In this document: piece by piece, positions 1 to 64,000 of the stretch
Layout: every line of letters begins with the position of its first letter
Numbering within the stretch: the stretch's first letter is position 1
Assembly: GCA_029786595.1 (NCBI GenBank)
Contig: JAFLXO010000003.1
Span: 4,990 to 68,989, forward strand
Direction of reading: 5' to 3'
DNA from: Nitrososphaerota archaeon
GTDB taxonomy: Archaea > Thermoproteota > Nitrososphaeria > Conexivisphaerales > UBA164
DNA length: 64,000 bases
The notes under the pieces: generated by a model
Seen by the model: the letters and a program-made list of their open reading frames with translations, nothing else
The model's database searches: none
Told to the model about the DNA's origin: nothing
Made by a program: the position numbers and the translations under genes

Positions 1-379
1 GACCGCTGAACCTGACTGAGCCAGAGTTCTTTATTTCTATGTTGATATCACCTCCTGCGGCAGCCCGGAGTATCTTGTGTACTAACACTATCCTGTCAGC
101 CCGGGTTTCTAATCCTTTGTTTCTGGCCGCCGGCTGTTTTGCGTATTCGGTCAGCCGTCTTACCACCCCAACGGTGTGAAAATGGTACCCTACTTCCAGC
201 AGCCTTAATATCTTCGGGTTTACGTCCCAGACTTCAGTATCCTGGGTCTCGTGGTCTAACTTTGCGTTAGACCAGACAAACCTCATAAAGTTATGCAATC
301 TCGGCCTGGTTATCGACATCTTACACCCGGTCTCTTGGACCGTCAGCTCACCAGATTCTTTGTTTACGGTCAAAATCAT
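1..379 (-). CDS. hypothetical protein, C-terminal part runs off the left edge
   Basis: Hand translation of the minus strand from ATG at 379-377 (MILTVNKESGELTVQETGC...) stays open to position 1. A GGTGA ribosome-binding-like motif lies just upstream. It is absent from the ORF track because no stop falls inside the window. Confidence 0.5.
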   Translation of the reverse strand, partial: MILTVNKESGELTVQETGCKMSITRPRLHNFMRFVWSNAKLDHETQDTEVWDVNPKILRLLEVGYHFHTVGVVRRLTEYAKQPAARNKGLETRADRIVLVHKILRAAAGGDINIEIKNSGSVRFSG

Positions 380-725
380 GTAAGTCACCTCGTTCGAAGT
401 TACGTTAAAGTAGATATGGGATTTATATTATGCTGGGTTAAATCTACTTTTTGTTGCTTTTCAATGTTGCCATTGAAGTATCCCTAGGACTAGATGGCAA
501 GACGCCATCTAATTCCTTTCGGCCTTTTCCTCCAGAACGAGACTGGAGTTATCCAACCAAGTGGTAAGGCCTACCTCTAGGCATGAAGCCTAGAAGCACC
601 AAGGACCGTAGGCCCTCGGTTCATCAGGGGACATCTCGCCTCATAAGGCAAGGGAAACACACCATGTGTGTAAGACCTGCCCAGAGCATGGGCAGATCAC
701 CGTCTGGACGCTGGGATATCCAGCA

Positions 726-1508
726 CTATTTCAGCGCGCTGATAACGTTTAACGGCATCTTCCTTACGATTGCTTCTTTTATACGGTCTATGACTTCAGA
801 GGACGTCTCCCAGACATCACGTCTCTTTGGCGGTCTTAGGATTGTCCCGTCTATTTTCATCGTCCCTTTTTGATGTACGTTAAAGAGGTACTGATAGACG
901 ATGTCGCCTACGGTTTCTTCTAGCACAGACTCCATACCAAATATAGATTTATATGTGATGGTTACCTCGGAGAAATCCAGGTTAAGGTGGCCGCTTTCCA
1001 TCTTCAAGTCTCCAGTGAAAGATGTTTTGTTCTTGGTGTCTGTTGGAGTAATGGTCAGGGAGTATCCGTTTATCTGCTTGTTGAGCACATTATGGTTCCT
1101 CAGGTGCTGAATGTTTCTCAACGCCGTGGTATACACCGTTATGACCCTGTCTATTGCGTTAGGCTTCTGCTCTAGTATTATTTCTTGTCCTGCCAGTATG
1201 AGGAATTCTGACCGCGTCTCATCCGGCTCAGCATGGTTGCCATTGAAGTCTTCTCTTGGACCGTGTCTTAGGAACCTATCGATGCCTTTCAACAAGGCCA
1301 CCTTCTTTATCAGGAGGTCAGAGTCCGGTACAGAGACCCTGTAACGGTAATTAATGTCTGGTATCCTTTTGACATGGTACTTCCTGATGAGGTACCACCC
1401 CAGGGGGGTGTTAAGCAAGTATGGTATGTCTTTTAATGTTTTTACCGCCTTGTCGTCTGGTAAGACCATCATATCGGTTCTTGAAGCGTCTACGAGGAGG
1501 TGTATCAT
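726..1508 (-). CDS. AL-tail paralog family member (subtype A)
   Basis: 260-aa ORF. The core LIRKYHVKRIPD..YRVSVPDSDLLIKKV is shared with neighbour 1767..2540. It ends in the family tail KMPLNVISALK. Confidence 0.7.
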   Translation of the reverse strand: MIHLLVDASRTDMMVLPDDKAVKTLKDIPYLLNTPLGWYLIRKYHVKRIPDINYRYRVSVPDSDLLIKKVALLKGIDRFLRHGPREDFNGNHAEPDETRSEFLILAGQEIILEQKPNAIDRVITVYTTALRNIQHLRNHNVLNKQINGYSLTITPTDTKNKTSFTGDLKMESGHLNLDFSEVTITYKSIFGMESVLEETVGDIVYQYLFNVHQKGTMKIDGTILRPPKRRDVWETSSEVIDRIKEAIVRKMPLNVISALK

Positions 1509-1512
1509 GACA

Positions 1513-1770
1513 CTATTCGTCTCTATCTAACGTCTTTGCCTCAGCTATCAAATTCTCTGGGTTAGTATACTCTTCAACCCGGACATGGCGACCGAGCACT
1601 TCGTCGACCACTGCCCGTACTGTCTTGAACGTCAGCATTTCATTTGAATTAAGCACTGCTGATAGGAGAATCTCTCGGTTTTTATACCACTGCACGACTA
1701 TCACCCTCCATATATTAACTTCGTCAGGAACTGTCAGTGGACGCGGCTTATTAGCCTGCCACCATGTCAT
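1513..1770 (-). CDS. small hypothetical protein (85 aa)
   Basis: Only the distal part (MTWWQANKPRPL...) of track ORF 1513..1995 is free of overlap. The ATG at 1770 forms an ATGA start/stop overlap with the stop of 1767..2540. Confidence 0.5.
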   Translation of the reverse strand: MTWWQANKPRPLTVPDEVNIWRVIVVQWYKNREILLSAVLNSNEMLTFKTVRAVVDEVLGRHVRVEEYTNPENLIAEAKTLDRDE

Positions 1771-2540
1771 TCTAACGCATGCATAACAGCAATAGGCACT
1801 TCTTTGACTATCGCGTCTCTTATCATATCGGCCATATCGAATATCATGCGAATACGGTTGATTGTGGATTTCAATGTTATAAAAGCCCCATCTATCTTTA
1901 TGGTCTGGGGGCGTTCGTCTGAAGGAGTGTTGCTGAAGTTGACATTGTTTATGAACATTTCTCGTACAGCCTCTCCTAACTCTTCTTTCATACAAAATAG
2001 AAACCTGTAGTAGATTTCTGCTTTTGGGAACTCAATGCTGAGATGTCTGCTCTTTACGGCGACGTCTGCTATAAGAGCGAGTTGTCTTTCGGTATTGATC
2101 GGTTTGATGGTAACCGTATATGGGGGTATTCTTCTTATGAGGGTCTTATAGGCTTTCAGCCGTCTGATGTCATCCATCATGGTCTTATAAGCAACAAAAA
2201 CCATGTTTAGCTTTCGTGACCGGTTCGTCATGAACAACTCGTTCGCTATGGAAGTTAGGAATGCCGGGCTTGAGACTTTAAGTTCACCGCCCGTTACGTC
2301 GTTCCTGAGGTATTTGTGAAGGTCTTTCATACAGATTATCTTCTTTGTTAACCGGTCTGATTCAGGTACTGATATTTTAAAGATGCCCTTAGACCCCATA
2401 CCCCTCAGGCGGTATTTCCTTATCAGATAATATATGAATGGGGTGGCAAGTTCTGGTGTTGTAGCCTGTTCTGGTTTCGGGGTGTTATCTGGGTCGGAAA
2501 GGTACACAGCGCCTAAAGACGGATACAGATATAAGTCCAT
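1767..2540 (-). CDS. AL-tail paralog family member (subtype A)
   Basis: 257-aa ORF. The core LIRKYRLRGMG..FKISVPESDRLTKKI is paralogous to 726..1508. Tail is KEVPIAVMHALE. Confidence 0.7.
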   Translation of the reverse strand: MDLYLYPSLGAVYLSDPDNTPKPEQATTPELATPFIYYLIRKYRLRGMGSKGIFKISVPESDRLTKKIICMKDLHKYLRNDVTGGELKVSSPAFLTSIANELFMTNRSRKLNMVFVAYKTMMDDIRRLKAYKTLIRRIPPYTVTIKPINTERQLALIADVAVKSRHLSIEFPKAEIYYRFLFCMKEELGEAVREMFINNVNFSNTPSDERPQTIKIDGAFITLKSTINRIRMIFDMADMIRDAIVKEVPIAVMHALE

Positions 2541-2612
2541 GAGTTGTTCACCTCTTCGTTCAGATAGTTTTTGAAACAGGTTATGCTGCTGTCATGTCAT
2601 GTTTTGAGCGTC

Positions 2613-3515
2613 TTAGGTGGCAGGGTCAGGCGATACTAACCCTGCCAGTTCTAGTGATTTGAACCTGTTCCTGATGGTCACTTCTGTTATTTCAGCCGCT
2701 ACCGCTATGTCCTTCTGAGTGCGCCCGGCCGCGAATTTCAGACATGCGACATATAAGGCGGCCCCCGCTAGGCCCATCGGCGCCTTTCCAGGCTGGATGC
2801 CCGCGTCAGCAGCCCGTTTCAATATGCTGTATGCTTCACGTTTTATAGGTTCTGATAGGTCTGCCTTTGACGCTATCCTCGGAATGTATTCCTGGGGCGG
2901 GGGCACAGGCATCGTTAGGTCCAGGTCTCTTAAGAGCAGCCTGTAGCACCTGCCGATGTCTTTCTTCTTCATCGTGGATACGGCTGCCAGATCCTTCAAT
3001 GTCTTTGGGACTCCCAGACCTCTACAGGCCGCATAAAGGGAAGCTAGGACCATACCGGTTATAGACCGGCCGCGGACCATGTTCTTCTCGAGCGCCTTCC
3101 TGTAGATGTATGCAGCACGCTCCCTGACTGCCTGGGGCACCGTTATTTTTTCAGCATACATCTTCAGCTCTTCCATGGCCTGCTTGAGGTTCCTGTCTTC
3201 TGGCTCCAGCGCCTGGCTCCGTGCGTCCCACATCCTTAGCCGTCTCATTGCCGCCCTGTCCAGGACGCTAGCTCCACCAGCGTCTTTGTCCCGGCTGTCA
3301 ACGGTCGTAGGGAGCCCCATGCCCGGTTTTGTTATTGATATTTCAGGCCCATTCTGAGTCGAAGCTGAGAATTCTTTGACATCATACACTATATGCTCGG
3401 TGGCGCACATACCGCAATTGGAGCAAACTCGTTCGCCTGTTTCACTATCTGTGATTATCGGGCCACCATTGCATTTGGGACATTTTCCACTGTTTAGCTG
3501 ATATTGCCTATTCAT
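2613..3515 (-). CDS. tfb: transcription initiation factor B (TFB/TFIIB homolog)
   Basis: 300-aa ORF with the canonical archaeal TFB layout. It has an N-terminal zinc ribbon (CPKCNGGPIITDSETGERVCSNCG), two cyclin-like repeats and a C-terminal HTH (TQKDIAVAAEITEVTIRNRFKSL). Confidence 0.9.
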   Translation of the reverse strand: MNRQYQLNSGKCPKCNGGPIITDSETGERVCSNCGMCATEHIVYDVKEFSASTQNGPEISITKPGMGLPTTVDSRDKDAGGASVLDRAAMRRLRMWDARSQALEPEDRNLKQAMEELKMYAEKITVPQAVRERAAYIYRKALEKNMVRGRSITGMVLASLYAACRGLGVPKTLKDLAAVSTMKKKDIGRCYRLLLRDLDLTMPVPPPQEYIPRIASKADLSEPIKREAYSILKRAADAGIQPGKAPMGLAGAALYVACLKFAAGRTQKDIAVAAEITEVTIRNRFKSLELAGLVSPDPAT

Positions 3516-3730
3516 TTATGGTCATCTCCTAAACTTCACAATGCTCAACCGTGCATCTTATCAACAGTCTTTTCAAACTTAATCTGCAACAGGAAATGGC
3601 TTCTGATTTATTTAAACGTTTTTGAGTATACCTGGGAAGATGCACCACTATCTCGGTTCTAATAGCTGGATACCGTCTATGGGTGGCTTGGACTGAAGCA
3701 ACGGCCATTTTGAATCGCATACCATAGTCC

Positions 3731-4561
3731 TCAATTTTTGAGGCTTAGTATTGGTGTCAGGGGCATGTCGTGTGCCACAGCCGTGGCTACTGCAGTTCTT
3801 AGGTCGCCGTCATATTTTCTTCGTTGTTTTGGTGTCACCACGACACCCTCAGATTCAAACTTGGCGCCGTGGTTAATCATCATCTTGAAATAATCCTTCC
3901 TGACCACATAATTATCCCAGAAGGGGTCTAGCAGACAGGCCAAGGTCGTATGAGGTGGTGTAAGGAGCTGCCATAGATCTGATGGTGATTTAAGCCTAGC
4001 GTATGTGAACGAACATTTGAACCGTTCTCCTACCACGTTCAAGTCTATGAACCCAAGTTTCATACTCCTGAACCTATGGGGGGTGATGGTGAAGACGATA
4101 GTGTTGACTTTCACTGTGGCTGGCTTGTTCCTGAGTAAAGTTTCTAAGACCATATCATATGTTGTTTTTATATCTAAGATGTGGGTTGTGTCCATTGCCA
4201 GCCCTTCTGGGGTGTTTATGTTTTTGAAGACGATGTTTTTAAGGGTGTCTTGCGTTATCGTCTTGTTCTCTGTTTCACTAACTGGGTCTGTGACCTTTGT
4301 TTCCCAGTCATATTGGGCCAAAGACGAAACCTCGTCCAACTTCCTGACGATTTGATATGTTTTCTCGTCTACCGTGGCCTGGATAAAGATTTCTTCACTA
4401 TTGTACTGGGATGTAGGCTGTTTTCTTACCAGGGTAGTAGGATAGTTTTTCATTAGAAAGGCGGCGATTCCGGTTTTAAGTGATAAATTGTTAGAAAATG
4501 CCCGCCCATCATTGGACAGAGCATACGTTATGTCGCCATCTTCATGTATATAGATATACAT
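3731..4561 (-). CDS. AL-tail paralog family member
   Basis: 276-aa ORF with a GGAGGG motif upstream. Tail is VATAVAHDMPLTPILSLKN. Confidence 0.65.
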   Translation of the reverse strand: MYIYIHEDGDITYALSNDGRAFSNNLSLKTGIAAFLMKNYPTTLVRKQPTSQYNSEEIFIQATVDEKTYQIVRKLDEVSSLAQYDWETKVTDPVSETENKTITQDTLKNIVFKNINTPEGLAMDTTHILDIKTTYDMVLETLLRNKPATVKVNTIVFTITPHRFRSMKLGFIDLNVVGERFKCSFTYARLKSPSDLWQLLTPPHTTLACLLDPFWDNYVVRKDYFKMMINHGAKFESEGVVVTPKQRRKYDGDLRTAVATAVAHDMPLTPILSLKN

Positions 4562-4828
4562 TTTTATCCCTCCAGATATTTAAATACTGGGTTATAGTGA
4601 CATGTGTTTTGACTGGAAAGGTGCTCATCCTACGTAACAATGGGCCGTATGCACCGAAGGCCTATTTGTTATCATGTTGTCCTGGGAGCGGTTGTGGTAT
4701 CATGGTCATAACCCACACCTTGTCATGGTGGAATTACCAAACCATACCGAGAAAGCCTGTGGCTTCAACCACAGGATGGTCCGGCTTGAAGGCTTATGAA
4801 ACCCCGCGTCTTTAAGGGTGGGAGGACG

Positions 4829-5515
4829 TCAGCCCATAGCAACAAATACGGGCAACGGGATCCCGCTTATTATGCATTTTCTTATCGCAGTCCGTGTTTC
4901 GTTTGATATTAGCCCCAGGTATGGTTTCTTGAGTTTTATAGGCATACGGTATTTTATAACTTCACGATAGCCAAAAACCCCTTCTGATGTCTCTATAGCA
5001 ACCGCCTTCAAAAGGTTTGCGCTTATACTTGCAAGGGGGTATTTGACAAACATGATCATATCCATCGGGGTGATGTCTGCCCAACACGTGAAGACTGCGT
5101 TGTTTGTCATCGTTATAGCAGCAATCGTGTGCCCGTTTTCATCATCATAGGGGACGATTTTCACATGGATTTTTTTGACGTCGAACTCCACGGCCTTGTT
5201 TGCCTCAAGCATTTTGAAGTATCCTAGCCCCCTTTCTACAGCAGCCTGTTCCTCAGCTACCTCTTTTTTACTAAGCAGCCCTGCTAGTATACGTTCCATT
5301 TTAACACTCGAGATATATGGTCCAAGTTTCATAATTTCAACAATTTCGTCTGGGACCATCCAAACTTCAGTCTTTGGTTTCAATGTTGTTTTTCTGACGC
5401 ATGTGCCTTCTTTTCCTATCCTGAGAAGGAAGAGGGTGGCACAAGCAGCCTTAGCTGAATAATTCACGTCTTCTGTTTTAAAAGAGATCATCCCATAACT
5501 GAAGTCTATTTCCAT
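4829..5515 (-). CDS. AL-tail paralog family member
   Basis: 228-aa ORF. It has the N-terminal family core (ACATLFLLRIGKEGTCVRK..EVWMVPDEIVEIMKLGPY) and the tail RKCIISGIPLPVFVAMG. Confidence 0.65.
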   Translation of the reverse strand: MEIDFSYGMISFKTEDVNYSAKAACATLFLLRIGKEGTCVRKTTLKPKTEVWMVPDEIVEIMKLGPYISSVKMERILAGLLSKKEVAEEQAAVERGLGYFKMLEANKAVEFDVKKIHVKIVPYDDENGHTIAAITMTNNAVFTCWADITPMDMIMFVKYPLASISANLLKAVAIETSEGVFGYREVIKYRMPIKLKKPYLGLISNETRTAIRKCIISGIPLPVFVAMG

Positions 5516-5593
5516 TCTTTTAATGATCCCACCTCCAAGATTGTCAGTGTCCTACTGTCCGCATGTTTAACATTGACTATACTTCCCTTTAAC

Positions 5594-6349
5594 TTATTTG
5601 AGCGCCATGACCACTTCTATCGAGACGCCAGTGTCTATAGCCTTTAACACAAGAGGGCTGGTTTCATTTGTAAGCGCAATACTACGTGTTTTCATAGGCA
5701 CTTCTAAGGCCACCATGGCTTGCTGCTTGTTATTTGAGGATGTTCCAATAGCGAATAGCATGGTGTCGTTCATAAGGAGAGCGGTGTATAGTGAATTTCT
5801 TATATGAGAACGGACGTTTCTTTTAGGGTCGCTGACGGTTTTGATGACATCGTTGGTGTTTAACTGAATTAAGTATTTGACTGGTGTGGTTAAGTTGGCT
5901 GTTATTGTATAGAGCCTGAACCAACCTAACGGTCGTGGCTGGTTCTCTGTGAGGCGTATCGTGATTTCTGGGTTTTTTGACACCGATACTGTTTTCCCAT
6001 GTGATAATTGGGTTTTAGCTTTTAGCCCACGGTCAATCATTTCTTGTTTTGAAGCGATTTCTGCTAAATCTAAGTTTCCTGACAGCGCCCGTTCAATGGT
6101 TCGGTTATTGACACCATATGACACCATGTTAATTAAGTCTACCACCGGTTTTGGCACCGACCACACCTGGTATCCATGCGTTTTTGTAGATGCCGGCTCG
6201 TTTTTTATAAGTGTTCCATTTTTTGCGATGGCCAGGATTATGCGCGCGGTGAGAGCGCTTCCTGGGGCTACAGTGTTGTTTTTAGTCCTAAATATTGTTT
6301 CATAATCAAGACTTATTGTGACCTTCTCGTTCATTAACCACCACCTCAT
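5594..6349 (-). CDS. AL-tail paralog family member (subtype B)
   Basis: 251-aa ORF. It is clearly alignable with 9232..10038 (ARIILAIAKNGTLIKNEPAS..GYQVWSVP..LINMVSYG..PEITIRL). Tail is KAIDTGVSIEVVMALK. Confidence 0.75.
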   Translation of the reverse strand: MRWWLMNEKVTISLDYETIFRTKNNTVAPGSALTARIILAIAKNGTLIKNEPASTKTHGYQVWSVPKPVVDLINMVSYGVNNRTIERALSGNLDLAEIASKQEMIDRGLKAKTQLSHGKTVSVSKNPEITIRLTENQPRPLGWFRLYTITANLTTPVKYLIQLNTNDVIKTVSDPKRNVRSHIRNSLYTALLMNDTMLFAIGTSSNNKQQAMVALEVPMKTRSIALTNETSPLVLKAIDTGVSIEVVMALK

Positions 6350-6436
6350 TCATGTTAACCCACCGATGTCATCTCTTAACCATAGGATGTTGAGAAAGTC
6401 TGATAGAGCGGATCTGTATTGCTGTTTGGCATCCCT

Positions 6437-7456
6437 TCACTTAAGCGATAACATCACAGTCAGTGGGATATTGTTTGTTATCGCTGTAGCCACGTCGTCC
6501 CAGGTAAGGTCGCCTAGCCGTTCTGTCGAAACGGCGGTTGTCGGGTTTTTGACTTTATAAACCCCTCTCATTAAGGTTGGTAAATCCCGACTGGCCAAAA
6601 AACCTGACTTGAGCAGGCGAGTTATGAAAAACCTAGGATAATGGTTTTTCGATATCTTGATGACCTTTATCGTTGTCCCTTCAAGGGTCAAATAAATGTC
6701 ATAGATGGGGCGGTGTCTGCGCCACTGTCTTGATTTTTTGACCGTTATTGTGATACTTCCAAATCGAGTCTGTGTTGTCATAGTCTTTCCAGAGATGAGC
6801 GCCCGCTCCTTTGCTTTGATTAAACGTTCACGCTCCTTTGCCTTTTCAACCCCTTTAACGCCCAACTCGTATCCATTTGGGGTATCTGGGTCGAACGCTC
6901 TGCATATGCTCCTGGTCTGGAATTTTGTTGCTACCAAGAGTTTAGTCATCGCAGCAGGATTTACGTTTAATTTTAGTGTATTATCTAGGCCTGGAGTAAT
7001 TCCACACAACGTTGATTCCTTTCCAAGAAATGTAAGGAGGTTCATCAACCCTTGGCCCCTTCTCAGCATTACGCCTCCCAGGACGCGGTTGTTATCAACC
7101 AAATCTATGTTTATCCCTATGGGACGACCAACATACAGCGTCGCATTGACAGGTCCTGGCGAGTTCTCCCTCTTTATAACCTGCCTTATAGATTCAAATA
7201 TAATCCTGTTTTTTGCATGTCGCGTCGCTGTAACTAGTTTCTTGCCAATCTCGATGAGCTCTGGATCGGTGGTTTCGAAGACGTTCTTCTTGACCCGTGT
7301 TCCGAGTTTCGCTACTAAATATAACAGGGCCAACCCGCTCTTGGTGCCAACGGCTACCCAGCCACCAGTGTCAGGGAATACGATTTTCATTGAGTTAAAC
7401 CATCCTGGCTTTAGATATATCTCGATTGTGGTCTTTAGCATTGTCTCACCTATCAA
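6437..7456 (-). CDS. AL-tail paralog family member (subtype C)
   Basis: 339-aa ORF alignable along its length with 11178..12191 (GWVAVG..GTRVKKNVFETTDPELIEIGKKLVTA..ICRAFDPD..KAKERERLI). Tail is ATAITNNIPLTVMLSLK. Confidence 0.75.
   Translation of the reverse strand: MIGETMLKTTIEIYLKPGWFNSMKIVFPDTGGWVAVGTKSGLALLYLVAKLGTRVKKNVFETTDPELIEIGKKLVTATRHAKNRIIFESIRQVIKRENSPGPVNATLYVGRPIGINIDLVDNNRVLGGVMLRRGQGLMNLLTFLGKESTLCGITPGLDNTLKLNVNPAAMTKLLVATKFQTRSICRAFDPDTPNGYELGVKGVEKAKERERLIKAKERALISGKTMTTQTRFGSITITVKKSRQWRRHRPIYDIYLTLEGTTIKVIKISKNHYPRFFITRLLKSGFLASRDLPTLMRGVYKVKNPTTAVSTERLGDLTWDDVATAITNNIPLTVMLSLK
7226..7305. repeat. 80-nt tract about 90 percent identical to 11970..12049
   Basis: Hand alignment gives 72/80 identical bases, including exact runs cgctgtaactagtttcttgcca and tcgaagacgttcttcttgacccg. 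It lies in the N-terminal coding part of the subtype C paralogs. Confidence 0.8.
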
Positions 7457-7590
7457 CTGAATGCGCGTTCATCGTCTAACGGGAATCATTGTTGGCCCAT
7501 TTATATCATTGGTGCTCTCGTCTGCACATTAGTGGTTGCATAACTGAGAGAGAAGAATCTTAGCAGGTTCCTTTATCGTATAACGCCCGT

Positions 7591-8373
7591 CTACCGTTGC
7601 AGACTTTCGACGACACCAATGTCGACATCATATTTGATGGCCGTGTAGACCGTTTTCCCAAACTCCGGGGTCCATAGAGGGAGGGCGTTGAACGACTTGC
7701 TACTGATTTTGACCACCTTTGCCCCATCGAATACCGAGTTTGGGGTGAAGGTGCTTCTCATCCTCTGAGGACAGGTCGTATAGTATTTTCCATCGAACCT
7801 GATGACGCCGTATTCAAAAATTTTCTTCCTCAACGCCCTGCCGACCCATACCAGGGGGTTGCGCAATATCGTTATGAAAGTCCTCTCAGATGCGTAATCT
7901 GTTTTGAAGGCTACGAAATGCTTGGCGGTCTTGTATGTGACAGTATTGGCCCATTCGTTATCGATTTTTCGGTGCAGCACAAGGACGGCGCCGTTGGGTT
8001 GAGTGACGATAAACGGTTTGGTTTCAGGCTCAGAATGCGCTTCGACGGCTCGTGCAATGATCTCGAGCTCTGCATCGGCGCCTTTCAGGTCTGAAAAGTT
8101 TCCCGAATACAGCGCCGTTTCTATCTTTCTCGGGAAACGGGTGCTATGGCACGCCAGATTTATCATTTTCAAGAGGCTTGTTGGTATTTTCCAGGTCTGC
8201 ATCCGGTGTTTGGAGGTGTTGGTCTCATACGTTCTAACGCACTTCCCCATCGAACCTATCCAGAGGAGTATCTGGGCGTTTAACACCGATGTTACCGGAT
8301 ACCACCGCCTGCCTTTGACCACAAAACTTGGCGACCCATTAAAATCGATGCTTATGATTGCGGTATCTGTCAT
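7591..8373 (-). CDS. AL-tail paralog family member (subtype D)
   Basis: 260-aa ORF and tandem paralog of 8376..9149 (NAQILLWIGSMGKCVRT..MQTWKIPTSLLKMINL). Tail is TAIKYDVDIGVVESLQR. Confidence 0.7.
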   Translation of the reverse strand: MTDTAIISIDFNGSPSFVVKGRRWYPVTSVLNAQILLWIGSMGKCVRTYETNTSKHRMQTWKIPTSLLKMINLACHSTRFPRKIETALYSGNFSDLKGADAELEIIARAVEAHSEPETKPFIVTQPNGAVLVLHRKIDNEWANTVTYKTAKHFVAFKTDYASERTFITILRNPLVWVGRALRKKIFEYGVIRFDGKYYTTCPQRMRSTFTPNSVFDGAKVVKISSKSFNALPLWTPEFGKTVYTAIKYDVDIGVVESLQR

Positions 8374-8375
8374 TT

Positions 8376-9149
8376 TTAATCACCTCTGGTTTGGAGGGCT
8401 AACGCCGCAGTAAGGGGCAGATCGTCTTCAATAGCCCTGATTAGCCCGTTGATCGCGTCTATATCGAAATTTCTGGCCGTTATTTTGCCGTATTTAACGG
8501 CCCCGTCCAGGTAGTACACGCCTGTTTCATCAATCGTGTTTTGGCAGTATCGTATCCCGTCAAGGTCGAAACATGAAGGATGGAACGGGTTGTAATACAA
8601 TACGTCCTTGATAAAACCGAGTGGGGTGTTGACCATTTTTAAGAAAACGGTCTCGTCAAATATAGATGTAAGGAGGTCTAGTTTGACATGCCTCGTCTGA
8701 CACGTCAAGACGTCTATTGGCCTTTTTTGCGGTCTGAAGTTGAAATCTCGGTGCACTGTTATCATGCCGTGTGGAAAGGGTATGAGCACCTGCGCTGCCC
8801 CGGAACATAACTTTGCATATTCGTCGAGGTTGCCCTTCAGTGCCGCTATTTCTTGCTCAAGATAAGGATTCAGGATCAATTCTGCCCCAACAACGCTCTT
8901 TTTGATGGAATTTTGGTAGTCGAACGTTTTGGGGCCGTACCCTGCCAGAAGTATGAAGTCTGCCACCTCGGGAGGGACCTTCCATCGCTGGTGTGCGTTC
9001 TCATGTTCAGCGCTGACGAAGACCCCATGACGGCCAATGAGCAACATCACCAATGCTTTTAGGACCGGGGCCAGATACAACTCATGCTGCCTGACATTGA
9101 ACGAGTAGTGCTGGCTTGGTTTGACCATTATTTCTTCCATTTGTTTCAC
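8376..9149 (-). CDS. AL-tail paralog family member (subtype D)
   Basis: 257-aa ORF (LKALVMLLIGRHGVFVS..QRWKVPPEVADFILLAGYG). Tail is IRAIEDDLPLTAALALQTRGD. Confidence 0.7.
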   Translation of the reverse strand: MKQMEEIMVKPSQHYSFNVRQHELYLAPVLKALVMLLIGRHGVFVSAEHENAHQRWKVPPEVADFILLAGYGPKTFDYQNSIKKSVVGAELILNPYLEQEIAALKGNLDEYAKLCSGAAQVLIPFPHGMITVHRDFNFRPQKRPIDVLTCQTRHVKLDLLTSIFDETVFLKMVNTPLGFIKDVLYYNPFHPSCFDLDGIRYCQNTIDETGVYYLDGAVKYGKITARNFDIDAINGLIRAIEDDLPLTAALALQTRGD

Positions 9150-9231
9150 CTACAATATCTTAGGAGGCCTTTTTGACCTGCAATTGTGAATTTGTCAGTT
9201 CACACTGCGTTGTAGCCGTCAAAGGGCACGG

Positions 9232-10038
9232 TTACTGCTCTTTTAGCGCCAACACCGCTGATACTGGGATGCCTTTATTGGTAGCCTTGGATATTGCGTC
9301 ATATATTTCAGGTGTAAGATGACTCCTTGGCGTCCCTTTAGGTATCTCAAGTATTTTCAACATCTGTTTAGTTTGGAACAAACCCCATGTGTCTGACCGG
9401 GTGTAGACAACCCCATCTACGAATACCGCTTCAAGATCTTTCGTATTTATATCAAAACGTACAGCTGATAATGGGGTTTCGATGAACCTGACGACGTCCG
9501 CCTTGGTCATTAAAACTAGATATTTGATGGGAAGTTTCAACGCTGCCGTTATGACATATGGGTTGTAGCTGAAATTATTCCCCGGTGCAGTACCCCAGTC
9601 TGCTAGTCTGATTGTGATTTCTGGACGTTGTAAGGCCAAGACAGTGTTCTTCCGCTTCAGACGGCGTAGAACAGCCAAAGCCCGGTCAATAGCATCTTGC
9701 GTTGGACGAAGGCTGACTTCATCAAGAGTTCCTGATAACACTTGTGCTATGGTTTGTTCCGGGGTACCGTAGTTTACCATGTTGATGAGGGTCGCCAATG
9801 AGGAAGGAACCGACCAAACTTGATATCCACAAGTTCTAGCAGAAGCGGGCCTATCCTTTACAAACATGCCTTTCTTTGTGATAGCCAGGAGTATACGTCC
9901 AGAGAGCGATGCCCCAGGCTTGATACACTCAGTCCGAGTTTCAAATCCGATACCATCCCAGAAGCTTATTTTGATGTTTTCAAAATTATCCGTATTTTTA
10001 ACTATCAATGTTATCTCACTCCTTTCATGCAAGCACAA
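9232..10038 (-). CDS. AL-tail paralog family member (subtype B)
   Basis: 268-aa ORF paralogous to 5594..6349 (GRILLAITKKGMFVKDRPAS..GYQVWSVP..LINMVNYG..PEITIRL). Tail is ISKATNKGIPVSAVLALKEQ. Confidence 0.75.
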   Translation of the reverse strand: MCLHERSEITLIVKNTDNFENIKISFWDGIGFETRTECIKPGASLSGRILLAITKKGMFVKDRPASARTCGYQVWSVPSSLATLINMVNYGTPEQTIAQVLSGTLDEVSLRPTQDAIDRALAVLRRLKRKNTVLALQRPEITIRLADWGTAPGNNFSYNPYVITAALKLPIKYLVLMTKADVVRFIETPLSAVRFDINTKDLEAVFVDGVVYTRSDTWGLFQTKQMLKILEIPKGTPRSHLTPEIYDAISKATNKGIPVSAVLALKEQ

Positions 10039-10113
10039 GCGTATTACAATATACGCAGTTTGTGTTTTCAGCCTATGCTTGTGACTGATTCCTGGGTTAC
10101 TTGCTTTCTTTTA

Positions 10114-10338
10114 TCAACTACGTCCTTTATGATTTGCAGCCGCGCTATCTTCGAGTAGCTGGACGATTCTTCCTATACCCACCAATATAATCCCACTGAC
10201 CATAACTACCACCATTTCTATCTCTTGGCCGGACCCAAACGTATTCCAATTAAACAAATTAAAATAGATTCCGGTCGCGATTGAAATAATTATAAATGCC
10301 ATTCCTATGAAATAGAAGGAAGGGAATGACTCTGTCAT
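10114..10338 (-). CDS. small membrane protein (74 aa, two hydrophobic segments)
   Basis: The ORF is hydrophobic (FYFIGMAFIIISIATGIYF.., VVVMVSGIILVGIG). Its start overlaps the end of 10335..10685 by 4 nt. Confidence 0.5.
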   Translation of the reverse strand: MTESFPSFYFIGMAFIIISIATGIYFNLFNWNTFGSGQEIEMVVVMVSGIILVGIGRIVQLLEDSAAANHKGRS

Positions 10339-10685
10339 CTCTCTGTCGTCTCCAGTCTCCGTTTTGTGCGGACCTCGCCCTTCACACTCATTTCTTTTAT
10401 CATTTCGTCTTTGTGCTGGGCGTAATATACCTCTTCTGCTTCACCACGGAGAATGCGCCAGGCAAAAGGGGCGCCGACCCAGACCTCTTCATCGGGAAGG
10501 CCCCAGTCCTTTGTTCCGACTCTATCCGAATAGATACTTGTAATCCTAAGACCGTATATCTCTAATTTCTCAGAAAAGAGCCCGGTCTTGACCCGTTCCT
10601 TTTCAATCTCCATTGTATAGTCTCGGAGATTATATATCGTTTCCTTTCCATTAATGTAAACGACCAAGGTAGCTTCTTCGCTCAC
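10335..10685 (-). CDS. hypothetical protein
   Basis: 116-aa ORF on the dominant coding strand, with a 4-nt overlap with the downstream gene. Confidence 0.55.
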   Translation of the reverse strand: MSEEATLVVYINGKETIYNLRDYTMEIEKERVKTGLFSEKLEIYGLRITSIYSDRVGTKDWGLPDEEVWVGAPFAWRILRGEAEEVYYAQHKDEMIKEMSVKGEVRTKRRLETTER

Positions 10686-10812
10686 TCAACAAACACCGCC
10701 TGCCTATTTGGCTATGTAGTAACCGTATCATACAACACTTTGCGCCGTGTCCTCAACGGTTTGACCCAGACACAATCGAACCTTTGTTCTGACCAGCCCG
10801 GCACCAGTTTTT

Positions 10813-11181
10813 CTAAAAGAAGGGGTCCAGGCCGTCGTTCGGTATCAGTCCCCAGGACTTCATGTAATGTGAAGACCTGTCCGGGGTCTCAAGACGGCCG
10901 TTCTCATAGAATAGGACCCTGACCGACTGCGCCTTTATGGACTCTAGGGCCGCCTTGAATCTCCCAGGGTTGGTGCTTTTTAGTTTTTTGTTGATGTCAT
11001 CGACAGCCTTTGCTGGGAGGTCCACGATATATACGACGGCATGACGTTGCCTGTTGGCCATGGCCCTCAAGTCTAATGTAAACAGAAGCCCGGCAGTCTC
11101 AGCCCCATTGACATATGGTATAAAGCTTTCGACCCCATGGCAATCTGCGATGCCGAACATCTTTGTTTCCAATCTCATCAC
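10813..11181 (-). CDS. hypothetical protein
   Basis: 122-aa ORF with a 4-nt overlap with the stop of 11178..12191. Confidence 0.55.
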   Translation of the reverse strand: MMRLETKMFGIADCHGVESFIPYVNGAETAGLLFTLDLRAMANRQRHAVVYIVDLPAKAVDDINKKLKSTNPGRFKAALESIKAQSVRVLFYENGRLETPDRSSHYMKSWGLIPNDGLDPFF

Positions 11182-12191
11182 CTCTCTTCGTTATTTGGCG
11201 GGTTTAACGCTATCACAGAAAGTATTGGAAGTTTCTGAGCAACGGCTGTCAGAATGTCTGACCATTCGACATCTCCGTCTTCATTAAAGGAAGCCGAGAT
11301 TACCGAATTGGGTGTTTTCATTATATACGATCCTTCCATTATGGCGAGTGGCCGATCCCTGAACGCGATCTTGATTGCATCGTCTTTATTGAGCTTTTTT
11401 ATGACTTTGGTGATGGTGATAGTATTCCCCTGCAAGATCATGGTCATATCATATGCAGGTGTAAACCAGGACCGTGCCCTTGATTTGACCAGCTTTATTG
11501 CGACGTTCCCGAGCGGGGTCCTACGCGTCAGCTGGCTCCCAGAAACAAGGGCTCTGAACTTCGCTTCAATGACACGTTTCCGTTCTTTTGCCCTTTCTAT
11601 GCTTTTGACCATTTCATCATACCCACCTGGGTTGTCAGGGTCGAACGCCCGGCAGATACCGCCTAATGGGGATTTGCTGGCTGTCAGAATCTTGGCCATG
11701 GCCCCCTGGTCTATCTTCAGTTCAAACATGTCATCAGTGGTGACACCGCATAACGTCGATGCCTTGCCAATGAAGGTAAGGAGGTTCACCAGGCCCTGAC
11801 TTCTGGTCAATGTAATCTTGCCGATGTCGCTAGACCCGGCCTTCAAAGTCACCCTGGTCGCCCGGATGAGCCCAAAATCCAACACTGCGTTTGGCTGGTC
11901 TGTGCTCGGTTCCCTATCAACTATCTTTCTGGCAGCCTTGAACACGACCTTATGTTTCTCCTGATGGTTCGCTGTAACTAGTTTCTTGCCAAGATCGATG
12001 ATCTCTGGGTCAGTGGTCTCGAAGACGTTCTTCTTGACCCGGGTCCCGAACCTGCTTATCAAATATTGTAGAGCCATCCCGCTTGCCCCATCTACAGCTA
12101 CCCAGCCCTTGAATTCTGTGAACACTACCCTCATTGAATTTTTGTTGCCAGGTTCTGAAAGATGTATCTCCACAGTTGCCGTATTGGTCAT
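11178..12191 (-). CDS. AL-tail paralog family member (subtype C)
   Basis: 337-aa ORF paralogous to 6437..7456. Tail is TAVAQKLPILSVIALNPPNNEER. Confidence 0.75.
   Translation of the reverse strand: MTNTATVEIHLSEPGNKNSMRVVFTEFKGWVAVDGASGMALQYLISRFGTRVKKNVFETTDPEIIDLGKKLVTANHQEKHKVVFKAARKIVDREPSTDQPNAVLDFGLIRATRVTLKAGSSDIGKITLTRSQGLVNLLTFIGKASTLCGVTTDDMFELKIDQGAMAKILTASKSPLGGICRAFDPDNPGGYDEMVKSIERAKERKRVIEAKFRALVSGSQLTRRTPLGNVAIKLVKSRARSWFTPAYDMTMILQGNTITITKVIKKLNKDDAIKIAFRDRPLAIMEGSYIMKTPNSVISASFNEDGDVEWSDILTAVAQKLPILSVIALNPPNNEER
11970..12049. repeat. 80-nt tract about 90 percent identical to 7226..7305
   Basis: See 7226..7305; same hand alignment. Confidence 0.8.
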
Positions 12192-12273
12192 TTATATCAC
12201 CTATTCTCTATATCGTTCTTACACTGCTCAGCATCACGACTGCTGGCCGGCTCACCGTTATTTCTTGACAATA

Positions 12274-12891
12274 TCATGTCAACGCCATCGCCGTTTCTAA
12301 TGAAACGTTTTTTGTTATAGCCCGTTCCAGGATGTCGTTGAACGTTGCCTCGTCGAACCCTGCTTTTAGGATGGCCTTATCAGTGATGGCGTCGAGGTGC
12401 AAGGTTTTATCAACCAGTTGGGGTATTATCCAATCCACCCAACTGACATCGACAGCTGGTCCGGAATACATCGCATGGATTTTGGCCGATCCGATAGTCA
12501 ACACCACAGTAATCTTGCCAACATCATACGTACCAGGGTGCACAGGGGAGGTAGACGAGAGGCCATGCTTTATTGTTTCTTTGAATCTGAGTGTAAAGGA
12601 CGCCCCGCTTTCAAACATGTAATTACAACTACCGGTCTCTCTGAGCGTCTTTGTGAGCCTGAGAATTACCTCTTCTTTTGCGAGCTTATAACGTATAGTT
12701 TTGACGATTTCCTTAGGGTCTGAAACGTTGTATGTCCAGCCGTCAAGGCGGTCAGGAGTGACAAATTTCTGTAATGTGTCTGGCAGTGAGTTGAATATGC
12801 CGACCAGCTCATTTTGCTCCTTTTCTGGCAGGGTTATGAACCTGCGCATTTCTGGACTTGCTAGTACGTCTATGAGATTTTTCGCTTGCAT
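12274..12891 (-). CDS. AL-tail family member (tail only, different N-terminal body)
   Basis: 205-aa ORF. Tail is ILERAITKNVSLETAMALT. The start overlaps the 3' end of the phosphatase gene, so it may begin at a downstream Met. Confidence 0.55.
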   Translation of the reverse strand: MQAKNLIDVLASPEMRRFITLPEKEQNELVGIFNSLPDTLQKFVTPDRLDGWTYNVSDPKEIVKTIRYKLAKEEVILRLTKTLRETGSCNYMFESGASFTLRFKETIKHGLSSTSPVHPGTYDVGKITVVLTIGSAKIHAMYSGPAVDVSWVDWIIPQLVDKTLHLDAITDKAILKAGFDEATFNDILERAITKNVSLETAMALT

Positions 12892-13321
12892 GATATAATC
12901 TCCCCCCTTCTGCCGTCTCGATGTCTGCTATGTCCTGTTCTATACTCGACAAGATAGCCCGTCTTGTCCTGTAAAACTGGTATGCCTCCCGGAGAGGCAG
13001 TGCGTTAGTCTTATACAAATAATATATCACAGCCAACGGCGACCGTTCTACACCAGCTGCACAGAAGACGACGACGCTGGACCCTTCTTTATGGTATTTC
13101 TTGATGGTGTCAACCACCCGGTCCAGGGCTGCTACGTCGATGCGGGTATTATTCTCTCTGGTCCTGATCGGGATTATGGTGTCATAAGATAGCCCAGGGA
13201 CGATTTCTGTGGCCCCGAGGACCCCGAGATACCGTACCTGTTCGTTAACGTGCGTCTTCTGGAACTCGATGACGTCCGCAATGCCGCCCTGGGATAAAGA
13301 ATTCGTCACTTTGGTGAGCAA
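12809..13321 (-). CDS. cysteine-dependent (CX5R) protein/polynucleotide phosphatase, dual-specificity-like
   Basis: P-loop signature VVVFCAAGVERSP (C-x5-R-S) sits in a small alpha/beta-sized protein. The track ORF extends to 13465 but overlaps 13324..13548. I placed the start at the TTG at 13321; the start is uncertain. Confidence 0.6.
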   Translation of the reverse strand: MLTKVTNSLSQGGIADVIEFQKTHVNEQVRYLGVLGATEIVPGLSYDTIIPIRTRENNTRIDVAALDRVVDTIKKYHKEGSSVVVFCAAGVERSPLAVIYYLYKTNALPLREAYQFYRTRRAILSSIEQDIADIETAEGGRLYHASEKSHRRTSKSRNAQVHNPARKGAK

Positions 13322-13323
13322 CC

Positions 13324-13548
13324 TCAACCACACCCGAGGGCCTCGATGACGCCTATGATTACCAGAACGACCAGGCCTAGTATCGCTAGGATGACTAAGC
13401 CGAATATAAGGAACTGCCAGAAAATGATTTTGCCGAGAGGTTCCAGTAATATCCCAAACGCCCATCCGCCTAAAAGATAAATCAGCCCTAACCCGCCGGC
13501 AACCAGTAGTAGTAAGATTACTTTGCTTCCTCTTATCACTTTCAACAA
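13324..13548 (-). CDS. small membrane protein (74 aa)
   Basis: Almost entirely hydrophobic (ILLLLVAGGLGLIYLLGGWAFGILL.., FGLVILAILGLVVLVIIGVI). Confidence 0.5.
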   Translation of the reverse strand: MLKVIRGSKVILLLLVAGGLGLIYLLGGWAFGILLEPLGKIIFWQFLIFGLVILAILGLVVLVIIGVIEALGCG

Positions 13549-13747
13549 CCTCCTATATTATCACAAATGCGACGGCTATGTTCCCGTATTTCTTTATCCT
13601 AAGATTCCCAAGTTCAGGACCAAGCCGACCACCCGATAGGCGGTGCGCGTCATGACGATCTTTCTTGCTCCTTTTTGACCTTGGCGAGCTGCCAGCCGCT
13701 ATACGATCATACTGGGTTTGACAGCGTCTAATATGTCCCTGACTCCA

Positions 13748-14011
13748 TTAGTCCACTTCCCCAATTTCTTTATACTGGCCGTTTCTTAATTCGTATATTT
13801 CATGATGAATCCCACATTCATAGATAGGGAAGTCGTCATAAGTTTGGCCGACTAAGATTAGGGCGCTTTCACACGATATAAAGTGCAATCCCGTGAAGAT
13901 TCTTCTGTTTGGATCCATTTCAGTTCCCCCTAAACAATCTTGTTTTCTGCGCGCCAATTCCCTCTTGAACATCAAATTTTTACGAAAGCCTTGCCAGTTT
14001 GCCGCCAGCAC
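13748..14011 (-). CDS. hypothetical protein
   Basis: 87-aa ORF on the coding strand. Confidence 0.45.
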   Translation of the reverse strand: MLAANWQGFRKNLMFKRELARRKQDCLGGTEMDPNRRIFTGLHFISCESALILVGQTYDDFPIYECGIHHEIYELRNGQYKEIGEVD

Positions 14012-14023
14012 CAGCTGCTTATG

Positions 14024-14368
14024 TCATTCAGCATCAGGCCTTTCTATTTCGAATGTAAACCCGCCCTTTAACAACCCCCGCCATTCTTCAAGTAAGTTTG
14101 CCAGGCCGTTCCCAAAAAACACGCTGTCGTACCTCGGGTTCTGGGGGTTAAACGACACCTTGAAGGTTATGGTTTCATGCGGGGTCAAGACCTCGTACTC
14201 ATCTTCCCCTTCTATTATTGGGACCATCCCGGCAGCTTCCCATTTCACCAGGATTCTAGTTCCGTCGACAAGTATAACCATCCCAATGTCTCCGATCTTG
14301 ACCTCAGAATATTCGTTTGTCGTTTTTGTAAGTTTTATCCTGTCACCTATGGACACCACGTGCATCAC
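14024..14368 (-). CDS. hypothetical protein
   Basis: 114-aa ORF closely spaced with its neighbours. Confidence 0.55.
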   Translation of the reverse strand: MMHVVSIGDRIKLTKTTNEYSEVKIGDIGMVILVDGTRILVKWEAAGMVPIIEGEDEYEVLTPHETITFKVSFNPQNPRYDSVFFGNGLANLLEEWRGLLKGGFTFEIERPDAE

Positions 14369-14371
14369 CTC

Positions 14372-14779
14372 TTATACGATGATAAACACCACTGTAATTG
14401 CCCCGTATTGTTTTTTGTAGGATTGAAAATTAAGCTTGTACAGCAGGAGGCTCGGGTTAAAATCAAACTCTTGATAGGCGAAACGGTGGAGCACCGCAAT
14501 AGCCTCTTCTTTTGCCTTTGCACTGGTTCTTGTTAATAACAAGACAGTTTGTATTGGGTTTATATTTGACGGTATTTTGACCAGAGGGGATATTATTATG
14601 GTATATGACGGTATTTCGTCAGATAGCGCTGCCCGTGCCTCTGGAGGCAGTATGTATTCTGGGGCGTTGCGTTTTAAGAACTGCGCAAAGTCTGCTCTGA
14701 CAAAATCAGTCGCCGTGTTATGTTTGAGTTCTTTCACGATGTCCTCGACTTCGTTGAGTATACGTTTCTTTGTTAGCAC
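14372..14779 (-). CDS. hypothetical protein, small paralog set 2
   Basis: 135 aa. The N-terminus ILNEVEDIVKELKHNT..FAQFLKRNAP..AALSDEIPSYTIIISP resembles 19707..20135 and 14805..15218. Confidence 0.55.
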   Translation of the reverse strand: MLTKKRILNEVEDIVKELKHNTATDFVRADFAQFLKRNAPEYILPPEARAALSDEIPSYTIIISPLVKIPSNINPIQTVLLLTRTSAKAKEEAIAVLHRFAYQEFDFNPSLLLYKLNFQSYKKQYGAITVVFIIV

Positions 14780-14804
14780 CCAATCTTCACCCCATTGCTG
14801 GTTT

Positions 14805-15218
14805 TTAAGGCTTTCCTATCATTAAGAAGAAATATCCTGTGTTGTAGACGGGTCCGTAAAGAAGGTAAAAAGTTGGGGTATCCATCAGTTTGAATCCTAA
14901 TTTTTTACAGGCGAGATTGATGATTGGGTTAATCCGGCCGGGTTTCACAGTTGGATGAGCCCATGTTGAGAAGCTAGTCGGGTTGCAATCCATGGCGATG
15001 AAGGCCTCAAACGAGATTTCTGCCGCTAATCTATGTTTGTTTACATATGAGCTGAACGCTTCATGGTTATAATCAATGACGAACCCGGCCTTCTCTAATC
15101 TTCTTATTATGGTCTCGACTCGGGCTACCAGAGGATCCTTTTTCATGTTGGTTGACATTTTATCTCCCATGATCCTAATATAACCCCGACCGCCCGTGAC
15201 CATGATACCCCTTTTCAT
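14805..15218 (-). CDS. hypothetical protein, small paralog set 2
   Basis: 137-aa ORF. LVARVETIIRRLEKAGFVIDYNHEAFSSYVNKHRL resembles the N-termini of 14372..14779 and 19707..20135. The true start may be an internal Met. Confidence 0.5.
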   Translation of the reverse strand: MKRGIMVTGGRGYIRIMGDKMSTNMKKDPLVARVETIIRRLEKAGFVIDYNHEAFSSYVNKHRLAAEISFEAFIAMDCNPTSFSTWAHPTVKPGRINPIINLACKKLGFKLMDTPTFYLLYGPVYNTGYFFLMIGKP

Positions 15219-15289
15219 TAGTAGCTAGCAAAAAAGAACGCCAGTATTCTAGCAGGTGCGGCTGTACCCTCGCCTCCAATGTCGATTAC

Positions 15290-15508
15290 CTAGACAGCCC
15301 TATGTTTAGTCTTCATGATATGCTCCGTCGCGAGATTCATCTTGCCGAGCAGCCAATTTGACCCACATTGGAGGGTCCTAGCACCATGTTTTGGCCGTAT
15401 CAACAACACCAAGCCTAACATCCCAAACAACACCAGCAACAGGACGGCCGCGTTTGTCCAGACCATGATCCAGAACAGCCTATCTATATATCTTCTCATC
15501 CCTGACAC
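15290..15508 (-). CDS. small membrane protein (72 aa)
   Basis: Has a hydrophobic segment (LFWIMVWTNAAVLLLVLFGMLGLVLLI). Confidence 0.45.
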   Translation of the reverse strand: MSGMRRYIDRLFWIMVWTNAAVLLLVLFGMLGLVLLIRPKHGARTLQCGSNWLLGKMNLATEHIMKTKHRAV

Positions 15509-16283
15509 CTCCTAAAAGAGACTTTATTAACCTGTCATACAGCGCTGGGTCTATATCTGGATCTGACTTGCTGGACGAGAATACGGTGTCGGCCCCGAGG
15601 TATTCCACAATGCTAGCTGGGGCAAATACACCATCTGTGAAGTCGAGGACCTTAAACCTATATCTCCCGGTTTCTAACCACGAATCGTAGTCTTCCAGTA
15701 CCTCTTCTTCGTTTAAGTATGTTTTCGGTGTCACGAGCCCATAGAAATGGTATGGTTCGTCTGTGGCCCCACCAAGACCGGGATAGACGGTTTTTTCATT
15801 CAACCCGACTTTGCCTTTGACGATTTTGACGCGTTCTGGGTCAATCAGCCCCCAGTCCCAGATGAATTTGATGACAGTGCTGGTTATCTTCAGATCGTCC
15901 TCTATTTTTGGCCTTGGGAAGGTGGTATTAACAACCGTCTGTATGGTCGCCACCGTCTTTGACGATAGCCGGACCTTTCTAGTGTTACCGGCCGCCATCT
16001 GCCTCAACCGTTCTGTTGTATATATGGCCTTAGACGACACCCAGAAGTCATCGGCTGCCTTGCCAGGTAAGGCCGCCTGGGCAGTGGCTGTCAGGCTCCT
16101 GACTATGAAACGTGTTGGAGACTCCTTTCCGACCACGCGCATGATATTATCTAGGTTGTATGCCCCAGTCGAACCGAATGTGTCGTGACCATATCCAGTG
16201 CCACGGACGAGCACAATTTGGCCCACTTTAACGTCGTTTACCGCGGCCAGGTTAATCATCTTCATCATTGAAAAACTCCACAC
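15480..16283 (-). CDS. hypothetical protein
   Basis: 267-aa ORF with no motif I recognise. Confidence 0.6.
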   Translation of the reverse strand: MWSFSMMKMINLAAVNDVKVGQIVLVRGTGYGHDTFGSTGAYNLDNIMRVVGKESPTRFIVRSLTATAQAALPGKAADDFWVSSKAIYTTERLRQMAAGNTRKVRLSSKTVATIQTVVNTTFPRPKIEDDLKITSTVIKFIWDWGLIDPERVKIVKGKVGLNEKTVYPGLGGATDEPYHFYGLVTPKTYLNEEEVLEDYDSWLETGRYRFKVLDFTDGVFAPASIVEYLGADTVFSSSKSDPDIDPALYDRLIKSLLGGVRDEKIYR

Positions 16284-16560
16284 TCTTGATGAAACTGAGT
16301 CTTATATCCTTAAACCAGACGCTACGCGTTTCCCACCCACCGTCAGAATTTAAGACGGCCCATTTTGCGGTGTCCTCGTTTCGATAACCGACGAGGCATG
16401 CCTCACCATCTTCTGTCGTGTTGACTAAGACATAGGCCGTATCGGGCTGAAAAACTCCTAGGTCCATATCTCTTATGTCATCCTTGAACTCGCGTTCAAC
16501 GTATTTGACAAGGTTCGGCCAGTCGGCCTCCAACTTAGTGTATATTGATTCTTTATTCAT
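16252..16560 (-). CDS. hypothetical protein, small paralog set 3
   Basis: 102 aa. YTKLEADWPNLVKYVEREF..DIRDMDLGVFQPD..GEACLVGYRNEDTAKWAVL aligns with 39463..39765. Confidence 0.6.
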   Translation of the reverse strand: MNKESIYTKLEADWPNLVKYVEREFKDDIRDMDLGVFQPDTAYVLVNTTEDGEACLVGYRNEDTAKWAVLNSDGGWETRSVWFKDIRLSFIKSVEFFNDEDD

Positions 16561-16615
16561 GAATGTTACCCCCTGTAATAAACACGTACATAACCCCGAT
16601 ACCGAGGCTGCTATG

Positions 16616-17296
16616 TTATATCATTTGAGCCGTATCAGATAGGCTTAACCGGTTCATCTTTCGCCCCTTACGTTTGGACCAGTGGCCGGCCAGCTCTATA
16701 CCGGCGATAAACTCATGCCTCACGATCTTGCCACGCACCCCGTTGCCAAAGTTCTTGATGACCACTCCCTCAGCAGGTTCAGACCCGAACGTACTTATCC
16801 GCCTAGAGTCGATGAACCGCTTTATGACTTCGTCTAGTTGTGTAACCCCCCTGAACAACACTGGGGTATGCGGTATACCGAACTGTCGGCATATCTGAAG
16901 CTGTTCGTCTATGCCCAGGAAAACGTTGTTTGACAGGTCAAATAAGTCCCAGGCGACATACCAGGCCGGAAGTTTCGTATATGTGATGGAATGGACATAT
17001 TTCATATATTCTCCGCCCACTACGAGCTTGCGCCCGTCGATGGTTAATATCCGGCAATCTTGGCCCCCGTCTATCTTCTCTTCAATAACGACTTCTCCTT
17101 CGAACAGTTTGGCGGTCTCTGATTCTGTCAGATATCGTTTGGTGGTTATCTGTGTGCCTACCGGGACACGTTTGATTTTAAACCTGTTTGGATACGCTGG
17201 GTAGTTCAGCATAAAACTCATGTCTTTCACCTCTTTAACTTTGTGCTGTGCTGGTTCGTCTATGACCCGGGTGTTGCTGGAAGCCTCTTTAAGCAT
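16616..17296 (-). CDS. ATP-dependent RNA ligase-like nucleotidyltransferase
   Basis: Ordered ligase motifs are present: I EEKIDGGQ, III GGEY, IIIa LFDL, IV EGVVIKN, V GKIVRHEF. Confidence 0.6.
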   Translation of the reverse strand: MLKEASSNTRVIDEPAQHKVKEVKDMSFMLNYPAYPNRFKIKRVPVGTQITTKRYLTESETAKLFEGEVVIEEKIDGGQDCRILTIDGRKLVVGGEYMKYVHSITYTKLPAWYVAWDLFDLSNNVFLGIDEQLQICRQFGIPHTPVLFRGVTQLDEVIKRFIDSRRISTFGSEPAEGVVIKNFGNGVRGKIVRHEFIAGIELAGHWSKRKGRKMNRLSLSDTAQMI

Positions 17297-17482
17297 CTAC
17301 CTGATTGGCTTTATTCTGAACGGGGCGTCCTCAAAATAACACCCGTCGTCAAAAGCCCCAGAAGTCGCGGCTTCTAGTGCATAAGTCTTCCCATTTAGTG
17401 CCTCTATGGTCAATGTATTACGTGCCGCATCTACACCGATTATCTTCCCACCGTTCAAGTCATCTAGCCTTGTGATTTTCAT
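17297..17482 (-). CDS. small hypothetical protein, paralog set 4
   Basis: 61 aa. MKITRLDDLNGGKIIGVD..NTLTIEALNGKTY resembles the N-terminus of 24634..24954. Confidence 0.45.
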   Translation of the reverse strand: MKITRLDDLNGGKIIGVDAARNTLTIEALNGKTYALEAATSGAFDDGCYFEDAPFRIKPIR

Positions 17483-17600
17483 ATATTTCCCTCCTCAAAG
17501 TAAACAAATTCCAGGTTTATGGGGTCATCCCATAGATATGGTGTTATCTGCCACCTGAGGTTACAGATCAGTATGACGTTCGATACTTGGTTCTTTTGGA

Positions 17601-17813
17601 TTAGTTGATTACCCCAGCATCCCATAATATCCCGTCTATGATGCGTATGGCCTTGTAATTCACTTCTCTTAAAAACGCGGTTGTCTCCTTGTCAAGGTTA
17701 TATCGAGATGCTAGGTCTTTCAACCCGTCATTGACCGCCTTAAGTGACCGTTGGATATCACGATACATTGCTATGTCATCTTCTATGTCCATCGGCTCAT
17801 CTTCTATGTCCAT
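17601..17813 (-). CDS. small acidic hypothetical protein
   Basis: 70 aa. The N-terminus MDIEDEPMDIEDD is encoded by a tandem duplication. Confidence 0.45.
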   Translation of the reverse strand: MDIEDEPMDIEDDIAMYRDIQRSLKAVNDGLKDLASRYNLDKETTAFLREVNYKAIRIIDGILWDAGVIN

Positions 17814-17814
17814 C
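17776..17814. repeat. tandem direct repeat, exact 18-mer tcatcttctatgtccatc twice with 21-nt period
   Basis: Copies lie at 17776..17793 and 17797..17814, separated by ggc. The repeat encodes MDIED(E/D) twice and provides two in-frame ATGs. Confidence 0.9.
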
Positions 17815-17825
17815 TTCTCACCATC

Positions 17826-18518
17826 CTAATGATACATTAAGACAAGGTCAACCAAGGCGGATATATCTGATACGATTGATTCGCCTCTTTTAATCTCCTT
17901 TCCGAGCTCAGTAGAAAGCATTTTGCAAAGGCTTTCATCAAAATCATTAAGAAACCCCTTCAACTCGATGAGGCAGGGGATAGGTTGGGTCGTATCTGAT
18001 TTGAACTGGGCCTCCAGGCCCCTCAGTCGGTCGGCAAACTGACCCTCAAACGGTAGATTCCATTGTTTTATGATGTTCAATTCGTCAGCACAGAGATTTA
18101 GCAAAGTTTTGACGGAGTTACCTAGGATTATCTGACGTTCTTCATCTTGGAGGTATCCGGCTTTTAGTTTTTCTATGTCTTTAGTTACCGCCTTATAATG
18201 GGTCACATAGTTCTTTTCAATAGCCTTGGCCTCTTTCGATGCTTTTTTGGAGGGCGCTTTGTTTGGTAGTGTTAACCGGTCTGATGACGCTTGTGATGAA
18301 ATAAGCCCTGATGAAATGGCCTCTTTTGATGTTAGCCTGCGTGATACGACGTCTGCGATTATATATGCGCCCATGGTAATCCCTATGGTGAAGATGGTAT
18401 TGAAAAGATTGGGAAAGATTATAGATAACGGTATGATTACTGAGAATTCGATGATGATGTATATTTTAATTCTGAGCAGGCTTTGTTTACTGAATTTTGA
18501 TTTTAACCATCCTATCAA
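17826..18518 (-). CDS. membrane-anchored hypothetical protein
   Basis: 230 aa. Two N-terminal hydrophobic segments are followed by a Ser/Lys-rich linker and a helical body. Confidence 0.55.
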   Translation of the reverse strand: MIGWLKSKFSKQSLLRIKIYIIIEFSVIIPLSIIFPNLFNTIFTIGITMGAYIIADVVSRRLTSKEAISSGLISSQASSDRLTLPNKAPSKKASKEAKAIEKNYVTHYKAVTKDIEKLKAGYLQDEERQIILGNSVKTLLNLCADELNIIKQWNLPFEGQFADRLRGLEAQFKSDTTQPIPCLIELKGFLNDFDESLCKMLSTELGKEIKRGESIVSDISALVDLVLMYH

Positions 18519-18531
18519 ATGAGTTGCACCT

Positions 18532-18789
18532 CTATGCTCTCGGGACGCCGTCGTCGGCCATAAGTTTTTTGACTCGTCTTGGTTCGCGTGTCCAACCTAT
18601 CTCGGGGTGCCAATATCCTCTGCATTTTCTGCACATCAAATACCCTTCCTGTGCACCTCTGAGGCCTGAGATACTATCCACGACGTCACCAGGAGCCGGC
18701 TCCCAGACATGCTCACATCTGAATGTCGTCACACGAGGGGCCCTAAGTCCGCTATTTTGTTCCTTCCATCCAGCAAATCCAGGTTTCAT
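18532..18789 (-). CDS. small zinc-ribbon-like protein (CEH[VI]W set)
   Basis: 85 aa. CEHVWEP...CRKCRGYW has the same Cys/His pattern as 39984..40175. Confidence 0.45.
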   Translation of the reverse strand: MKPGFAGWKEQNSGLRAPRVTTFRCEHVWEPAPGDVVDSISGLRGAQEGYLMCRKCRGYWHPEIGWTREPRRVKKLMADDGVPRA

Positions 18790-18959
18790 ATTTTCACCTG
18801 TTTGTTTCTAAAGGTAGTATTATCCTATGGGGTTTTAAGGTAAGATTCATCATTTGGAACCAGTTAAACCCCAGGGCATTTCTACCCGTAATCTGGCGTT
18901 ATTTTTCAGTTTCTCTGGATATATCTTTGCCGCCACCATGGCTGAAACGAAGTTCCTGT

Positions 18960-19343
18960 TCACATGTGATAATTTATTACGACTTCGTGTTTTTCAATCC
19001 CTGCATGAACGACCACAACTGATTCTATTGGCCATTTTGTCTTGCAGGACTGGCATAACCACATGTCTTCGTCTGTCGCGATACCGGGCTTCTTACAGGA
19101 CGGGCATTCGTCGTTTAACTGGTCGCTATCTTCAACGCTTAGAGTAGGCGGCATTTCGTCCCCAGATTTGATTGCCAGGATTTTGAAACTTGTCCTGACC
19201 GGTGGCTTGAACCCTTTATGTTTCATCACGTATTGGACGGCGTCATCTAATGACAATGCTACGGCACTTGGGTCATACCACTCTGACGCGCGGTTGTTAG
19301 TATATCTGTATATTACAAAAACTTTATTTTCCATACTGGTCAC
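18960..19343 (-). CDS. hypothetical protein with CxxC...CxxC zinc ribbon
   Basis: 127 aa, with CPSCKKPG...LCQSCKTKW. Confidence 0.5.
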   Translation of the reverse strand: MTSMENKVFVIYRYTNNRASEWYDPSAVALSLDDAVQYVMKHKGFKPPVRTSFKILAIKSGDEMPPTLSVEDSDQLNDECPSCKKPGIATDEDMWLCQSCKTKWPIESVVVVHAGIEKHEVVINYHM

Positions 19344-19647
19344 CTCTGGCTAACTGGGTGTATTCAGCCAATACACTGACGTGGGTTATCCCATATCGCT
19401 TTAATATGGATATGTATTCTAATTCCACCCACTCCTTTGTCGACGGCAATGGAGCGTCTTGGTCGCTTATCATTTGGGTAGATATGATTTCAGGCTTGAT
19501 GACGAGGTTCGGGGCCCCTTCATTATTGCCAAACTCTGACCTCGCTACATCATAAGCGTGTTGTATTGTCTTTGTCACTAAAGCCCATTCCTCGTCAGCA
19601 CATTCTGGGAGCCGTTTGATGTTGACCGTCATGACGCCTAATCCCAA
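19324..19647 (-). CDS. hypothetical protein
   Basis: 107-aa ORF. Confidence 0.5.
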   Translation of the reverse strand: MGLGVMTVNIKRLPECADEEWALVTKTIQHAYDVARSEFGNNEGAPNLVIKPEIISTQMISDQDAPLPSTKEWVELEYISILKRYGITHVSVLAEYTQLARGDQYGK

Positions 19648-19706
19648 TCTCTCACCTCATTTACCTAGAGCTGCCATTGTATTCAAAGGGACGTCACTTC
19701 CAATGA

Positions 19707-20135
19707 TTATGAATGGTACGGGTTTCCCCAGAATGCAAACGTCACAATTATGTCTTTAGTATACTCTTTGAAATAGTCGAAGTTCGGCGGATGGCCTCCA
19801 ACACTGCCCAATTCATATCCATAGGGCAAGATGGTTTCTTCAACTCTTTCTCCTTTTAACACAGATGTGTCGGTCCAGTCACTTCTTGTATGCTCAACAA
19901 ACCACGCCCAGCGCCGCATCGGCCGTACTTCAATTGTGTACCAGTCTGGATCTTTGTCATCTGAAAGGGCCTCTACCACAGCTGGGTCTACCCCGTCAGT
20001 AAAACTGTGGCGGTTCACATACTTTGGGAAGTCTGCTATAGACGTGCAGTATATACCCTCAGCCTTCAAAGTTTTCACGATTGTGCGGACTTCGTCTATT
20101 ATTTCAGCGTGTGTTAAGGTCTTGGCTTTTTTCAT
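19707..20135 (-). CDS. hypothetical protein, small paralog set 2
   Basis: 142 aa. EIIDEVRTIVKTLKAEGIY..FPKYVNRHSF..VEALSDDKDPDWYTIEVRP resembles 14372..14779. Confidence 0.55.
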   Translation of the reverse strand: MKKAKTLTHAEIIDEVRTIVKTLKAEGIYCTSIADFPKYVNRHSFTDGVDPAVVEALSDDKDPDWYTIEVRPMRRWAWFVEHTRSDWTDTSVLKGERVEETILPYGYELGSVGGHPPNFDYFKEYTKDIIVTFAFWGNPYHS

Positions 20136-20154
20136 TTTTGGTCAGCCTCCTGGT

Positions 20155-20868
20155 TTAACTCATCGCTACTCTGACGCTTATGACAGTCTTAATGCGCTCT
20201 GGAAACTCGTTGATATCTACTTCTTCTAAGGCCTTCATAAAGGTACCGTCCCAGGCGTTCCATGCTACCGGCAGTCTGATGCTCCTGGTTCGTATCTCAT
20301 GCAATAGCCTTTGCCGTGGCATTGTGGATATGCTCCAGGCTATGTCATCGGTAGTTTCTTTGATGAGCAGGATCTGTTGATAAAGGCCCTCGGGGTTCTT
20401 TAGAACGCATGTTACCTCACCGCTGTCCAGGGTGTTAAATCTGACTATCTTATTACACCTCAACTCTGTTGCTATGACATCCCAGCGCTCTTTTGCGGCT
20501 ATCTGGGCCCGTGTCGTCTTTTTGGCTACCCCGCCGACCACCTTCTCACCCATGAGCCGGTTCTCATCTTGCCAGATGAAAGAGGCGTCTGAGAGGACAT
20601 GGCGTATCAGCCATCTGCCCCTGGACGCATAAACGACCCATGGGGTCCTGTCCAAGATGCGGTTAAGGATAAATTTAGTGGTCTGGGTCTTATGCCCGCA
20701 GTCTCTAAGGGTGAGTGTCTGGGTTTTTCGGTCCAGTGTGGCTATATTGCTGTTGTACAAGAAGTAGTTTACTATCTCCGGCCTTACCTCTATTCTTACT
20801 ACACTAGTGCTGGCCGTTGTGGCGCCCCAGAACTCGTCGGTGAGCGTCTTAATGATGCCATATACCAT
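20155..20868 (-). CDS. hypothetical protein
   Basis: 237-aa ORF. Confidence 0.6.
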   Translation of the reverse strand: MVYGIIKTLTDEFWGATTASTSVVRIEVRPEIVNYFLYNSNIATLDRKTQTLTLRDCGHKTQTTKFILNRILDRTPWVVYASRGRWLIRHVLSDASFIWQDENRLMGEKVVGGVAKKTTRAQIAAKERWDVIATELRCNKIVRFNTLDSGEVTCVLKNPEGLYQQILLIKETTDDIAWSISTMPRQRLLHEIRTRSIRLPVAWNAWDGTFMKALEEVDINEFPERIKTVISVRVAMS

Positions 20869-21136
20869 AATAAACTCACCTCTTTTAATCTAGGAATAAA
20901 CTGTCAACATACCAACAAACCTGGGTTTTGGTGTGCGTTTTAAGCCCCTCTAGTCAATCTATCTGGGTTTAAATATCATTGAGCGTTGTTTGGGGCGTTG
21001 TGTGAGTATTGTTGGGTTGCAGGACGAAACTGTAGATGCCCAATATGTGTGGCTTAACTAACCCACCAGTGGCGTTTCTTTACTGTTACAATTGCCGTCA
21101 TCACCTATCATCATCTGAAACGGGGCTATAGATGCG

Positions 21137-21841
21137 TTATGGGTTAAGTTTAGTCCCAATCAGCCCATTAAGCGCTGCATCTATCGACTTCGCCCCAGAT
21201 GATCCATTGAAATAACGCGTTGATATACGCGATCTTTCAAGGATCTTTGCCGCTGTTATGTCAAACACGTCGTATGTGCCTGCTTTGTTGTCTTGGTGCT
21301 GGTTGATTAGTAGGCTTATCAGATCTGAATACCGCATTTCTCTGATCAAGACAGCCGTTTTGTCTTGTTTAGGATCGGCATTGTATACGCCGTCTACGTC
21401 TGACACCTTCAATACGATGTCTGCCCCAACTGCTTCTGCTAATAAGGCAGCGACAGTAGTTGTCGAATGCCCAGGTTCGGTCCCGCCCATGACTACGATC
21501 TTACCAATATCTCTTGCAGCGACCGCTTCTTCAATAGAAATGGGGATGTGTTGGGCCGCCAGGCTGCCCAGCGCCCCAGCGAGTATTTTTGCATACATCC
21601 TGGTTATCATGATACCAACCGTGTCGATGGCGCCTTCGTTCAGTCTCAGCTCCCTTCCAAATCTACTGAACCGTTCCTTTAACTCTCCACCGCCGATGAC
21701 CACATGAATTTCAGCCCCGTCTAAACATAGCTGGCGTATTTTTGCTATATAATCAGATACTATTGTCGGATTGAGTCCGTTTCCAACTACAGAGCCTCCT
21801 AAGGCAAGCACTATCCGCACGTTTCCACCTCCACCTTTCAT
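21137..21841 (-). CDS. pyrH: UMP kinase, archaeal type (amino-acid-kinase fold)
   Basis: IVLALGGSVV, VVIGGGELKERF and VVMGGTEPGHSTTTVAALLAEAVGADIVLKVSDVDGVYNADPKQD match the archaeal PyrH pattern along the whole 234 aa. Confidence 0.8.
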   Translation of the reverse strand: MKGGGGNVRIVLALGGSVVGNGLNPTIVSDYIAKIRQLCLDGAEIHVVIGGGELKERFSRFGRELRLNEGAIDTVGIMITRMYAKILAGALGSLAAQHIPISIEEAVAARDIGKIVVMGGTEPGHSTTTVAALLAEAVGADIVLKVSDVDGVYNADPKQDKTAVLIREMRYSDLISLLINQHQDNKAGTYDVFDITAAKILERSRISTRYFNGSSGAKSIDAALNGLIGTKLNP

Positions 21842-22419
21842 AAGATGCCTAACGTAACGATGAAATATATGATACTAAGCAGCCCGAATGTAATCCAAAT
21901 CGCGTCGTTTATCCCATAGTATCCGACGATCATTGGTTGTTTTGATCTACTGGCCCGCAAAAAATCGCCGCCGAAGAGACTCATTGTCGTTATTGGTATC
22001 AGGTTCAGCAAGAGGCTGTGTTTTTGGGTCAAGACAGCCATCATGAACGCCAAGAAAAACAAGATCACCGCCACGGCTACCGGTGAAATGGTCAAAGATC
22101 CGACAGGGCTAGGTGTAAACGCCACATAGAAGAGCCCGATACCAATCAACGTTGTTATCAGTGCTGGGCCTATCACCCCGGCTTTATACTGGAACACCAA
22201 TAGGGACGCTACAACTGGGACCACGGCACCCCCGAGGTTTATACCAAGACTGGGTGATATGCCGAATGTATACCTGCTCAAGAATAGCGTGATTACGACT
22301 ATCACTAAGAACCCCCATGACGGTATGAGGCCAAGTCTGGCGTCAAAGAATTTGAACGTTAGGACTGTTATTATTCCTGCAAGCAGGTATCCAACGTATC
22401 CAGGGTTGTCTTTATTCAT
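21838..22419 (-). CDS. polytopic membrane protein
   Basis: 193 aa with about 6 hydrophobic segments. It overlaps pyrH by 4 nt and is probably co-transcribed with it. Confidence 0.6.
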   Translation of the reverse strand: MNKDNPGYVGYLLAGIITVLTFKFFDARLGLIPSWGFLVIVVITLFLSRYTFGISPSLGINLGGAVVPVVASLLVFQYKAGVIGPALITTLIGIGLFYVAFTPSPVGSLTISPVAVAVILFFLAFMMAVLTQKHSLLLNLIPITTMSLFGGDFLRASRSKQPMIVGYYGINDAIWITFGLLSIIYFIVTLGIL

Positions 22420-22485
22420 CTTCTATCACCTCATAAGGCCATGTGAGCTAGAGACCCAGCGGCTTCAGAAGCTGGAGGATGCTAG

Positions 22486-22809
22486 TTATACTAGGTTGAA
22501 CACGTCTGTATAATAGAAATCAGCGTCAGTGACGGTCAGCCCCAGAGGAACCCCTTCTGTCGATATGCCTATCTTGGTGCCGTCAGTCAACAACACCTCA
22601 ACCGTTTTAATGACGGCGGGATCTCCAGGAGATAACGCCGCCGCAGCAGAATCAAATTTGTTAAGGTTGGCGGCTTTAATTGCTGCACAGAGATCTCTGA
22701 CGGCTTCTTCTGTCAACGGTGAAACACTCTTCTTGATCAATTTTGCGTTAAATGAGTCATCATCGACAGGCTTGACCATAAACATGACTGTCTTGCCAAA
22801 GAGTTTCAT
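22486..22809 (-). CDS. hypothetical protein
   Basis: 107-aa ORF with a 4-nt overlap with 22806..23141. Confidence 0.55.
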   Translation of the reverse strand: MKLFGKTVMFMVKPVDDDSFNAKLIKKSVSPLTEEAVRDLCAAIKAANLNKFDSAAAALSPGDPAVIKTVEVLLTDGTKIGISTEGVPLGLTVTDADFYYTDVFNLV

Positions 22810-23141
22810 ATCTTGTCATCACCTAACGCTACTGCTTCGGCTACGCTGATATTATATTCTAACGCTGTTTTGATCCTTCCAAATGTTATGTCTTTTTCGT
22901 TAAACGGGGAAGGCTCGCCGTCGACTTCTCCGAGCATGAACCCAACGTTCACCAACATAGGTATTATCTCCCTGACGTGCTGCGGGAAGGTTTTTATCTG
23001 GACGCGGCTTAGGCCGTTAAACCTGATGGTTGGGGTCTCTACACTGATCAGTGAAATCGCTTCTTTTGGAAAGAAGCAGCACTCTATTTTGATTTTCTCT
23101 GGCTTGTACCGCTTCTTTGTGATGGTCGGCATGCTAAACAT
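22806..23141 (-). CDS. AL-tail family member (short form)
   Basis: 111 aa. Tail is RIKTALEYNISVAEAVALGDDKI. Confidence 0.5.
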   Translation of the reverse strand: MFSMPTITKKRYKPEKIKIECCFFPKEAISLISVETPTIRFNGLSRVQIKTFPQHVREIIPMLVNVGFMLGEVDGEPSPFNEKDITFGRIKTALEYNISVAEAVALGDDKI

Positions 23142-23152
23142 GTGTATTACCT

Positions 23153-23902
23153 CTATTCGATTATACGCACGTGATTGTTGATATCCTCAGTCGACGCGTA
23201 TCTTGTCCCAGGGACCGGTTCCTGCGCATCTCTCTGGATATCGACCTTGAGGTGCAATTTCAACTTTGAAAGGATACCCTGGTGTTCTTTGTCGCTTCTG
23301 TAAAACGCCATAGCGTCCTCTCCTCTGGTCAGATTGAGGATTATATGGTATCCACGGCTGGTTTTTGTGGTCATATACCTGGGCAACACCGAGACTTCGT
23401 CCCTTACCTGCGGGTATATTGATGCGTCGTCTACGTCTACTGTTGTGACATGGAACCCGCCAGTCTTGTGTTTATGCAGGAGCCCAAAGTACCTAGATGT
23501 CTGCTTGCTGAGCTCGTACATGGCCTCGTCGTTGTGCTGGAACGCCAGGGCCACGTTTTCTTTTACCAGCTCAGAGACCGCGTTCGTAACGCTGCGGGGA
23601 GCTACCGTCCCGAAGATGCCAGTGACCCCAGGGGTGACCATGATGTCTCTGAATTCATATCTGCCATATTCCTTAAGGACGGCCATGTTGTATACAGCGT
23701 TGAAATACCGATCTCTCCATCCAGCCACCGCCCTGATGATATCACGCTCAATGACCAAGTCTTTCATCTTTTGACCTAATTGCTCCTTGGCCTTCCTAGA
23801 ACGTATTGCCAGCATCAACAAATGTGTTGTGGGTGGGTTGACCGTCAAATCTGGCAGCCGCCGGACCCATTCCTTTACATCACTTTCTATTAGGTTGTCC
23901 AA
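23153..23902 (-). CDS. archaeo-eukaryotic primase (AEP) / primase-polymerase-like protein
   Basis: Three ordered AEP motifs are present: VTTVDVDD (DxD), TKTSRGYHIILNL (sGxGxH-like) and VDIQRDAQEPVPGT (D...PGT). Confidence 0.5.
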   Translation of the reverse strand: MDNLIESDVKEWVRRLPDLTVNPPTTHLLMLAIRSRKAKEQLGQKMKDLVIERDIIRAVAGWRDRYFNAVYNMAVLKEYGRYEFRDIMVTPGVTGIFGTVAPRSVTNAVSELVKENVALAFQHNDEAMYELSKQTSRYFGLLHKHKTGGFHVTTVDVDDASIYPQVRDEVSVLPRYMTTKTSRGYHIILNLTRGEDAMAFYRSDKEHQGILSKLKLHLKVDIQRDAQEPVPGTRYASTEDINNHVRIIE

Positions 23903-24004
23903 CTTCTCTCCCCCATTCGCATTAGTAGTGGTATCCTCTTATGAAGACGGGCCCTTGGTCATACCGGATAGACCGCCTAAGGGTAGCTGATTGGTATCCT
24001 AGTG

Positions 24005-24571
24005 TCAAAACTCGTGTGCTTCAATATCCGAGCCGTCGCTGATTTTATCGGTTTCTGGGTTGAATGGCAAGACTACTTGGGCGTCTACGATTTTTGTCTG
24101 GCCGCCGTCTTCTACGCACATGAGCCCGTCAAACATGCGGGTATTCCTAGAGATTGTCAGACTCACTGACGGTATCTTTAGCATCTCGCCGTTGGCCTTC
24201 GTAGTATTGATGTCGACGCTGGAGTGGAACGCTCCGAAGCTGCAATGGCTATGACCCCAGCCTACCTGAGCGACACCTGGGGTGTTTTTAAAATGAAGGT
24301 ATACGTCGTCTAACCCGTCTGGATATGTCTGTTCCCAATATGCGCTAGACCCGACCTGGTGCGGCACGAATATCCCATCCACATATACCGTATGCCCCAG
24401 TCTGCGGCCTTCCATCGCGAACCCAAACTCTGACTTTACCATCGAAAGGTAGAACATCATCTGGGCCAAGGCACGGTCAGAAAGGACGATTTTTGGGTCG
24501 CCGTCCGGAGCCTGGGTGGCCTTAACAGGGGCTGGCCTTCCAAATCTAAAAAGTTTCCTGAAGTTGATCAA
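24005..24571 (-). CDS. JAB/MPN (JAMM) metallopeptidase, copy 1
   Basis: JAMM signature GWGHSHCSFGAFHSSVD (H-x-H-x7-S-x2-D) with upstream EFGFAMEG. It is clearly alignable over most of its length with 60545..61306. Confidence 0.75.
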   Translation of the reverse strand: MINFRKLFRFGRPAPVKATQAPDGDPKIVLSDRALAQMMFYLSMVKSEFGFAMEGRRLGHTVYVDGIFVPHQVGSSAYWEQTYPDGLDDVYLHFKNTPGVAQVGWGHSHCSFGAFHSSVDINTTKANGEMLKIPSVSLTISRNTRMFDGLMCVEDGGQTKIVDAQVVLPFNPETDKISDGSDIEAHEF

Positions 24572-24633
24572 TCACATCACCTTTTTTGTTTATCAGAAGA
24601 CAGATGTTATTCTTGTTATGATTGTTATTTTCA

Positions 24634-24954
24634 TCAAGGCCGGCTAGTTTGGGCCGTCTGACCGGTGCCGTCTACCAGCTTTTTTAATTCTTTCACCCTG
24701 GCCTTTATGTTGTTTATTTGTGTTTCTGAAAGGAAGGGGTCTGACCTGAGTTTGTTCTCAAGGTCGTAAATGAGCTGGTCGACGTCGGTTATCTCACATG
24801 TAATTGTAAAGTCGTCGTAATACCCGCGCTCAAGGTCAAAGAAGACCTTATACGCTCTTCCGTCCTTTCGGATGACGAGCTCGTTATAGCCGGTGTTTAT
24901 GACCTGCCCGCCTATCAAATCGTCTAATTCGATTACCCTTCTGTCAAACCGCAT
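24634..24954 (-). CDS. hypothetical protein, paralog set 4
   Basis: 106 aa. The N-terminus VIELDDLIGGQVINTGYNELVIRKDGRAY resembles 17297..17482. Confidence 0.5.
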   Translation of the reverse strand: MRFDRRVIELDDLIGGQVINTGYNELVIRKDGRAYKVFFDLERGYYDDFTITCEITDVDQLIYDLENKLRSDPFLSETQINNIKARVKELKKLVDGTGQTAQTSRP

Positions 24955-25030
24955 TCTATGTCCCTCCTATACTATGTCGGCTATCGCACCAAATGCTGGT
25001 GCCTTAGTGTCTTATATCCTATGAGTCTAT

Positions 25031-25441
25031 TCAAGAGGTTGAGGTTGTTTTACCCCTGGCGGTGGGCTTAGTCATGAGCTTATATTTATTGGCCAGCGCG
25101 TTCTTTAAGTTGTTAGTGACGAAGCGATACGTCTCGTTTGCCCCGTTGATCTTTGAGTCACGTATGGTTTTGGCAATCTCCTTCTGGTAGACGAAGTCTT
25201 TAACAGCCAGTCTTGTCTCTGGGTCTGTTATGTCCCAAACCCTATGGCAGTCAGCACATGCATGGTTGTCATCAAGTTGCCGGAGCTCGTCTATGGGGCA
25301 ATTTACCAATTCATTAACCGCCTTTTCCATACGGTCACTGTAATATTCAGGGAAATCCTTTTTAAGTTCTTCTGCTGTTACTGGTGATCCTCTTAACGTC
25401 TTTATCCTCATTATTCTACCTCCAAATTTTATATGAAACAA
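25031..25441 (-). CDS. hypothetical protein
   Basis: 136-aa ORF. The start may be the internal MRIKTL preceded by GGAGG. Confidence 0.5.
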   Translation of the reverse strand: MFHIKFGGRIMRIKTLRGSPVTAEELKKDFPEYYSDRMEKAVNELVNCPIDELRQLDDNHACADCHRVWDITDPETRLAVKDFVYQKEIAKTIRDSKINGANETYRFVTNNLKNALANKYKLMTKPTARGKTTSTS

Positions 25442-25492
25442 ACGGAACGTGTTTTACGGCTAACAGGCGGATTTGGCCGGCTACCTAGAGGT

Positions 25493-25615
25493 TCACGGCC
25501 AGACCGCTTCTCTTAACCATTCTCTGTGTTCGTCGTCTCTGATGTTAGGACATATTTTGTTTCGTCTGATTTGGTGGCCGCATAGCCGGCAAACATAGTA
25601 AAGTGGTTCAATCAT
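25493..25615 (-). CDS. possible 40-aa zinc-binding miniprotein
   Basis: Hand-translated: MIEPLYYVCRLCGHQIRRNKICPNIRDDEHREWLREAVWP. It has CxxC plus a downstream Cys/His. It is below the track cutoff and lies in an otherwise empty 300-bp spacer. Confidence 0.3.
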   Translation of the reverse strand: MIEPLYYVCRLCGHQIRRNKICPNIRDDEHREWLREAVWP

Positions 25616-25743
25616 GCCCTTTACACCAATTCGAGCTGCACACCGGTGAATTTACTCTTCTCTCCAACGTCACTCCCTTCGTTTGACTTATCAGTCGCGG
25701 CCGGGAGGCCAGTGGCTTTACTATAGGAGAATGTCACATGACT

Positions 25744-25980
25744 TTAGACGTCGATTTCGTCATATCTACCAAGTTTCTTGCCAAGTTCTGTGAACGCCTT
25801 TACAAGATCCTCATACTCTTTAACCGTGTATGCGTCCAGTTCGTCTGAAGCAAACACTTTTTTAAGGGTCTCAAAAATGACCTTGGCAGAATCTTTGCTG
25901 ATAGCGATTTCGTTGTATCTCAAAAGCTTTCCGGACGAAGTACTCCAATTGATAGGTTTTTCATAAGGCGCGCTCATCAT
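25744..25980 (-). CDS. small hypothetical protein
   Basis: 78-aa ORF. Confidence 0.45.
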   Translation of the reverse strand: MMSAPYEKPINWSTSSGKLLRYNEIAISKDSAKVIFETLKKVFASDELDAYTVKEYEDLVKAFTELGKKLGRYDEIDV

Positions 25981-26053
25981 CTCATCTCCTTTGTTGTCTA
26001 AATCGCCGACGGTGGTGGCCTGGGCATCATAGCCCGGCCATATTAAGAGTAAG

Positions 26054-26138
26054 TGCCGAAGGTGGGATTCGAACCCACGAACCCCTAAGGGACGGGATCT
26101 TAAGTCCCGCGCCGTTGACCAGGCTTGGCTACTTCGGC
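26054..26138 (-). tRNA. tRNA-Leu (anticodon UAA), class II with long variable arm
   Basis: Folded by hand. It has a 7-bp acceptor stem (GCCGAAG/CTTCGGC), anticodon stem CGGGA/TCCCG with loop CT-TAA-GA, a 13-nt variable arm (CCC/GGG stem), T arm GTGGG-TTCGAAT-CCCAC and discriminator A. No CCA is encoded. Confidence 0.9.
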
Positions 26139-26185
26139 AAATGGGCCGTATCTATGGTATTTAATTACCAAGTACGGCAGTTGTT

Positions 26186-27145
26186 CTACTTCAGTTTTAA
26201 GGAAAGTTCTGTTATGACAGTCTGGACGGCCTTTACAGGTATCTTCGCTCCTGCTGCCAGCCTATGACCGCCGCCCCTTCCCCCTACCCGCCGTGCCACT
26301 TCACCGATGAAGTCACCCAGATGGACAGGGCATGAACTGACCCCCCTTAGGCTCATCGCGGTGTTGCCGCGGCGCTTCTGTTCATAGGCGATGCCTACTA
26401 TGACGCCTGGACGCCCCAGGGTCATCTTTGCACCCGCTGGGATGTTATTGCCTCTAGGCATGTTTACGCTCGCGATGTTCCCCGTTATTCTGGCATGTTG
26501 CTCTACATATCTGCTCAGCTTTATGTCTTTCCTGAGGGTGGCGGTAGCGTTGCGGACGACTGATTTTATCTCATGCGGATACTTTCCTCTGGCAAGTTCA
26601 CGGACCATGTACTTGCGATATCGCATAGTACGGCCTTGTGCTACTGCAGAAGATAACAGGGTAGACTCTAACAGGGCAAAATGTCTGTGGACCCTGTCAA
26701 TGAGATAAGATGCCTTGGGGCCGCTGTCCATATAATCTGTTACTGCACCATAAATGGGCAGGTAATAACACGGAGCCCCAGCTGGTTCGAGGGTAAAATA
26801 TGTCAATACGCTGGCCGATTCGACTGGGTCGTGTATAACTTTCACCCCGATATGTTTCAAGAGGGCGATTTGGTCAGGGTTTAACGGGTGGTGGTCGATA
26901 TATGTTATCGACATCTGTTTCTTGAGGTCCCTTAGCTTCATGATGAGCTCTTGAAAGACGCTCGACGCTCCAAGATCGCAGATTATGAGGCTGGTTGTGT
27001 CTGACGGGACCTTTGATAGTGACCTGATGAACGTGTTATAATCGACCAGCTTAAACGTAGCTCCCGGGTTTGCTGCGAGCGCTATCGCTGCTGAGGATAT
27101 GCCGTCCACATCTTCAGCGTGAGAAATAATGTATGTTCTTGACAA
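26186..27145 (-). CDS. DHH/DHHA1 family phosphoesterase (NrnA/RecJ-like)
   Basis: Motifs are ISHAEDVDGISS, ICDLG and YIDHHP (DHH), with C-terminal GGRGGGHRLAAGAKI (DHHA1 GGGH). Confidence 0.75.
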   Translation of the reverse strand: MSRTYIISHAEDVDGISSAAIALAANPGATFKLVDYNTFIRSLSKVPSDTTSLIICDLGASSVFQELIMKLRDLKKQMSITYIDHHPLNPDQIALLKHIGVKVIHDPVESASVLTYFTLEPAGAPCYYLPIYGAVTDYMDSGPKASYLIDRVHRHFALLESTLLSSAVAQGRTMRYRKYMVRELARGKYPHEIKSVVRNATATLRKDIKLSRYVEQHARITGNIASVNMPRGNNIPAGAKMTLGRPGVIVGIAYEQKRRGNTAMSLRGVSSCPVHLGDFIGEVARRVGGRGGGHRLAAGAKIPVKAVQTVITELSLKLK

Positions 27146-27188
27146 ATAAGGTTCCTCCTTGTATATCTAGGACCGTGACTTATGCGCA

Positions 27189-27920
27189 TTACCAGGCAGT
27201 CGGGTTGTTTTTAGCGCTTCCGCCCCAATAATTTCGATCCTGGTTAAGACTGTCTCCGAGTGCCTCGAGTTTTGGTTCTTCATCTTCAATAAACTGGGCG
27301 ATATCTTCAAGAATCGCGACCATCATATCGCCCAGTTTGTTGTACTCTATTTCGTCGCCCTCTGATTCTGCTGCAGACATCTTGCTCTTTACAGCACTAA
27401 ACTGAGATTCTAATTCTTGGGCCTTTATTGGATCATACTCCTTGAGTGCTGCTATTGCATCTTCAGCGAGTTCGAACATTTTCTGCCCCGCGGCCATAAG
27501 ATCAGCGTCTGTAGTGATCGATTCGTCGAAGTTTTCGAACCAGGTTGCCAGTGCTTCAGCTTTATTACAGAGGGTCATGTATGCGTTAAACTTCTTTGTT
27601 ATATTGAGAACATTGCCTAAATCTCCCTGCGTTTGTTCAAGAAGAGATCCTTCTAGGGCAGTTATTCCGGGTTCTCGTCTCACCTTCTCAAGGACTGCCG
27701 CTTCCAGCTTATCAGGAGGAAGCTGCGCCATCGCCTCGTCGAAAGCAGCGGTTAGTTTGTCTATGTCGAGCGCCTTGCCCTCAATAGCGCTGTCCAGCTT
27801 CGAGTATTCAACCGCCAGGTCCTTAATGCCAGTTAAAGCGGAAGTCAGTTTAGCCGCTCGTTCCTTAGCTTCTTTCTCAACAGCATCATTTGAAGTATCA
27901 GACATCTTTTCAACCTCCAA
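27189..27920 (-). CDS. acidic, predicted helical/coiled-coil protein
   Basis: 243 aa, rich in Glu/Asp/Ala/Lys, with heptad-like stretches. Confidence 0.55.
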   Translation of the reverse strand: MEVEKMSDTSNDAVEKEAKERAAKLTSALTGIKDLAVEYSKLDSAIEGKALDIDKLTAAFDEAMAQLPPDKLEAAVLEKVRREPGITALEGSLLEQTQGDLGNVLNITKKFNAYMTLCNKAEALATWFENFDESITTDADLMAAGQKMFELAEDAIAALKEYDPIKAQELESQFSAVKSKMSAAESEGDEIEYNKLGDMMVAILEDIAQFIEDEEPKLEALGDSLNQDRNYWGGSAKNNPTAW

Positions 27921-27941
27921 TTAACAACCACTTTATAAACT

Positions 27942-28361
27942 TTATGCATGATACCTTGTCGTCATTCTAGACCGATTCATGGTTTTATTTCCTCTCGCAG
28001 GCCAATCAGTAAACAAGGCCTTCATTGCTTCGCTTACGCGCCTCGCCGGCCTCTCTGTCCGCCAGACAAAAATGCCAGCTGCCACCCATAGGATGACCTG
28101 CCCTGCTATGAGCGAAGGCACCAGGCTTATCCGCAGCTGGCTGTACGTTAGTAACATCGAAATTACAAGCCCAACGCCGATAAACCAGAAAAAGGAGCTC
28201 TCTTTGCGGTTAAACCGCCCAGTCAGGAATTGGAGGAATCCTACAACTCCAAAGGCGGCTAACAGGAAGTATCCAGCGTACGCCGATATCGCTGTGAATA
28301 TTAGAAATCCGATTATGCCTATTTCTGACGGTATCCCGCTTTCTGTTTTTGTCCACTTCAT
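27942..28361 (-). CDS. membrane protein (about 4 hydrophobic segments)
   Basis: 139-aa hydrophobic ORF. Confidence 0.55.
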   Translation of the reverse strand: MKWTKTESGIPSEIGIIGFLIFTAISAYAGYFLLAAFGVVGFLQFLTGRFNRKESSFFWFIGVGLVISMLLTYSQLRISLVPSLIAGQVILWVAAGIFVWRTERPARRVSEAMKALFTDWPARGNKTMNRSRMTTRYHA

Positions 28362-28496
28362 TTAAGTTCACCCCGTTTCTACGAAACGCTTGTTCGTTTT
28401 ATAGCAGTTAAAGCAACCCATCATCTACTTGTCCCTTCTGGTATATTTAAAATGAGTCCTTATCGTGGGCAACTATATTTGGTATCTGGGCTACTT

Positions 28497-28991
28497 TCAA
28501 TCTAGGGCCATATGGGCCAACAATTCATGGTAGATAGCCTCTGCTTCAACTGCTTCTTCTACGAGGCCTTTTTTGCGGAGCCTTCCAATGAAGTCGTTTG
28601 CGTGTTCAAGCCGGGTGTCGTATTTGTCAATGTCCACTGTGGTTATTTCGCTTATTGGGGCTCCGTTTTTATACCTGAATGACGCGGTGTCTTCCACGTC
28701 TTCACCAGAATAGTCAAACGTTATCGTGCAGTTTTCTTCCTGTGAAAACTTTCTGATATCCAGCCAGGTTTTTGATTTGGTCCCCAGGTATGGTTCCCAG
28801 TCATAAATATCATTCCCATAGATGTCAAAGGTTATTGTTATGTCGTTGCCACATTTTATATCTGGCTTTTCTGCCTGGCCTCCAACCGCCCTTTCAACCC
28901 CCCGTGTAACATGGTTAAGGAATGATTTGTAGGCTTTTGGCGACTCGTATGGCTTTTCAAATGTTATTATGACAGCTTGGTAATATCCCAT
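28497..28991 (-). CDS. hypothetical protein
   Basis: 164-aa ORF. Confidence 0.55.
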   Translation of the reverse strand: MGYYQAVIITFEKPYESPKAYKSFLNHVTRGVERAVGGQAEKPDIKCGNDITITFDIYGNDIYDWEPYLGTKSKTWLDIRKFSQEENCTITFDYSGEDVEDTASFRYKNGAPISEITTVDIDKYDTRLEHANDFIGRLRKKGLVEEAVEAEAIYHELLAHMALD

Positions 28992-29001
28992 GTCTAAATC
29001 A

Positions 29002-29163
29002 CTAAGTGACAGCGATCATAAACATGAATCCAACGAACATGGTCGACAGGACCCCAAAAACCGGCTGGGACGACATGCTCCCAACAGCCCCTAAGAAAGC
29101 TCCAAGGCCGGTAGTCGTGACGACTGCGACCTTCTCATTACGGGTGAATGGGTTCATTATCAT
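29002..29163 (-). CDS. small membrane protein (53 aa)
   Basis: Hand-translated: MIMNPFTRNEKVAVVTTTGLGAFLGAVGSMSSQPVFGVLSTMFVGFMFMIAVT, with GGAGG upstream. I prefer it over the plus-strand track ORF 29006..29197 because of strand context and hydrophobicity. Confidence 0.4.
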   Translation of the reverse strand: MIMNPFTRNEKVAVVTTTGLGAFLGAVGSMSSQPVFGVLSTMFVGFMFMIAVT

Positions 29164-29193
29164 AACCTCCTCTTGTCGTTATTTAAACGTGTA

Positions 29194-29586
29194 CTAAGGC
29201 GTCCTTCTTATTACTTGCGTCACTTCGATATCTTGGCTGGTATACGATATTTTGCTATTGGTGGCTTCTGCTTCAATATACCAGTCTCGCTCTTCTTTAG
29301 TGAGGAAAGACACCACGTTCATCGCTTCACAGGCGCCGCATTCATGAACTGCTTGATAGATCCTCTGGTCTGTATACTGTATCCACGCGCTGCCTGGTCC
29401 GACCCCGACGTGCCGGTACTTGAAATTACTTGTCCTATTTAACTCGTTTTGTATTTTTACCAACTCGTCGCGGTCTTTAATATACTGCGCCGCCTGTTCA
29501 TTCGTAAGCTTGTATATATCGATGAACACCTTTGGCTCTAACTGCTCGATTTGTTCCATCAGTTTACGTTCTTCTTCAGTAATCAT
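29194..29586 (-). CDS. hypothetical protein
   Basis: 130-aa ORF. Confidence 0.55.
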   Translation of the reverse strand: MITEEERKLMEQIEQLEPKVFIDIYKLTNEQAAQYIKDRDELVKIQNELNRTSNFKYRHVGVGPGSAWIQYTDQRIYQAVHECGACEAMNVVSFLTKEERDWYIEAEATNSKISYTSQDIEVTQVIRRTP

Positions 29587-29680
29587 AATTTAAACCTCCT
29601 GAGGTCAACCAACAGTGCCAGCATGATGTCTTCGCTGGCCGGTTTAAGCGGTGTTATATCTGCGCGGGTTTACCGGCTTG

Positions 29681-30076
29681 CTATAACAGCGTAATGTTCC
29701 CTTGGTAGACTACGCGCCCGCCTTCGGAAACAACTGCCTTGAGTGTTGAAGGGACAGGTGACAGTGTGAGCAGCGTGAACGGGAGGGCGTGCGCCACAGA
29801 GACTTCACCTGATGCCAAGACGATAGATTCATTAGTTATACTGTATGTATAGTTTCTAATCCCGGGGCCCGTATAGTTGATGCTAAGGTAGACATTGGGC
29901 GGAGTGTAGTTTGGTAAATACGCGCTAGGAGCAGGCCAGTATATTCCGAATGAAACCTCTTGGTTCGGGCCCTGAAGCGACATGTTATATGTGGCCACGA
30001 TGAGTACGATGACCCCGGCTACAGCGGCCATAGGAAGAAGCTTCCTTCTTATTACAGCCTTACCTGATAGCGTCAA
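29681..30076 (-). CDS. secreted/membrane-anchored protein (N-terminal signal-anchor)
   Basis: 131 aa. An N-terminal hydrophobic segment (LLPMAAVAGVIVLIVATY) is followed by an Asn/Tyr/Pro-rich beta-type body. It overlaps 30073..30582 by 4 nt. Confidence 0.55.
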   Translation of the reverse strand: MTLSGKAVIRRKLLPMAAVAGVIVLIVATYNMSLQGPNQEVSFGIYWPAPSAYLPNYTPPNVYLSINYTGPGIRNYTYSITNESIVLASGEVSVAHALPFTLLTLSPVPSTLKAVVSEGGRVVYQGNITLL

Positions 30077-30582
30077 ACAGACCCCCTCCTCCTTAGCGCA
30101 ATGTAGATGAAAACCATTGGGATGATGAAGATCATTGCTCCGGACGGGAGGTCTGGGACTGCCGCGGTTACAGTAAAGGTTGAGGTGCTAAGAACTGTCG
30201 AGCACGATGTGTCTGAACATATTTTCAAGGTCCAGGTGCCCGTCGGGTCTGAATTGGTAATCGTGTAACCAGTAGAGTCGCAAACCGACTTCGCGTCCCC
30301 TGTCGCCTTGACCCCATTACTTATCAGGGCAGGTGTCCCGGCGGGATAGTAGTAACCCAGGTAGTAAGTGTGTCCGTTGCTTAACCCCGCACCATAGCCA
30401 TAGACGGTTTGCCCCTGTGTAAAGGACGTAGTTGACGGGGAAGCGCAGGAGCTGTTGTTGTATGCGCCGGGTGTCTGAGCGAACACTGCTGGTGAGCCGA
30501 GTAGCGAGAGAATTATTGTCCCAAACACTATAATAATGACTCGGCGGTTGATAGAGCCTATCGTTTTTGTCTTTCTGTCCAA
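30073..30582 (-). CDS. secreted Ser/Thr/Gly-rich protein with C-terminal transmembrane anchor
   Basis: 169 aa with a TTG start after GAGGTG. It has an N-terminal signal-like segment and a C-terminal AVPDLPSGAMIFIIPMVFIYIALRRRGSV (hydrophobic helix plus basic tail). Confidence 0.55.
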   Translation of the reverse strand: MDRKTKTIGSINRRVIIIVFGTIILSLLGSPAVFAQTPGAYNNSSCASPSTTSFTQGQTVYGYGAGLSNGHTYYLGYYYPAGTPALISNGVKATGDAKSVCDSTGYTITNSDPTGTWTLKICSDTSCSTVLSTSTFTVTAAVPDLPSGAMIFIIPMVFIYIALRRRGSV

Positions 30583-30677
30583 TGTGTTACTTCACCTCTT
30601 TTGCCTAAATTACTAATCCAGCGCAGAAAGTCTACTGCTTAATCGTTGGTAACCCACCTATGATAGCCTCAATTGTC

Positions 30678-30962
30678 TCAGTTAAGCTTGTCTGCTAATA
30701 CCGGGACCAACAGGACAATCGTGGCATATGCATGCGCTGTCGTCGGGGCGTAATCAATTTTATGAAGCAGCTCGTTATATGTCTTTTCTGCATCGAATTC
30801 CTTATATGCGTCCAAAAACTCAGCTTTATGGGTCTTCCATAGCCGGCTCTTCTTGCACGTTTCGGCTAATTCCATAATTTCAGGTTTCGCTTCAAACAGA
30901 GATTTTGTTTCAAGTATCTCGAACAGTTTTGCAGCCTGTCGTCCGATTTGGTCTTTTGTCAT
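30678..30962 (-). CDS. hypothetical protein
   Basis: 94-aa ORF. Confidence 0.5.
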   Translation of the reverse strand: MTKDQIGRQAAKLFEILETKSLFEAKPEIMELAETCKKSRLWKTHKAEFLDAYKEFDAEKTYNELLHKIDYAPTTAHAYATIVLLVPVLADKLN

Positions 30963-30973
30963 TTAATCACCCT

Positions 30974-31222
30974 CTAAACGAGATCTGACTGGGCCAGACT
31001 GTCGACTATGTTAGGGCCTCTGAGTTCTGGGATTGTGGTGCCAATGCCAGATGAAACCCCTGGGTACTTCGTGTAATACGCGGTTATATGGCCCATGGAA
31101 GCTCCCCATGTCATTTCAATTGTAAACTCGCCGCATCTTATTATAGTATACAGGATAACAATGTTTCCATGCGGCGCGCTGATATCGACCATGAACCCGC
31201 CGGCCCATATGTTCTTCTTCAT
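30974..31222 (-). CDS. hypothetical protein
   Basis: 82-aa ORF. Confidence 0.45.
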   Translation of the reverse strand: MKKNIWAGGFMVDISAPHGNIVILYTIIRCGEFTIEMTWGASMGHITAYYTKYPGVSSGIGTTIPELRGPNIVDSLAQSDLV

Positions 31223-31599
31223 ATCCCTTTACCTGGCGGTGTGTTGTCAGAACGGCCGTTGGTTGTAAGGTCTGCCCCTCTCCTTAACGACAGCCAAGAA
31301 GGCAGCGCTTCGATGTCATGTCTGATCCTATCTGGGAATGGGATTTTCCTGCAACTCTGGCTTTGGCATACCGAACCGACCAGGTAGAAACGGGAGCATC
31401 TTGAGCATGTCACGTAATAGCTAAGGGTCTCGGGATTGAATTTTAATATACGGACCCGGCCGTATGATTCTATCCCCCTGTTCCTCTTTGCTGCACTGCA
31501 GGCAGGGCACGTCAGCTCTCCCCCGGGTCCAGCAAACACGGTAGAATCTGGATAAAACTCCCCACGCCAACCGCAGCCTAAACATACTTCTTGAAGCAT
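31219..31599 (-). CDS. zinc-ribbon protein
   Basis: 126 aa with CLGCGW...CPACS and CSRCS...CQSQSC. Confidence 0.5.
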   Translation of the reverse strand: MLQEVCLGCGWRGEFYPDSTVFAGPGGELTCPACSAAKRNRGIESYGRVRILKFNPETLSYYVTCSRCSRFYLVGSVCQSQSCRKIPFPDRIRHDIEALPSWLSLRRGADLTTNGRSDNTPPGKGI

Positions 31600-31659
31600 C
31601 TGACCACCTACTTGTCATATTTTAATGTCTCTACTTAGGATACTCAAATACCCCTGACA

Positions 31660-32544
31660 CTACTTGCTGTCTCGCGCTCCGACAACTTTAGTGTTGAGAA
31701 GGGTGCCTGGTCTGAGGGTATCGTTATACAGCCGGAACATGTCACGGGGAATCGCGACCCTGTGTTCTGCGGCTTCAAGATGGAGGTGCTTCGCAATGAC
31801 CGGCATGGCTATCTTTGTATCTAACCAGCCTGACTTACCGTGCGCGGCGATTACTTCGTCGTAGGCATGCTGGAGAGACCGGGTTATACGTTCCATGTCC
31901 ATCATAGGCAACGCCGGACCAGCCGGTTTGTCCTTTATAGGGACTTTCGAGACGTCAATTACAACCCGCTGCTTGAACATCACCGTCTTGGGGTCGCCGT
32001 ATGTCTTGCAGACCACCCCCTCATAATGGTTTTCATTGCACCAGGTCATCATCTCAGAGAGCATGGTCCCTATCTCATCTATGGAGTTCGGCGTAAACCT
32101 TCTGAGGCACTGGACAAGACGTATCTTGTATGCACTTGACAGGGACGTTAGTTTGTCATAGTCGAACCAACGGTATGTATTGCCGTCTATTATGTCAAAG
32201 AGGTGCCATTCTGGGACCGTTTTGACTTCTAGCTCTATCTTTGTAGGCCCACGGCCAGAAAGGAGCTCCCCGAACGCGTTTACACCTGGGTAGTCTTTAA
32301 GCAACCCAACGATCCCGGCGTAATCCTGGCTGGCCTTCATCCGCTTTTCGATGTCTTCTGGAGCGCGGGCCTGATGGTGGCTGCCTATGCATGGGACCCC
32401 GTTGTCCGTGTAATTAGAAACGTTCGAGCCGTCTCTTTTAACGGTCACTACCATTTCTCTGCCTATCAGCAACTCTTTATATTCTACCCGTCTCAAGCTC
32501 TCTAAGTCCGGATACTTTATGAACGGCATGTCATCCACCTCCAT
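31660..32544 (-). CDS. ATP-dependent RNA ligase-like nucleotidyltransferase
   Basis: Ordered motifs are present: I VKRDGSN, III AFGELL, IIIa HLFDII, IV EGVVCKT, V VMFKQRV. Confidence 0.6.
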   Translation of the reverse strand: MEVDDMPFIKYPDLESLRRVEYKELLIGREMVVTVKRDGSNVSNYTDNGVPCIGSHHQARAPEDIEKRMKASQDYAGIVGLLKDYPGVNAFGELLSGRGPTKIELEVKTVPEWHLFDIIDGNTYRWFDYDKLTSLSSAYKIRLVQCLRRFTPNSIDEIGTMLSEMMTWCNENHYEGVVCKTYGDPKTVMFKQRVVIDVSKVPIKDKPAGPALPMMDMERITRSLQHAYDEVIAAHGKSGWLDTKIAMPVIAKHLHLEAAEHRVAIPRDMFRLYNDTLRPGTLLNTKVVGARDSK

Positions 32545-32594
32545 TGAATGTATTTAACCCTGTCTGTCAGGCGTCTCTTCAGCCAGCCCGCCCT

Positions 32595-32846
32595 CTATCG
32601 GTCTTTGACCTCATATGTGGCTTGCTTTACCACAGGCAGTGAAAGCATGTCTTGTTTTGAGGTGACAAATGTCAGGACACCGTTCTGGATCACCCTGGCT
32701 ATCCTACCTTCTGGGATGATATCTGCGACAGCCCAGAAGGCATCGAACGGCACCTCGACAAGATGGTCTCTGTCCCGGAATTGCACCACAGTACCCCCAC
32801 CAGTCCAGTGGGCCTTTTCTATGGCGGTCCGGAGTGCACCTTTCAT
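32595..32846 (-). CDS. hypothetical protein
   Basis: 83-aa ORF. Confidence 0.5.
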   Translation of the reverse strand: MKGALRTAIEKAHWTGGGTVVQFRDRDHLVEVPFDAFWAVADIIPEGRIARVIQNGVLTFVTSKQDMLSLPVVKQATYEVKDR

Positions 32847-33004
32847 AGCGGTAGCGCCTTGGCGGCCATGATTATCGCTTTCGCCTGGGATTTCATAGCC
32901 CCGTGTATTGTTATATCAAACGTCGTCCCGTCCTCTGAGCTTACGTCGATCCAGCCGATACCTTGCCGAATTTCTTCACAAGCACGCTGTATTTCTTGGT
33001 TCAA
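32843..33004 (-). CDS. possible 53-aa protein
   Basis: Hand-translated from a TTG at 33004 preceded by GGAGGAGG: (M)NQEIQRACEEIRQGIGWIDVSSEDGTTFDITIHGAMKSQAKAIIMAAKALPL. Its stop forms an ATGA overlap with the start of 32595..32846. Confidence 0.35.
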   Translation of the reverse strand: MNQEIQRACEEIRQGIGWIDVSSEDGTTFDITIHGAMKSQAKAIIMAAKALPL

Positions 33005-33045
33005 TAATTCCTCCTCCTATGTCTTGCCAATCAACCCCACTGAGA

Positions 33046-33825
33046 TTACGACAGGGCCTGAATTGCTTCTATTGGTATGTCCTTTTTAATCGCCGTTATG
33101 ACACCAGTTTTGTACTGGGGTGTTATCAGTTGGATGGATTTCTGTACTATTACCGGGTTATTCCGTCTTATGACAACGGCGTGACCGTCAGCATAACTCA
33201 AGTCCATGGTCTTAAAGTCCTTGCCGTTTATCTTGACGTAGTCTTCAATGATGTCGTATTTGTTGTTTAAATCCGACACAACGCTGGCGACTGGATTGCT
33301 TTTTATCTTAAGGAGCGTATAAGGAGACAGAATATTGATTAAATACTGGATGTTGATAGCCTTGGTTTTTATGCTTAAAAGATACGCTATCTGGTTGAAT
33401 GGCGGGACTCTCGTTGGGTTTATGGTCAGCGTCCCTGAGTTGAACGGGATTGATATGGCGTAGCCAGATGTCCCGGTCGTGGTAGCATGTAAGCCTAACT
33501 GGTCGAGCTCCTTCTTGGCCTTGATATATGTGTCAACCATCTCATTAATACCCTGTTCATCGTCTAACCCTAACTTTACCTCAAGTTCATGATAACTACG
33601 GGCGGTCAGACTTTCATCTAACATATACAGCAGCAGGTTGGCAGTAAATTCAGAAACTTCATATGTCTGGATGGCGTGCTTAGTGTTGACGGTGTTGACC
33701 AACGTGCCATTTTGCGCGAGGATCATCAAAGCCCGCATGTCCAAAGGAGACAATGACAACGTGATAAGAGGCTCTTTACCGATCTTCAATGATGGGCGGT
33801 TGTTAAAATTTAATACTACTTTCAT
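33046..33825 (-). CDS. AL-tail paralog family member (subtype F)
   Basis: 259 aa, clearly paralogous to 40614..41390 (VVLNFNNRPSLKIG..MRALMILAQNGTLVNT..IQTYEVSEFTANLLLYMLD). Tail is ITAIKKDIPIEAIQALS. Confidence 0.75.
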   Translation of the reverse strand: MKVVLNFNNRPSLKIGKEPLITLSLSPLDMRALMILAQNGTLVNTVNTKHAIQTYEVSEFTANLLLYMLDESLTARSYHELEVKLGLDDEQGINEMVDTYIKAKKELDQLGLHATTTGTSGYAISIPFNSGTLTINPTRVPPFNQIAYLLSIKTKAINIQYLINILSPYTLLKIKSNPVASVVSDLNNKYDIIEDYVKINGKDFKTMDLSYADGHAVVIRRNNPVIVQKSIQLITPQYKTGVITAIKKDIPIEAIQALS

Positions 33826-34367
33826 CCTTCCACCTTACTAGGGTCCGATAAAGCGCTAGCAACCTCAAACGGAATGTTATGTCTCAATGACGTCCTTACC
33901 ACCTCTGCTGTTGATTCGCAAACAACCGTCGGAGTCGTGTTATCTAGTATAATGGTGTCGTTTATGATACGTTTAGCGTGCTGCTGGGGCGTGATACTAT
34001 ATAGAGCTTTCGGATCACAGACCAAGTCAACGAGCCCTTCATGCGGCGGATACAATACTCTAAATAGGTGCATGTAAGAGTGCAACATCATCTGAGTAAC
34101 CTCGATTTTCAGGACGCCATTGAACGTGATATCGAACCGGTTTGAGGGCAGGGGGTGTATACTCTTGGAGTGTTTATACTCATTAATGTTAAGAAACGTA
34201 AAAGTGCCGTCAGATGTTGTAACCGTCACATTTTTCCTTGCAAATATATCACCAATCGCTGTTTTGATCACTTTGATTTCATCGGTGATAGGGCCTAATA
34301 TGGATTGAATCTTCTCCGGGATGTCGAAATTGTCATATAATACCTTCGATATTTTTGCCGTGACCAC
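33822..34367 (-). pseudogene. C-terminal fragment of a disrupted AL-tail family gene (subtype G, homolog of 41402..42196)
   Basis: VVTAKISKVLYDNFDIPEKIQ..FTFLNINEYKH..LKIEVTQ..LYPPHEGLVDL.. aligns with residues from about 95 to the end of 41402..42196. Tail is LRHNIPFEVASALSDPSKVEG. Only a GTG start is available, so it may still be expressed as a truncated protein. Confidence 0.6.
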
Positions 34368-34614
34368 AGGGTCCTGTGGTGGCGGGCTCTGCTCATGCGA
34401 GAATCAAAAACGGGGGCGGCCATCAGTCCCACTTCATCTCGTGCCTTGCTTCTTGGTAGGCCTGATGCTCCGCGAACTCTTCCGCGTCCATCTCGAACCG
34501 CATCTGTTCGGTGGTCATGCATCCATAGCCATCCATGGCGGGTTATATACGCCTTCCCTCTATCGCCATCCATAGACGTATGGTTAAATACTGGGGCTGT
34601 CGGTAGGATGTCCG

Positions 34615-34758
34615 ATGATGAAGAAATACACGGTCGCGATAACGGAGGAGTTGGAGTGGAGGCTCGAAGCGGAGCGGAAGAGGAGAGCGTTGGACTCCAT
34701 ACCTGAAGTGATGCGAACAATCGTAAGCGAGGCGCTCTCAAAATCTCAGCCCCAGTAG
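34615..34758 (+). CDS. ribbon-helix-helix (CopG/Arc-like) protein, 47 aa
   Basis: Hand-translated: MMKKYTVAITEELEWRLEAERKRRALDSIPEVMRTIVSEALSKSQPQ. It shows a beta strand followed by two helices, typical of RHH regulators and antitoxins. It lies inside the insertion and is below the track cutoff. Confidence 0.5.
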   Translation: MMKKYTVAITEELEWRLEAERKRRALDSIPEVMRTIVSEALSKSQPQ

Positions 34759-34818
34759 TCTCAAAAGGGTTCCAATAGGGATGGCAACCGCAGAAACGGT
34801 AAACAGCATGAAGATAAG

Positions 34819-35199
34819 ATGGGTGTAGTGGTCTTGCAACAGATACCACGCCCGTTTGATTCGGATGAACTGGAAGAGGAAGAAACCAAAGCCATCCTCG
34901 TCCTCGGTATTCTCGCCTCCATCGCCGTCGGTTTTCAGTTGGACTCGGCGCACTCCTTCCCTTTCATTGACCACCTCGGAGCGCCGCCCGTCTGGGTGAG
35001 GGTCTTCGAAATTCTCGGGCTGGTGACGATTGTCTATTTCTTCGTGCTTTACCTTGGTTTCTTGACGTTGACCCTCGCATTCAGGCCAAAAGGGAAGTGG
35101 CTTCGCCGAATGAAGTTTTGGAGCGGGTTCTGTTTCAAAGTGGGTGCGATTGGCCTCGCCCTTGGACTTTGCGCCTACGCTCTCCGAGTCTTTCTCTAA
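34819..35199 (+). CDS. membrane protein (about 3 hydrophobic segments) inside the insertion
   Basis: 126-aa track ORF directly downstream of the RHH ORF, with segments AILVLGILASIAVGF, ILGLVTIVYFFVLYLGFLTLTLAF and VGAIGLALGLCAYAL. Long spurious ORFs are likely in G+C-rich DNA, so this call is uncertain. Confidence 0.4.
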   Translation: MGVVVLQQIPRPFDSDELEEEETKAILVLGILASIAVGFQLDSAHSFPFIDHLGAPPVWVRVFEILGLVTIVYFFVLYLGFLTLTLAFRPKGKWLRRMKFWSGFCFKVGAIGLALGLCAYALRVFL

Positions 35200-35666
35200 G
35201 AGGACTGCCCGGCCTTCGGTTTGGGAGGCAACATGCGAACATAGCGCCACAACTGCAAGAAGAACCCGATGCCCATCACGACGGTGAGAGGAGGAATCGT
35301 ATAGACGTAGACTACCGTTGGTATGGGAAGGTAATGATGAACGGTTATGAACCCTGGTGTGAACTCGTAGTTGTAGACCCAGTTGAGCCCATTCACGAAT
35401 GTCGCGAGGGTGACTATCACAGACCACCAGACTTGACTCTGAACCCCACGGGCGTATCTCCTCCCCTTGTATGGCCAAAGTTCGCCCTTTCGCTCCGGCC
35501 AGATTACCATTACTGTGAGCAAGATGGCCAGGGGTAGAAAGAAGAGGGCGATAATGCGGAGAGGTGTGCTGGGAAAGGTCACGCTGAAGGCCAAGTCCAT
35601 GAATACAAGGAATATGGCGGCGGGGACAATCCTGTTTGCGACCGACCTGTCCAACGCTACCTGCAC
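35196..35666 (-). CDS. membrane protein (about 4 hydrophobic segments) inside the insertion
   Basis: 156-aa track ORF convergent with 34819..35199. Its hydrophobic segments look protein-like. Confidence 0.4.
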   Translation of the reverse strand: MQVALDRSVANRIVPAAIFLVFMDLAFSVTFPSTPLRIIALFFLPLAILLTVMVIWPERKGELWPYKGRRYARGVQSQVWWSVIVTLATFVNGLNWVYNYEFTPGFITVHHYLPIPTVVYVYTIPPLTVVMGIGFFLQLWRYVRMLPPKPKAGQSS

Positions 35667-35763
35667 CCTCCTGTGTCAAATGATTTAGCCATTCGGCATC
35701 GTCCGGATGTTGCGGGTCTGGTGCTGACCCTCCCCGGCCCAAGCCAACGCAACAGAACCCCCA

Positions 35764-35955
35764 TACGAACCCGGCAAGCCTGTCTGGGATTTCTATCCTG
35801 AGACGTCCATTATCCGTTAGTGACACCTTACCGTTTGAACAGAGTATGGCCCAGACCCCATCCCGTATTTTTCCGTTTTCAGTGTAAAACGCGGCGGTTT
35901 CTACCCTGCTGCCAAATACGATCGAGTTATGGGATACATACACGGTTGCTGTCAT
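35764..35955 (-). pseudogene. N-terminal fragment of the disrupted subtype G family gene
   Basis: MTATVYVSHNSIVFGSRVETAAFYTENGKIRDGVWAILCSNGKVSLTDNGRLRIEIPDRL aligns with the N-terminus of 41402..42196 (..LVLAILCSNGKISSPTPENIRIEIPDRF). The 405-aa track ORF continues as read-through into the insertion. Confidence 0.6.
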
Positions 35956-35981
35956 GGCAAATCACCCCTGTGCACTTAAGG

Positions 35982-36740
35982 TTATTTGGTGTTTGAACTA
36001 AGCGCTTCTGCTACCTTTATCGATACCCCGTTCTTCATGGCTGTTAACACTGTCCCGATAATGTTTTTGTTGATATTTTGTATCATCGTTGGCTTAGAAC
36101 TAAGGTACTGGGTGACGAATACCAGCCCATCTGCGATAAGAATCTGACCGTCATGGAGCAAATACCCACCCAACAACATTGATAGCGTGTTTATGGGGTT
36201 TCGTATGAGATCCGGGACCATTATTCTTGGTATCGACACGTCAGTCAGCAACACTTGTGCTTTTTTGTTGATCATTAAAACCCGCCAGAGCTTGGCGTTT
36301 GGGGCCCTTGACAAAAAGGTCTCAACCGTCTTGTTGGTAAGGGTGATTTCTACGGCGTCTTCTAACTTCATCACACAATAGATTATCTCATCAGCGTCCT
36401 TTGGCGTCATTTTGATTAATGAAGCGTCGTCGGCTTTTAAATCGGAGTCGCTGAGACCTATATGGAGGTCCGCAGGGTTGACATGTGTTATATCAGCCAT
36501 CATCATATACCTGAGCAGGGTGTCAGAGACGTATATCTCGCCTGATATGCTGGCCTGGTGCCCGTTTACTGAAAATACCTTCTCGATAAATGCTCGCGGG
36601 ATCGTTGAAAACTCAAACTCATTTTTGGGTATAAAATACGGAGATGCCACGCCGCTTTTTGAAATGTCGATCCTGGTTGTTTTCTGGGATGCGTCCTCTG
36701 GGAATGCTGTTAGTATTTTTACAATCGCCAAGGAGGTCAC
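35982..36740 (-). CDS. AL-tail family member (distinct body)
   Basis: 252 aa. Tail is VLTAMKNGVSIKVAEALSSNTK. Confidence 0.6.
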   Translation of the reverse strand: MTSLAIVKILTAFPEDASQKTTRIDISKSGVASPYFIPKNEFEFSTIPRAFIEKVFSVNGHQASISGEIYVSDTLLRYMMMADITHVNPADLHIGLSDSDLKADDASLIKMTPKDADEIIYCVMKLEDAVEITLTNKTVETFLSRAPNAKLWRVLMINKKAQVLLTDVSIPRIMVPDLIRNPINTLSMLLGGYLLHDGQILIADGLVFVTQYLSSKPTMIQNINKNIIGTVLTAMKNGVSIKVAEALSSNTK

Positions 36741-37168
36741 CTCTTCCTTCTGACTTTTTCATGCTCAGCAGCATACTTGTTAGACTCTAGGGTTATCTTT
36801 GTCAGACGCCTGCAGAACATACCGAGCTCTGCTTTATGACGTTTATCTATAGGACGTCCTTTGGTCTTAGCATACGCAATCATCAAGACTTCATCTTCAG
36901 CCCGCTCAACCAAAATCATGGACGTGTTTAGGTATTTGGTTAAAAAGACGCGTTCCTCCTGAGGAAGGCGCATGTCACTGGTAACAGTCTTGATGAGATT
37001 TGTTATCTCATCGTAAACCGGGGCTATATTGATTATATCATTGGTGCGTATCCGTTCTACGCTAGATCCGACAAGTCTTGATACGAGACTGGCGTAATAC
37101 TGGATTACACTATTGATATGGGCGGTCGTAGACGGCATGACAACTTCAGAACCTACTATATGATCCAT
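36737..37168 (-). CDS. hypothetical protein
   Basis: 143-aa ORF with a 4-nt overlap with 35982..36740. Confidence 0.55.
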   Translation of the reverse strand: MDHIVGSEVVMPSTTAHINSVIQYYASLVSRLVGSSVERIRTNDIINIAPVYDEITNLIKTVTSDMRLPQEERVFLTKYLNTSMILVERAEDEVLMIAYAKTKGRPIDKRHKAELGMFCRRLTKITLESNKYAAEHEKVRRKR

Positions 37169-37274
37169 ATGATGAAGAGGCGCACGGTATTTAAAAACGT
37201 TTCTGTCCTGGTAATATCAGCTGCCCGCGAAGGCACGACCGGCGCCCTTTAAGACTAGATGACGTTGTCTAAGT

Positions 37275-37934
37275 TTAAGGACTGAGCGCTTCGAGGGCGT
37301 CGATTGGAACTCCAGTCAGGATTGAAGACACCACAGTTTTAGGTATCTTTCCGATTTTACTGTATAATGTTTTGTAGCCATCATTGTATTCTGTTATCCA
37401 TTCTGTATTATCTGGTAACGACATTGAAAGACCCGAAATGACCCCGTTCAAGTTCTCTACTAGATTGAAGATGAGTCTCCTGGTTATCTTGACGTTCATT
37501 AACCGCAAACTAACCTCGTGGTTTTTAAGAATGATTACGCCAACATCATTTTGTGTGAATATGACTGAGCAAGTTATCCCGTCATTTGAGATTTCCACTG
37601 GAGTTTCTGTCGATAAAGTCCATATATCGCGCATTTTTATGATGTTATCTAGGTTCACTGAAAATGGGTTGCCGGCTAAAAGGCAGTCCCTTACAACATT
37701 CCAAGTTGAGGTCATCAGAGGGGTTGTTTCTAATAGATAAACGCATATCTTGGCTGTTTCTTTTGATACATGCGCCTCAAAAATGAGGGCATCGCGTCTT
37801 CGCCAGCGATTTTTAAGCGCCATGACGATTATTGGGCCGGCGACGTCATTAAACTTTGTTATATAACAGCTTAGAGGTAGTTTGTCCAGTCCGGTAAACG
37901 TAAACCAGTTCAACGAGGAAGCGACATACTGCAC
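37275..37934 (-). CDS. AL-tail family member (distinct body)
   Basis: 219 aa. Tail is VVSSILTGVPIDALEALSP. Confidence 0.6.
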   Translation of the reverse strand: MQYVASSLNWFTFTGLDKLPLSCYITKFNDVAGPIIVMALKNRWRRRDALIFEAHVSKETAKICVYLLETTPLMTSTWNVVRDCLLAGNPFSVNLDNIIKMRDIWTLSTETPVEISNDGITCSVIFTQNDVGVIILKNHEVSLRLMNVKITRRLIFNLVENLNGVISGLSMSLPDNTEWITEYNDGYKTLYSKIGKIPKTVVSSILTGVPIDALEALSP

Positions 37935-37951
37935 TGTTACGCCAATTTTAT

Positions 37952-38320
37952 TTACACCAGATCGCCGTTGAAACGCTCAGCCAGGACATCCTTTAATGGC
38001 CTCCATTTTTCAACGCCATCAATGTCGTCAGCGACCTTGACTTCATATTGGTATCTGAGCGAAAGCCCAGTATCCCCCTGGGTTATCATCAGGGCGACAC
38101 GCATAGGCTTATGAGTTTCACTGAGTGGCTCTACGATGTTTTTGATGATCCCTTCTATTGTTTCAGGGTGCAAGTTGCTAAAGGTCCCAGTATGGGTCAC
38201 CAGGCCGTACTCTTCTAACGCAGCCATTTCAGTGAGCAACTGGTTATATACCGCAGGGTGCGTGTTTTTGAGAGTGTCAAGAGACAGGTTACAGTTAATC
38301 TTGTCATTGTCCATATGCAA
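37952..38320 (-). CDS. hypothetical protein
   Basis: 122-aa ORF. Confidence 0.55.
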   Translation of the reverse strand: MHMDNDKINCNLSLDTLKNTHPAVYNQLLTEMAALEEYGLVTHTGTFSNLHPETIEGIIKNIVEPLSETHKPMRVALMITQGDTGLSLRYQYEVKVADDIDGVEKWRPLKDVLAERFNGDLV

Positions 38321-38333
38321 CTTCCTCCATATT

Positions 38334-38699
38334 CTAATATAGCGCTATCGCGGTTTGGATTGATATGCCGTTAAGGATGGCCATTATAACGGATTTTAAC
38401 AATTTGGCTGATTTTACTTCCTTGGCCCCGTCAATGTCGATGATATCAGAGTTGCCGTCTCCGTTCAAAAGCCAAATGACGCCGAGCACATGCTCTAGCT
38501 TTCCATTGACTCTAAAGGCGTCACACGAACAAACAAAATCACTCCTTACGGTGATGGTGTTGAACCCAGTCCTTATTTTGGTTGTCCAGAAATCCTGGTC
38601 CGGGCGTTTTTTAGAGACTATGGTGGTTTTGTTGAATTCAAACCGGCGTTTCTCATATCCATGCTTCACATTTAACACCCAAACTGGGCGGGGACGCAA
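38334..38699 (-). CDS. AL-tail family member (short subtype E)
   Basis: 121 aa, paralogous to 42286..42648 (FNKTTIVS..WTTKIRT..ITVRSDFVCSCDAF). Tail is VIMAILNGISIQTAIALY. The start is uncertain because it overlaps the small ORF 38672..38833. Confidence 0.6.
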   Translation of the reverse strand: MRPRPVWVLNVKHGYEKRRFEFNKTTIVSKKRPDQDFWTTKIRTGFNTITVRSDFVCSCDAFRVNGKLEHVLGVIWLLNGDGNSDIIDIDGAKEVKSAKLLKSVIMAILNGISIQTAIALY

Positions 38700-38833
38700 G
38701 TTGACGAATACGTCGTGCTGGCCCCTGCTGTGGCTGCAGACGTGTATGTGAACCCGCCATATTTCATCACGGCCACGGCCAGCACTATCATGACGGTCAC
38801 GATAACGATTGAGATCAGCGTGGTTTTTTGCAT
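38672..38833 (-). CDS. possible small membrane-anchored protein (53 aa)
   Basis: Hand-translated: MQKTTLISIVIVTVMIVLAVAVMKYGGFTYTSAATAGASTTYSSTCVPAQFGC. Its ATG directly abuts the TAA stop of 38834..39328. Confidence 0.35.
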   Translation of the reverse strand: MQKTTLISIVIVTVMIVLAVAVMKYGGFTYTSAATAGASTTYSSTCVPAQFGC

Positions 38834-39328
38834 TTATATCACGCTCCTGCTCAGCCAGATTAACACCACACCTATCATTATGAACAGCCCGTTCCCGAGG
38901 AAGCTGTTATACTTCCAGTGGGCTATGGCTATTCTTTTCTTGAAACTATAGACACCTGCCATCGTGAAGGAGTCTAGCAGCAAATGACCGGCCGCTATAA
39001 TGACACCGAGCTCGACGGCCCAGATGATTGCTGGTTGCGACCCGTTAAGGAGCACCCCGAGGAGGCCCCACCCCATGACTGCACCCCATATAGGTGCGGT
39101 GAATATTGAATGGGTAAGCCGCGTCCTTGCTGGCACGTTCCTGTACCCCTGGGGTGTGTCAACGACCTTCCTTCTATGACCGAGCACGTCGATCACAAAG
39201 TTTACTATAATGGCCAGCCCCAGACCGATTAAAGTAGCTATCGACAGGCCTATGGGACTTGGTAGAAACCTGGCCACAACGAACGCGACCAGGCCAATAC
39301 TAAAAATATAGTGCGTTATAAGCTTCAT
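38834..39328 (-). CDS. DUF457/YdjM-like membrane-bound metal-dependent hydrolase
   Basis: 164 aa and polytopic, with a conserved His pattern (ITHYIF, DVLGHR, THSIFT, AGHLLLDSFTMAGV). Confidence 0.55.
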   Translation of the reverse strand: MKLITHYIFSIGLVAFVVARFLPSPIGLSIATLIGLGLAIIVNFVIDVLGHRRKVVDTPQGYRNVPARTRLTHSIFTAPIWGAVMGWGLLGVLLNGSQPAIIWAVELGVIIAAGHLLLDSFTMAGVYSFKKRIAIAHWKYNSFLGNGLFIMIGVVLIWLSRSVI

Positions 39329-39462
39329 AACAAACGCCCCCTAATGTTGGTGTATGGTTTATCACGCGCTCTTGGAGCATAGAACCATAGTGTTGCCCAG
39401 GCGCCAGCGTTGCCGTCTGGCCTATTGCGATACCGCCTGTCCAGCCATAAGGCCGGCCTGGG

Positions 39463-39765
39463 CTACGGCGTAAACTGCACTGTAGTAGTGACTCCGATTT
39501 TTTTGTCATTACGCCAGACGCTGTCTACCTCATGGTTACGACCTGGAGCCAAAACCGCCTCTTTCGCGGTTGCTTCGTCTTCATACCCAGAGAGCCACAT
39601 CTCCCCGTCGTTGTTTAGATCGAGAATGACGTAATTTAAGTTCTCAGGGAAGATTCCCAACTCAATTTCGCGGATATCTTCTACGTAACATGTTTCTTTG
39701 ACGTATTTAACAAGGTTCGGCCAGTATTTCTCTAGTTTTCCGTAGATTCTACCATCATCTATCAT
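39463..39765 (-). CDS. hypothetical protein, small paralog set 3
   Basis: 100 aa. YGKLEKYWPNLVKYVKETC..DIREIELGIFPEN..GEMWLSGYEDEATAKEAVL aligns with 16252..16560. Confidence 0.6.
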   Translation of the reverse strand: MIDDGRIYGKLEKYWPNLVKYVKETCYVEDIREIELGIFPENLNYVILDLNNDGEMWLSGYEDEATAKEAVLAPGRNHEVDSVWRNDKKIGVTTTVQFTP

Positions 39766-39983
39766 ACCAATTACCTCCTTTACAATGTTAACACGATTTA
39801 TGAGGCCTTATTTGGACTGCAGGCCCGAGCTAGCGAGACTTCATCTCGGCTCTTAACGACTTTTGGAGTCAGGACCATGATGGGTGATTAAACAGCGCAC
39901 GTGCTTTGACAAAGTAGGGGCAAATCTCTCCTGGAAACCAAAACTGTGATTTTCAGGCGTAACCGTGGTTCCGGGACGACATG

Positions 39984-40175
39984 TTAAAACCACCGGAGCA
40001 GCGCGAGATTGAACGTCTTACCGCAGGATTTGCAGAATACGCCGATTTTGGCCGGTGGCATATCTCCGTCTTCGTCGCTCAAATGGAGCCCGCCAAGCCA
40101 GATATGCTCGCATAACTGCAGCCCTAGTTTAGGAGTGTTCCGATAATCGACCTTTATTCTGTTCACAGTTCTCAC
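39984..40175 (-). CDS. small zinc-ribbon-like protein (CEH[VI]W set)
   Basis: 63 aa with CEHIWLG...FCKSCGKTF. It overlaps 40172..40606 by 4 nt. Confidence 0.45.
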   Translation of the reverse strand: MRTVNRIKVDYRNTPKLGLQLCEHIWLGGLHLSDEDGDMPPAKIGVFCKSCGKTFNLALLRWF

Positions 40176-40606
40176 CTTGTTTTACTAGGGGTTTCTTCTG
40201 TTATCACTTTATACCCGTCTATAGAGATCACGATTTTGCCCAGCTTCTTTTCGGCCAACGCTGTCAATTCTGACACTTCGACCGGATCAGGTTCGTTTGA
40301 ATTAAACCTGAACGGCTCTTCAGGCGCCAATACGATGGAGCATTGCTCTTCTAACCGGGCATACGGGGTCGAATCGTTTTCAGCAGCGTGACGTATGAGC
40401 GCCTCTTTGGTCCAGTTGGTGTATGTGACCCTGACCAAAACATATCTCTTAACAATTCTCCGAGGTCCGTCTACATGTACAGAATGCGTTACAGTTGCAG
40501 TTGGCATTATCATCATCCTCCTATTGTCAGTCTTAATGTCCCTTTCATCATGTCTATATTTTATACTACCGTGTCTGTTCAGTTCATAGCGCATATTTTT
40601 GTTCAA
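40172..40606 (-). CDS. hypothetical protein
   Basis: 144-aa ORF. Confidence 0.55.
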   Translation of the reverse strand: MNKNMRYELNRHGSIKYRHDERDIKTDNRRMMIMPTATVTHSVHVDGPRRIVKRYVLVRVTYTNWTKEALIRHAAENDSTPYARLEEQCSIVLAPEEPFRFNSNEPDPVEVSELTALAEKKLGKIVISIDGYKVITEETPSKTR

Positions 40607-40613
40607 ACAATGG

Positions 40614-41390
40614 TTACTTCAGTGCTGTCAGCGCCTCTAATGGAATGTCTTTCATGATTGCTGTTATGATGTCGGATTTGTATTGTCTCGAGAGTTTTTG
40701 GACTTTCATGACCTTTTTTACTGGGATGCCTCGCCTTATCACCGTGGTCAGGATCTGGTCAGACGGCGGCCAGACCTTGATGGTATAATCTTTGCCGTTT
40801 ATTTTAATATAACCGTCAGTGATCATAAACGGGCTGTTCAGATCAGACACGACCTTCTTTATAGGGTCATTCTTCAAATATAGCAGACTGCTAGCGGAAA
40901 AAAGGACCGTAAGATATTGAATGTGGAGGTCCAAAGTCTTTATATCGAAGAGAAACACGTTGGGATTATTGTGATAAGTGGTAGAGAACGTCACAGGACG
41001 TATCCTTAATGCCCCTGAGTTGAACGGGATTGATATGCTCCCACCACCCTTCCCATGTGCAGGCGTGATTAACGCCTCAAATTCTTTCCTGGCCTCGACA
41101 TGCTTGTCGACCATGGCGCCGAGCTCTTTCACGCTCCTGACCCCACCAATCTTCCTTTCAAGTTCTATGGAATCTGGGGAGTCCAGGATATACCGCAGCA
41201 GATTAGCGGTGTCTTCTGGGACTTCGTAGGTGTGGATGAGGTGGGGTGATAAGATGGTGCTGATCTTTGTGCCGCTCTCTCCAAGGATTATCATCGCCTG
41301 TAGATGCAGCCCCCATGGTGCTAGCTTATACGGGCCGTCGTCCCCGATCTGTATTGTGGGATGGTTGTTGAAATTTATTATCACGCGCAT
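40614..41390 (-). CDS. AL-tail paralog family member (subtype F)
   Basis: 258 aa, paralogous to 33046..33825. Tail is ITAIMKDIPLEALTALK. Confidence 0.75.
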   Translation of the reverse strand: MRVIINFNNHPTIQIGDDGPYKLAPWGLHLQAMIILGESGTKISTILSPHLIHTYEVPEDTANLLRYILDSPDSIELERKIGGVRSVKELGAMVDKHVEARKEFEALITPAHGKGGGSISIPFNSGALRIRPVTFSTTYHNNPNVFLFDIKTLDLHIQYLTVLFSASSLLYLKNDPIKKVVSDLNSPFMITDGYIKINGKDYTIKVWPPSDQILTTVIRRGIPVKKVMKVQKLSRQYKSDIITAIMKDIPLEALTALK

Positions 41391-41401
41391 TTTTCCACCA
41401 C

Positions 41402-42196
41402 CTAGTTCGTTTCTGATATCAAAGCCTTAGCCGCATTGAACGATATCTGGCGCTTTAAAGCCACAGACAAGACCTCGGATGTCATATAACGATCCGCCCA
41501 TGGGGTCGTGCCGTCTATGACAATATTGCCATCTATGGCACAGCGCGCATTTCGGAGTGCCATGCAGGTCGCGGAACTTCCAAGTTTGCTAGCCAGCTCA
41601 ATAAGACCTAAATGTGGCGGAAGTACCATCTCATAGAAGGTGGTTTCATGCCTTACTCGTATGCGCCAAAGTTCGATTTTAACAGTTCCTTCGAACTTTA
41701 TATCAAGATAACCTAAAAACGTGCGTAGACTTTTGGTCTTTGGACGCACCGAATGCCATTTATGAGGTATGAACGTAAAGACGCCACCGTCGAATGCTGT
41801 GACTACGGTCGGCTTCTCCCGTTCTAGACTGTCTATTATTGTGTCGAATGACGCTGCCTGCTTTATAATCTGGTTAAGGGCTCCAGGAATCCTTTCAGGG
41901 GTGTCAAAATTGTCATGCAATATCTGGGGCAATATATTGTCCACGACGTCAGAAGTGAACCGCCAATGGCCTACCTTGTATGTATCCAGAATGGCGTTCA
42001 CTACTTCAATAAAGCGGTCTGGGATTTCGATTCTTATATTTTCTGGGGTGGGTGATGATATTTTCCCATTAGAGCAAAGTATCGCCAAGACGAGGTTCCT
42101 TACTTTAACCCCATTATTGAGGAACGACATTTGCTCGTTCCTGTCGCCCATCGTGATCACATTGTTTGTTATAAAAACAACCGCCATGCGCCTCAC
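41402..42196 (-). CDS. AL-tail paralog family member (subtype G, intact copy)
   Basis: 264 aa. It is the intact counterpart of the split gene at 33822..35955. Tail is SVALKRQISFNAAKALISETN. Confidence 0.7.
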   Translation of the reverse strand: MRRMAVVFITNNVITMGDRNEQMSFLNNGVKVRNLVLAILCSNGKISSPTPENIRIEIPDRFIEVVNAILDTYKVGHWRFTSDVVDNILPQILHDNFDTPERIPGALNQIIKQAASFDTIIDSLEREKPTVVTAFDGGVFTFIPHKWHSVRPKTKSLRTFLGYLDIKFEGTVKIELWRIRVRHETTFYEMVLPPHLGLIELASKLGSSATCMALRNARCAIDGNIVIDGTTPWADRYMTSEVLSVALKRQISFNAAKALISETN

Positions 42197-42285
42197 CTCG
42201 TGTGTTGTTCACTGAAATCCCTCTGGTCCCTTTTGGTTCAACTGGCGATGGGATCTGGCCTTTATCTGCAGGTCTTCCTCTGCAA

Positions 42286-42648
42286 TCAGCCCAGCGCCGC
42301 TACCGCCTGGATCGGTATACCTTTTTGGATGGCCGTGAAGACCGCTTCTCTCATTTCAGTTGTCTTCGCCACCGGCTTTCCGTCAATCCACATGTCGAAC
42401 TGTTCTTTAAAAAGCTCCTCCCAGATGTTATTCAATATGTGCCGTAGCTGGTCCTCTTCACAGCCAAATAACTTATCGCAGGAGCAAAACAGAGCGCTTT
42501 GTATAACGATTTTGTTGGAGGGGGTCTTTATCACAGTTGTCCAGCCCGATACCTTCTCAAAGTTAGAGGTGACGATGGTGCTATTGAACACAAACTTACG
42601 GTGGGCGTGCTTATCTGGGGCTTCGTGGGGGTTACTCGTTGGACTCAC
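42286..42648 (-). CDS. AL-tail family member (short subtype E)
   Basis: 120 aa, paralogous to 38334..38699. Tail is VFTAIQKGIPIQAVAALG. Confidence 0.6.
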   Translation of the reverse strand: MSPTSNPHEAPDKHAHRKFVFNSTIVTSNFEKVSGWTTVIKTPSNKIVIQSALFCSCDKLFGCEEDQLRHILNNIWEELFKEQFDMWIDGKPVAKTTEMREAVFTAIQKGIPIQAVAALG

Positions 42649-42783
42649 TCCTCCTGGTTAAGTTAACTCAGCTGACAGCCGAATGAGACGGGTCCAGCGG
42701 GCCATAAAATCCTGATGACAGACTAAGGCTAGAGATGGAGCATGCTATGGGGGTCATTTAGCCGTCGTCCTATAAGATCAAGA

Positions 42784-43794
42784 TTAGGCAGTTTCTCGTT
42801 TAGCCCGCTTTTGGACGAAGTAGTCTTTATATTCGTTCTCTATCTTGTCTGCGACCTCGTCTGACTTGTCGAACATCTTCAGCCGGCGATACCATTCTGC
42901 TATGAGCACCCGACCCCACTGCACCAGCAACGGCTGCTTGATCAGGTCCAGCATGCGGATCGCACTTGTTACCCGCTCAGCCTGATCAGCTCCTGGCTTC
43001 ACACAATGGAGGTTTATGTTGTTGACTGTTTTCAGATCGCTCTGGAGGCGGTAATACGAGTCTGGTCCTAAAGGTATGGGTTTGTAATGGTCATAGACGT
43101 TATCTGACGGCAACTGATCCAAGATTGCCCGGACCATCTTTACATCAGATTCATACAGATGTAACGAGTTGGTGATATGGGTGTATGACCCGAGCCCGAC
43201 TCCAAGGTCTGCCGCGAACACTTGCTGATAGAACTGGAAGGTGAAGGTGTCAAGACATAACCCTATCCTGGCGTCATTAGAGCGCATATTGGTTATGGCG
43301 TGCAGTTTGTCGTCTCGTATCAGGTATGACAGGCTTATCGTGCACGCGATGTCTGGTGACTCATATACTTCCTGGATCGGGTTGTGTATTATGGCGACGG
43401 CGCGCCTGGTGTCCTTCTGGTCACGCAGGGTGTCATATATCCTGTGAAACTGGTGCAGCCCTGTTATTTTCAGGCGGTCGTAATAATACCCATAATAGGT
43501 CCCGGTCACCGGGTTTATGAAACGTTCTACTTGTTTGTTATACGCGATCCCTGTAGGCTTCGAGTTAAACAGGAAATCAAGCGTCTCTGCCATGCCGAAG
43601 GGGAGCGGGAGATCTCTGCCCGGGGGGTTAATATAATTCTCCCTTGGGTTCCTGAACGTAAGCACGGCCGGATAAAATTCCTTAGTGTTCATTTCACGGG
43701 GCGATGCCGGCAACCCGAATTCAAGCAGGTCCCTGACTATATTGGGCCATTCACGCGCCGAGCTTTCTCCTTCTTTTTGGTACATGCACACCAC
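42784..43794 (-). CDS. thymidylate synthase (ThyA)-fold pyrimidine C5 methylase/hydroxymethylase, possibly dCMP-specific
   Basis: ThyA landmarks are in order: DTRRAVAIIHN (RR phosphate clamp), IACTISL (catalytic Cys), NMRSNDARIGLCLDTF (QRSxDxxLGxPFN equivalent) and SLHLY. The Asn of PFN aligns with Asp. Confidence 0.7.
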   Translation of the reverse strand: MVCMYQKEGESSAREWPNIVRDLLEFGLPASPREMNTKEFYPAVLTFRNPRENYINPPGRDLPLPFGMAETLDFLFNSKPTGIAYNKQVERFINPVTGTYYGYYYDRLKITGLHQFHRIYDTLRDQKDTRRAVAIIHNPIQEVYESPDIACTISLSYLIRDDKLHAITNMRSNDARIGLCLDTFTFQFYQQVFAADLGVGLGSYTHITNSLHLYESDVKMVRAILDQLPSDNVYDHYKPIPLGPDSYYRLQSDLKTVNNINLHCVKPGADQAERVTSAIRMLDLIKQPLLVQWGRVLIAEWYRRLKMFDKSDEVADKIENEYKDYFVQKRAKRETA

Positions 43795-43951
43795 CTCTTA
43801 TTCAGATTCAGAGCCTGGGTTCACATCAGACTCTGTTTTAACCGGTAGATTGATTATGCCAGTCTGTCCATAGATATGCTGTTTCACTGAAGATGACCTG
43901 ATACCACCCTATTTAAACTGGTTTCTATGAAGCCTGGGCCTGGAGAGGGTG

Positions 43952-44341
43952 TCACTCCTCAACAGCATTACGCCCTGTTTTGTTGACGATTGTTATCACT
44001 TCGTTTACTGCTCCGACAGCCGCCTTAGCTGCCGCCTTGCTCTGCGACGCCCCGACGGTTGTTTCTGATTTAGCCTCTGGGTGTTCAAGGTTGTTCCTCA
44101 GATGCCTGAGGGCATTGACGTTATCACTGAACGTTATTCCTTTGGCCGCCAGCCTTGAAGTCAAAACCATCCGTTCTTGCGACCTTTCGTCTTCACTGAT
44201 TTCCACACTGCAGCCGAACCGTTCACAGAGACGTATTATCAGCAATTGGACGAGCAAATCAGCCTCTAAGACCACAGCATCGTAGAACCCTTGTTTATAT
44301 AGGGCTCTTATTTCGTCAATCTTGTCATTAATCTCTGGCAT
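43952..44341 (-). CDS. HEPN-like (DUF4145-type) helical protein
   Basis: 129 aa and all-helical in appearance. It carries an R-x4-H motif in LRHLRNNLEHPE, preceded by AAKGITFSDNVNAL. Confidence 0.45.
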   Translation of the reverse strand: MPEINDKIDEIRALYKQGFYDAVVLEADLLVQLLIIRLCERFGCSVEISEDERSQERMVLTSRLAAKGITFSDNVNALRHLRNNLEHPEAKSETTVGASQSKAAAKAAVGAVNEVITIVNKTGRNAVEE

Positions 44342-44549
44342 TCATATGCCCCTCCTTTTTACCAATCCAACGCAGAAGGCCCAGGTGTCTTAGCCCTGGG
44401 ATGAATGTGCCGCACCCGATAAATAAGCCTTAAATACGTCGGTCGGAGAAAGATGGAAGCCCGCGGCTTCGGCCGTGAGAGGATGTCATTTTCAATGCGT
44501 TATGCGAGGTACGAAACCAATAGGAAGCCGTTCCAAATTCCTATACGGT

Positions 44550-45128
44550 CTAATTTAATGCCAACCCGACCAGTATTATCTTTTTAGCGGCATCTGGGAA
44601 CGTCATTATTTTCTTATCGGTGGTAAACGAGCTAAAATCTGACCATGAGCTAAAAGTCCGGTTTGCCGTACTGCTCCCTCCCATGGACAGTTCAGACGGG
44701 GTCATGAACCGGATACCGTCATGCGGCTCCCACCATGGCGACAGCAATGTAAGGCCTAAGCTCTTTATATCGCTCACTATTTTTGGAGGATAGAACCTTA
44801 GGTTAAGCATGAACATGTCAACTGTGCCTTCCTTTGAGATGAAATGGTTTCCTCCGCCGAACCAGAACTTGCAGAACTTGTTGAAACGGGCTGTATCAGA
44901 TTTATCTGGGACTAACACTTCTCCAAACGTATCTCCAGAACTAATCTCGGACTGCCGGTTTGTGGTGCTTAGGGTCACAAACAGCCCGTTTTCAACGTTG
45001 CACATGATGTAGAACAGCTCGTTGCCGTCAAACGCCTCTTCATACACTTTGACGAACTTGTGCTTCTTAAGGTCTCGTATGTATTCTAGCGCGTCCCCTC
45101 TAAGGTTAAGGCCAAGGTTGGTCACCAT
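44550..45128 (-). CDS. hypothetical protein
   Basis: 192-aa ORF. Confidence 0.55.
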   Translation of the reverse strand: MVTNLGLNLRGDALEYIRDLKKHKFVKVYEEAFDGNELFYIMCNVENGLFVTLSTTNRQSEISSGDTFGEVLVPDKSDTARFNKFCKFWFGGGNHFISKEGTVDMFMLNLRFYPPKIVSDIKSLGLTLLSPWWEPHDGIRFMTPSELSMGGSSTANRTFSSWSDFSSFTTDKKIMTFPDAAKKIILVGLALN

Positions 45129-45345
45129 AGGCAGCGTCCCATGATGGATAGATAAGCGGCAAAAGGGTCAGACCTCTGATCTTGGGATTCTTTCATATTT
45201 CCACCTCTTATACACCGGGTAAACGGCATGCCTTGAAGTGCGACTTGACCGTCGAATAACCTGAAATCTAGATAAAGGTGGAAAGCCGGTCTGGTGATTT
45301 ATCTGGTAGGGTTCTGACCCGTCAATCTGGTTGTGCTTATTGGTT

Positions 45346-46980
45346 TCATACCAGCCCGGCTTGCTGCTGTTGCTTCTTAAGTAGATCTTGGAGAACGAGT
45401 TTGCCCGCTTCTTCTGGCCTGATGGCGAACATATAGACCCCTTTGTTATTGAACTTCATAATCTGCTCTTTCAAAGAACTCCTGCTGGGGTCTTCGGTGA
45501 CCAGACTTATGACCACCCGGTTTTGTTTTGCCAGGCTGAATATCTGGGTACTCGCTTGTTCTGCTTCACTCACGGACCCGTCAGTGATTATGAGGATGAA
45601 AGATTCTGCCGGGGTTAGTTTTTCGACCTCATTTAACGCAGAAGTGATGACCGTGTTACCGCCGGTCTTGCTCCTGAGCTCAGAGATGTGTGCAAGCGTT
45701 GAGATAGCCCGGGACCCGACCCCCACCCAGTCCTTCGAATTCTTTTCAGTGGTCGCCGCGCGGCTCCCGAAGTAAATCAAAGACGCTGGGATTCTGTTCT
45801 TTTTGGCGTATGCGAGGCTCCTTACCGCCGTTATCGTCTCCCAGTAAAGGATCGACCTGTCTTTGAAGAAGGTGTCTGTAGAAGTCGACACGTCGATGAC
45901 CGCTATGAACGATTTGAACCCGAACGACTGGTTCTCCTGTTTGATATACCTGAAGACGCTTGTGTACTTCTTCTTCCACTTGGTGGGCTCGTACCTGTTT
46001 TGCGCGACACTGATTGGGTTTAGCCTGGAGACGTCTCCGCCGAGCCACCGTTTGTTAAGCTTCTGGTATATCGGCATCTGTGAACTGGAGCCTTCCAGGA
46101 TGTTGAACGGGAGTATCGAGTCCCATATGAGCTGCCTGGTCATATCCTTGGATATGTCTGCGATGGCGTCGTCTGCGTTGATATCGTTGTTATTGAGCAA
46201 GTCTTTGATCTGGTCGGCGCTAAGGCCTGCCTGTATCCCGATCCCTGCCACGGCGCTACCCTGAGATGTGGGAGTTGCCTGGCCTCTGCCGCTTCCACAC
46301 GCCCCTTCCTGAGACCCTGACTGTATTAAGGAATTGAGGTTCTTAGCAGCATCGACGATCAAATCGATGTTTTTTTCGACCTTGCAGGCTTCTTGCTCCT
46401 TTATGAGCCTGTAGACGTCACTGACAAGGGTCCTAAATGCTGGAGAGGACCTGATACTGCCATCCATATACGTCTTAGGTACCTTTACCCCCATTGTTTC
46501 GGAATAGACCATCTGCAATATATGGAACCCTGAACCTGGCGTGATTTTGCCGTTCTTGACGATCCAGTCTTCCTGTGCGCTACGCATGGCGAACCCTTTG
46601 CTGTCGAGGACACTGTCAATGACGGCGTCTGCGATGATGTTCTCCAGTTCATGGGCTTTGCCGTTCGGCACCCTCAGCTCTGCCATGATCCTGGCCTCGA
46701 TGCGCTTGCCTTCTAAGAAAGAGCTAGGCAGCCCATCTATCGACATGTGCTCGTGCTCATGGCCCATATGTGCCCGTAGGTGCTCGGGTTTGAAGCTGTT
46801 CCAGGTCGGTGGGATGTAGATGGTCATATCAGCATACGACGATGAGAACGTGGTCGCCGTCCTGTCTAATTTTACTGTGACGCCCTGAGGTGGAGGAGGG
46901 AATAAATTCCTCCTTACCTCTAGAGCTACATCAATCAATTCCTTAGGCGCTGGTTCTGGTTTTTGAGCCTGTGTGCGCAT
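45346..46980 (-). CDS. VWA-domain protein with N-terminal zincin-like (HExxH) domain, MoxR partner
   Basis: 544 aa. The N-terminus has HMGHEHEHMS (HExxH). The C-terminal VWA-like region has IAVIDVSTSTD (a degenerate DxSxS MIDAS). It lies immediately downstream of the MoxR-like ATPase. Confidence 0.6.
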   Translation of the reverse strand: MRTQAQKPEPAPKELIDVALEVRRNLFPPPPQGVTVKLDRTATTFSSSYADMTIYIPPTWNSFKPEHLRAHMGHEHEHMSIDGLPSSFLEGKRIEARIMAELRVPNGKAHELENIIADAVIDSVLDSKGFAMRSAQEDWIVKNGKITPGSGFHILQMVYSETMGVKVPKTYMDGSIRSSPAFRTLVSDVYRLIKEQEACKVEKNIDLIVDAAKNLNSLIQSGSQEGACGSGRGQATPTSQGSAVAGIGIQAGLSADQIKDLLNNNDINADDAIADISKDMTRQLIWDSILPFNILEGSSSQMPIYQKLNKRWLGGDVSRLNPISVAQNRYEPTKWKKKYTSVFRYIKQENQSFGFKSFIAVIDVSTSTDTFFKDRSILYWETITAVRSLAYAKKNRIPASLIYFGSRAATTEKNSKDWVGVGSRAISTLAHISELRSKTGGNTVITSALNEVEKLTPAESFILIITDGSVSEAEQASTQIFSLAKQNRVVISLVTEDPSRSSLKEQIMKFNNKGVYMFAIRPEEAGKLVLQDLLKKQQQQAGLV

Positions 46981-46986
46981 TATTTG

Positions 46987-48594
46987 CTACCTCCCTGCGG
47001 TCTTGTCGGTTAACGCTGATATGGCACCTGAAAAGTCAATCTGTGGGTTGATCTGGTCCAGGACCGTCATGTCGCCTTTCTTCCTGGCCGTCTCTTTTAT
47101 CATGTCGATGGCCTCGTCCAGAATAGACCTGATTATGAGCTGGTCGATATATTGGTTCCGGAGTTTCATGGCCTCGCCGATGTCTTTGGTGACCCAGACG
47201 TTTCTGATCGTCTTGAAGTCCTTGGTGAGCAATTTCGCCTGCTCCACGTATTCCTTAACAAGCGCAGCGGTTGCCTTATATTGGTCACCGTATTTTATGA
47301 GGAAATCGGTGCTGTTCCAGAGCACCCTGTGGCTCAGAGACATGATTAGAGCTGGCTCTAGTTCGGGTGTCGACGCGACCTGCCGCTTGTTGATTAGCGC
47401 CAAGATCTTCAGAGCCTCAGTGGCGACTATTATAGGCCTTACCTTTGTGATGTTGCCCTTTGAGCATGGGAACGACTTATACGCGCATAAGTCGCAGTCC
47501 TTTGTCACCATGAACGGGTCGAACGACTCCATGATCCGGTTCTGCTTGGTGGGGGTATAATAGCATCGCGACAGATGTGACACCAGCCCTATAAGGAACG
47601 TCTCGAGGCCGTCGTCGATTTTGACCGTCTTGACAGCCTGCCTTGCCTTGTAGATGATTTCGATCGGCACTGGTTTGATGTTCCCCTTGAGCCGCTCTAA
47701 CTTTTGTATGATTTCCTTAATCTCTTGCACTGAAGGCGCGGCTGCCATGGTCGAAAACGCGTATCTGTCGAACGTGGCGGCGTCTGTCAGCGCGACGTTG
47801 CTCTGGAAGTGTTCGTTTAATGGGTTCGTCGCAAGTATGATGGTGAGCGGCTTGTACTCGACGCGCCCGATGGCGGTATCGTAATACCCCTCATTGAGTA
47901 TCCTGTGGATTTGCGCCAGGAGCATTGGGCCCTTGAACGCTTCGTCCAGGATTGCCAGATCAGCGCCTAGCATCCTGCCCTTCTTCTCTACATGAGGTGG
48001 TTTGCGGCCTAACATTATCGGATGGTCTATTACGGTCCCGAGTATGTCCTGTGGCTCATCCAGGTTGGTCAGGGTCTTGATATAGACAGTTATGGGGACG
48101 TCCTTTACAGGCCCCAGGCTGGCCGATTTGGGGTGTTTTAGAACATCTATTTCTACTTTGACCCCGAGTATGGTCCCAAATTCGGTGTAGTTGACATCCA
48201 CCCCGTCGACCAGGTTCTTGCTCAGCGCGTCAGCGTCCACACCGATCTTAGCTGCGATTTCACCGACGTATTTCAGCAGCTCCCTCTCTGGTATGTAACC
48301 GGACGCTTCAGCCTTTGTGGTGAAATCCTTTTCCAGAGTAACCACAGGCTTGTTGAATAAAGAGCCTATGAACTCTGCTATCGAGGTCTTGAAAACCCCT
48401 GGCGGGCCCTGAATAAGGACCGGTTTCCCGGCCAGGGTCCCCACCAAGATTGTGTTGGCCATCTGCCATTGCGAATACCCCCGATACACGTTGGTGATGA
48501 TACTGAATATCTGGTTCAGCATCACAGAAGTTTGTTCGAACTCCGTGATCTGCTGTGTCGCTTCTGTAGTAGTTACCATTTTCTTACCTCCCAA
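46987..48594 (-). CDS. MoxR-like AAA+ ATPase
   Basis: Walker A is LIQGPPGVFKTSIAE, Walker B is LAILDEAFKG and sensor-1-like is IILATNPLNE, followed by a long helical C-terminal extension. Confidence 0.7.
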   Translation of the reverse strand: MGGKKMVTTTEATQQITEFEQTSVMLNQIFSIITNVYRGYSQWQMANTILVGTLAGKPVLIQGPPGVFKTSIAEFIGSLFNKPVVTLEKDFTTKAEASGYIPERELLKYVGEIAAKIGVDADALSKNLVDGVDVNYTEFGTILGVKVEIDVLKHPKSASLGPVKDVPITVYIKTLTNLDEPQDILGTVIDHPIMLGRKPPHVEKKGRMLGADLAILDEAFKGPMLLAQIHRILNEGYYDTAIGRVEYKPLTIILATNPLNEHFQSNVALTDAATFDRYAFSTMAAAPSVQEIKEIIQKLERLKGNIKPVPIEIIYKARQAVKTVKIDDGLETFLIGLVSHLSRCYYTPTKQNRIMESFDPFMVTKDCDLCAYKSFPCSKGNITKVRPIIVATEALKILALINKRQVASTPELEPALIMSLSHRVLWNSTDFLIKYGDQYKATAALVKEYVEQAKLLTKDFKTIRNVWVTKDIGEAMKLRNQYIDQLIIRSILDEAIDMIKETARKKGDMTVLDQINPQIDFSGAISALTDKTAGR

Positions 48595-49135
48595 ATCCCC
48601 ATGACAATCGTCTGACTAACGGCACTGTGTCACTGAGCGTATTTATCAGCGTGATGTTAGACGATTCTGCGGTCTGATTCCATGGCTGTTTCCTTAGTAG
48701 CAAAGGCACTCCGAGGCTGCCTACTCTAGGATCTGCGTCTATGACGACGGTTGTGTTGTGTGGCAGGGCGACCCGGTCTCCGGAACCAATGACAACCGGT
48801 TCAAATTTGTCATAAGGTAACTTCATAAACCTTAGCCACTTCTCTATCCGCTCTACCGTCTGCGTGTCGCCTGACGCCTTGACGGACACCTGACCTAGAT
48901 TACCGAGGTCGTTGAGCGCCTGAATCGTACCACGCAGGCCGTCGACCGTCTTTATTGCGGTGTAATCGACCCAGACCTTTGAAGCGACCGATGGCGTTAT
49001 GGGGTATTTCGTGTTTAGTTCATATGGATCGAACGACTCGAGAGTTTTGTTCTGGTTATAAGTCGTGTTATAAGCCTCTAGAAGCCTGTCAGCTGTCCTG
49101 GCTATCACGTTCTCTGCTTCAATTGTTACCTTCAT
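48584..49135 (-). CDS. hypothetical protein
   Basis: 183-aa ORF that overlaps both neighbours. Confidence 0.55.
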   Translation of the reverse strand: MKVTIEAENVIARTADRLLEAYNTTYNQNKTLESFDPYELNTKYPITPSVASKVWVDYTAIKTVDGLRGTIQALNDLGNLGQVSVKASGDTQTVERIEKWLRFMKLPYDKFEPVVIGSGDRVALPHNTTVVIDADPRVGSLGVPLLLRKQPWNQTAESSNITLINTLSDTVPLVRRLSWGFGR

Positions 49136-49884
49136 TGTGCCTCACTCTCGATCTTCTTAGTTAGCGCGCTGACCTCTGCTGGATCTGTGTAGAACCCATA
49201 TGACAGCCCGGCCTGGGCGACTACGTTCTTTAGGTAGTAATAATACCACACCCCGAGAGCCTCGGTCGAGTGGTTTGCGCATTTATCATAGCTGGTTTCC
49301 CAGTCTGGGCCAAAAGCTCCTGCAAGGTAGTAAATGTCTTTCCTGTAATATCCTAGCGCTGAAATGACGTGTTTGCAGAGTCCGAACCTGCGCTTGGCGT
49401 TGTCGTCCTTTCCGTTATATTCTGGGCAGTTGGTGGCGTAGATTTTGTTTTTAAGGTCGAGCGTGACGAGATATGTCGTGGCGCCTTTGACGATGAAATA
49501 TGCGGCCATGTCCTGGGCCGCCACATATGACGGCTCTCGGTCGAGGGCCCTGAGGATGCGCTGCCAGTTAGATACCGTGTTAGTCCGGCTCCTCATAACG
49601 CCAGCAGGCAGCATCGCTGACATTTTTGACCCAGTCAACGAGGTAGACACCCATTTGTCTGTGGCAAAGACGTAGACCATCTCAGCCTCGTCCATGGCTC
49701 TGTAGAGTTTGATGTTCGGTTTTGTAAACCTTCCAGTCTGGATTGCATGCGCAAGTTCGGCTATCGTCTTTGGTGCCGTATAGTCAGCGATTGGGAGGGT
49801 GAAGGTACTTCTGCTTCCAACCTCAACCGTCTCATCGGTGGTGAGTTTTAGGAGCTCACTAAGCCTGTCAGCTATTGAATCCAT
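49132..49884 (-). CDS. hypothetical protein with degenerate SWIM-like Cys/His motif
   Basis: 250 aa. TNCPEYNGKDDNAKRRFGLCKHVISAL resembles CxCxnCxH but lacks the first Cys. Confidence 0.5.
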   Translation of the reverse strand: MDSIADRLSELLKLTTDETVEVGSRSTFTLPIADYTAPKTIAELAHAIQTGRFTKPNIKLYRAMDEAEMVYVFATDKWVSTSLTGSKMSAMLPAGVMRSRTNTVSNWQRILRALDREPSYVAAQDMAAYFIVKGATTYLVTLDLKNKIYATNCPEYNGKDDNAKRRFGLCKHVISALGYYRKDIYYLAGAFGPDWETSYDKCANHSTEALGVWYYYYLKNVVAQAGLSYGFYTDPAEVSALTKKIESEAQ

Positions 49885-49902
49885 CCTCCCATACCGCCTC
49901 CT

Positions 49903-51048
49903 CTACTCTATTATCGTGGTGAACAACGTCCCCTTAAGCTCTGCTACGGCCACCTGGATGTTCTGCGAAGAGTCTTCAGTGGGTGTGAGCCCGCAAGACG
50001 CCGCCAGCCTCTTGGTGGCTGCCAGCAGTTGTGTGTTGTCCTTACTCAACATGGCCTGGAGGGTCGAATCCACCATCTCAGCCGTCGAGTAAACCCTCTC
50101 TAGGCCCAATGCCCTGGAGAGATCCTTGAGCTGGGCTACCTTCCGTGCGGTGGTCTTAGTGGCCATCGTCGTCCCACCGCTCTGGAGGAGCTCGGCCAGT
50201 CTTAGGACCAGGGGCTCGAGCCGGTTCCTTAGGTTGTTCTCAATCTGTGATACCATCTTGTCGCGCCGGGTGTTTATGTCGTTCTCCATCTTTGTAAGTA
50301 ACTCTTGCTTCCTGACGTCGATGTCAGTCATCATTTTTTGTTTCTTCTCGTCTACAAACTTGAGAAGAGACTCGTCAAAGACGCCGGGGCGCATCAGGCT
50401 GAACCTGATGTCTGGATAGGTCATATGCCTCTTTATCTTGGTGGGATCTGCGATCTTGTTCGTTGTGAGGAAGTCGACGATGCTGGCGAAATCAGAGCTG
50501 TCCTCAAACGCCTTTATTTCAGACCTGATGACGCCTTCTACTATGTCTTTATTGATCTTGTCGATTGCCCCATACGCGTCAAGCAGCATGTCCTTATGGA
50601 TGAGCCTCACAGACGTCTTGACGTCCTTTTTGTTGATGTTCTTGATGGTGGTGATGGACGTTGTATATGGCTCCAAGGCTGCCCAGGCCTTGGTGCGGAG
50701 GCTCACGATGTGATTGATTGTGGACCCGGGATATGGGACGAACCGCATCACCCGCTTCCGGTCCTCGACCACCCCTTCTTTGGTCTGGTAGACCATCTTC
50801 GTCATCTCTATGGTGATCCTCTTCCCTCCGCCCCTGCGTGCATGCAATGCGTACTTGTCGTCTATCGTCGCCAGGAGGTCTTCCAGCCGTGCTAGCACCT
50901 CGGGCTGCGACTCTAGATGGGATACGTCGAATATGTAATTGAGTGTTGTGATGTCAGTTATATCCAGGTCAGGTATATACAGTTCCAGTGGGATCAGTTT
51001 GGACTTAAGCGCCAACTGTTGTGTCAATGGTCTTTGCCTCCGTTTCAC
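49903..51048 (-). CDS. hypothetical helical protein
   Basis: 381-aa ORF. Confidence 0.6.
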   Translation of the reverse strand: MKRRQRPLTQQLALKSKLIPLELYIPDLDITDITTLNYIFDVSHLESQPEVLARLEDLLATIDDKYALHARRGGGKRITIEMTKMVYQTKEGVVEDRKRVMRFVPYPGSTINHIVSLRTKAWAALEPYTTSITTIKNINKKDVKTSVRLIHKDMLLDAYGAIDKINKDIVEGVIRSEIKAFEDSSDFASIVDFLTTNKIADPTKIKRHMTYPDIRFSLMRPGVFDESLLKFVDEKKQKMMTDIDVRKQELLTKMENDINTRRDKMVSQIENNLRNRLEPLVLRLAELLQSGGTTMATKTTARKVAQLKDLSRALGLERVYSTAEMVDSTLQAMLSKDNTQLLAATKRLAASCGLTPTEDSSQNIQVAVAELKGTLFTTIIE

Positions 51049-52606
51049 CCTTCTCAGCTACAGGCCCTGTTGGGACCTGGGGGGATGAAGCATCTCTGGG
51101 GTCCGTATCCTTTGATGCTGTCATCCTTTCAGTTATGCTCTTCTTTATAGACGCGGCCTTTTCAGGGACCACCTCTTCGAGCATCTTGAAGAGCGGGGTA
51201 TCGAACACCGGGTATTCGACAGTCCCAGCGAACATGCGTGGCTGGTCCTTCTTCCTGACTTCAAGCCTGGCCCCCTTATCAGTGTACTGGCTTATACCGA
51301 TGGTAAACCCGTCGGTCTCAACCATCGTCTTGAGCTCGTCTACTGAAAGATATGGGTCTATTCTTGCTGTCACTCTCCCGGCAGATGACGCCGAATAAAG
51401 CGCTTCAGCTACCCGGAGGACTGAGCATATGTCGCTGAAGCTTGAGACCGGACTAGTGGTATCAGAATGCGACGACACATTAGAGGTATCCTTTGAAGTT
51501 ACCACAGTAAGTGGAGCTTCAGTGGCTGGAGTAGGCAGGGTTGGTGCAGCTGCCATCTCAACCGGCTGGGGTGTTGGTGCTACGTCCTTTATCATCGGCA
51601 CATATTTTGGTATGTTGTAATCCCACTTGGTGATTGTCATGCTGTCGTCGTCTGATATCTTGGTGTGGTAGAGTTCCTCAAGCCTTTGGCGGAGGGTTTC
51701 TTTATTCCCATCTGGGACTTCCATCTTTGCCTCTTCATCCGTGATTTCACTGAATTTCTTTGTTGTTACTTCAGTTATGATGGCCCTGTCCATCAGTTTC
51801 ATATAATGCCGTCTGTCCCAGCTGCAGGTCAGAGTGACGATATCGTTTGGCAGGTACTCTTTCTGGCCGAACCTGATGGTCGCTGTCTTGGTTTTATTGG
51901 CTATAGCGTTCTCAATAGCCGTTGATGGGAACGAATTGAGTATCTTGTCGTCTGGGAGGTTCCCAACGACCTTCTTAGGGTTGTCAAGCAGCGCCTTGGT
52001 CTGGGTATACATTGCAGGCCATAGAGCGTCCTCATAGTTCTTGGTGAATTCCAGGATCATGGACTCAATGCCTGCGTCATTGCCATAAATGATGATTGCC
52101 GGGGCATTTTTGATGACGCCTGCTTGCGCCTTCCAGTAAGCAAACACCTGAGTGATCCAGGTCCATTCAAACTTACCATTGGTTCTGAACTTGCTCTCAA
52201 GGAGGATTGCTGTCCCGTCAAACGTCAGGTTGCCCTCTATGTCATATGAAATGTTGAACGGCGCTGGCACTGATTGTATCTTTGCATACCCTCGCTGATC
52301 CCAATACCCAATCTTCATCCCTGGGACCAGAAAGTCGATATACCCCTTTATCGTCTCATATTTGCTGTGGACTTCTCTAAGTGGGATTGAATATTCCAGA
52401 AGCGCCTCATAGACGGCGTTTTCTAGCTTCTTGCCCTTCTCTTCACTTGAAAAGTTAGGAGGATGGCGCAACTCATATTCAGCCCGGCCCTTCGCCAGCA
52501 CAGAAGCCCCGACCCGGCCCTGCGAAAGAGCCAGATGGGACTGCAAACGGGCATAAACGTCGTCAACAAATTCCTTTATAGACTTGTCATAGGTCATATT
52601 ACTCAA
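51005..52606 (-). CDS. hypothetical protein, possible PD-(D/E)xK nuclease N-domain plus low-complexity linker
   Basis: 533 aa. GYIDFLVPG ... AILLESKF fits D..(D/E)xK spacing. The central segment is Pro/Thr/Ser-rich (APTPQPVEMAAAPTLPTPATEAP). The nuclease call is weak. Confidence 0.55.
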   Translation of the reverse strand: MSNMTYDKSIKEFVDDVYARLQSHLALSQGRVGASVLAKGRAEYELRHPPNFSSEEKGKKLENAVYEALLEYSIPLREVHSKYETIKGYIDFLVPGMKIGYWDQRGYAKIQSVPAPFNISYDIEGNLTFDGTAILLESKFRTNGKFEWTWITQVFAYWKAQAGVIKNAPAIIIYGNDAGIESMILEFTKNYEDALWPAMYTQTKALLDNPKKVVGNLPDDKILNSFPSTAIENAIANKTKTATIRFGQKEYLPNDIVTLTCSWDRRHYMKLMDRAIITEVTTKKFSEITDEEAKMEVPDGNKETLRQRLEELYHTKISDDDSMTITKWDYNIPKYVPMIKDVAPTPQPVEMAAAPTLPTPATEAPLTVVTSKDTSNVSSHSDTTSPVSSFSDICSVLRVAEALYSASSAGRVTARIDPYLSVDELKTMVETDGFTIGISQYTDKGARLEVRKKDQPRMFAGTVEYPVFDTPLFKMLEEVVPEKAASIKKSITERMTASKDTDPRDASSPQVPTGPVAEKGETEAKTIDTTVGA

Positions 52607-52609
52607 TAT

Positions 52610-52993
52610 TTACTCCTCCTGGTTGGTATACGTCGGGACATTGTCCAATTCTTTCGGCAACAGGCCTCTTTTTACCATTTCCTTGGTATGTATGAAGGCC
52701 ATCAAGTTCCACGCGGCAGCCACATCATGTGGCTCCGATCTATCACCCTCCCGGTATTGGTTGATGTGCCGTAGAGCAGCATCTAGATACCTGGAGAGAT
52801 CGATACCCGCTTCCCAGTTTCGTCCGTTACCATATTTTATAGCACCGCGTTCGCAGTGCATCGCCAGTTCCTTCAAAAATATCGGGCTTATGAGGTCATA
52901 CCGGCCCTTCCCGACCGGAGGTTCCCGGACCGCGCCGGAGTTATATGACACCCTTTTACCAGAGTCTGCAAGTTTTTCACCCATAGAGATCAC
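52610..52993 (-). CDS. dATP/dGTP diphosphohydrolase N-terminal-domain-like (DUF5664-type) protein
   Basis: 127 aa. GKGRYDLISPIFLKELAMHCERGAIKYGNGRNWEAG..YLDAALRHINQY..EPHDVAAAWNLMAFIH matches my recollection of this phage-associated family. Confidence 0.45.
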   Translation of the reverse strand: MISMGEKLADSGKRVSYNSGAVREPPVGKGRYDLISPIFLKELAMHCERGAIKYGNGRNWEAGIDLSRYLDAALRHINQYREGDRSEPHDVAAAWNLMAFIHTKEMVKRGLLPKELDNVPTYTNQEE

Positions 52994-53289
52994 CTCTGTT
53001 CAATGGCACGGAACACCACATACTGCACAAAGTCCTTGAACGGTAATGGGACATTGTTGGCAGCTTTGATTGCCGCCACAGGGTATTCTTTTGCCAGTGC
53101 CCGGATGCGCTTTATCGCCGGTTCTGGCTCGGTGTCGAGCGTGTTCACCAATGTTATAAACTCTTTGATCATTTGGTGGACGCTCGGCTTCTCTATCTCT
53201 TTGTTACACAAAGAGCAGATGTATGTTATGGCGACGTTGCTTTTGTTGTCCTTTGCCCTACACATCTTTCCGCCGCACTCACAAATCAA
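52990..53289 (-). CDS. small zinc-ribbon protein
   Basis: 99 aa with CECGGKMC...CSLCNKE. It has 4-nt overlaps on both sides. Confidence 0.5.
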   Translation of the reverse strand: MICECGGKMCRAKDNKSNVAITYICSLCNKEIEKPSVHQMIKEFITLVNTLDTEPEPAIKRIRALAKEYPVAAIKAANNVPLPFKDFVQYVVFRAIEQR

Positions 53290-54662
53290 TTCTCGTCACT
53301 CCTGTCTTTCTGGGTATGGGAAACGCTCCCACGGCCGCCGTATACTATGGATGAAATCAGGTGGCCATAGCCTTTCTCAGGGACCATCTTGCCCCTGTGT
53401 TCGTTGTAGTATACAGGGGGTGCTTCAAAGTACAGATACTTTGGTACTTCAAGATATATGGTCTTTGGATCAATTTTGCGCTCCAGAAGCTGGGCAGCTA
53501 TAACCGCCATTATGCGTTCGCGTATCTGTTTGTTGAGGGTCCTTGTTATGTCTCTCTCAGCGTCTTCTGGAGATATCTTGAACTTTGAAATGTAGTATGT
53601 CTTTAACGTGTCGATTGGCACCCCGTTGAGCCCCATCTCGTCTATCACATTGGCCCTTATCATCTCTGTTTGCTCCTTGTCAAGGAACGTCGCCTTGTCC
53701 AGAACGTCTTCTGGCGAGAACGACGTCTGTTCAAATACATGCTTTACAGCGTAGTCTATGATGAACTGGAGGTTCCCGACCATCCTTTCAAAACTAAGGA
53801 CATCAGCCCGTTTTATCTTGATATACTGATCTGGCCCTTTATAGACGAGCCCCTCTTCTGTCCACCCTGACATCGCATCTTCTGGGGCGGTGGTGCTGAC
53901 CTTCCATCCTCTTACAGGTTCTACCAGCCCGTTGACCGGGACCATTCTTTTCATGGTCTCATAATCGAGGAATTCATAACCTCTGTCTGTCTCGACCAGG
54001 ATGTCGAAGACTTTGAATTTGGCGTCAAACGGGTAGAGCATCCCGTATTTCATCTCTTTGTCGACGGCGATGGGGTTGTATTTTGTCAGGAATTCTGAAG
54101 AGACGAGTTTCACATCCCTGGCGTCAAAGACCGGGCCGAGCGCCGCCTTTAGCCCTGGTATCACGGAAGACACCACGACGTTGCCCATCTCGTCTATCAT
54201 CCCGTTAGACCTGCCTTCATTGAATACTGGGAGATACCGCTGTTTGAAAGACGCGAACGTGGTTACTGGTATCCCTGGGACCGTTTGGTTTCCAAGGACA
54301 AGGTTGTAATTGATGTCATTGTAGAACCTTGCAGGCTCTATAGTCCCTCTGGTCCTATGTATGAGGCCGCGCTGGAGGGCCAACATCATTATCTGGGTCC
54401 CGTTGACCTTTTCTGTCAAGAACCCTCCAGGTGACAGCGCTTCAGAACGCAGGTTGTCTATATGTGGGTAGTTCAGGAGCCACTCAGATGTCGTGACGTC
54501 CATAGCGAGGCCAAGATATTTGTTTGTTTTGACACGCTGCATCAAGTACTTCCCACCATCTGAGTTGCTGAAGACCAGCTTGTGGCCTCCGTACTCGAGC
54601 TTATGCGACGACTTTAACAGTTCCTTTATATCGTCGAGCTCTTTATGTGTATAAAATAACAT
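53286..54662 (-). CDS. large RNA ligase-like nucleotidyltransferase (Rnl2-type motif I)
   Basis: Ordered motifs are present: I TEKVNGTQ (EKxxGxN-like), III SSEF, IIIa VFDIL, IV EEGLVYKG, V YIKIKR. Confidence 0.45.
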   Translation of the reverse strand: MLFYTHKELDDIKELLKSSHKLEYGGHKLVFSNSDGGKYLMQRVKTNKYLGLAMDVTTSEWLLNYPHIDNLRSEALSPGGFLTEKVNGTQIMMLALQRGLIHRTRGTIEPARFYNDINYNLVLGNQTVPGIPVTTFASFKQRYLPVFNEGRSNGMIDEMGNVVVSSVIPGLKAALGPVFDARDVKLVSSEFLTKYNPIAVDKEMKYGMLYPFDAKFKVFDILVETDRGYEFLDYETMKRMVPVNGLVEPVRGWKVSTTAPEDAMSGWTEEGLVYKGPDQYIKIKRADVLSFERMVGNLQFIIDYAVKHVFEQTSFSPEDVLDKATFLDKEQTEMIRANVIDEMGLNGVPIDTLKTYYISKFKISPEDAERDITRTLNKQIRERIMAVIAAQLLERKIDPKTIYLEVPKYLYFEAPPVYYNEHRGKMVPEKGYGHLISSIVYGGRGSVSHTQKDRSDEN

Positions 54663-54673
54663 GTTCTTGCCTC

Positions 54674-55405
54674 CTATACTTCAAATGCCGTGGCGACGTT
54701 GATGGGGACGCCCATCTCCAGGGCCAGCACCAATGATTTCTTTATTGAATTAACCATCTTGACGGGCTGTGAGTTTATGACAAATGTGGTATGTTGCTTG
54801 GTGGCGTTAATGACGTTGGATTTGAAGGCCTGTCTAGTATGTTGGAGCAAAGAAAAGAGCGCCGAAGGGTAGCTTATCCTCACATACGGCATCTCTATGG
54901 TATCTATATTTGCCAGTGTCTTCAACCCGAATATAACGGTATAGTTATGGAAAGGGAATGGCTGAACTGTCCGCACCCTGATGTCTACCGTTATATCCTT
55001 ACCAACATGGACAATATTCTTACCGGCCTCCAACTTATGAAACATATCAATGGTTTTATCGCTTAGTTCTAAGTACGCCTTTAACCTGTCGCGCCTGGCT
55101 GGGTTTCCGCATAACCTTTCAAGCACCGATATGTCTACAGTTGTTATCGCTTTCAGTATGGAAGTGTGGGCCATAGGATAGGGGGTATACCGTGAGAACC
55201 TGCCATAGACGGCGCATACTAGGCTTTCTATGATTGTTTTACGGTAATCTGACGTCACAAAGAGTTCTTCTTTGTCTGAAGACTTGATTAAGATGCCACT
55301 ATGTTCGATGCTTATTGTACCTTCTTCTGTCTTTGGCATTTTTAGTATACCGGCAGCGATGCGGCGGCCTGCCAGATATGCAGTGCTTACGACGTCGTTT
55401 CTCAT
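54674..55405 (-). CDS. AL-tail family member (distinct body)
   Basis: 243 aa. Tail is SLVLALEMGVPINVATAFEV. Confidence 0.55.
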   Translation of the reverse strand: MRNDVVSTAYLAGRRIAAGILKMPKTEEGTISIEHSGILIKSSDKEELFVTSDYRKTIIESLVCAVYGRFSRYTPYPMAHTSILKAITTVDISVLERLCGNPARRDRLKAYLELSDKTIDMFHKLEAGKNIVHVGKDITVDIRVRTVQPFPFHNYTVIFGLKTLANIDTIEMPYVRISYPSALFSLLQHTRQAFKSNVINATKQHTTFVINSQPVKMVNSIKKSLVLALEMGVPINVATAFEV

Positions 55406-55425
55406 GGTATACCACCCCCTGGGCC

Positions 55426-56679
55426 TTAAACCGAACCGCCTGGTGTGAGTTTCATGTCTAGGAAGAAGCTCTGGAACCCTGGTAACTTTGCCGGGGTCCT
55501 TGTGTAGCCTATAGCCGCAAATCCTGCCCTCTTTGCTATGCTCATGGCGGTTTCTTTTGTCGTTATGCTGTCGAGATCGAAGACGTCGCCGTCTGTTAGG
55601 ATGACGACACCGTCTCCTGGCCGCATCTGCTTGTCGATGACCTCCAAGGCTGGACCGACTTCAGTGCCTCCGCCACCCTTCATCCTCTTAGCGATTCTTG
55701 AGGCCACCTCAGAGGGGCTGTCTGCCGTCATCAACTCGTACGCTTTCGCGTCGAAGGCCAGGACTATCACGGTCCCGTTTCTTGCATGGTTCTTGACCAG
55801 CCCGATTTCGTATTTCAAGGTCGTTTCATCGATGCTGCCAGACGTGTCGACGAGGTTGAACAGGTCATACCTGTATCCATAGTCGCCGGCAAGCTCGTCG
55901 TTCCTTCTGTTGATGTATGCAAAACTGCTGTCGTGGTGCTCATGTAGGTCTATAGTGGATTTGAGGAAGAAGGTCCATGGTGGTTTGACTTCGATGACCT
56001 CTGATATAGCCCGGTCCATCTCAGCAGGCATGTTCCCAGCTTGCTGCCCCAACGTCCTCATCCTTGAAAGGATGCGCTTGGTCTCTTCAGCGTCTCGTTT
56101 GCTGAAGATGTCTCCACCGTCTTCGCCATCCTCAATCTCTTGGTAGTTGTCGAGTGCCGCGATCAAGTCGTCTTCTGTCATATTCTCGAGGACCTTGTCT
56201 GACACATCCTCTAAAAGACGGGCGATTTCTTCTACTGACATCTGCTCGAGGTCCCCTATATCGGTCTTGGTCACTTCTGCGATGGCATCCATCGTAATCT
56301 CGTTTTTACCAAGGTCGATTTTGCCAGCGTTGACTTCCCTATCCAGGGAACCACGGATGATGCTATTGACCTTCGCACAGGCGGCTATGTTCCAGGCGTT
56401 CTTGGTAAACCCCCGGCCTCTGTAATAATGCCCGAAAGCAAGGTGGAGGCAGGCGTGGAATACGCGGCCTCTTTTGATGTTGAAGTCGGCCCTATTCCAT
56501 GCTGACCCGTTGACTACCATGCGGCCGTTGTTGTCTACTGAAACCAGCCCAGCCGTTTCCTTGCTTTCGATTATCTTTGCATATTTCAACGGGATGAGCA
56601 GGTATGGTGCTTTCTTGTTGAAATAGACCCTGATGTCGATGAAATCTGCCCGTATTGTTTCTTCAGTCATAATGCGCAC
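55426..56679 (-). CDS. VWA-domain protein with N-terminal putative metallopeptidase-like domain (DUF2201-like), MoxR partner
   Basis: 417 aa. The N-terminus has FHACLHLAFGHYYRG. The VWA MIDAS is LFNLVDTSGSIDE. It ends ..KLTPGGSV. Confidence 0.6.
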   Translation of the reverse strand: MRIMTEETIRADFIDIRVYFNKKAPYLLIPLKYAKIIESKETAGLVSVDNNGRMVVNGSAWNRADFNIKRGRVFHACLHLAFGHYYRGRGFTKNAWNIAACAKVNSIIRGSLDREVNAGKIDLGKNEITMDAIAEVTKTDIGDLEQMSVEEIARLLEDVSDKVLENMTEDDLIAALDNYQEIEDGEDGGDIFSKRDAEETKRILSRMRTLGQQAGNMPAEMDRAISEVIEVKPPWTFFLKSTIDLHEHHDSSFAYINRRNDELAGDYGYRYDLFNLVDTSGSIDETTLKYEIGLVKNHARNGTVIVLAFDAKAYELMTADSPSEVASRIAKRMKGGGGTEVGPALEVIDKQMRPGDGVVILTDGDVFDLDSITTKETAMSIAKRAGFAAIGYTRTPAKLPGFQSFFLDMKLTPGGSV

Positions 56680-56736
56680 CTCCTGTTAAAAAAACATGTA
56701 GGGCAAGACACTGAGCTTGTCTTGCCCCTCATCGGC

Positions 56737-58080
56737 TTACTTCACCCGTATCAGACTGGCACCTATTGAGGTGATTAGCTCAGTCACCCTCCTGGCGCTT
56801 ACAGACTTTTCGGGGTCAAATTTTGGAGACGACTTAGAGATGAATCCGTCTACATACTTGTAGAACCGGAACGTCATTTCTTGCTTAGTAGATGGCAGCA
56901 TGGAAAGTATCACGGCCATATATTCCTTGCCGCCAATCTGACCCTTACCGTCGTTCATGGTAGCTACGGCAGCCAGGATTTTGAACACGTCAGGCCATGC
57001 CTTCTCGACTACCACCTTGTTGGCGATTGACAACGCTGCGAGGCACTTCTGTTCTAGGTCGAAACTGGCGATCTTTGTCGGATCTGCTGCTATCTCTTCA
57101 AAGGTCGGTGGGGTGTGTTCTGAAAACTGGACCAGCTCAGATCCGGTCTGACCGAGCTTGCCTTCTGCGAGCTCGACCTTAAAGACCTCATCTGCCGGGC
57201 TGCTCCCGAGGGCGTTCCAGGCTACAGCGATGTACTCCATGCCTCTGAGAGTCGCAAACATGCGCATCTCATAGTCTTCGTTCTCTTTCACAGCGTCGGC
57301 AAAAATCTTGTCCTCCTTCCAGACGTAGAAGGCGAAGACGCGCTTGTCCCAGTTGTCGCCATGCATCCTGTCCATGTATGTGGCCCAGGACCTAGGGTTC
57401 GGCCGGTCGACCTGAATCTTGACACATCTGTCAAGCATCGGCCTCGGAAGTGGCCTTGCGATAGCCGAGAACCTTGGAGGGTTGCACGCGGCTATGACGA
57501 AGCTGTCAGGGTGCAACGGAGTGCTCCCTATCTTATGCTCGTCTAGTGTACGCATGATCGCTGCGAACATGTTGTCTCTGCGTTCGTTGGTGATTTCATC
57601 TATGAAGAGGATGGTCGGGATGGTGCTTGCCAGTTTGGCTAGCGCCAGGGGCACGAGCCTAGTGAAGTCCGCCTCTTCGTTGACCCGTGGGTAGCCGTTG
57701 AGCTCTACAGGGTCGTGCAGGGCAGGGCGGAGGTGCGCGAAGATGAAGTTCTCATCTGGCTTCTCAAGGAGGTTCTTCATCACGTCCGGGTCGTCCTTGA
57801 TCTTTTCCCAGTCTCTGAATATCCTAGAGGTCTTTAGCGGGGCATGGCATTTCGGACACTCCTGAGGATCGTTTGAATAGACATGCTCCGGCTTTGTCCC
57901 ACAATTTGCGCATGGGGCTGGGAATTTCTTCACAATGTCGGTAGCCCAAAGCCAGATCGTGGTGGTTTTGCCTACACCTGTGTCGCTTTCTAGCAGCGGG
58001 GTTATATAGAAGTGCGTCTTACTTCTAAGTTCAAACAACCTAGTCAGATAGGTAGGTACAGTGTTTATATCCATATTCAT
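56737..58080 (-). CDS. MoxR/AAA_5-like AAA+ ATPase with inserted zinc ribbon
   Basis: Walker A is ESDTGVGKTTTI, Walker B is ILFIDEITNE and sensor-1-like is FVIAACNPP. There is an inserted CANCG...CPKCH. Its start forms an ATGA overlap with the upstream gene. Confidence 0.7.
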   Translation of the reverse strand: MNMDINTVPTYLTRLFELRSKTHFYITPLLESDTGVGKTTTIWLWATDIVKKFPAPCANCGTKPEHVYSNDPQECPKCHAPLKTSRIFRDWEKIKDDPDVMKNLLEKPDENFIFAHLRPALHDPVELNGYPRVNEEADFTRLVPLALAKLASTIPTILFIDEITNERRDNMFAAIMRTLDEHKIGSTPLHPDSFVIAACNPPRFSAIARPLPRPMLDRCVKIQVDRPNPRSWATYMDRMHGDNWDKRVFAFYVWKEDKIFADAVKENEDYEMRMFATLRGMEYIAVAWNALGSSPADEVFKVELAEGKLGQTGSELVQFSEHTPPTFEEIAADPTKIASFDLEQKCLAALSIANKVVVEKAWPDVFKILAAVATMNDGKGQIGGKEYMAVILSMLPSTKQEMTFRFYKYVDGFISKSSPKFDPEKSVSARRVTELITSIGASLIRVK

Positions 58081-58550
58081 ATTCCTCCTGTTTTGTCGTC
58101 ATTCGGCAACAGACGGTAAAATTCTTCTTTTATGAGTCGCTTCAGCAACCTGGCGTTATAGACGAGATGCATCGATATCTCAGCAAACTCGTCTTCAAGG
58201 CTTATAGGCCGCACCTTAAAGGCAACCACGGGGGTAGGTGGTAGCGAGAACTCATAGAACTCGGCACTGCCTTCTACAACATTGGGGTCCTTCTCTAGCA
58301 GTTTCGAATACTCCCCCATCTCAGCCAACGAAATGAACCCATCGAGAGGAGACAGCCCCATGAGGTTCCTGTTGACCTTAATGAACGGTTTTGCTGCTAT
58401 CTCCATGGGTTCATATCTGTTCCATGACAGCCCGATCTCCTTTGCAGCTATTAACCGTTCCAGTAACTGACCAAGCATCCGCATCTCCAGCGTCGTCTGA
58501 GACTTTCGTATCGCGTTTTTGGTCATATCAATATACTCTTGATATTGCAT
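58077..58550 (-). CDS. hypothetical protein with C-terminal ..KTGGI tail (candidate modifier or substrate)
   Basis: 157 aa. It ends in LLPNDDKTGG-I, verified codon by codon. It sits between the E2-like genes and the AAA+ gene. Confidence 0.55.
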   Translation of the reverse strand: MQYQEYIDMTKNAIRKSQTTLEMRMLGQLLERLIAAKEIGLSWNRYEPMEIAAKPFIKVNRNLMGLSPLDGFISLAEMGEYSKLLEKDPNVVEGSAEFYEFSLPPTPVVAFKVRPISLEDEFAEISMHLVYNARLLKRLIKEEFYRLLPNDDKTGGI

Positions 58551-58562
58551 TTTACCCCCTTC

Positions 58563-59387
58563 TTAATTCTTTACCTCTATAAAAAGGTCATTATCCTTGA
58601 GGGTGTTAAGTGTTATCCGGACTTTGGGTTGGGTCTTGTTCACTACTGACTCTGGTGATACAGTCTGCGGTTTGAGAGGTGTTATAGTCAAATTGTGTCT
58701 GGTCACGACATGTTTGAACAGCCAGTCTGGGAGGCCCCTGATGTCCATTCCAGGATACTGAGGTGCCAGAGCCGCCACGATGACGTCTTTGGCGCTATTG
58801 ACGGTCAGCTTTTTGTTGGCCGTTGCCTGAACTATGGCGTTTTCAAGTTCTTGCAGTTCTGGCTTCTTAAGATGATACCATGGGGTGCCTTTCCATTTGA
58901 ACGGCCCAATGTTTTGACCTGGGATCTGTAAGGAACTTAACTGGTGATACCTCTGACTGTTAAATCTATCATTGCTGTCAGTGTTAGCTAGCACGGCCTC
59001 GACAGGCTCAAAATTATTAGCTAACCTTTTTGCCGCATTGTTTAGGTTAGATAGGCTGATCATCTTGCGAATCATGCCATAACCAGCCCCGACGCACAAC
59101 TCCCCACCTGAAATATGTCTATGGTTGAAGGTAGGTGCTACTCTGATGGATGATGAATATGAATGTGGAGCCCCATGAAATACCAAAGTTTCCTCATCAC
59201 GTTTTTCATAAACCATGGTGACAGTTATACGGGGTACCACAGCAGCCTTAGCCGATGAAGTTACGATAAAGTTTCTGATTTCTTTGCGTATATTTACGTT
59301 TCCACTGCCATACAGGGAAGCCGTGATGTTCGGGACGGTGTTTTTGAAGATGCCATTGAGGCCTGTTATCAAGTCGGCATATGTCAT
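58563..59387 (-). CDS. E2 (UBC)-like protein, long paralog
   Basis: 274 aa. FNHRHISGGELCVGAGYG resembles the E2 H-x-N...G-x-x-C active-site flap. The downstream FEPVEAVLANTDSNDR is shared with 59400..59951. Confidence 0.45.
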   Translation of the reverse strand: MTYADLITGLNGIFKNTVPNITASLYGSGNVNIRKEIRNFIVTSSAKAAVVPRITVTMVYEKRDEETLVFHGAPHSYSSSIRVAPTFNHRHISGGELCVGAGYGMIRKMISLSNLNNAAKRLANNFEPVEAVLANTDSNDRFNSQRYHQLSSLQIPGQNIGPFKWKGTPWYHLKKPELQELENAIVQATANKKLTVNSAKDVIVAALAPQYPGMDIRGLPDWLFKHVVTRHNLTITPLKPQTVSPESVVNKTQPKVRITLNTLKDNDLFIEVKN

Positions 59388-59399
59388 CTATAGCACCTC

Positions 59400-59951
59400 C
59401 TAATGTCTAACAGCTATATCAACGCCCGGGGCGACCTTCTTGAGGTTCATCTGGTTGCTGACGCGGGGCCTTCTTGTCTTACCAAGACGTATCCCAGCCC
59501 CGGCTACGATCGAGTCTGGTTTTTCTGTGTTTGACAGTATCGCTTCAACGACTTCGAAGTTACTGATTATTATGTCCGGGGCGCCGGCGTCTATAGGTAT
59601 GCGCCTTTTCAATAAATCAGCGCTTTGACCTAGGCAGATGCCTTCAGTGAAGACGTCGGCGTGCCAGATCCTAGAAGTCGGTGACACTTTGATTCCTCTG
59701 CTAACACTTTTGTTTTTATCAAGTCTCAGTATTAAGACATTACCAGCCGTCAGATGGTGCTGCATCGTTATCGTGAACGGATTCAGCCTATATGCGTACT
59801 TTGTCCCGATTGTGATGAAATCTGACTCTTTTTTTGTGATTGTAAGATATGATGTTTGATTTGAGACAGTGACCGAGAACGGCCTGTCTTTATATCGTGC
59901 ATTTAAACCGCTTTCTAAAGGATGCTCCGTTCCGATCACCTCCAATACCAC
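59400..59951 (-). CDS. E2 (UBC)-like protein, short paralog
   Basis: 183 aa. RIWHADVFTEGICLGQSADLL closely mimics the E2 HPN-x4-G-x-ICL-x-x-L signature. FEVVEAILSNTEKPDS is shared with 58563..59387. Confidence 0.5.
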   Translation of the reverse strand: MVLEVIGTEHPLESGLNARYKDRPFSVTVSNQTSYLTITKKESDFITIGTKYAYRLNPFTITMQHHLTAGNVLILRLDKNKSVSRGIKVSPTSRIWHADVFTEGICLGQSADLLKRRIPIDAGAPDIIISNFEVVEAILSNTEKPDSIVAGAGIRLGKTRRPRVSNQMNLKKVAPGVDIAVRH

Positions 59952-59952
59952 G

Positions 59953-60579
59953 CTATAACGAGTTGTTAATCATCTTTGGGTGCTTCTCATTGCGTAACAT
60001 CGCCAGGATAATCTGTGTTGTCATCGAGGCGCAGACCATATGTGTCGCCTCTAGCCGCACCTTGGGTGCAACAAAACAGCTGCCTCTCCTGGCTGGGTCG
60101 TTACCTTCATTGAACGCGCTGTACCCGTCGATATCACTGGTAAGGATTGTATACTGGTTTTCTTCAACACGTGCGTCCACAAAATTGGTGAACGATTTGC
60201 TTATGACGTCTCTTGTTGTAAGGTTGTCAACCGTGAGGACACCAATGGCGCTGTTTTTCGACCCAATCCCGAGGTTTGTTATATCCCCGAGCTCAACTAT
60301 CTCAGCGTCATGTGGTATCACCTTCACGGCACTGTCAGCATACCGTTTGGCGAGCGCTTCGATCTTCAGTTTGCCTACATCAGTTTTGTCATAATCAGCG
60401 TAAAGAAGGTTTTTGGGTTCGACCATGTCAAAGTCTACAATGTGTATCTCTTTGACTTTCGCGCGAACCAGCTCGCTGTCAAGCTTGGTCAAGAACCACA
60501 GTATCCAGCTCCCGACCCCACCGACACCGAAAACAGCTATTTTTTTAGACAAAGTCAAACACCTCTTTCTCTGATCCAA
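59953..60579 (-). CDS. minimal E1-like adenylating enzyme (ThiF/MoeB/HesA family)
   Basis: 208 aa. It has Rossmann IAVFGVGGVGSW, VDFDMVEPKNLLY (D-x-D-x-V-x3-NL), TVDNLTTRDVI (DN..tR) and a downstream Cys in RRGSCFVAP. Confidence 0.7.
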   Translation of the reverse strand: MDQRKRCLTLSKKIAVFGVGGVGSWILWFLTKLDSELVRAKVKEIHIVDFDMVEPKNLLYADYDKTDVGKLKIEALAKRYADSAVKVIPHDAEIVELGDITNLGIGSKNSAIGVLTVDNLTTRDVISKSFTNFVDARVEENQYTILTSDIDGYSAFNEGNDPARRGSCFVAPKVRLEATHMVCASMTTQIILAMLRNEKHPKMINNSL

Positions 60580-61306
60580 ACGTTATATCGGGTTGTGATT
60601 CCTGGTCGAGTTTGTCCTCGATAACCGATAGAAGATCTTTGATTTGATACAAAATGCCCCTCACTGATTTGTTCTCAGCGTCAAGAGTATTTCCATCACC
60701 AGGGAGGAATTCAGAAACGTCATTATGCCCGTCTGAACTAACAACGTTGACAGCCGATGGATTGAATGGGAGGACTACCTTCGCCTCTGTCAATGTTATA
60801 CCCCCAGATCGGTCCTTGATTGCTACTTTGCCGTCGAATCGTTTGGGGTTATGTCTTGATATGGTCAGACTCGCCACTGGGAGCTTGAGAATGTTTGCTA
60901 TATCCATTGTGGTGTCAGTGTCGGTGCCAGAATGAAAGGCCCCGAAGTCGCAGTGGCTGTGGCCCCAGCCTACCTGGGTTTTTTGGGTGTTTTTATAGTA
61001 GAGGAACACGTCATCTACACCATCCAGTGGCACCTGTTCCCAGTGAGCCCCAGATACGCGTTGCGAGGGGAGGTAAATGTCGGTGACATGCACCTGCCGG
61101 GTCCCATGACGGTAGCCAGACATCGCGAACCCAAACTCTGTTTTGAACGTTGAGAGGTAATACATCATCTTACTCAACGCCTTGGCTGAGATGATGATTT
61201 TAGACTTACCGTCCTGAGGAACCTCTCCGTACAGGTCATTTATCTGAAAGTTGTCAGGTGTGTCAAAGTATTTCTCTTTTTTACCCAATAATAACCCCTC
61301 CATCAT
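60545..61306 (-). CDS. JAB/MPN (JAMM) metallopeptidase, copy 2
   Basis: JAMM signature GWGHSHCDFGAFHSGTD. It is a paralog of 24005..24571 with an extra C-terminal region of about 60 aa. Confidence 0.75.
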   Translation of the reverse strand: MMEGLLLGKKEKYFDTPDNFQINDLYGEVPQDGKSKIIISAKALSKMMYYLSTFKTEFGFAMSGYRHGTRQVHVTDIYLPSQRVSGAHWEQVPLDGVDDVFLYYKNTQKTQVGWGHSHCDFGAFHSGTDTDTTMDIANILKLPVASLTISRHNPKRFDGKVAIKDRSGGITLTEAKVVLPFNPSAVNVVSSDGHNDVSEFLPGDGNTLDAENKSVRGILYQIKDLLSVIEDKLDQESQPDITFGSEKEVFDFV

Positions 61307-61706
61307 TACAAATCTTACATATCATCATAATGTCATCAGTGCTCGCAAGTGTTACATGCTGCTCCTGGAGCATACGTTTAGCAGCCGCTATATGGGGACA
61401 TATGTTTAGTCCGTATTCTTCTTGTTCTGGATAATCCTGGCCTTGGGCCTGGTCGTCTATGGTGATTTCAATCTTATCATGCGCTCGTAGATCAATTTCA
61501 TGGTCTTTACACCAGGCGATTATTACGGGCGTGGCGTCGTTAGTTGACCTCCCTTCCCGGCTCCATCTATACCCTATCGCAGTATTGGGACATGGGACCA
61601 TAGCGTGACCAAGATCAGTTTTAGCCCTGGCTACCCCTGAGCACATCAGTTTTTGCTCATGGATCAAATTCAATATCAGTTTGTCTAGTTGCTCCATCTT
61701 AATCAC
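61281..61706 (-). CDS. Cys-containing hypothetical protein, first gene of the cassette
   Basis: 141 aa. It ends ..CKICNDGGVIIG. Its 3' end overlaps the JAB start. Confidence 0.5.
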   Translation of the reverse strand: MIKMEQLDKLILNLIHEQKLMCSGVARAKTDLGHAMVPCPNTAIGYRWSREGRSTNDATPVIIAWCKDHEIDLRAHDKIEITIDDQAQGQDYPEQEEYGLNICPHIAAAKRMLQEQHVTLASTDDIMMICKICNDGGVIIG

Positions 61707-61777
61707 CTCATCTAGGGGTTAAAGACTGACAGACGCCTGGCAGAGACGTTTGGTTTACAGATTTGGGCAGAGAGGCC

Positions 61778-62383
61778 CTAGGTTAACCTTATCTCATCTA
61801 AAGTGAGGACTGGGTACTCTCTGAACTCTGGGAGCAGGTTCTTGCCATATATCAGTCGGGAAAACGCTTCTGCTTCGATACGGACCCCGTTGAGCGCCTT
61901 ATGGGGCTTTGCTTCTGCCGGCAACCCAAGAATGCCCATGATCTTGTCAGAGTTTAACGGGAGTTTCCGATCTTCGGTAGGAGGCAGGAGGCCTTTCCTC
62001 ATGAGCGCTGCGACCATCATGCTGTGGAGATCAACGAGGCGGTAGCCGAAGGGGTAGGCGATGCCTGCCCGCTTGAAGCTCGCCCTGAGCATATCGTCAT
62101 CGAAATGGGGGTTCTCTCCAGCGACTACCAAGACCTTCACGCTGCCAAGCCACCTGTCTAGCTTGCTAATGCCCTCTTTGAAACTGATTGGTCTGAGATA
62201 AAGGGTTTCTTTGTCGGCGCCGTTGAACGTAAGAGAATACTCATTGATTACGGCACCCTCGAAGGGCTGGAATTCGCATACGAACTGGTTCTCCGGATTG
62301 GTGAAGTCCATTCCGGCAATTTCTATTGGGGAGTTGACCGTCGCGTCTACCCCTGTCGTTTCAACATCTATCACTGTGAACAT
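61778..62383 (-). CDS. DEDD-family 3'-5' exonuclease (DnaQ-like)
   Basis: ExoI is FTVIDVETTG, ExoII is GENPHFDDDML and ExoIII is HKALNGVRIEAEAF. Confidence 0.7.
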   Translation of the reverse strand: MFTVIDVETTGVDATVNSPIEIAGMDFTNPENQFVCEFQPFEGAVINEYSLTFNGADKETLYLRPISFKEGISKLDRWLGSVKVLVVAGENPHFDDDMLRASFKRAGIAYPFGYRLVDLHSMMVAALMRKGLLPPTEDRKLPLNSDKIMGILGLPAEAKPHKALNGVRIEAEAFSRLIYGKNLLPEFREYPVLTLDEIRLT

Positions 62384-63048
62384 GGTGTAAAACCTCCTTT
62401 GTTAACAACCGGTCCAGAATGAGCTTGACTCGACGCTCCGGTCTTGGATTCGACCAACGTCAACATGTATTCCTCTGTGAGCCTTGAAAGGTCACCAAAG
62501 GCTGATATCTCTCCATCAGTATATCCCGCATAACCCAAGAAAAGACGGTTCATCTTCTGGAGCACGGGATCTGGATGGTTAGACACCAACCTATCAACGC
62601 CGTCTTCTGTCAGTGAAGACAGATCTATGTCCGCTATTTCGGTTTCCGAATACCCACCGACCCTCAGTCGATACCTGCTGATCTCTTGGGTTGTCCGGTT
62701 GGCATTACTATCTAAATATTTTGAATATTTCTTGGGTTCGACCTGGCCTTCAAATACCGGGAGGTTCCGGTTGTTGCAGGGTGAACAGAGGAACCCCCTT
62801 ACCACCCCCGTCTTGTGATCGTGGTCGACATGGAACCTCCCAAGAGGGACGCGGCAGATCGCACATTTCCAATTTTGGTATTCGAGACGTTCGAATACGT
62901 CATCAACCTCCAACCCGTATTTGTGGAGGTATCTTTGGAGAGAAGAGCAGGGGCTGCAGAAAAACATGTAAATCTTTTTCTGTGATTCATACCAGTTTTG
63001 GCCCGGGATTAACGGGCTCCTACAGCTCTTGCAGAATCTGCTTGCCAT
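62371..63048 (-). CDS. endonuclease VII-type HNH nuclease with N-terminal zinc ribbons
   Basis: CAICRVPLGRFHVDHDHKTGVVRGFLCSPCNN matches the recombination endonuclease VII signature. Confidence 0.75.
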   Translation of the reverse strand: MASRFCKSCRSPLIPGQNWYESQKKIYMFFCSPCSSLQRYLHKYGLEVDDVFERLEYQNWKCAICRVPLGRFHVDHDHKTGVVRGFLCSPCNNRNLPVFEGQVEPKKYSKYLDSNANRTTQEISRYRLRVGGYSETEIADIDLSSLTEDGVDRLVSNHPDPVLQKMNRLFLGYAGYTDGEISAFGDLSRLTEEYMLTLVESKTGASSQAHSGPVVNKGGFTPCSQ

Positions 63049-63152
63049 TGACTTATCACCTGGTTTGACTATATTTTCACAAACTGCCTCTCAATCTCAG
63101 GACTCGTCCTGGGCCCTGCCCTGGTGCCTCTCTGCAGCCAGTCTAAATGATC

Positions 63153-64000
63153 CTATTTTGACATCTTCTTGGTCTGTAGCTTGTACATTTCGATGATTTC
63201 ATTGACCGTCGTTGCGTCCTGGGCAGTCTTGTCCTGGCGTATCCGCATGAAGCGGGGGAACCTTAGCGCCAGCCCCGTGTTTTGCCTGATTATGTTGAAC
63301 GCTGCAGTGTACGTCGGCGATAGCGTTATCTCAGAAGCTACCACCTCCATCACGACGGTTGGTTCTACCCAGACATCGGGGGTCATACCAGACTCGACAT
63401 CATTGGGTTTTGACTGGACGGGGTGTAGAAGTTTAGGAGTTTCCTCAAGATCCTGGTCTGTGAAACCGGTGCCGATCTTGGTAACACCAATATACTGATT
63501 CTTCTCTAGGTCGATGGCCCCCAGGAGATACGCCCCAAACGTCCCTGCCCGCTTCCCCTTCCCATGGAACCCACCGAGCACGACCAGATCCATTGAATCT
63601 ACCTGGGACGTGTTATATTCACGCTTCAACTTTATCCAGCCGAACCCCCTGGCTCCTGGTGTGTATGCGGCGCCGAGTTGCTTTATCATTAGCCCTTCAC
63701 CACCAGCTGCCAATGATTTGAGCATGAACCCTTCAACCTCAGCCGGGTCGTCAGTGATCAGTTGTGGCATCAACATGGTGCCCCTGCTGGCTGTAATGAT
63801 ATATTCCAGTATCTCCCTTCGCTCAAAGTAGGGCTTGGTCATCACGACAGCGCCGTTTACCAACAGCACGTCGAAAAAGTTCAGGGTCACTGGGTATTTT
63901 GCTGCCGCCTCTTTGATGTTATATTTGCGCCTGCGGTGCATCAGCTCCTGGAAGGGGAGGTACTTCCCATCATTGTCGACAGCAACACATTCAGCTTCGA
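63153..64000 (-). CDS. lig: ATP-dependent DNA ligase (Lig1-like), N-terminal part beyond the right edge
   Basis: Motifs are IV EGLMIK, V GWIKLKREY and VI LRFPRFMRIRQDK. The frame stays open upstream of the track Met to position 64000 (..EAECVAVDNDGKYLPFQELMHRR, the motif III/IIIa region). Confidence 0.85.
   Translation of the reverse strand, partial: EAECVAVDNDGKYLPFQELMHRRRKYNIKEAAAKYPVTLNFFDVLLVNGAVVMTKPYFERREILEYIITASRGTMLMPQLITDDPAEVEGFMLKSLAAGGEGLMIKQLGAAYTPGARGFGWIKLKREYNTSQVDSMDLVVLGGFHGKGKRAGTFGAYLLGAIDLEKNQYIGVTKIGTGFTDQDLEETPKLLHPVQSKPNDVESGMTPDVWVEPTVVMEVVASEITLSPTYTAAFNIIRQNTGLALRFPRFMRIRQDKTAQDATTVNEIIEMYKLQTKKMSK

Follow-up and report, generated by a model that had tools for sequence, protein, structure and literature searches.

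Tandem arrays of fast-diverging paralogues, which take up a sizeable share of the genome and differ in copy number from strain to strain, are formed by the MGF360/505 genes of ASFV and by the ANK/PRANC families of poxviruses, the latter of which also carry a conserved C-terminal element. In four rudiviruses, 26 of 35 AcrID1 homologues are encoded close together, with identity down to 7% (PMC11065993), and Borgs prominently feature JAB-type deubiquitinase-like genes (PMC12660748).

The stretch of DNA analysed here (64 kb, referred to as the window) is a piece of an uncultivated, ~185-kb archaeal extrachromosomal element, and was found to carry at least 21 copies of a paralogous family organised in two arrays. 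Like the AcrID1 clusters of Rudiviridae (SIRV1/2/3), this is a family of an archaeal element amplified into many divergent, clustered copies of apparently non-enzymatic proteins with a presumed role at the host-defence interface. Unlike the small AcrID1 proteins, its members are ~250 aa long with two predicted domains; host lineage, genome size and virus type also differ from those of the rudiviruses, and inspection of the 90 nt upstream of members disclosed neither a shared early-promoter motif nor a common TATA/BRE-containing one. A relationship to AcrID1 or another known archaeal anti-CRISPR family was rejected, as a tblastn search with the 5594 member (members are named by their first coordinate) against 50,697 phage and archaeal-virus GenBank records gave no match and no PHROG match was obtained. 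The tandem diverging arrays and strain-variable copy number are shared with the ASFV and poxvirus families, but the C-terminus is here predicted to be part of the fold and not a separable adaptor box, and the host is archaeal; a poxvirus-type ANK/F-box (PRANC) adaptor was discarded, since no ANK, F-box or PRANC matches were found and the body is modelled as a two-domain alpha/beta fold. With Borgs and other giant archaeal extrachromosomal elements the element has in common its large size, one-strand gene orientation, many hypothetical proteins, multicopy families and JAB genes (two paralogues in the window). In contrast to the Borg multicopy genes, however, this family encodes neither a JAB protease nor a glycosyltransferase and is without a detectable homologue beyond its own small clade, and the contig (GC 44–52%) was binned and labelled as Nitrososphaerota rather than Methanoperedens.

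The archaeal extrachromosomal element is virus-like and probably viral. It encodes its own TFB (E 7e-43) alongside nucleotide and DNA-repair genes, and further genes are for thymidylate synthase, endonuclease VII, DNA and RNA ligases, DHH and a tRNA. As neither a capsid nor a terminase gene turned up in the reachable sequence, its viral nature is probable rather than proven.

An earlier note on this DNA had listed 21 minus-strand ORFs with a common tail, filling roughly a quarter of the window. All 21 exist (Table 1) and end with the same pattern, h..Ah...hPh..h.AL, located 0–7 residues before the stop codon, and their coordinates sum to 15,153 nt (23.7% of 64 kb). A tail HMM scored them at 15.9–34.3 bits, each match ending 0–7 residues from the stop, while the next minus-strand match was a 32-aa out-of-frame fragment (12.7 bits) and the best remaining one among 1,131 six-frame ORFs reached 11.1 bits. 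That the tails are truly related, as the note assumed, was borne out by a profile check: a leave-one-group-out HMM ranked at least one member per group 1–3 among ~1,100 ORFs, and the members that were weak in this analysis (4829, 11178 and 41402) are joined to other members by full-length BLASTP. Even the loose expression hPh..h.AL occurs at the C-terminus of 21/21 members vs 1/78 other genes. Within the tail, third codon positions come close to randomness (entropy 1.85, vs 1.39 at position 1 and 0.97 at position 2); therefore conservation acts on the protein, and a DNA element or gene conversion was ruled out as its cause.

Table 1 Tail-bearing genes of the paralogue family in the 64 kb window, with the groups to which they were assigned.
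Feature	Coordinates	Strand	Tail HMM (bits)	Similarity and remarks
Group A member, 260 aa	726..1508	-	21.5	28% identity to 1767 member, E 1e-28
Group A member, 257 aa	1767..2540	-	22.8	
Group D member, 276 aa	3731..4561	-	22.1	BLASTP to 41402 member E 1e-9
Group B member, 228 aa	4829..5515	-	24.8	BLASTP to 5594 member E 6e-11
Group B member, AlphaFold reference	5594..6334	-	27.4	
Group C member, 334 aa	6437..7441	-	20.8	44% identity to 11178 member
Group B member, 260 aa	7591..8373	-	27.7	
Group B member, 254-257 aa	8376..9149	-	20.8	
Group B member, 252-268 aa (start codon uncertain)	9232..10038	-	30.9	
Group C member, 337 aa	11178..12191	-	15.9	lowest of the 21; 6437 member E 1e-91
Group I tail-bearing member, 205 aa	12274..12891	-	20.1	leave-one-out rank 1
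Possible 22nd tail (…IIIGSDVPLNTMAALGK)	19657..19755	-	12.7	E 0.008, next-ranked after the 21
Group J short member, 111 aa	22806..23141	-	16.8	match ends 4 residues before C-terminus
Group F member, 259 aa	33046..33825	-	34.3	41% identity to 40614 member
Split group D member, C-terminal two-thirds	33822..34367	-	27.3	family HMM 76-243, E 1e-15
Split group D member, N-terminal 64 residues	35764..35955	-		45% identity to 41402 residues 5-66, E 7e-14
Group G member, 252 aa	35982..36740	-	25.7	body vs B marginal, E 8.6e-3
Group H member, 219 aa	37275..37934	-	21.6	
Group S short member, 114-121 aa	38334..38699	-	19.9	36% identity to 42286 member
Group F member, 258 aa	40614..41390	-	30.9	
Group D member, 261-264 aa	41402..42196	-	19.4	
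Group S short member, 120 aa	42286..42648	-	32.3	AlphaFold pLDDT 77.7, pTM 0.67
Group E member, 243 aa	54674..55405	-	23.7	body vs D E 3.6e-3, vs B E 5.7e-3

One gene had been described as split, correctly so: 35955-35764 corresponds to residues 5–66 and the product of 33822-34367 to residues 91–259 of the 41402 protein (30% identity for the latter, E 3e-20), and the upstream ORF continues into a ~1.4-kb insert. BLASTP links the 41402 member to both halves and to the 3731 member. The 22806 member is isolated, lying outside the arrays, and had a leave-one-out rank of 3. As for the total, the 21 are confirmed, but the count of about 21 was too low, as two more tailed genes lie just beyond the window start; the possible 22nd tail is in the -1 frame relative to the gene at 19707-20135. 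Together with at least two genes outside the window, the 21 ORFs belong to a single lineage-specific paralogue family that grew by tandem amplification; it is confined to one clade and has a strain-variable copy number.

The central regions, said in the earlier note to differ completely, proved to be colinear homologues even without the tail in at least groups A, B, D and F, with single-pair hhalign values for tail-less profiles of 7.5e-18 (B-F), 1.2e-4 (B-D), 2.9e-4 (B-A) and 4.8e-4 (D-A). In the C-type members the C-half aligns colinearly with the family HMM (i-E 0.0036 for the 6437 member, in which a ~100-residue insertion separates the N-core from the C-domain). Profile comparisons found no detectable similarity of the 12274 body (group I) to other members, and the tail-less comparison gave no independent signal for the 37275 body (group H). 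Body homology is thus not demonstrated for groups H, I and J, and for group S it is suggested with moderate confidence by an alignment-guided model. Grafting of the tail onto unrelated bodies was ruled out by the tail-less colinear alignments and by one full-length AlphaFold fold.

This fold was obtained for the 5594 member (246 aa counted from the ATG after a Shine-Dalgarno-like GAGGTGG) from 38 sequences, and is a compact two-domain structure with pLDDT 94.4 and pTM 0.86. The N-terminal domain has the order strand-strand-helix-strand-strand-helix, and a helical linker leads from it to an alpha/beta domain at the C-terminus; the N-core and the secondary structure guessed for it in the earlier note agree with the model (H26-39, E41-46, E55-61, H62-72). 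The tail forms the final two helices, 226-235 and 239-245 (pLDDT ~96), and from these values and the conservation pattern we infer that it is buried in the C-domain. The model of the short 42286 member comprises four strands, a helix, two strands and the two-helix tail, which is the C-terminal domain order of the 5594 member. Accepting these models, the full-length form is a soluble, two-domain protein of ~250 aa, and the short members seem to consist of the C-terminal domain only.

Fold matches were defined by a Foldseek E<=1e-3 or a TM-score >0.5 over a domain, and none was found with the full-length model, for which the PDB gave at best E 0.29 (query TM-score 0.16) and BFVD at best E 0.10, or, in the PDB, with the C-domain alone (best E 0.83). 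A PDB sequence-profile search with the family gave no match either (best E 0.1). The confidently predicted fold is thus without a counterpart in PDB or BFVD. Residues 2-61 of the model (two strands, helix, two strands) recall the swapped-hairpin order of AbrB/MazE, and an N-domain of the AbrB/MazE cradle-loop barrel type was rejected, as no AbrB, MazE or SpoVT entry was among the Foldseek matches. The spacing of the tail resembles that of GIG-type hairpins. The tail profile (41 sequences) gave at best E 0.041 against PDB sequences, with an unrelated AB hydrolase and NarH; HhH, UBA and HTH motifs were dismissed, given that no such proteins appeared in this search and no Pfam matches were obtained, and an F-box motif was dismissed for want of similarity in Pfam.

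Columns conserved across the family hold L, A, G, P, I, V or F, the sole polar ones being a beta-strand Thr and a D/N-G turn. No conserved catalytic or basic residues are among them, and the sequences give no sign of enzyme activity. Among paralogues the tail is the best-conserved segment (26% mean pairwise identity vs 15–18% elsewhere), and it is found even on the 111–121-aa members and on members with no detectable body similarity. This would suit adaptors whose C-terminal hairpin is an autonomous module docking to one common hub (a ligase, protease, chaperone or packaging machine), with variable bodies that select substrates, in parallel with the poxvirus ANK/F-box proteins; hub candidates are present in the element (ThiF/E1-like and JAB, MoxR and VWA). 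We nevertheless regard such adaptors as unlikely. Among orthologues, the identity of the tail does not exceed that of the body (75.1% vs 75.3%), the conserved positions of the tail are only hydrophobic, Gly, Pro or Ala while its polar positions vary freely, and this restriction to buried-type positions argues against a common docking epitope. Moreover, AlphaFold builds the tail into the C-domain itself with high confidence, the tail resembles no F-box, UBA, HhH or PDB motif, and the bodies are homologous rather than unrelated. The tail would rather owe its conservation to a role as a clasp buried in the structure of the C-domain than to one as a shared docking peptide.

Many members are strongly basic (pI 9–10.3, net charge up to +28, the latter in the 6437 member; window median pI 7.9), a TFB gene lies inside array 1 in every related contig, and the layout of the tail is helix-turn-helix-like. 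The proteins might accordingly be imagined as nucleic-acid-binding or transcription factors that, with the TFB of the element, reprogramme host or viral transcription, or that coat DNA or RNA. This seems improbable, however, as several members are neutral or acidic, no HTH, wHTH, RHH or HhH model or fold matched, conserved basic residues were not found, and at least 20 divergent paralogues are unusual for regulators in one genome.

In the last helix of the tail, five of seven residues are conserved as hydrophobic or small, which goes beyond one buried face and leaves room for a second, intermolecular interface; a self-association surface is a possible second role of the tail. If the C-terminal hairpin oligomerised paralogues with themselves or with each other, the family could provide virion or decoration proteins or those of an intracellular lattice or compartment, and the high copy number would fit combinatorial assemblies. 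We hold this to be decidedly improbable, since the arrays are surrounded by replication, nucleotide-metabolism and transcription genes rather than a morphogenesis module, copy number differs between near-identical strains, and no capsid, tail or shell fold similarity was found.

Strain variation was assessed mainly by comparing the window with the related strain L012, whose flanking sequences are ~94% identical. Between related strains, no other part of the region has diverged as far as the arrays or is as prone to indels. The 6437 gene is missing in L012, the 5594 gene is largely deleted there, and of the 1767 gene only a 48-aa tail remnant is left in L012/L011; a chimeric remnant and gene gains and losses were also detected, some array segments go back to a much earlier divergence than their surroundings, and the L005 array has a different gene composition. 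Values of dS are 0.04–0.09 in the flanks and 0.4–1.4 in the array core, where L012 orthologues are 60% (7591, dS 1.36), 74% (8376, dS 0.40) and 56% identical (9232, which shares 37% identity with the 5594 member, E 1e-46). As dS is raised there as much as dN, the divergence points to exchange of old alleles and not simply to faster protein evolution; mis-assigned orthology among paralogues could also produce the high dS. The description of the family as fast-diverging has to be qualified: dN/dS is 0.2–0.8 and never above 1, so that all copies are, on these ratios, under purifying selection. At background dS, members have dN/dS 0.59–0.76 (0.62 for the 3731 member, whose L012 orthologue is 86% identical) vs 0.17–0.57 for neighbouring genes, control genes that are few and whose ranges overlap those of the family.

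The relatively high dN/dS of some members (0.6–0.76), the member split by an insertion, the out-of-frame tail and the remnants in related strains are what a selfish or neutral amplification, with little or no function and some copies decaying, would leave behind. Such an expansion is, however, highly improbable, because 19/21 genes are intact with ribosome-binding sites (GGTGA-type, a sign of expression), dN/dS is below 1 throughout, the fold signal gives pLDDT 94 from 38 sequences, and paralogues are retained across divergent relatives.

It is reasonable to infer an anti-defence, adaptor or specificity role. Our preferred reading, held tentatively and somewhat short of probable, is that the paralogues are binding proteins without enzymatic activity, used in host takeover or counter-defence, and that their repertoire varies from strain to strain. 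A fixed hydrophobic core would leave the surfaces free to vary, each paralogue would engage its own target in the host or in a rival element, and recombination among the arrays would reshuffle the repertoire between strains.

The earlier note did not recognise the family, and neither Pfam, PHROGs, PADLOC, PDB sequences nor fold searches provided a match. Ten members compared with Pfam and PHROGs gave nothing below E 0.03, no Pfam family was matched by more than one of 38 members at E<=1, and PADLOC gave chance matches to single members only. The paralog family is genuine and previously undescribed. Among 1.84 billion representative proteins it is confined to 39 clusters, all tail-bearing and all from a few related metagenomic contigs. 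The 54674 member, which stands apart between a DUF2201 gene and an RNA-ligase-like gene, is kept in place in L001-L003 and L006-L008.

The window was found to be about 92% coding, almost throughout on the minus strand, with 99 non-overlapping ORFs. All 21 ORFs that the earlier note had assigned to one paralogous family are present, GGTGA-type ribosome-binding sites precede most of them, and their last 20-25 residues readily align to the pattern h..Ah...hPh..h.AL. An HMM of this C-terminal tail scored the 21 members at 15.9-34.3 bits, each match ending 0-7 residues before the stop codon; the next minus-strand match, a 32-aa fragment, reached 12.7 bits and the best unrelated one among 1,131 six-frame ORFs 11.1 bits. 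As this test is circular, the HMM was rebuilt with each sequence group (A-J, and S for the short members) left out, and in every group one or more members stayed within the first three ranks among about 1,100 ORFs. The members 4829, 11178 and 41402, named like all others by first coordinate, ranked poorly, and full-length BLASTP tied all three to other members. A loose regular expression at the C-terminus matched 21/21 members versus 1/78 other genes; taken with the positional constraint and the leave-one-group-out HMMs, this control rules out chance hydrophobic C-termini. Codon-position entropies within the tail were 1.39, 0.97 and 1.85 at positions 1, 2 and 3, and since third positions are near-random the conservation lies in the protein, which rules out a DNA-level feature such as a repeat element, terminator or gene conversion tract. 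Together the members occupy 15,153 nt, in line with the 15 kb estimated before, or 23.7% of the window and roughly 8% of the 185-kb genome. With one family taking up about a quarter of 64 kb, the element invests heavily in it.

The central regions of these proteins had been taken as unrelated, a view that tail-stripped profile comparison and the predicted fold do not bear out: they describe one family and not a tail attached to many bodies. BLASTP joined the pairs and groups already proposed, namely 726/1767 (A), 4829/5594/7591/8376/9232 (B), 6437/11178 (C), 3731/41402 (D), 33046/40614 (F) and 38334/42286 (S), and both halves of a split group-D gene matched 41402. With groups enriched in database relatives and stripped of their last 28 residues, hhalign (single-pair E-values) connected B with F (7.5e-18), D (1.2e-4), A (2.9e-4), E (5.7e-3), G (8.6e-3) and C (0.021), and D with A (4.8e-4, 185 colinear columns) and E (3.6e-3). 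The C-terminal half of the 6437 protein aligned colinearly with a family HMM built without C-type members (i-E 0.0036), and neither tail-stripped hhalign nor the family HMM gave a body signal for groups H, I, J and S.

The AlphaFold2 model of the 5594 member, from a 38-sequence alignment, had a mean pLDDT of 94.4 and a pTM of 0.86. Its predicted strands 2-10 and 12-16, helix 26-39, strands 41-46 and 55-61 and helix 62-72 coincide with the secondary structure guessed earlier for the N-core, the N-terminal elements common to about 13 members. They are followed by helices 77-84 and 90-111, a C-domain of four strands, two helices, two strands, a helix and a strand, and a tail of helices 226-235 and 239-245 (pLDDT ~96). 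The S-type 42286 protein (120 aa) was modelled with a pLDDT of 77.7 and a pTM of 0.67 as four strands, a helix, two strands and a two-helix tail; this model, guided by an alignment of S-types with C-domains of other window members and supportive only, suggests the C-domain alone minus one helix-strand insert. Conserved tail and N-core would then simply represent the longest stretches buried in the fold. Mean pairwise identity among members was 18% in the N-domain, 15% in the linker, 15% in the C-domain and 26% in the tail, and orthologues of two strains were 75.1% identical in the tail and 75.3% in the body (Fisher p 0.93). As conservation between orthologues is no higher in the tail than in the body, the tail keeps a buried-type residue pattern and not a fixed recognition sequence. 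A role of the tail as docking module of adaptor proteins is accordingly judged unlikely, given that it holds no conserved surface residues and is predicted to be integrated into the fold.

Apart from two polar exceptions, a beta-strand Thr and a D/N-G turn, the 40 top conserved columns hold Leu, Ala, Gly, Pro, Ile, Val or Phe, and none has an Asp, Glu, His, Lys or Cys that would hint at a catalytic or metal site. Signal peptides and membrane segments were absent from the members. Many are basic (pI 9-10.3), with a net charge of +28 in the C-type 6437 member, and others are neutral or acidic. This basic charge, together with a TFB gene embedded in one array, speaks for a nucleic-acid or transcription role, which we regard as improbable because neither a DNA-binding fold nor conserved basic residues are seen.

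No significant match to Pfam or PHROGs was obtained for 10 members; with 38 members, PADLOC returned chance matches to single members only, and no Pfam family was matched by more than one member at E<=1. The best PDB sequence-profile hits had E 0.1 for the whole protein and E 0.041, to unrelated proteins, for the tail, so that with Pfam and this profile an HhH, UBA or HTH motif in the tail is unsupported. Foldseek gave at best E 0.29 (PDB) and 0.10 (BFVD) for the full-length model and 0.83 (PDB) for the S-type model. The fold, predicted with high confidence from only 38 sequences, would thus be new with respect to PDB and BFVD, and the family would add a new structural family. Exhaustive HMMER of 1.84 billion representative proteins recovered only 39 clusters at E<=1e-3 (92-342 aa, all with the tail), and a word-indexed search of 5.8 billion clusters four family proteins, S-type queries finding two S-type clusters only. 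The proteins from the latter search had no Pfam domains, and their sole name was 'hypothetical protein [Nitrososphaerota archaeon]'.

Archaeal viruses and giant archaeal elements encode mostly proteins of unknown function. Identical or near-identical proteins to those of the present element were found on contigs of up to 185,215 bp from several ENA, Logan and NCBI assemblies, and the sole taxonomic label among relatives was 'Nitrososphaerota archaeon'. No relatives occurred in the GenBank phage collection (megablast, tblastn), PLSDB plasmids or IMG/VR, nor in GTDB representative genomes with two different proteins as queries. A Methanoperedens plasmid or Borg origin, prompted by size and one-strand gene orientation, had no sequence support. 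The TFB gene keeps its position inside array 1, one of two clusters of family genes, in all related contigs (L009, L011-L013), and its product is ~40% identical to haloarchaeal plasmid TFBs, the searched database being haloarchaea-dominated. Besides the genes tabulated below, the window encodes a thymidylate-synthase homologue, a DHH/DHHA1 phosphoesterase, an ATP-dependent DNA ligase, endonuclease VII, an RNase T-like exonuclease, a dual-specificity phosphatase, an amino-acid-kinase-fold protein, an ASCH protein and one tRNA-Leu. The RNA-ligase-like genes have the diphosphohydrolase-like gene and the ASCH-domain protein nearby, and together they hint at repair of RNA and manipulation of the nucleotide pool. 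Pairing of MoxR with VWA proteins typifies conflict or assembly-chaperone systems. The ThiF/E1-like and JAB genes may form a ubiquitin-like conjugation/deconjugation module, or may counteract such a module; their neighbours include neither an identified E2 nor a Ubl. A PHROG search of 10 non-family proteins for virus hallmarks yielded an ATPase only. By the look of its gene content the element is inferred to be a large lytic-type virus, an assignment kept tentative by the absence of capsid, portal and terminase genes within reach.

Features of the window and of related contigs (window coordinates unless a contig is named)
Feature	Position	Strand	Remarks
TFB	2613-3515	-	TFIIB repeats, E 7e-43; within array 1
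Small paralogue pair	16252-16560, 39463-39765	-	~100 aa, 46% identical; unrelated to main family
RNA-ligase-domain genes	16616-17296, 31660-32544, 53286-54662	-	
Minus-strand locus with -1 frame extension	19657-20135		
Gene ending past heptamer	19707-20135	-	142 aa; ends four codons past heptamer
In-frame X_XXY_YYZ heptamer G_GGA_AAC	19716-19722		
Second JAB paralogue	24005-24571	-	52% identical to JAB/MPN
Split group-D member	33822-34367, 35764-35955	-	
Insert in split member	34368-35763		~1.4 kb
Hydrophobic ORF in insert	35196-35666	-	156 aa
VWA protein	45346-46980	-	adjoins MoxR-like AAA+
MoxR-like AAA+	46987-48594	-	
dGTP/dATP diphosphohydrolase-like	52610-52993		by synteny with related contig L001
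DUF2201 metallopeptidase/VWA	55426-56679	-	
ThiF/E1-like, short	59953-60579	-	overlaps start of JAB/MPN gene
JAB/MPN	60545-61306	-	
Chimeric remnant P0041	L012 8774-9052		92 aa
Tail remnant after TFB	L011 8231-8377		48 aa
Further tail-bearing genes	L009 12523-13200, 13178-13891		outside window, 1-2.4 kb beyond its start

A closely related strain (contig L012) is syntenic with the window at 93.7-94.9% identity in the flanks; identity falls to 86% between 10.5 and 14.8 kb and to 73% between 7.6 and 10.0 kb. Missing from this contig are window 5.77-7.60 kb, with the 6437 gene and the greater part of 5594, where the chimeric remnant P0041 stands instead, and 1.87-2.58 kb (the 1767 gene), at whose position related strains carry the tail remnant; both remnants are marks of deletion. 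The more distant contig L005 has an array with B-type members differing in order and number. For the one strain pair of window and L012 (Nei-Gojobori), dS was 0.04-0.09 and dN/dS 0.17-0.57 in non-family neighbours, 0.055-0.12 and 0.59-0.76 in family members at background dS (12274, 3731, 726), and 0.40-1.36 and 0.14-0.40 in the array core (11178, 10813, 9232, 8376, 7591; 56-74% amino-acid identity). The raised dS makes the core alleles much older than the backbone; most simply, they came by recombination with divergent relatives, and in this strain pair the core is still under purifying selection. With intact ORFs and dN/dS below 1, a neutral expansion of the family is very improbable. The last helix, almost wholly hydrophobic, hints at a structural or oligomeric role, which both the gene context and the copy-number variation make quite unlikely.

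The descriptive part of this account is near-certain. The family combines a stable, new, non-catalytic two-domain fold, as predicted, with massive tandem amplification; it appears confined to one small clade of elements, shows gain, loss and allele exchange at strain level, and is under somewhat relaxed constraint. These features, taken together, best fit a host-interface repertoire of binding proteins serving takeover or counter-defence, a reading that we favour with slightly less than even confidence. A more specific picture is tentative and rather doubtful: a large archaeal virus with a cassette-like repertoire of at least 23 new-fold proteins, a stable two-domain scaffold with diversifying surfaces and entire gene segments swapped between strains, each copy disabling or redirecting a different host defence or process. 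To our knowledge, known archaeal proteins for anti-defence or host takeover are very few in number. If the cassette picture is true, the family would be an archaeal counterpart of the poxvirus and ASFV multigene families and provide many new anti-defence proteins at once; the repertoire reading itself, if true, would mean that large eukaryotic DNA viruses are not alone in their multigene-family strategy, which evolved in archaeal viruses as well. By analogy, and not as a member, the family behaves like those multigene families and likewise like the AcrID1 paralogue clusters of rudiviruses (PMC11065993). Multicopy genes are a feature of Borgs too (PMC12660748) and are shared with the element with no sequence link. 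Were the proteins structural or regulatory instead, the family would still mark a so-far-undescribed clade of large archaeal elements. The paralogues, at least 21, and their strain alleles constitute a natural variant set for binding-partner screens.

Beyond the G_GGA_AAC heptamer, the -1 frame continues …PVPFIIIGSDVPLNTMAALGK to a stop, a tail of the family type that the tail HMM matches at E 0.008. An independent assembly (L017) has the identical sequence, and no stable RNA structure was found downstream (z +0.83). The locus represents a frameshifted relic or else a site of -1 frameshifting that gives a tailed isoform; in the latter case ribosomal frameshifting may control the production of the conserved C-terminal clasp. 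The insert splitting the group-D member has a higher GC content (0.51) and flat AT skew, with no Rfam match, no plasmid protein match and no convincing terminal repeats, and a 405-aa ORF at 34738-35955 is an artefact of read-through into it. The same split arrangement with the insert occurs in the related contig L014. One copy of the small paralogue pair sits within array 2, and two further tail-bearing genes lie just outside the window, beyond its start.

Follow-up and report, generated by a model that had tools for sequence, protein, structure and literature searches.

In the 64,000-nucleotide stretch of contig JAFLXO010000003.1 analyzed here (the window), a gene belonging to a paralogous family is found in two parts separated by DNA of a different composition, which raises the question of what this DNA is, where it came from and how it came to split the gene. 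We put the probability at roughly 85% that it is the remnant of an IS6-related transposon from a Nitrososphaerota chromosome, which would have inserted first and been cut back by a deletion afterwards. The replicon is treated as a virus-like element: among the proteins scanned there was no capsid or terminase protein, only a TFB homolog similar to those of archaeal viruses. The locus may be considered in terms of the following features.

35760..35955, minus strand: 5' part of the split gene, codons 1–65 plus one base, identical to the first 65 codons of a 260-aa allele on contig L104
34385..35759, minus strand: whole insert, 1,375 nt, 54.2% G+C, remnant of an IS6-related cargo transposon that has lost its transposase
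35700..35759, minus strand: left terminal inverted repeat, GGTTCTGTTGCGTTGGCTTGGGCC..., also given as GGTTCTGTTGCG...
35196..35666, minus strand: cargo gene for a small membrane protein with hydrophobic segments, 156 aa (called as 152 aa, P0001)
34819..35199, plus strand: second cargo membrane protein gene, 126 aa, three to four hydrophobic segments
34615..34758, plus strand: predicted ribbon-helix-helix (RHH) regulator of the Arc/MetJ type, 47 aa, divergent from the transposase start
34541..34590, unstranded: putative divergent promoter region with TATA-like boxes read directly from the sequence
34423..34518, minus strand: 31-codon ORF (orf31), its stop codon overlapping the transposase start (TGATG)
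34385..34423, minus strand: first 13 codons of the transposase, MAAPVFDSRMSRA, ending at the truncation point and fused directly to the viral gene
33822..34384, minus strand: 3' part of the split gene; the listed ORF begins with GTG at 34367
41402..42196, minus strand: intact reference paralog, followed downstream by 40614..41390

An all-against-all BLASTP comparison of the window ORFs matched residues 3–64 of ORF 34738..35955 to residues 5–66 of the 41402..42196 paralog (45% identity, E 7e-12) and residues 8–173 of ORF 33822..34367 to residues 91–259 of the same paralog (30% identity, E 4e-20). Both matches agree with a sequence-only reading of this DNA, in which about 60 residues encoded from 35955 and the ORF 33822..34367 had been aligned with the N-terminal and C-terminal parts of the paralog, respectively. 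The downstream neighbors of the two family members, 33046..33825 and 40614..41390, are also paralogs (41% identity by BLASTP within the window), and thus a two-gene module has been duplicated. Further copies of the target gene's family exist. A search of IMG/VR with the 181-aa gene half returned no relatives. The breakpoints lie at 35760/35759 and 34385/34384, and the reading frames of the 5' and 3' parts differ. Since the gene is both interrupted and frame-shifted, this copy has most likely been inactivated. The 405-aa ORF at 35955 is the 5' part of the gene running out of frame through the insert. The same reading had noted long ORFs on both strands; the regulator and the two membrane proteins among them are real, while the 405-aa and 184-aa ORFs are artefacts of read-through.

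The boundaries of the insert were set by four sequences: L104, an empty viral site; L006, a host copy; L089, an empty host site; and L107, which carries a full transposase. Within these boundaries, the G+C content of 54.2% compares with 44.1% and 45.5% in the flanks and with a mean of 48.0% (SD 2.4) over stretches of 1,375 nt in the window. The insert is the most G+C-rich stretch of its length, only 0.08% of positions reach its value, its contrast with the flanks is nearly the largest in the window, and the AT skew reverses within it. The jump in composition reported from the letters alone is therefore real, although its size, given as about 60 versus 40 percent, is closer to 54 versus 44–45.

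The related viral strain L104 carries an uninterrupted gene of 260 amino acids at this position, and filled and empty alleles are thus both present in the viral population. The 3' part of the split gene is 93% identical at the nucleotide level to the corresponding part of the L104 allele. By BLAST, 18 nt of the target found in L104 are absent from the window; the loss becomes 26 nt (about 8 codons, FMDLCKVR) when the element is credited with the junction bases that are common to both partners. The absent L104 segment (MDLCKV) is homologous to the paralog sequence at the same position. A small deletion had been suspected to accompany the insertion and the comparison bears this out, but the earlier figure of 15–18 residues unaccounted for was an overestimate. 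A 13-nt hairpin at 34358..34385 was considered as an end of the element and rejected; it occurs in the empty allele as well and is native gene sequence.

The source of the insert is indicated by a chromosomal copy. Positions 9895..11131 of L006 match 35760..34524 of the window with 99.03% identity (12 mismatches) over the 1,237 nt available for comparison. L006 is the only host copy of this element type (type A), and the contig end falls inside the element. With a G+C content of 59%, the contig encodes cellular proteins, among them signal peptidase I and an ABC peptide transporter. Its signal peptidase belongs to the Nitrososphaerota type, and its ABC ATPase shares 99% identity with one from the archaeal MAG WH2.bin77 and about 80% with the ATPases of Nitrososphaerota MAGs. 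The contig comes from samples of the same study series. In L006, the insertion site is intergenic, between signal peptidase I and TBP. In two sister strains, L089 and L090, an identical signal peptidase is followed directly by TBP, an order that is also kept in CP066694.1. Both strains cease to resemble L006 at its position 9895, the exact point at which the match to the virus starts, and the left terminal repeat begins at this same point of departure from the empty host site. The sequence-only reading had proposed foreign DNA, possibly host-derived or from a small mobile element. Both descriptions hold: the insert matches a Nitrososphaerota chromosomal contig at 99.0%, it starts on the left with the terminal repeat typical of a transposon family that makes 8-bp target duplications, and the host site is empty in sister strains. 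BLASTN and TBLASTX located no second copy of the insert in the rest of the window, and a blastn comparison of 33000..37000 with a phage collection gave no match.

The left repeat shares its GGYTCTGT terminus and its two-site layout with the 50–64-bp repeats of family relatives. The 156-aa membrane protein gene differs at three positions between the virus and host copies, all of them synonymous. An exhaustive HMMER search identified only seven relatives of its product, and a homolog is present in the sister element of contig L100. The protein (152/156 aa) had no relatives in IMG/VR, GTDB genomes or JGI metagenome contigs, and a word-indexed protein search returned itself alone. The 126-aa gene is convergent with it, the two ranges overlapping by 4 bases, and is also called as a gene in independent assemblies. 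Neither Pfam, PADLOC nor PHROGs gave a significant match for the cargo proteins.

The 47-aa protein had no Pfam hit at E values up to 1 and nothing significant in NCBIfam; a protein 98% identical to it is annotated by its source as an Arc/MetJ-type RHH regulator, and its homologs, when aligned, present a strand-helix-helix pattern. Compared with the L100 copy, its gene varies chiefly at third codon positions, and the protein has been recorded on contigs as long as 185 kb. Ahead of this gene and of orf31 are two TATA-like boxes, TTAAATA at 34584..34590 on the plus strand and TATATAA at 34549..34543 on the minus strand, each with its centre about 28 nt upstream of a start codon (34615 for the regulator, 34518 for orf31). 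Going by the spacing that is usual for archaeal TATA boxes, the region probably acts as a promoter in both directions. One of the predicted promoters faces the downstream half of the split gene and could sustain transcription of the viral genes downstream. The product of orf31 has no called-gene record; the ORF and its TGATG overlap are retained in the diverged sister element of L107, and an alternative upstream ATG (34536) is ATA in the host copy. The 13 codons that follow, MAAPVFDSRMSRA, align with MPAPVFDYRKARA, the start of the 379-aa transposase of L107; past codon 13, the window runs on into the viral gene and L107 into the transposase.

The transposase of the type A element is inferred from a sister element (type B, in L107), whose terminal repeats differ from those of type A. 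A full-length type A element, with a left A repeat, its own transposase and a right repeat, was not recovered. The L107 protein scores 67 bits against the Pfam model DDE_Tnp_IS240 (cut-off 27), and its best NCBIfam model is transpos_IS6 with 113 bits (E 1e-32), just under the cut-off of 125. It bears SWIM and zinc-ribbon domains at its N-terminus. Twenty relatives were examined for their ends, which were clear in seven. These seven are 2.4–3.8 kb long and are bounded by inverted repeats of 50–64 bp that begin with GGYTCTGT, are imperfect and have an inner repeated site; five of the seven are flanked by perfect 8-bp target duplications. A homolog of the RHH gene lies upstream of the transposase, divergent and on the opposite strand at a distance of 46–147 nt, in 21 of 74 relatives. 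At least 588 transposase relatives were found in metagenome contigs, some of these 250–620 kb in length, as compared to one in IMG/VR, a distribution that supports transfer from host to virus.

The likeness to the IS6/IS26 family lies in the DDE transposase of the sister element, whose best match is the IS6/IS240 type, and in the 8-bp target duplications of the relatives, which are also a property of the IS6 family (PMC7986276). In our own comparison, the left end of the element, GGCTCTGTTGCG, resembles the IS26 repeat GGCACTGTTGCAAA, and the termini begin with GG. Typical IS6 members measure 0.7–0.9 kb and have one ORF and 14-bp repeats; a passenger gene has been reported for just one of them (PMC7986276). 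In contrast, the present family is 2.4–3.8 kb in length, has two-site repeats of 50–64 bp in place of short, generally perfect ones of about 14 bp, adds a divergent RHH gene and variable cargo genes, and encodes a 379-aa transposase with SWIM and zinc-ribbon domains. The family may be an undescribed branch of IS6-like elements with hundreds of copies in archaeal metagenome contigs. The copy in the window differs further by having no transposase beyond the 13 remaining codons and no right end.

A history in two steps would account for these observations. In the first, a cargo transposon of this IS6-related family, carried by a Nitrososphaerota chromosome, would have jumped into one of the paralogs on the virus-like element. 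In the second, a deletion, or the aberrant resolution of a cointegrate between virus and chromosome, would have taken the transposase from codon 14 onward, any genes downstream of it, the right inverted repeat, the 8-bp target duplication and about 18–26 nt of the target gene. What would be left at 34385..35759 is the left repeat, two membrane protein genes, the RHH regulator, the 31-codon ORF and 13 transposase codons, and with the transposase lost, the remnant cannot move by itself. That insertion preceded deletion is the order that we infer. Only the left repeat remains in the window; the right side is deleted and the target duplication is absent there, and because the right end has been lost, a search of 34200..35900 for terminal repeats or duplications found none that were convincing. 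The type A copy of the host is expected to have a full transposase starting with MAAPVFDSRMSRA, then a right repeat matching GGCTCTGTTGCG..., and the 8-mer GGAATCAG duplicated ahead of CTGCTTAAATAC, the upstream region of TBP.

The transposon history can be extended, tentatively, by supposing that the remnant serves as a patch of homology at which recombination joins the virus-like element to an intact sister transposon of the host chromosome, producing an integrated or cointegrate form with no integrase; we consider this possible but on balance doubtful. Its basis is a pair of host/element/virus hybrids of complementary type. L100 reads from a host FAD oxidoreductase into the left part of element B, the right part of the viral remnant and the viral 3' gene half, and L107 from the viral 5' gene half into the left part of the viral remnant, the transposase and right end of element B, and then host DNA encoding aS21, EF1-beta and FEN1. 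The palindromic 8-mer CTGCGCAG is present in the host flanks of both, beside matching terminal repeats, which makes the two flanks the two sides of a single host insertion, with CTGCGCAG on both sides of sister element B as its 8-bp target duplication. Both contigs change partner within the same block of 153 nt (34448..34600), which is identical in the two and in the window, and a single reciprocal crossover predicts exactly such a shared switch block. However, both are MEGAHIT contigs built with k=141, and the block exceeds k, so that the de Bruijn graph could misjoin them. In addition, they come from different samples, the sample of L100 also holds the viral left part as a separate short contig (L195), and L107 reaches only 780 nt into viral sequence. 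The two contigs may therefore record homologous recombination with an intact sister transposon, a reading that is not separable from misassembly. As they switch partner inside the elements and not at the ends, they have no bearing on cointegrate formation of the IS6 kind.

Capture of host DNA by illegitimate recombination, in which a random piece of chromosome replaced a few viral codons with no transposition, would agree with the short shared bases at both junctions (GGTT at the left one, GAG.CC and C at the right one), the few missing target bases, and the lack of a target duplication and of a right-hand repeat. A random event is not expected to stop precisely at a transposon end, and here the left boundary is the first base of a terminal repeat (the GGCTCTGT terminus). 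Filled and empty host sites split at the same boundary, and family relatives insert with 8-bp duplications at exactly that terminus. We regard capture as improbable.

An intron of group I, group II or the archaeal bulge-helix-bulge type, spliced from the transcript to leave a functional gene, is less probable still. Excision would restore the frame, as the length of the insert is 1 modulo 3, and the ends can pair over 8 bp, GGGUUCUG with CAGAGCCC (cofold –62 kcal/mol). This pairing is made partly of viral target sequence. The bulge-helix-bulge-like arrangement is weak, with a central helix of 4 bp and outer helices of 2 and 3 bp; a scan produced 11 equally weak candidates, as expected by chance, and the 5' end pairs elsewhere in the full-length fold. 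Rfam searches of the whole window at gathering thresholds and of 33500..36500 at E values up to 10 returned one tRNA and hits at chance level, with no intron or ribozyme and no match to the group I and II models. Moreover, the same block occupies an intergenic host site, and the insert, with genes on both strands, is bounded by a transposon repeat on one side and a transposase fragment on the other.

The sequence-only reading had also called for a check against a chimeric assembly, and a G+C-rich block wrongly joined into a viral contig is the least credible account: although the block also occurs in host DNA of the same environments, the setting in which chimeras arise, the two junctions recur in assemblies made independently (MEGAHIT assemblies from ENA for three samples, Logan contigs of three runs, NCBI GCA_016276955.3 and one JGI contig), among them strains with 0.4–7% divergence in the flanks, and both are crossed by short single contigs (L007/L097, 1,458 nt; L096, 2,458 nt), which excludes a chimera.

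The preferred reading, a truncated host transposon in a viral gene, has known parallels. In Halobacterium virus φH, ISH1.8/ISH12 is likewise a host transposon within a viral genome and polymorphic in the population, and the host IS joins in rearrangements of the viral DNA (PMC6210493). The φH element is an intact and exact copy of the host IS and of a different type, carrying tnpB; the present insert is a truncated IS6-related element with cargo, located in one of the paralogs of an uncultured element with a link to Nitrososphaerota. The insert also resembles transporter IS (tIS), small cargo transposons and phage morons, in which a short mobile unit that differs from the recipient in G+C content brings self-expressed accessory genes to a new replicon. 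Here, the accessory genes are a regulator and small membrane proteins with no matches in PADLOC, PHROGs or Pfam, and the unit is fixed in place by the loss of its transposase.

The case is ordinary in kind but informative. The remnant provides sequence-level evidence of recent DNA exchange with a host and connects the virus-like element, which is archaeal and uncultured, to a host lineage within the Nitrososphaerota. The insertion illustrates how members of the element's expanding gene families get lost, and it brings out an abundant archaeal family of IS6-related cargo transposons that has the RHH gene as a conserved partner. Should the hybrid contigs prove genuine, transposon remnants of this kind would give viruses and plasmids an integrase-free route into host chromosomes.

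The G+C-rich insert at 34385..35759 (1,375 nt) interrupts one gene of a paralogous family, as the sequence-only reading had claimed and as an all-against-all BLASTP of the window ORFs bears out. Residues 3–64 of ORF 34738..35955 align with residues 5–66 of the intact paralog 41402..42196 (45% identity), while residues 8–173 of ORF 33822..34367 align with its residues 91–259 (30% identity). Since the downstream neighbors of the split and intact copies, 33046..33825 and 40614..41390, are also paralogs (41% identity), a two-gene module has been duplicated. The gene halves on either side of the insert do not share a reading frame, and this frame shift has probably left the gene dead.

Paralogous families of ~250–340 aa are numerous in the window, either in tandem or dispersed (e.g. 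within 726..12191 and 33046..42196). Pairs include 6437..7456 with 11178..12191 (44% identity), 5594..6349 with 9232..10038, and 24005..24571 with 60545..61306. The minus strand holds nearly every gene of the window. Three long plus-strand ORFs (6705..7460, 11254..11799 and 11986..12300; mutual identity 40–64%) lie opposite paralogous minus-strand genes and are most simply explained as the paralogs' antisense shadow rather than as genes of their own.

The G+C content of the insert is 54.2% versus 44.1% and 45.5% in its flanks. No stretch of equal length in the 64 kb window is richer in G+C, and the contrast with the flanks is almost the largest. The jump first estimated by hand, from about 40 to about 60 percent, was thus correct in direction but too large. 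Long ORFs had also been reported on both strands; plausible genes were found on both, but two of the ORFs, of 405 and 184 aa, arise by read-through of G+C-rich DNA. The compact plausible genes inside the insert are:

34615..34758, plus strand, putative ribbon-helix-helix (RHH) protein of 47 aa
34819..35199, plus strand, 126-aa protein containing three or four hydrophobic segments
35196..35666, minus strand, 156-aa membrane protein, convergent with the 126-aa gene
34423..34518, minus strand, 31-codon ORF (orf31)

Two TATA-like boxes, read from the sequence, are located ~28 nt before the RHH and orf31 starts, a spacing that fits leaderless archaeal transcripts. The putative orf31 promoter would be directed into the 3' gene half. 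Within the window, neither a second copy of the insert nor obvious terminal repeats in it were found. An RNA element is ruled out, as an Rfam search over 33500..36500 with E up to 10 returned nothing intron-like. The sole Rfam match in the whole window is a minus-strand tRNA-Leu at 26053..26138, which has the anticodon TAA and a long variable arm.

Exact-protein look-ups recovered both junctions in the same arrangement from ENA assemblies (three samples), NCBI GCA_016276955.3, Logan contigs (three runs) and one JGI contig; two short Logan contigs each cover both junctions. From these independent assemblies, the chimeric assembly that the sequence-only reading wished to exclude is ruled out. 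Among the strain variants, contig L002 shows 0.4% divergence overall but only 1 changed base within the insert, and contig L099 ~7% in the 3' gene half but only two changed bases within the insert. With the insert near-invariant amid diverged flanks, a single insertion event has spread across recombining strains. The gene directly upstream of the split gene, 35982..36793, is a hot spot of strain divergence: L002 has 26 substitutions there, and a comparable set is seen in L099 and a third contig, L107, while hardly any changes fall in the adjoining insert and 5' gene half. In the 3' gene half (33822..34358), L099 and L104, described next, both show ~7% divergence. This pattern is mosaic recombination among strains.

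An uninterrupted allele is present on L104, a 2.9-kb contig of GCA_021831985.1 in which the upstream neighbor gene is followed by an intact 260-aa gene. L104 1..2308 aligns to window 38069..35756 and 2327..2913 to window 34389..33800. The 18 nt between the two blocks (TATGGACCTATGCAAGGT, residues MDLCKV) lack a counterpart in the window; the paralog has a similar stretch, LDTYKVGH, at the same position, and the uninterrupted allele is thus ancestral. If the junction bases common to both partners are assigned to the element, the missing target is 26 nt (~8 codons). A small deletion accompanying the insertion had been proposed; the loss is confirmed by L104, but not the size of 15–18 residues, which was estimated from the paralog. 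L104 ends 22 nt past the gene, and another contig from the same MAG, L003, starts inside the 3' gene half at window 33926. A break in the assembly at the polymorphic locus suggests mixed strains in the sample.

The 156-aa membrane protein, called as 152 aa, is also encoded on L006, a 17-kb Logan contig of 59% G+C, where its neighbors are an ornithine/DAP decarboxylase, an ABC peptide transporter and signal peptidase I. Window 35760..34524 matches L006 9895..11131 at 99.03% identity. The signal peptidase is of the Nitrososphaerota type, and the transporter ATPase is 99% identical to that of the archaeal MAG WH2.bin77 and ~80% identical to those of Nitrososphaerota MAGs. Thus the suggestion of foreign, possibly host-derived DNA proved well founded. 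The viral and host copies differ at 12 positions, three of them in the 156-aa gene and all three synonymous. Two further contigs, L089 and L090, have an identical signal peptidase with TBP directly downstream, an order kept in the more distant complete genome CP066694.1. L089 and L090 resemble L006 only up to L006 9895, the very position at which L006 begins to match the virus. Given this empty site, the block is an insertion in the host as well, with the same left terminus.

The nature of the element was revealed by L107, the end of a 73-kb contig reached through a variant of the RHH protein. In the window's minus-strand orientation, it reads from a partial viral upstream gene through the split gene's 5' half and the whole left part of the insert into a full 379-aa transposase, a 148-aa ORF and core archaeal genes (aS21, EF1-beta, FEN1 and Hjc; 55–65% G+C). 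The transposase begins MPAPVFDYRKARA. Window 34423..34385 encodes MAAPVFDSRMSRA and then continues straight into the viral gene; given this collinearity, the insert ends on its right in a transposase gene of which the first 13 codons remain. The left end, GGTTCTGTTGCGTTGGCTTGGGCC..., is a terminal repeat of the family type with close likeness to that of the relative L109. The small mobile element considered possible from the sequence is therefore present, albeit truncated.

The L107 transposase scored 67 bits on Pfam DDE_Tnp_IS240; its best NCBIfam model was IS6 (E 1e-32, slightly below the cut-off), and SWIM and zinc-ribbon domains are present at its N-terminus. At least 588 relatives were found in JGI metagenome contigs, some of 250–620 kb, with 56–68% identity among the best 80; IMG/VR gave one match. 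Ends were recognizable in 7 of the 20 relatives examined. These seven elements are 2.4–3.8 kb with 50–64-bp inverted repeats that start GGYTCTGT and contain an inner repeated site, and five have perfect 8-bp flanking duplications. In 21/74 relatives, a divergently oriented RHH homolog is encoded 46–147 nt upstream of the transposase, making the RHH gene part of the transposon core. The membrane-protein genes are variable cargo. Family searches assigned no function to the cargo proteins, and an exhaustive search of 1.8 billion representatives returned only 7 relatives of the 156-aa protein. The JGI contigs L109–L188 represent an abundant archaeal family whose IS6-related transposase has SWIM and zinc-ribbon domains; many members have a divergent RHH gene, and the cargo is varied.

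Members of the IS6 family are 0.7–0.9 kb with 14-bp repeats, 8-bp duplications and a single ORF; they form cointegrates, and one known member has a passenger gene (PMC7986276). The element and its relatives resemble them in transposase type as judged by the best-scoring models, GG terminus (GGCTCTGTTGCG compared to GGCACTGTTGCAAA of IS26) and 8-bp duplication, but differ in size, repeat length, RHH partner and cargo genes. As a result, the element is named IS6-related and not a typical member.

Taken together, the element likely transposed from the host chromosome into the viral family gene, after which a deletion would have removed everything from transposase codon 14 to a point within the gene, including the right repeat and duplicated target. 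Alternatively, a cointegrate may have been resolved aberrantly. We infer this order of events. The remnant cannot transpose, and a full-length element with its left repeat (type A) was not seen among the contigs recovered, none of which reaches the right junction of the host copy.

L107 is complementary to a second hybrid contig, L100 (ENA ERZ27237177 k141_1045777 and ERZ27236928 k141_215951, respectively). L100 runs from a host FAD oxidoreductase and a terminal repeat through a 165-aa membrane-protein homolog and a diverged RHH gene into a stretch that matches the viral remnant and 3' gene half exactly. The host flanks of both have the palindromic 8-mer CTGCGCAG, a shared target duplication, beside matching repeats (GGGTTCTGTCCA...), and are thus the two flanks of a single insertion, that of a sister element, type B. 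Both contigs change partner within the equivalent of window 34448..34600, a 153-nt block identical in L100, L107 and the window. This complementary pair is what one reciprocal crossover of the viral remnant with element B would produce, and such an event would amount to integration without an integrase. An assembler at k=141 could yield the same pattern at a 153-nt repeat, and the viral left part also occurs as a separate short contig (L195) in the sample of L100. The two contigs either record the junctions of a state in which the DNAs are integrated or recombined, or they were misassembled at the repeat.

The replicon may be a virus, a plasmid or another kind of element; a viral nature is suggested by its context. 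A homolog of transcription initiation factor B at 2613..3515 marks it as archaeal; similar genes, with 23–26% identity, occur in Sulfolobales viruses YNP1/YNP2 and in tailed viruses of Halorubrum. Among the proteins scanned, none was identified as a capsid or terminase protein. A cluster at 45346..58080 encodes MoxR-like AAA ATPases, VWA-domain proteins, a DUF2201 metallopeptidase-like protein and an ASCH-domain protein. Other genes are two RNA-ligase-like genes (31660..32544 and 53286..54662), a divergent thymidylate-synthase-like gene (42784..43794) and a DHH/DHHA1 phosphoesterase (26186..27145). The membrane proteins are recorded on an 89,435-nt contig and the exact RHH protein on one of 185,215 nt; by these lengths, the replicon may extend far beyond the 64 kb window.

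Host IS copies are known from the genome of the archaeal virus phiH of Halobacterium, with population variants (PMC6210493). What had been read as inserted foreign DNA is supported here as a host transposon, truncated and lodged in one of the viral paralogs; the case is ordinary in kind, but the host link is firm and the insertion polymorphism is documented. The finding points to an abundant, cargo-carrying IS6-related family and to a possible recombination route into the host chromosome.

Follow-up and report, generated by a model that had tools for sequence, protein, structure and literature searches.

About a quarter of the genes in a 64,000-nucleotide stretch of archaeal DNA (the window, meaning the whole stretch that was analysed) encode proteins that end in the same short tail, and this tail is best explained as the signature of a single orphan protein superfamily that is ancient and evolves rapidly. 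The tail may well be an amphipathic hairpin of a common C-terminal domain, a structural or assembly element packed on the protein's own β-sheet. The superfamily matches no family in Pfam, PHROGs, NCBIfam or PADLOC and no fold in the PDB or among viral structure predictions, even though it accounts for so many of the window's genes, and the hairpin is the sole handle common to all its members.

A conserved C-terminal tail in at least 21 genes

The focal tail (40614-40695, minus strand) consists of the stop codon and the last 26 codons of the ORF at 40614-41390, which encodes a 258-aa protein ending in LSRQYKSDIITAIMKDIPLEALTALK. The original prediction quoted eight tails of this kind, and all eight were found on the minus strand with a stop codon immediately after each. 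The quoted family is therefore real, but its size was understated: a tail HMM identified 21 ORFs of the window in which 0-9 residues separate the motif from the C-terminus, and these tails align in register. This count is a lower bound, so that the window contains at least 21 tail-bearing ORFs, all on the minus strand, and a constant terminal element common to many paralogs is borne out. The tail HMM finds two more members directly outside the left edge of the window and also picks up orthologs and paralogs in related elements.

Among ORFs of 40 aa or more, a loose tail pattern placed within the 14 C-terminal residues matched 18 in the window versus a mean of 0.25 (range 0-2) in 20 shuffles. 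A tail profile built from 16 members recovered five of five held-out tails, each at the extreme C-terminus, with E-values of 4e-8, 9e-5, 0.02, 0.02 and 0.15 in a 313-ORF database. The members in the window are listed below by group.

40614..41390, minus strand: focal gene, 258 aa, group B; AF2 pLDDT 83.8, pTM 0.78
40614..40688, minus strand: focal tail, formed by residues 235-258 of ORF 40614-41390 (its last 24 codons) and the stop codon; helix 1 QYKSDIITAIMKD, turn near D-I-P, helix 2 PLEALTAL, then K (AF2 helices H235-247 and H251-257)
33046..33825, minus strand: group B paralog, 41% identical to the focal protein; tail 33046-33120
4829..5515, minus strand: group B paralog; tail 4829-4903 (IISGIPLPVFVAMG)
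5594..6349, minus strand: group B paralog; tail 5594-5668
7591..8373, minus strand: group B paralog; tail 7591-7668, in which the P/S of the turn is replaced by D
8376..9149, minus strand: group B paralog; tail 8376-8462, with 5 residues past ALQ
9232..10038, minus strand: group B paralog; tail 9232-9312
726..1508, minus strand: group A paralog; tail 726-800; tail-less body at E=2.7e-3 from the group B profile
1767..2540, minus strand: group A paralog; tail 1767-1841; tail-less body at E=4e-4 from the group B profile
3731..4561, minus strand: group A paralog; tail 3731-3808
41402..42196, minus strand: group A paralog; tail 41402-41488
33822..34367, minus strand: group A member, 181 aa, naturally without the N-domain; tail 33822-33917; aligns to residues 89-259 of the 41402 protein
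6437..7456, minus strand: group C paralog, 339 aa; tail 6437-6511; tail-less body at E=1.8e-3 in round 2
11178..12191, minus strand: group C paralog, 44% identical to the 6437 protein; tail 11178-11273
37275..37934, minus strand: group G member; tail 37275-37352; tail-less body at E=0.021; orthologs in L007 and L001
54674..55405, minus strand: group J member; tail 54674-54751; tail-less body at E=2.4e-3; adjoins a DUF2201 metallopeptidase/VWA gene
35982..36740, minus strand: group F protein, 252 aa; tail 35982-36068; held-out tail at E=9e-5
12274..12891, minus strand: group D protein, 205 aa; tail 12274-12348; body not linked to the superfamily
22806..23141, minus strand: group E small protein, 111 aa; tail 22806-22892; IRFNG motif upstream
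38334..38699, minus strand: group H/I small Cys/His protein, 121 aa; tail 38334-38408; IDIDG motif 6 aa upstream
42286..42648, minus strand: group H/I small Cys/His protein, 120 aa; tail 42286-42360; AF2 β4-α-ββ, then the hairpin

Two details of individual members are recorded here. In the 6437..7456 protein the N-domain, judged by eye, appears to be duplicated. Residues 158-189 of the 12274 protein, which overlap the first half of tail helix 1 (about 182-194), gave an HHH_9 match at E=0.22, which lies far below threshold and was treated as noise.

The consensus tail comprises a [ST]-P-E cap, a 13-residue helix, a [GDN]-[VI]-[PS] turn, a 7-residue helix of the form [ILVF]-x-[AVT]-[AVIL]-x-[AS]-[LMF], and then the stop codon, which follows the 'AL' of helix 2 after 1 to 8 residues. 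The notion that the proteins often end on Lys holds only weakly, as 12 of 47 non-redundant tails have Lys after 'AL', and others have S, G, N or Q there, all of them typical helix C-cap residues. Across the 47-tail table the conserved columns are all capping, small or apolar, the polar columns are all variable, and there is no conserved polar or aromatic anchor residue.

Selection acts on the tail peptide

No other 15-residue stretch of the family's proteins is as well conserved as the tail. Pairwise identity among tails is 0.26 (0.264) at codon position 3, the random level, and 0.65 (0.654) at codon position 2, and the invariant Ala, Pro and Leu of the tail use all of their synonymous codons. 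Thus conservation acts on the peptide, and the tail is under selection at the peptide level. The same figures bear on the idea that the motif is an element of the DNA or RNA (a promoter, terminator or recombination site) or the product of recent gene conversion at gene 3' ends. The motif does lie at gene ends in tightly packed arrays, with a gap of 7 nt between the focal gene and the next gene, but the random identity at codon position 3 and the free use of synonymous codons leave this idea practically no chance of being correct, and the codon-position analysis rules it out.

Recent amino-acid replacements keep the residue class. The pN/pS values are ordinary (0.29 for the bodies, 0.36 for the tails and 0.31 for other genes), and diversifying selection on the bodies was rejected since their value is like that of other genes.

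Most of the bodies belong to one superfamily

The tails were originally described as sitting on very different bodies, which proved mostly wrong. Once the tails were removed, searches with the bodies connected 16 of the 21 to one another, which places them in one fast-evolving orphan superfamily. The tail-less bodies also retrieve tail-bearing ORFs only. In the first round of body searches, all four of the best non-member matches were tailed (chance ~3e-6), and at an independent 20-kb locus the same was true of 15 of the 15 top body matches, 8 of which had never been in the training set. A second shared feature lies upstream of the tail, where an h-x-h-[DN]-G motif (the DG β-hairpin) occurs in 11 of 21 members versus 14 of 213 controls (Fisher p=4e-7).

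Body profiles gave no link between groups D, E, F and H/I and the superfamily, even when built with 47 sequences; for the group F body (35982..36740) the hhalign probability was P=0.12, the same as for controls, so that its relation to the superfamily is undetected. On these five proteins without body profile signal, the tail is nevertheless kept, with its A, P, A and L at 70-87%, and three of the five (E and the two H/I proteins) also carry the h-x-h-[DN]-G motif. Homologous bodies, the shared upstream motif and a β4-α likeness between predicted structures (see below) together argue that the tail ends a common domain and is not a grafted tag. Long members share an N-domain, a β-rich middle, the DG β-hairpin and the tail, whereas short members lack the N-domain and are always tailed. 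Consistent with this arrangement, members without the N-domain exist, while none of 22 database representatives lacks the tail.

These 22 cluster representatives are the only ones found among 1.84e9 proteins. Family members gave no match to Pfam, PHROGs, NCBIfam or PADLOC, and family profiles gave none to PDB sequences. An exact-sequence look-up of two window proteins also returned no match, probably because start calls differ. In Pfam and tail HMM searches, the tail was never found on a protein with a recognisable domain. The paralogs are ancient, are individually retained as ortholog groups and are kept side by side in arrays.

Predicted structure of the tail

AF2 models of two members bear out the terminal helix-turn-helix-shaped hairpin that had been proposed. 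In the focal model, residues 235-247 form a helix (pLDDT 88-90) that is followed by a turn and a second helix at residues 251-257 (pLDDT 76). In the model of the small H/I protein (42286..42648), the helices span residues 97-109 and 113-119, which gives both models an identical tail geometry of 13 helical, 3 turn and 7 helical residues. The H/I model was built from 3 input sequences, and its five models disagree (pLDDT 75 to 42). Few parts are predicted better than tail helix 1 (pLDDT 85-90), and neither model has a low-confidence linker before the tail.

The N-domain of the focal model is predicted as β-β-α-β-β-α with a W/Y-x-V-P motif, and is followed by a long helix, a β-meander, two helices, an INGK β-hairpin and the tail. 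The β4-α architecture of the H/I model resembles the C-terminal half of the focal model. Among family members, the length before tail helix 1 varies through insertions, for example of ~22 aa in 7591-8373. A fold search with both AF2 models against the PDB and BFVD gave no match at E<=0.001, and the query-normalised TM-score reached at most 0.21 with the focal model and 0.32 with the small-protein model.

Within the 7-residue helix 2, five positions are apolar or small in >75% of tails and a sixth is apolar in 57%. One position is consistently polar and another is polar in ~40% of tails, both being variable in residue. On a helical-wheel reading of the tail table, apolar residues take up roughly 260 degrees of the circumference of helix 2, which therefore cannot be solvent-exposed.

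The tail is unlike DNA-binding, ubiquitin-binding and F-box motifs

The helix-turn-helix shape of the tail, a G-[IV]-P turn reminiscent of the G-h-G hairpin in helix-hairpin-helix (HhH) motifs, and a TFB gene within the family array would all suit a nucleic-acid-binding helix-turn-helix (HTH) or HhH motif. HTH domains have a tri-helical (or winged) core and an exposed recognition helix that makes polar or basic DNA contacts. The tail has no third helix for such a core, and its helix 2, mostly apolar, with variable polar positions and no conserved basic residue, cannot be a recognition helix. In HhH motifs the second Gly of the hairpin supplies a backbone NH that contacts phosphate. Pro stands at this position in 83% of tails, so the phosphate-contacting NH is missing. 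Neither family was matched at E<=10 among PDB sequences or in Pfam. The tail thus has neither the profile similarity nor the residue pattern of HTH or HhH motifs; both were rejected, and we regard nucleic-acid binding of this kind as very unlikely.

The original prediction likened the tail to UBA, CUE or HTH modules and tied it, speculatively, to a ubiquitin-like cassette, so that the tail might be a truncated UBA/CUE-like module that binds a ubiquitin-like protein (Ubl) or a Lys-acceptor tail, coupled to the element's E1/JAB genes. Part of the cassette stands: ThiF/E1 (59953-60579) was confirmed (44.7 bits) and two weak, sub-threshold JAB paralogs lie in the same element. The E2 and Ubl assignments are unsupported: the 'E2-like' and 58077..58550 proteins match nothing in Pfam or among PDB sequences, and the window yielded no confirmed Ubl gene. 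Most family genes are 5-55 kb away from the E1/JAB genes, and we found no evidence that ties the tail to the cassette. The likeness to UBA/CUE, including the C-terminal UBA of archaeal NAC, consists of a helix-loop-helix start and a loose G-[IV]-[PS]-x-x-x-x-x-A-L pattern that superficially recalls helices 1 and 2 of UBA. It did not extend to profiles. The tail profile matched no UBA, CUE or HTH family among 177,635 PDB sequences at E<=10, nor did it match TS-N or NAC there, and the 21 tails gave no such match to Pfam at the same threshold. Alignment with a verified Rad23 UBA1/UBA2 profile gave hhalign P=0.17 over one aligned column.

UBA and CUE domains are compact three-helix bundles in which helix 3 is needed for the fold and for the ubiquitin-binding surface. 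In the AF2 models the tail has two helices, of 13 and 7 residues, and because the protein ends 1-8 residues past helix 2, the defining third helix is absent. As read from the sequence, the spacing from cap to 'AL' is also one residue shorter than in UBA, and the conserved face of the tail is purely structural in character. A UBA/CUE identity was thus rejected. With Lys unconserved (12/47) and 1-8 residues past 'AL', a Lys-acceptor tail and a C-terminal-carboxylate degron were rejected as well. The ubiquitin angle that had made the tail attractive is without support, and we hold a role of this sort to be highly improbable.

Two further identities were discarded. The likeness of the tail to F-box/PRANC sequences (h-P-h-E-h-h versus L-P-x-E-h-h) is superficial: hhalign gave P=0.79 and there was no Pfam match, with an F-box profile validated by its retrieval of Fbw7, β-TrCP, Skp2 and >30 other chains. 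The apolar stretch of the tail is only 7 residues long and so cannot be a transmembrane segment, which disposes of a membrane anchor or sorting signal.

Structural cap, docking tag or assembly interface

If the hairpin belongs to a common C-terminal domain, small residues (A18, A27 and A30) would let the two tail helices cross tightly, and large apolar residues in columns 15, 19, 23, 25, 28 and 31 would form one continuous apolar face. This face would be buried in cis against the protein's own β-sheet and would thereby close the domain; the hairpin may contribute to self-assembly as well. The exclusively capping, small or apolar nature of the conserved columns, the absence of a low-confidence linker and the strict co-occurrence of body and tail all count for such a structural cap. 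Several observations count against it. Large insertions (~22 aa in 7591-8373) are tolerated before helix 1, and the second AF2 model rests on 3 sequences with five discordant models. The high pLDDT of the hairpin bears on its burial only indirectly. Moreover, the tail is the most conserved stretch and is kept on five bodies without profile signal, for which a shared external partner is the simpler explanation.

Such a partner is what a docking or targeting tag acting in trans would have, with the apolar face of the hairpin lying in a groove of one shared protein. We consider this possible but rather doubtful. On this account the hairpin could conceivably be a universal signal that sends >25 anciently diverged effector or adaptor paralogs of an element of 185 to 430 kb or larger to a single hub, and the hub is possibly a particle packaging or shell component, a host hub, or an element machine such as MoxR/VWA or E1/JAB. 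Docking would fit a tail that is the best-conserved part of proteins whose orthologs are 41-60% identical, versus 90% for the neighbouring ATPase, that follows a linker of variable length, and that is kept both on bodies without detectable similarity and on proteins of 111-121 aa. It would also fit the ancient, individually retained paralogs, which recall the orthologue groups of poxviral ANK/F-box proteins (PMC4353913), and known targeting peptides take the form of an amphipathic helix at a protein terminus (PMC11346464). However, no polar or aromatic residue is conserved in the tail as an anchor, AF2 gives a high-confidence hairpin and no flexible linker, body and tail strictly co-occur, the tail is never on proteins with recognisable, functionally different domains, and the bodies carry no sign of diversifying selection. 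Pairing of two hairpins, from the same or different members, into a four-helix bundle would instead yield homo- or hetero-oligomers, for example the subunits of one large structure. Conserved Ala or other small residues at helix-crossing positions beside the apolar stripe speak for such co-assembly, as do the many ancient, non-redundant paralogs kept side by side in arrays. We nonetheless judge it improbable: helix 2, at 7 residues, is short for a stable bundle, and the focal monomer model is already confident.

Two known systems are informative for the docking possibility. Poxviral ankyrin-repeat proteins carry a short two-helix C-terminal truncated F-box (PRANC) and comprise many paralogs in distinct orthologue groups (PMC4353913). 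Both cases combine a large DNA element, many retained paralogs, a constant two-helix C-terminal motif and bodies that diverge far more. Unlike the poxviral proteins, the tail family has no F-box similarity (hhalign P=0.79) and its bodies are not ankyrin repeats. A docking role would thus make the family an archaeal counterpart of the poxviral ANK/F-box strategy with an unrelated fold. Nitrososphaerota are not known to have Skp1 or cullin, and neither was seen in the window in Pfam scans. The second system is the encapsulation peptide of bacterial microcompartments (BMC), a terminal amphipathic helix whose apolar face is conserved and whose polar face varies (PMC11346464). Like BMC encapsulation and encapsulin cargo-loading peptides, the tail is a short shared terminal element with an amphipathic helix of this kind. 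Those peptides, however, occur on functionally different enzymes with recognisable domains and follow a flexible, poorly conserved linker, whereas the tail carriers are one orphan superfamily without a recognisable domain and, in the AF2 models, without a disordered linker. No shell, encapsulin or capsid family was found when 42 ORFs of the window were scanned against Pfam and 10 against PHROGs; these scans cover part of the window's ORFs, orphans could conceal such a gene, and most of the element of at least 185 kb lies outside the window.

The readings differ in their use. As a structural cap, the hairpin would be a simple signature by which to recognise and annotate the family. As a docking tag, it could allow a single pull-down with a 25-residue peptide to identify the partner at the centre of the whole effector repertoire of an uncultivated archaeal element.

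The host element

The family is confined to one clade of archaeal mobile elements that are undescribed and very large, at 185 kb or more; contigs of this clade measure 185 and 430 kb and are binned with Nitrososphaerota. Searches of IMG/VR, GTDB representative genomes and JGI metagenomes with family, ATPase and TFB queries gave no match, and neither did tblastn against phage genomes. We found no description of the element in the literature searched. Multicopy orphan gene families are known from giant archaeal extrachromosomal elements such as Borgs (PMC12660748). The tail-family element differs from Borgs in that no pervasive tandem repeats were detected and that it is binned with Nitrososphaerota and not with Methanoperedens. 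What it shares with such elements, a likeness of gene layout and not of sequence, is very large size, genes arrayed on one strand, a majority of hypothetical proteins and paralog families that have expanded.

The C-terminal hairpin encoded at 40614-40695 serves as the signature of a new orphan superfamily, carried by an undescribed and very large archaeal element.

The tail motif in 21 open reading frames

A 258-aa ORF on the minus strand (40614-41390; the focal protein) ends in this interval, which covers its stop codon and its last 26 codons; the C terminus reads ...LSRQYKSDIITAIMKDIPLEALTALK*. The eight tails listed in the original prediction were all found on the minus strand, each followed directly by a stop codon. 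Among ORFs of at least 40 aa, a loose tail pattern occurred 18 times in the last 14 residues, compared with 0-2 times (mean 0.25, n = 20) after shuffling. A 25-column tail HMM placed the motif in 21 window ORFs, 0-9 residues from the C terminus, and in relatives on other contigs; two further members lie just past the window's left edge, as seen in a contig 98.6% identical to the window. When a tail profile was built from 16 members, all five held-out tails were recovered at the extreme C terminus (E = 4e-8, 9e-5, 0.02, 0.02 and 0.15; 313 ORFs). The motif is real, highly non-random and far commoner than first listed.

Across the last 15 codons of the 21 tails, pairwise identity was highest at codon position 2 (0.65), lower at position 1 (0.47) and lowest at position 3 (0.26), and all synonymous codons are in use for the near-invariant Ala, Pro and Leu. 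The tail is thus conserved as peptide and not as DNA, and neither recent gene conversion nor an element acting in cis as DNA or RNA can be its origin.

Anatomy and predicted structure of the hairpin

The consensus of 47 non-redundant tails opens with an [ST]-P-E N-cap, followed by a 13-residue helix 1 whose apolar stripe runs through alignment columns 7, 11, 15 and 19; column 18 takes a small residue, Ala in 70% of tails and Ser or Cys in the rest. The turn is [GDN]-[VI]-[PS], with Pro in 83%, and leads into a 7-residue helix 2, [ILVF]-x-[AVT]-[AVIL]-x-[AS]-[LMF] (Ala 87%, Leu 87%), after which 1-8 residues precede the stop. Conserved columns are without exception helix caps, small or apolar, and the polar columns are all variable. 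By eye on a helical wheel, helix 2 is apolar or small over ~260 degrees of its circumference and must therefore be buried by something. Lys, on which the tails were said often to end, follows the "AL" in only 12 of 47; S, G, N and Q, all typical of helix C-caps, occur there too.

The proposed helix-turn-helix shape was borne out by AlphaFold2, which gave the hairpin the same geometry in the focal protein and in the 120-aa protein of 42286-42648. In the focal model (13-sequence alignment; pLDDT 83.8, pTM 0.78), helices at residues 235-247 and 251-257 flank the turn, with pLDDT of 88-90 in helix 1 and 76 in helix 2, and no low-confidence linker precedes the tail. The 120-aa protein, modeled from three sequences only and with inconsistent models (best pLDDT 75, pTM 0.67), has helices at 97-109 and 113-119 joined by a turn.

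Tail-bearing proteins and their bodies

By BLAST alone, the tail-bearing proteins (groups A-J) fall into several small clusters. A body profile was seeded from group B only, the group of the focal protein, with tails removed, and was searched against 306 ORFs. Its four best non-member matches were all tail-bearing (ORFs starting at 1767, E = 4e-4; 54674, 2.4e-3; 726, 2.7e-3; and 6437, 0.048), an outcome with a chance probability of ~3e-6, and later rounds brought in 6437 and 37275. Judged by profile similarity, groups A, B, C, G and J are joined by body and hold 16 of the 21 proteins. On an independent 20.7-kb stretch (L012) of a distant relative, with no DNA similarity, the 15 best matches of the tail-less body profile were exactly the 15 tail-bearing ORFs, eight of which had never been in its training set. 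The prediction that the tail sits on "very different bodies" was thus mostly wrong. Five proteins stayed unlinked, even by a 47-sequence profile:

12274-12891: group D
22806-23141: group E
35982-36740: group F
38334-38699, 42286-42648 (minus strand): group H/I

With hhalign, these bodies gave P = 0.12-0.4, the same as 25 negative controls. In 11 of the 21 members, E and H/I included, a second motif, h-x-h-[DN]-G, precedes the tail by at most 55 residues, compared with 14 of 213 control windows and 1 of 59 non-family ORFs at the equivalent position (Fisher p = 4e-7). The H/I small-protein model (β4, α, ββ, hairpin) is also similar to the focal model in its C-terminal half. The N-domain (the N-terminal part of long members) is absent from 33822-34367 and the E and H/I proteins, and none of 22 database representatives is tail-less. 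Because members without the N-domain exist and tail-less ones were not seen, the conserved unit is a C-terminal domain ending in the hairpin, with a variable N-terminal part.

In group B, conservation is second highest in a [WY]-x-V-P-x-x-h-h stretch (focal residues 51-67; ~41190-41240, minus strand) that forms a strand and helix start in the N-domain. By eye, groups A, D, F, G and J have this motif as well, and it may serve as a contact site for the tail or as a second functional site. A 405-aa ORF (34738-35955, minus strand) matches the group A N-domain over its first ~60 residues (47% identity to the 41402 protein), and its remainder is Arg/Gly/His/Ser/Pro-rich and has no tail. Next to it lies 33822-34367 (minus strand, 181 aa), a group A member without N-domain, and at the related locus L007 a 182-aa gene is present alone. 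The pair may have arisen when a family gene was split or disrupted, or through a fusion. The small H/I paralogs share invariant His14, Cys55-Ser-Cys57-Asp, His70 and Trp36, and an ortholog at related locus L001 has a weak precomputed Pfam match to Ada_Zn_binding; they may combine a zinc-binding mini-domain with the hairpin.

Packing or docking of the hairpin

These data show that the hairpin has two helices and is amphipathic, that purifying selection acts on it at the level of residue class, and that it is always terminal and coupled to one superfamily. Small residues at columns 18, 27 and 30 would give a tight helix crossing, and large apolar residues at 15, 19, 23, 25, 28 and 31 would form one face needing burial. 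Most parsimoniously, and with what we consider an even chance, this face is buried in cis, packing on the protein's own β-sheet and closing the common C-terminal domain; it possibly doubles as an assembly surface. Packing in cis is favored because the conservation is purely structural in character, because AlphaFold2 is confident on the hairpin with no flexible linker, and because the tail was never seen on a recognizable foreign domain.

The main rival is the core of the original prediction without its UBA label, namely that the tail acts in trans as a docking or targeting tag, comparable in concept to the F-box, also two helices at the C terminus, of poxviral ankyrin proteins (PMC4353913) or to terminal amphipathic encapsulation peptides (PMC11346464). 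In its favor, no other part of this very fast-evolving family is as well conserved as the tail (in the focal group, the most conserved 15-residue stretch), which also persists on bodies without profile signal and follows a linker that tolerates insertions. We consider such a tag rather less probable than packing in cis, and a docking partner common to all members is likewise a minority hypothesis. Co-assembly of paralogs through hairpin-hairpin contacts is improbable. The family and element are new; the tail itself may prove to be an ordinary structural motif.

Comparison with known modules and the ubiquitin-like cassette

The tail profile returned only chance helical matches among 177,635 PDB sequences (E ≤ 10), the 21 tails had no UBA, CUE, TS-N, HTH, HhH or F-box match in Pfam (E ≤ 10), and profile-profile comparison with verified Rad23 UBA1/UBA2 gave P = 0.17 over one column. 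The UBA/CUE-like module once proposed is thus not supported, the tail having no profile similarity and, because the protein ends, lacking the defining third helix. Nor did the likeness to HTH domains hold, helix 2 being too short and too apolar for a recognition helix. An HhH motif was rejected, with Pro in place of that hairpin's second Gly, as was an F-box, the start of which looks superficially like the tail's second half (validated F-box profile, P = 0.79).

A link to an E1/E2/JAB cassette had also been suggested:

59953-60579, 60545-61306, 24005-24571, 58563-59387, 59400-59951, 58077-58550 (all minus strand): ThiF/E1, JAB-like, "E2-like" and 58077-58550 genes

The ThiF/E1 assignment stood (44.7 bits; cut-off 28.1), the two JAB-like paralogs (52% mutual identity) were sub-threshold in Pfam, and the "E2-like" pair and the 157-aa 58077-58550 protein had no Pfam or PDB sequence support for E2 or Ubl. 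Nothing was found to connect the tail to these genes, from which most family genes lie 5-55 kb away.

A rare family on a very large element

The family had no match in Pfam, PHROGs, NCBIfam or PADLOC, in the PDB by sequence, or in the PDB and BFVD by fold. It is very rare, with 7 clusters in 5.8e9 proteins by indexed search and 22 representatives in 1.84e9 by exhaustive HMMER.

Part of a 68-kb contig matches the window at 99.995% identity and part of a 185,215-bp contig at 98.6%, and a distant relative lies on a 430,724-bp contig. The window is part of a very large archaeal element, from a MAG labeled "Nitrososphaerota archaeon". Its genes form single-strand arrays, all of them on one strand and nearly all orphans, without tandem repeats. 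No relatives were found in IMG/VR, GTDB representative genomes, JGI metagenome scans, phage genomes or the literature searched, and among the window's genes neither a capsid nor a terminase was seen. The family array includes a full-length TFIIB/TFB gene (Pfam TFIIB E = 7e-43, plus zinc ribbon), whose position within the array is kept in the distant relative:

2613-3515 (minus strand), window: TFIIB/TFB homolog
12823-13743, locus L010 (185-kb contig): TFIIB/TFB homolog
17189-18106, locus L012 (430-kb contig): TFIIB/TFB homolog

The paralogs are ancient, each being closer to an ortholog of its own in the divergent elements (41-60% and 29-51% identity) than to any paralog in the window. The MoxR-like AAA+ ATPase (46987-48594, minus strand) is 90% identical among three elements, two of which have little or no DNA similarity to the window, whereas tail-bearing orthologs there are only 41-60% identical; rate heterogeneity within the element is extreme. 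In its recent evolution the family is under ordinary purifying selection, with pN/pS of 0.29 in bodies and 0.36 in tails compared with 0.31 in other genes, and tail replacements keep to residue class.

The element also encodes a DNA ligase, endonuclease VII, an RNase T-like exonuclease, thymidylate synthase, several RNA ligases, DHH, MoxR/VWA pairs and one tRNA-Leu. RNA-repair-type functions are unusually concentrated in the window, where further genes include:

12809-13465: dual-specificity phosphatase
21137-21841: amino-acid kinase
26053-26138 (minus strand): tRNA-Leu(TAA)
26186-27145: DHH/DHHA1 protein

Three genes belong to RNA-ligase families (16616-17296, 31660-32544 and 53286-54662, minus strand), one call being weak and one known only through Pfam annotation of the identical locus on the 68-kb contig. 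Two ATPase-plus-VWA pairs lie among 45346-46980, 46987-48594, 55426-56679 and 56737-58080 (all minus strand): a MoxR-like ATPase with a VWA protein, and a DUF2201 metallopeptidase/VWA protein accompanied by a phrog_1297 ATPase (E = 1e-32), the latter pair directly upstream of tail-bearing 54674-55405 and an RNA-ligase-like gene. A second, unrelated pair of small paralogs (16252-16560 and 39463-39765, minus strand; ~100 aa, 46% identical) lies apart in the window and carries no tail.
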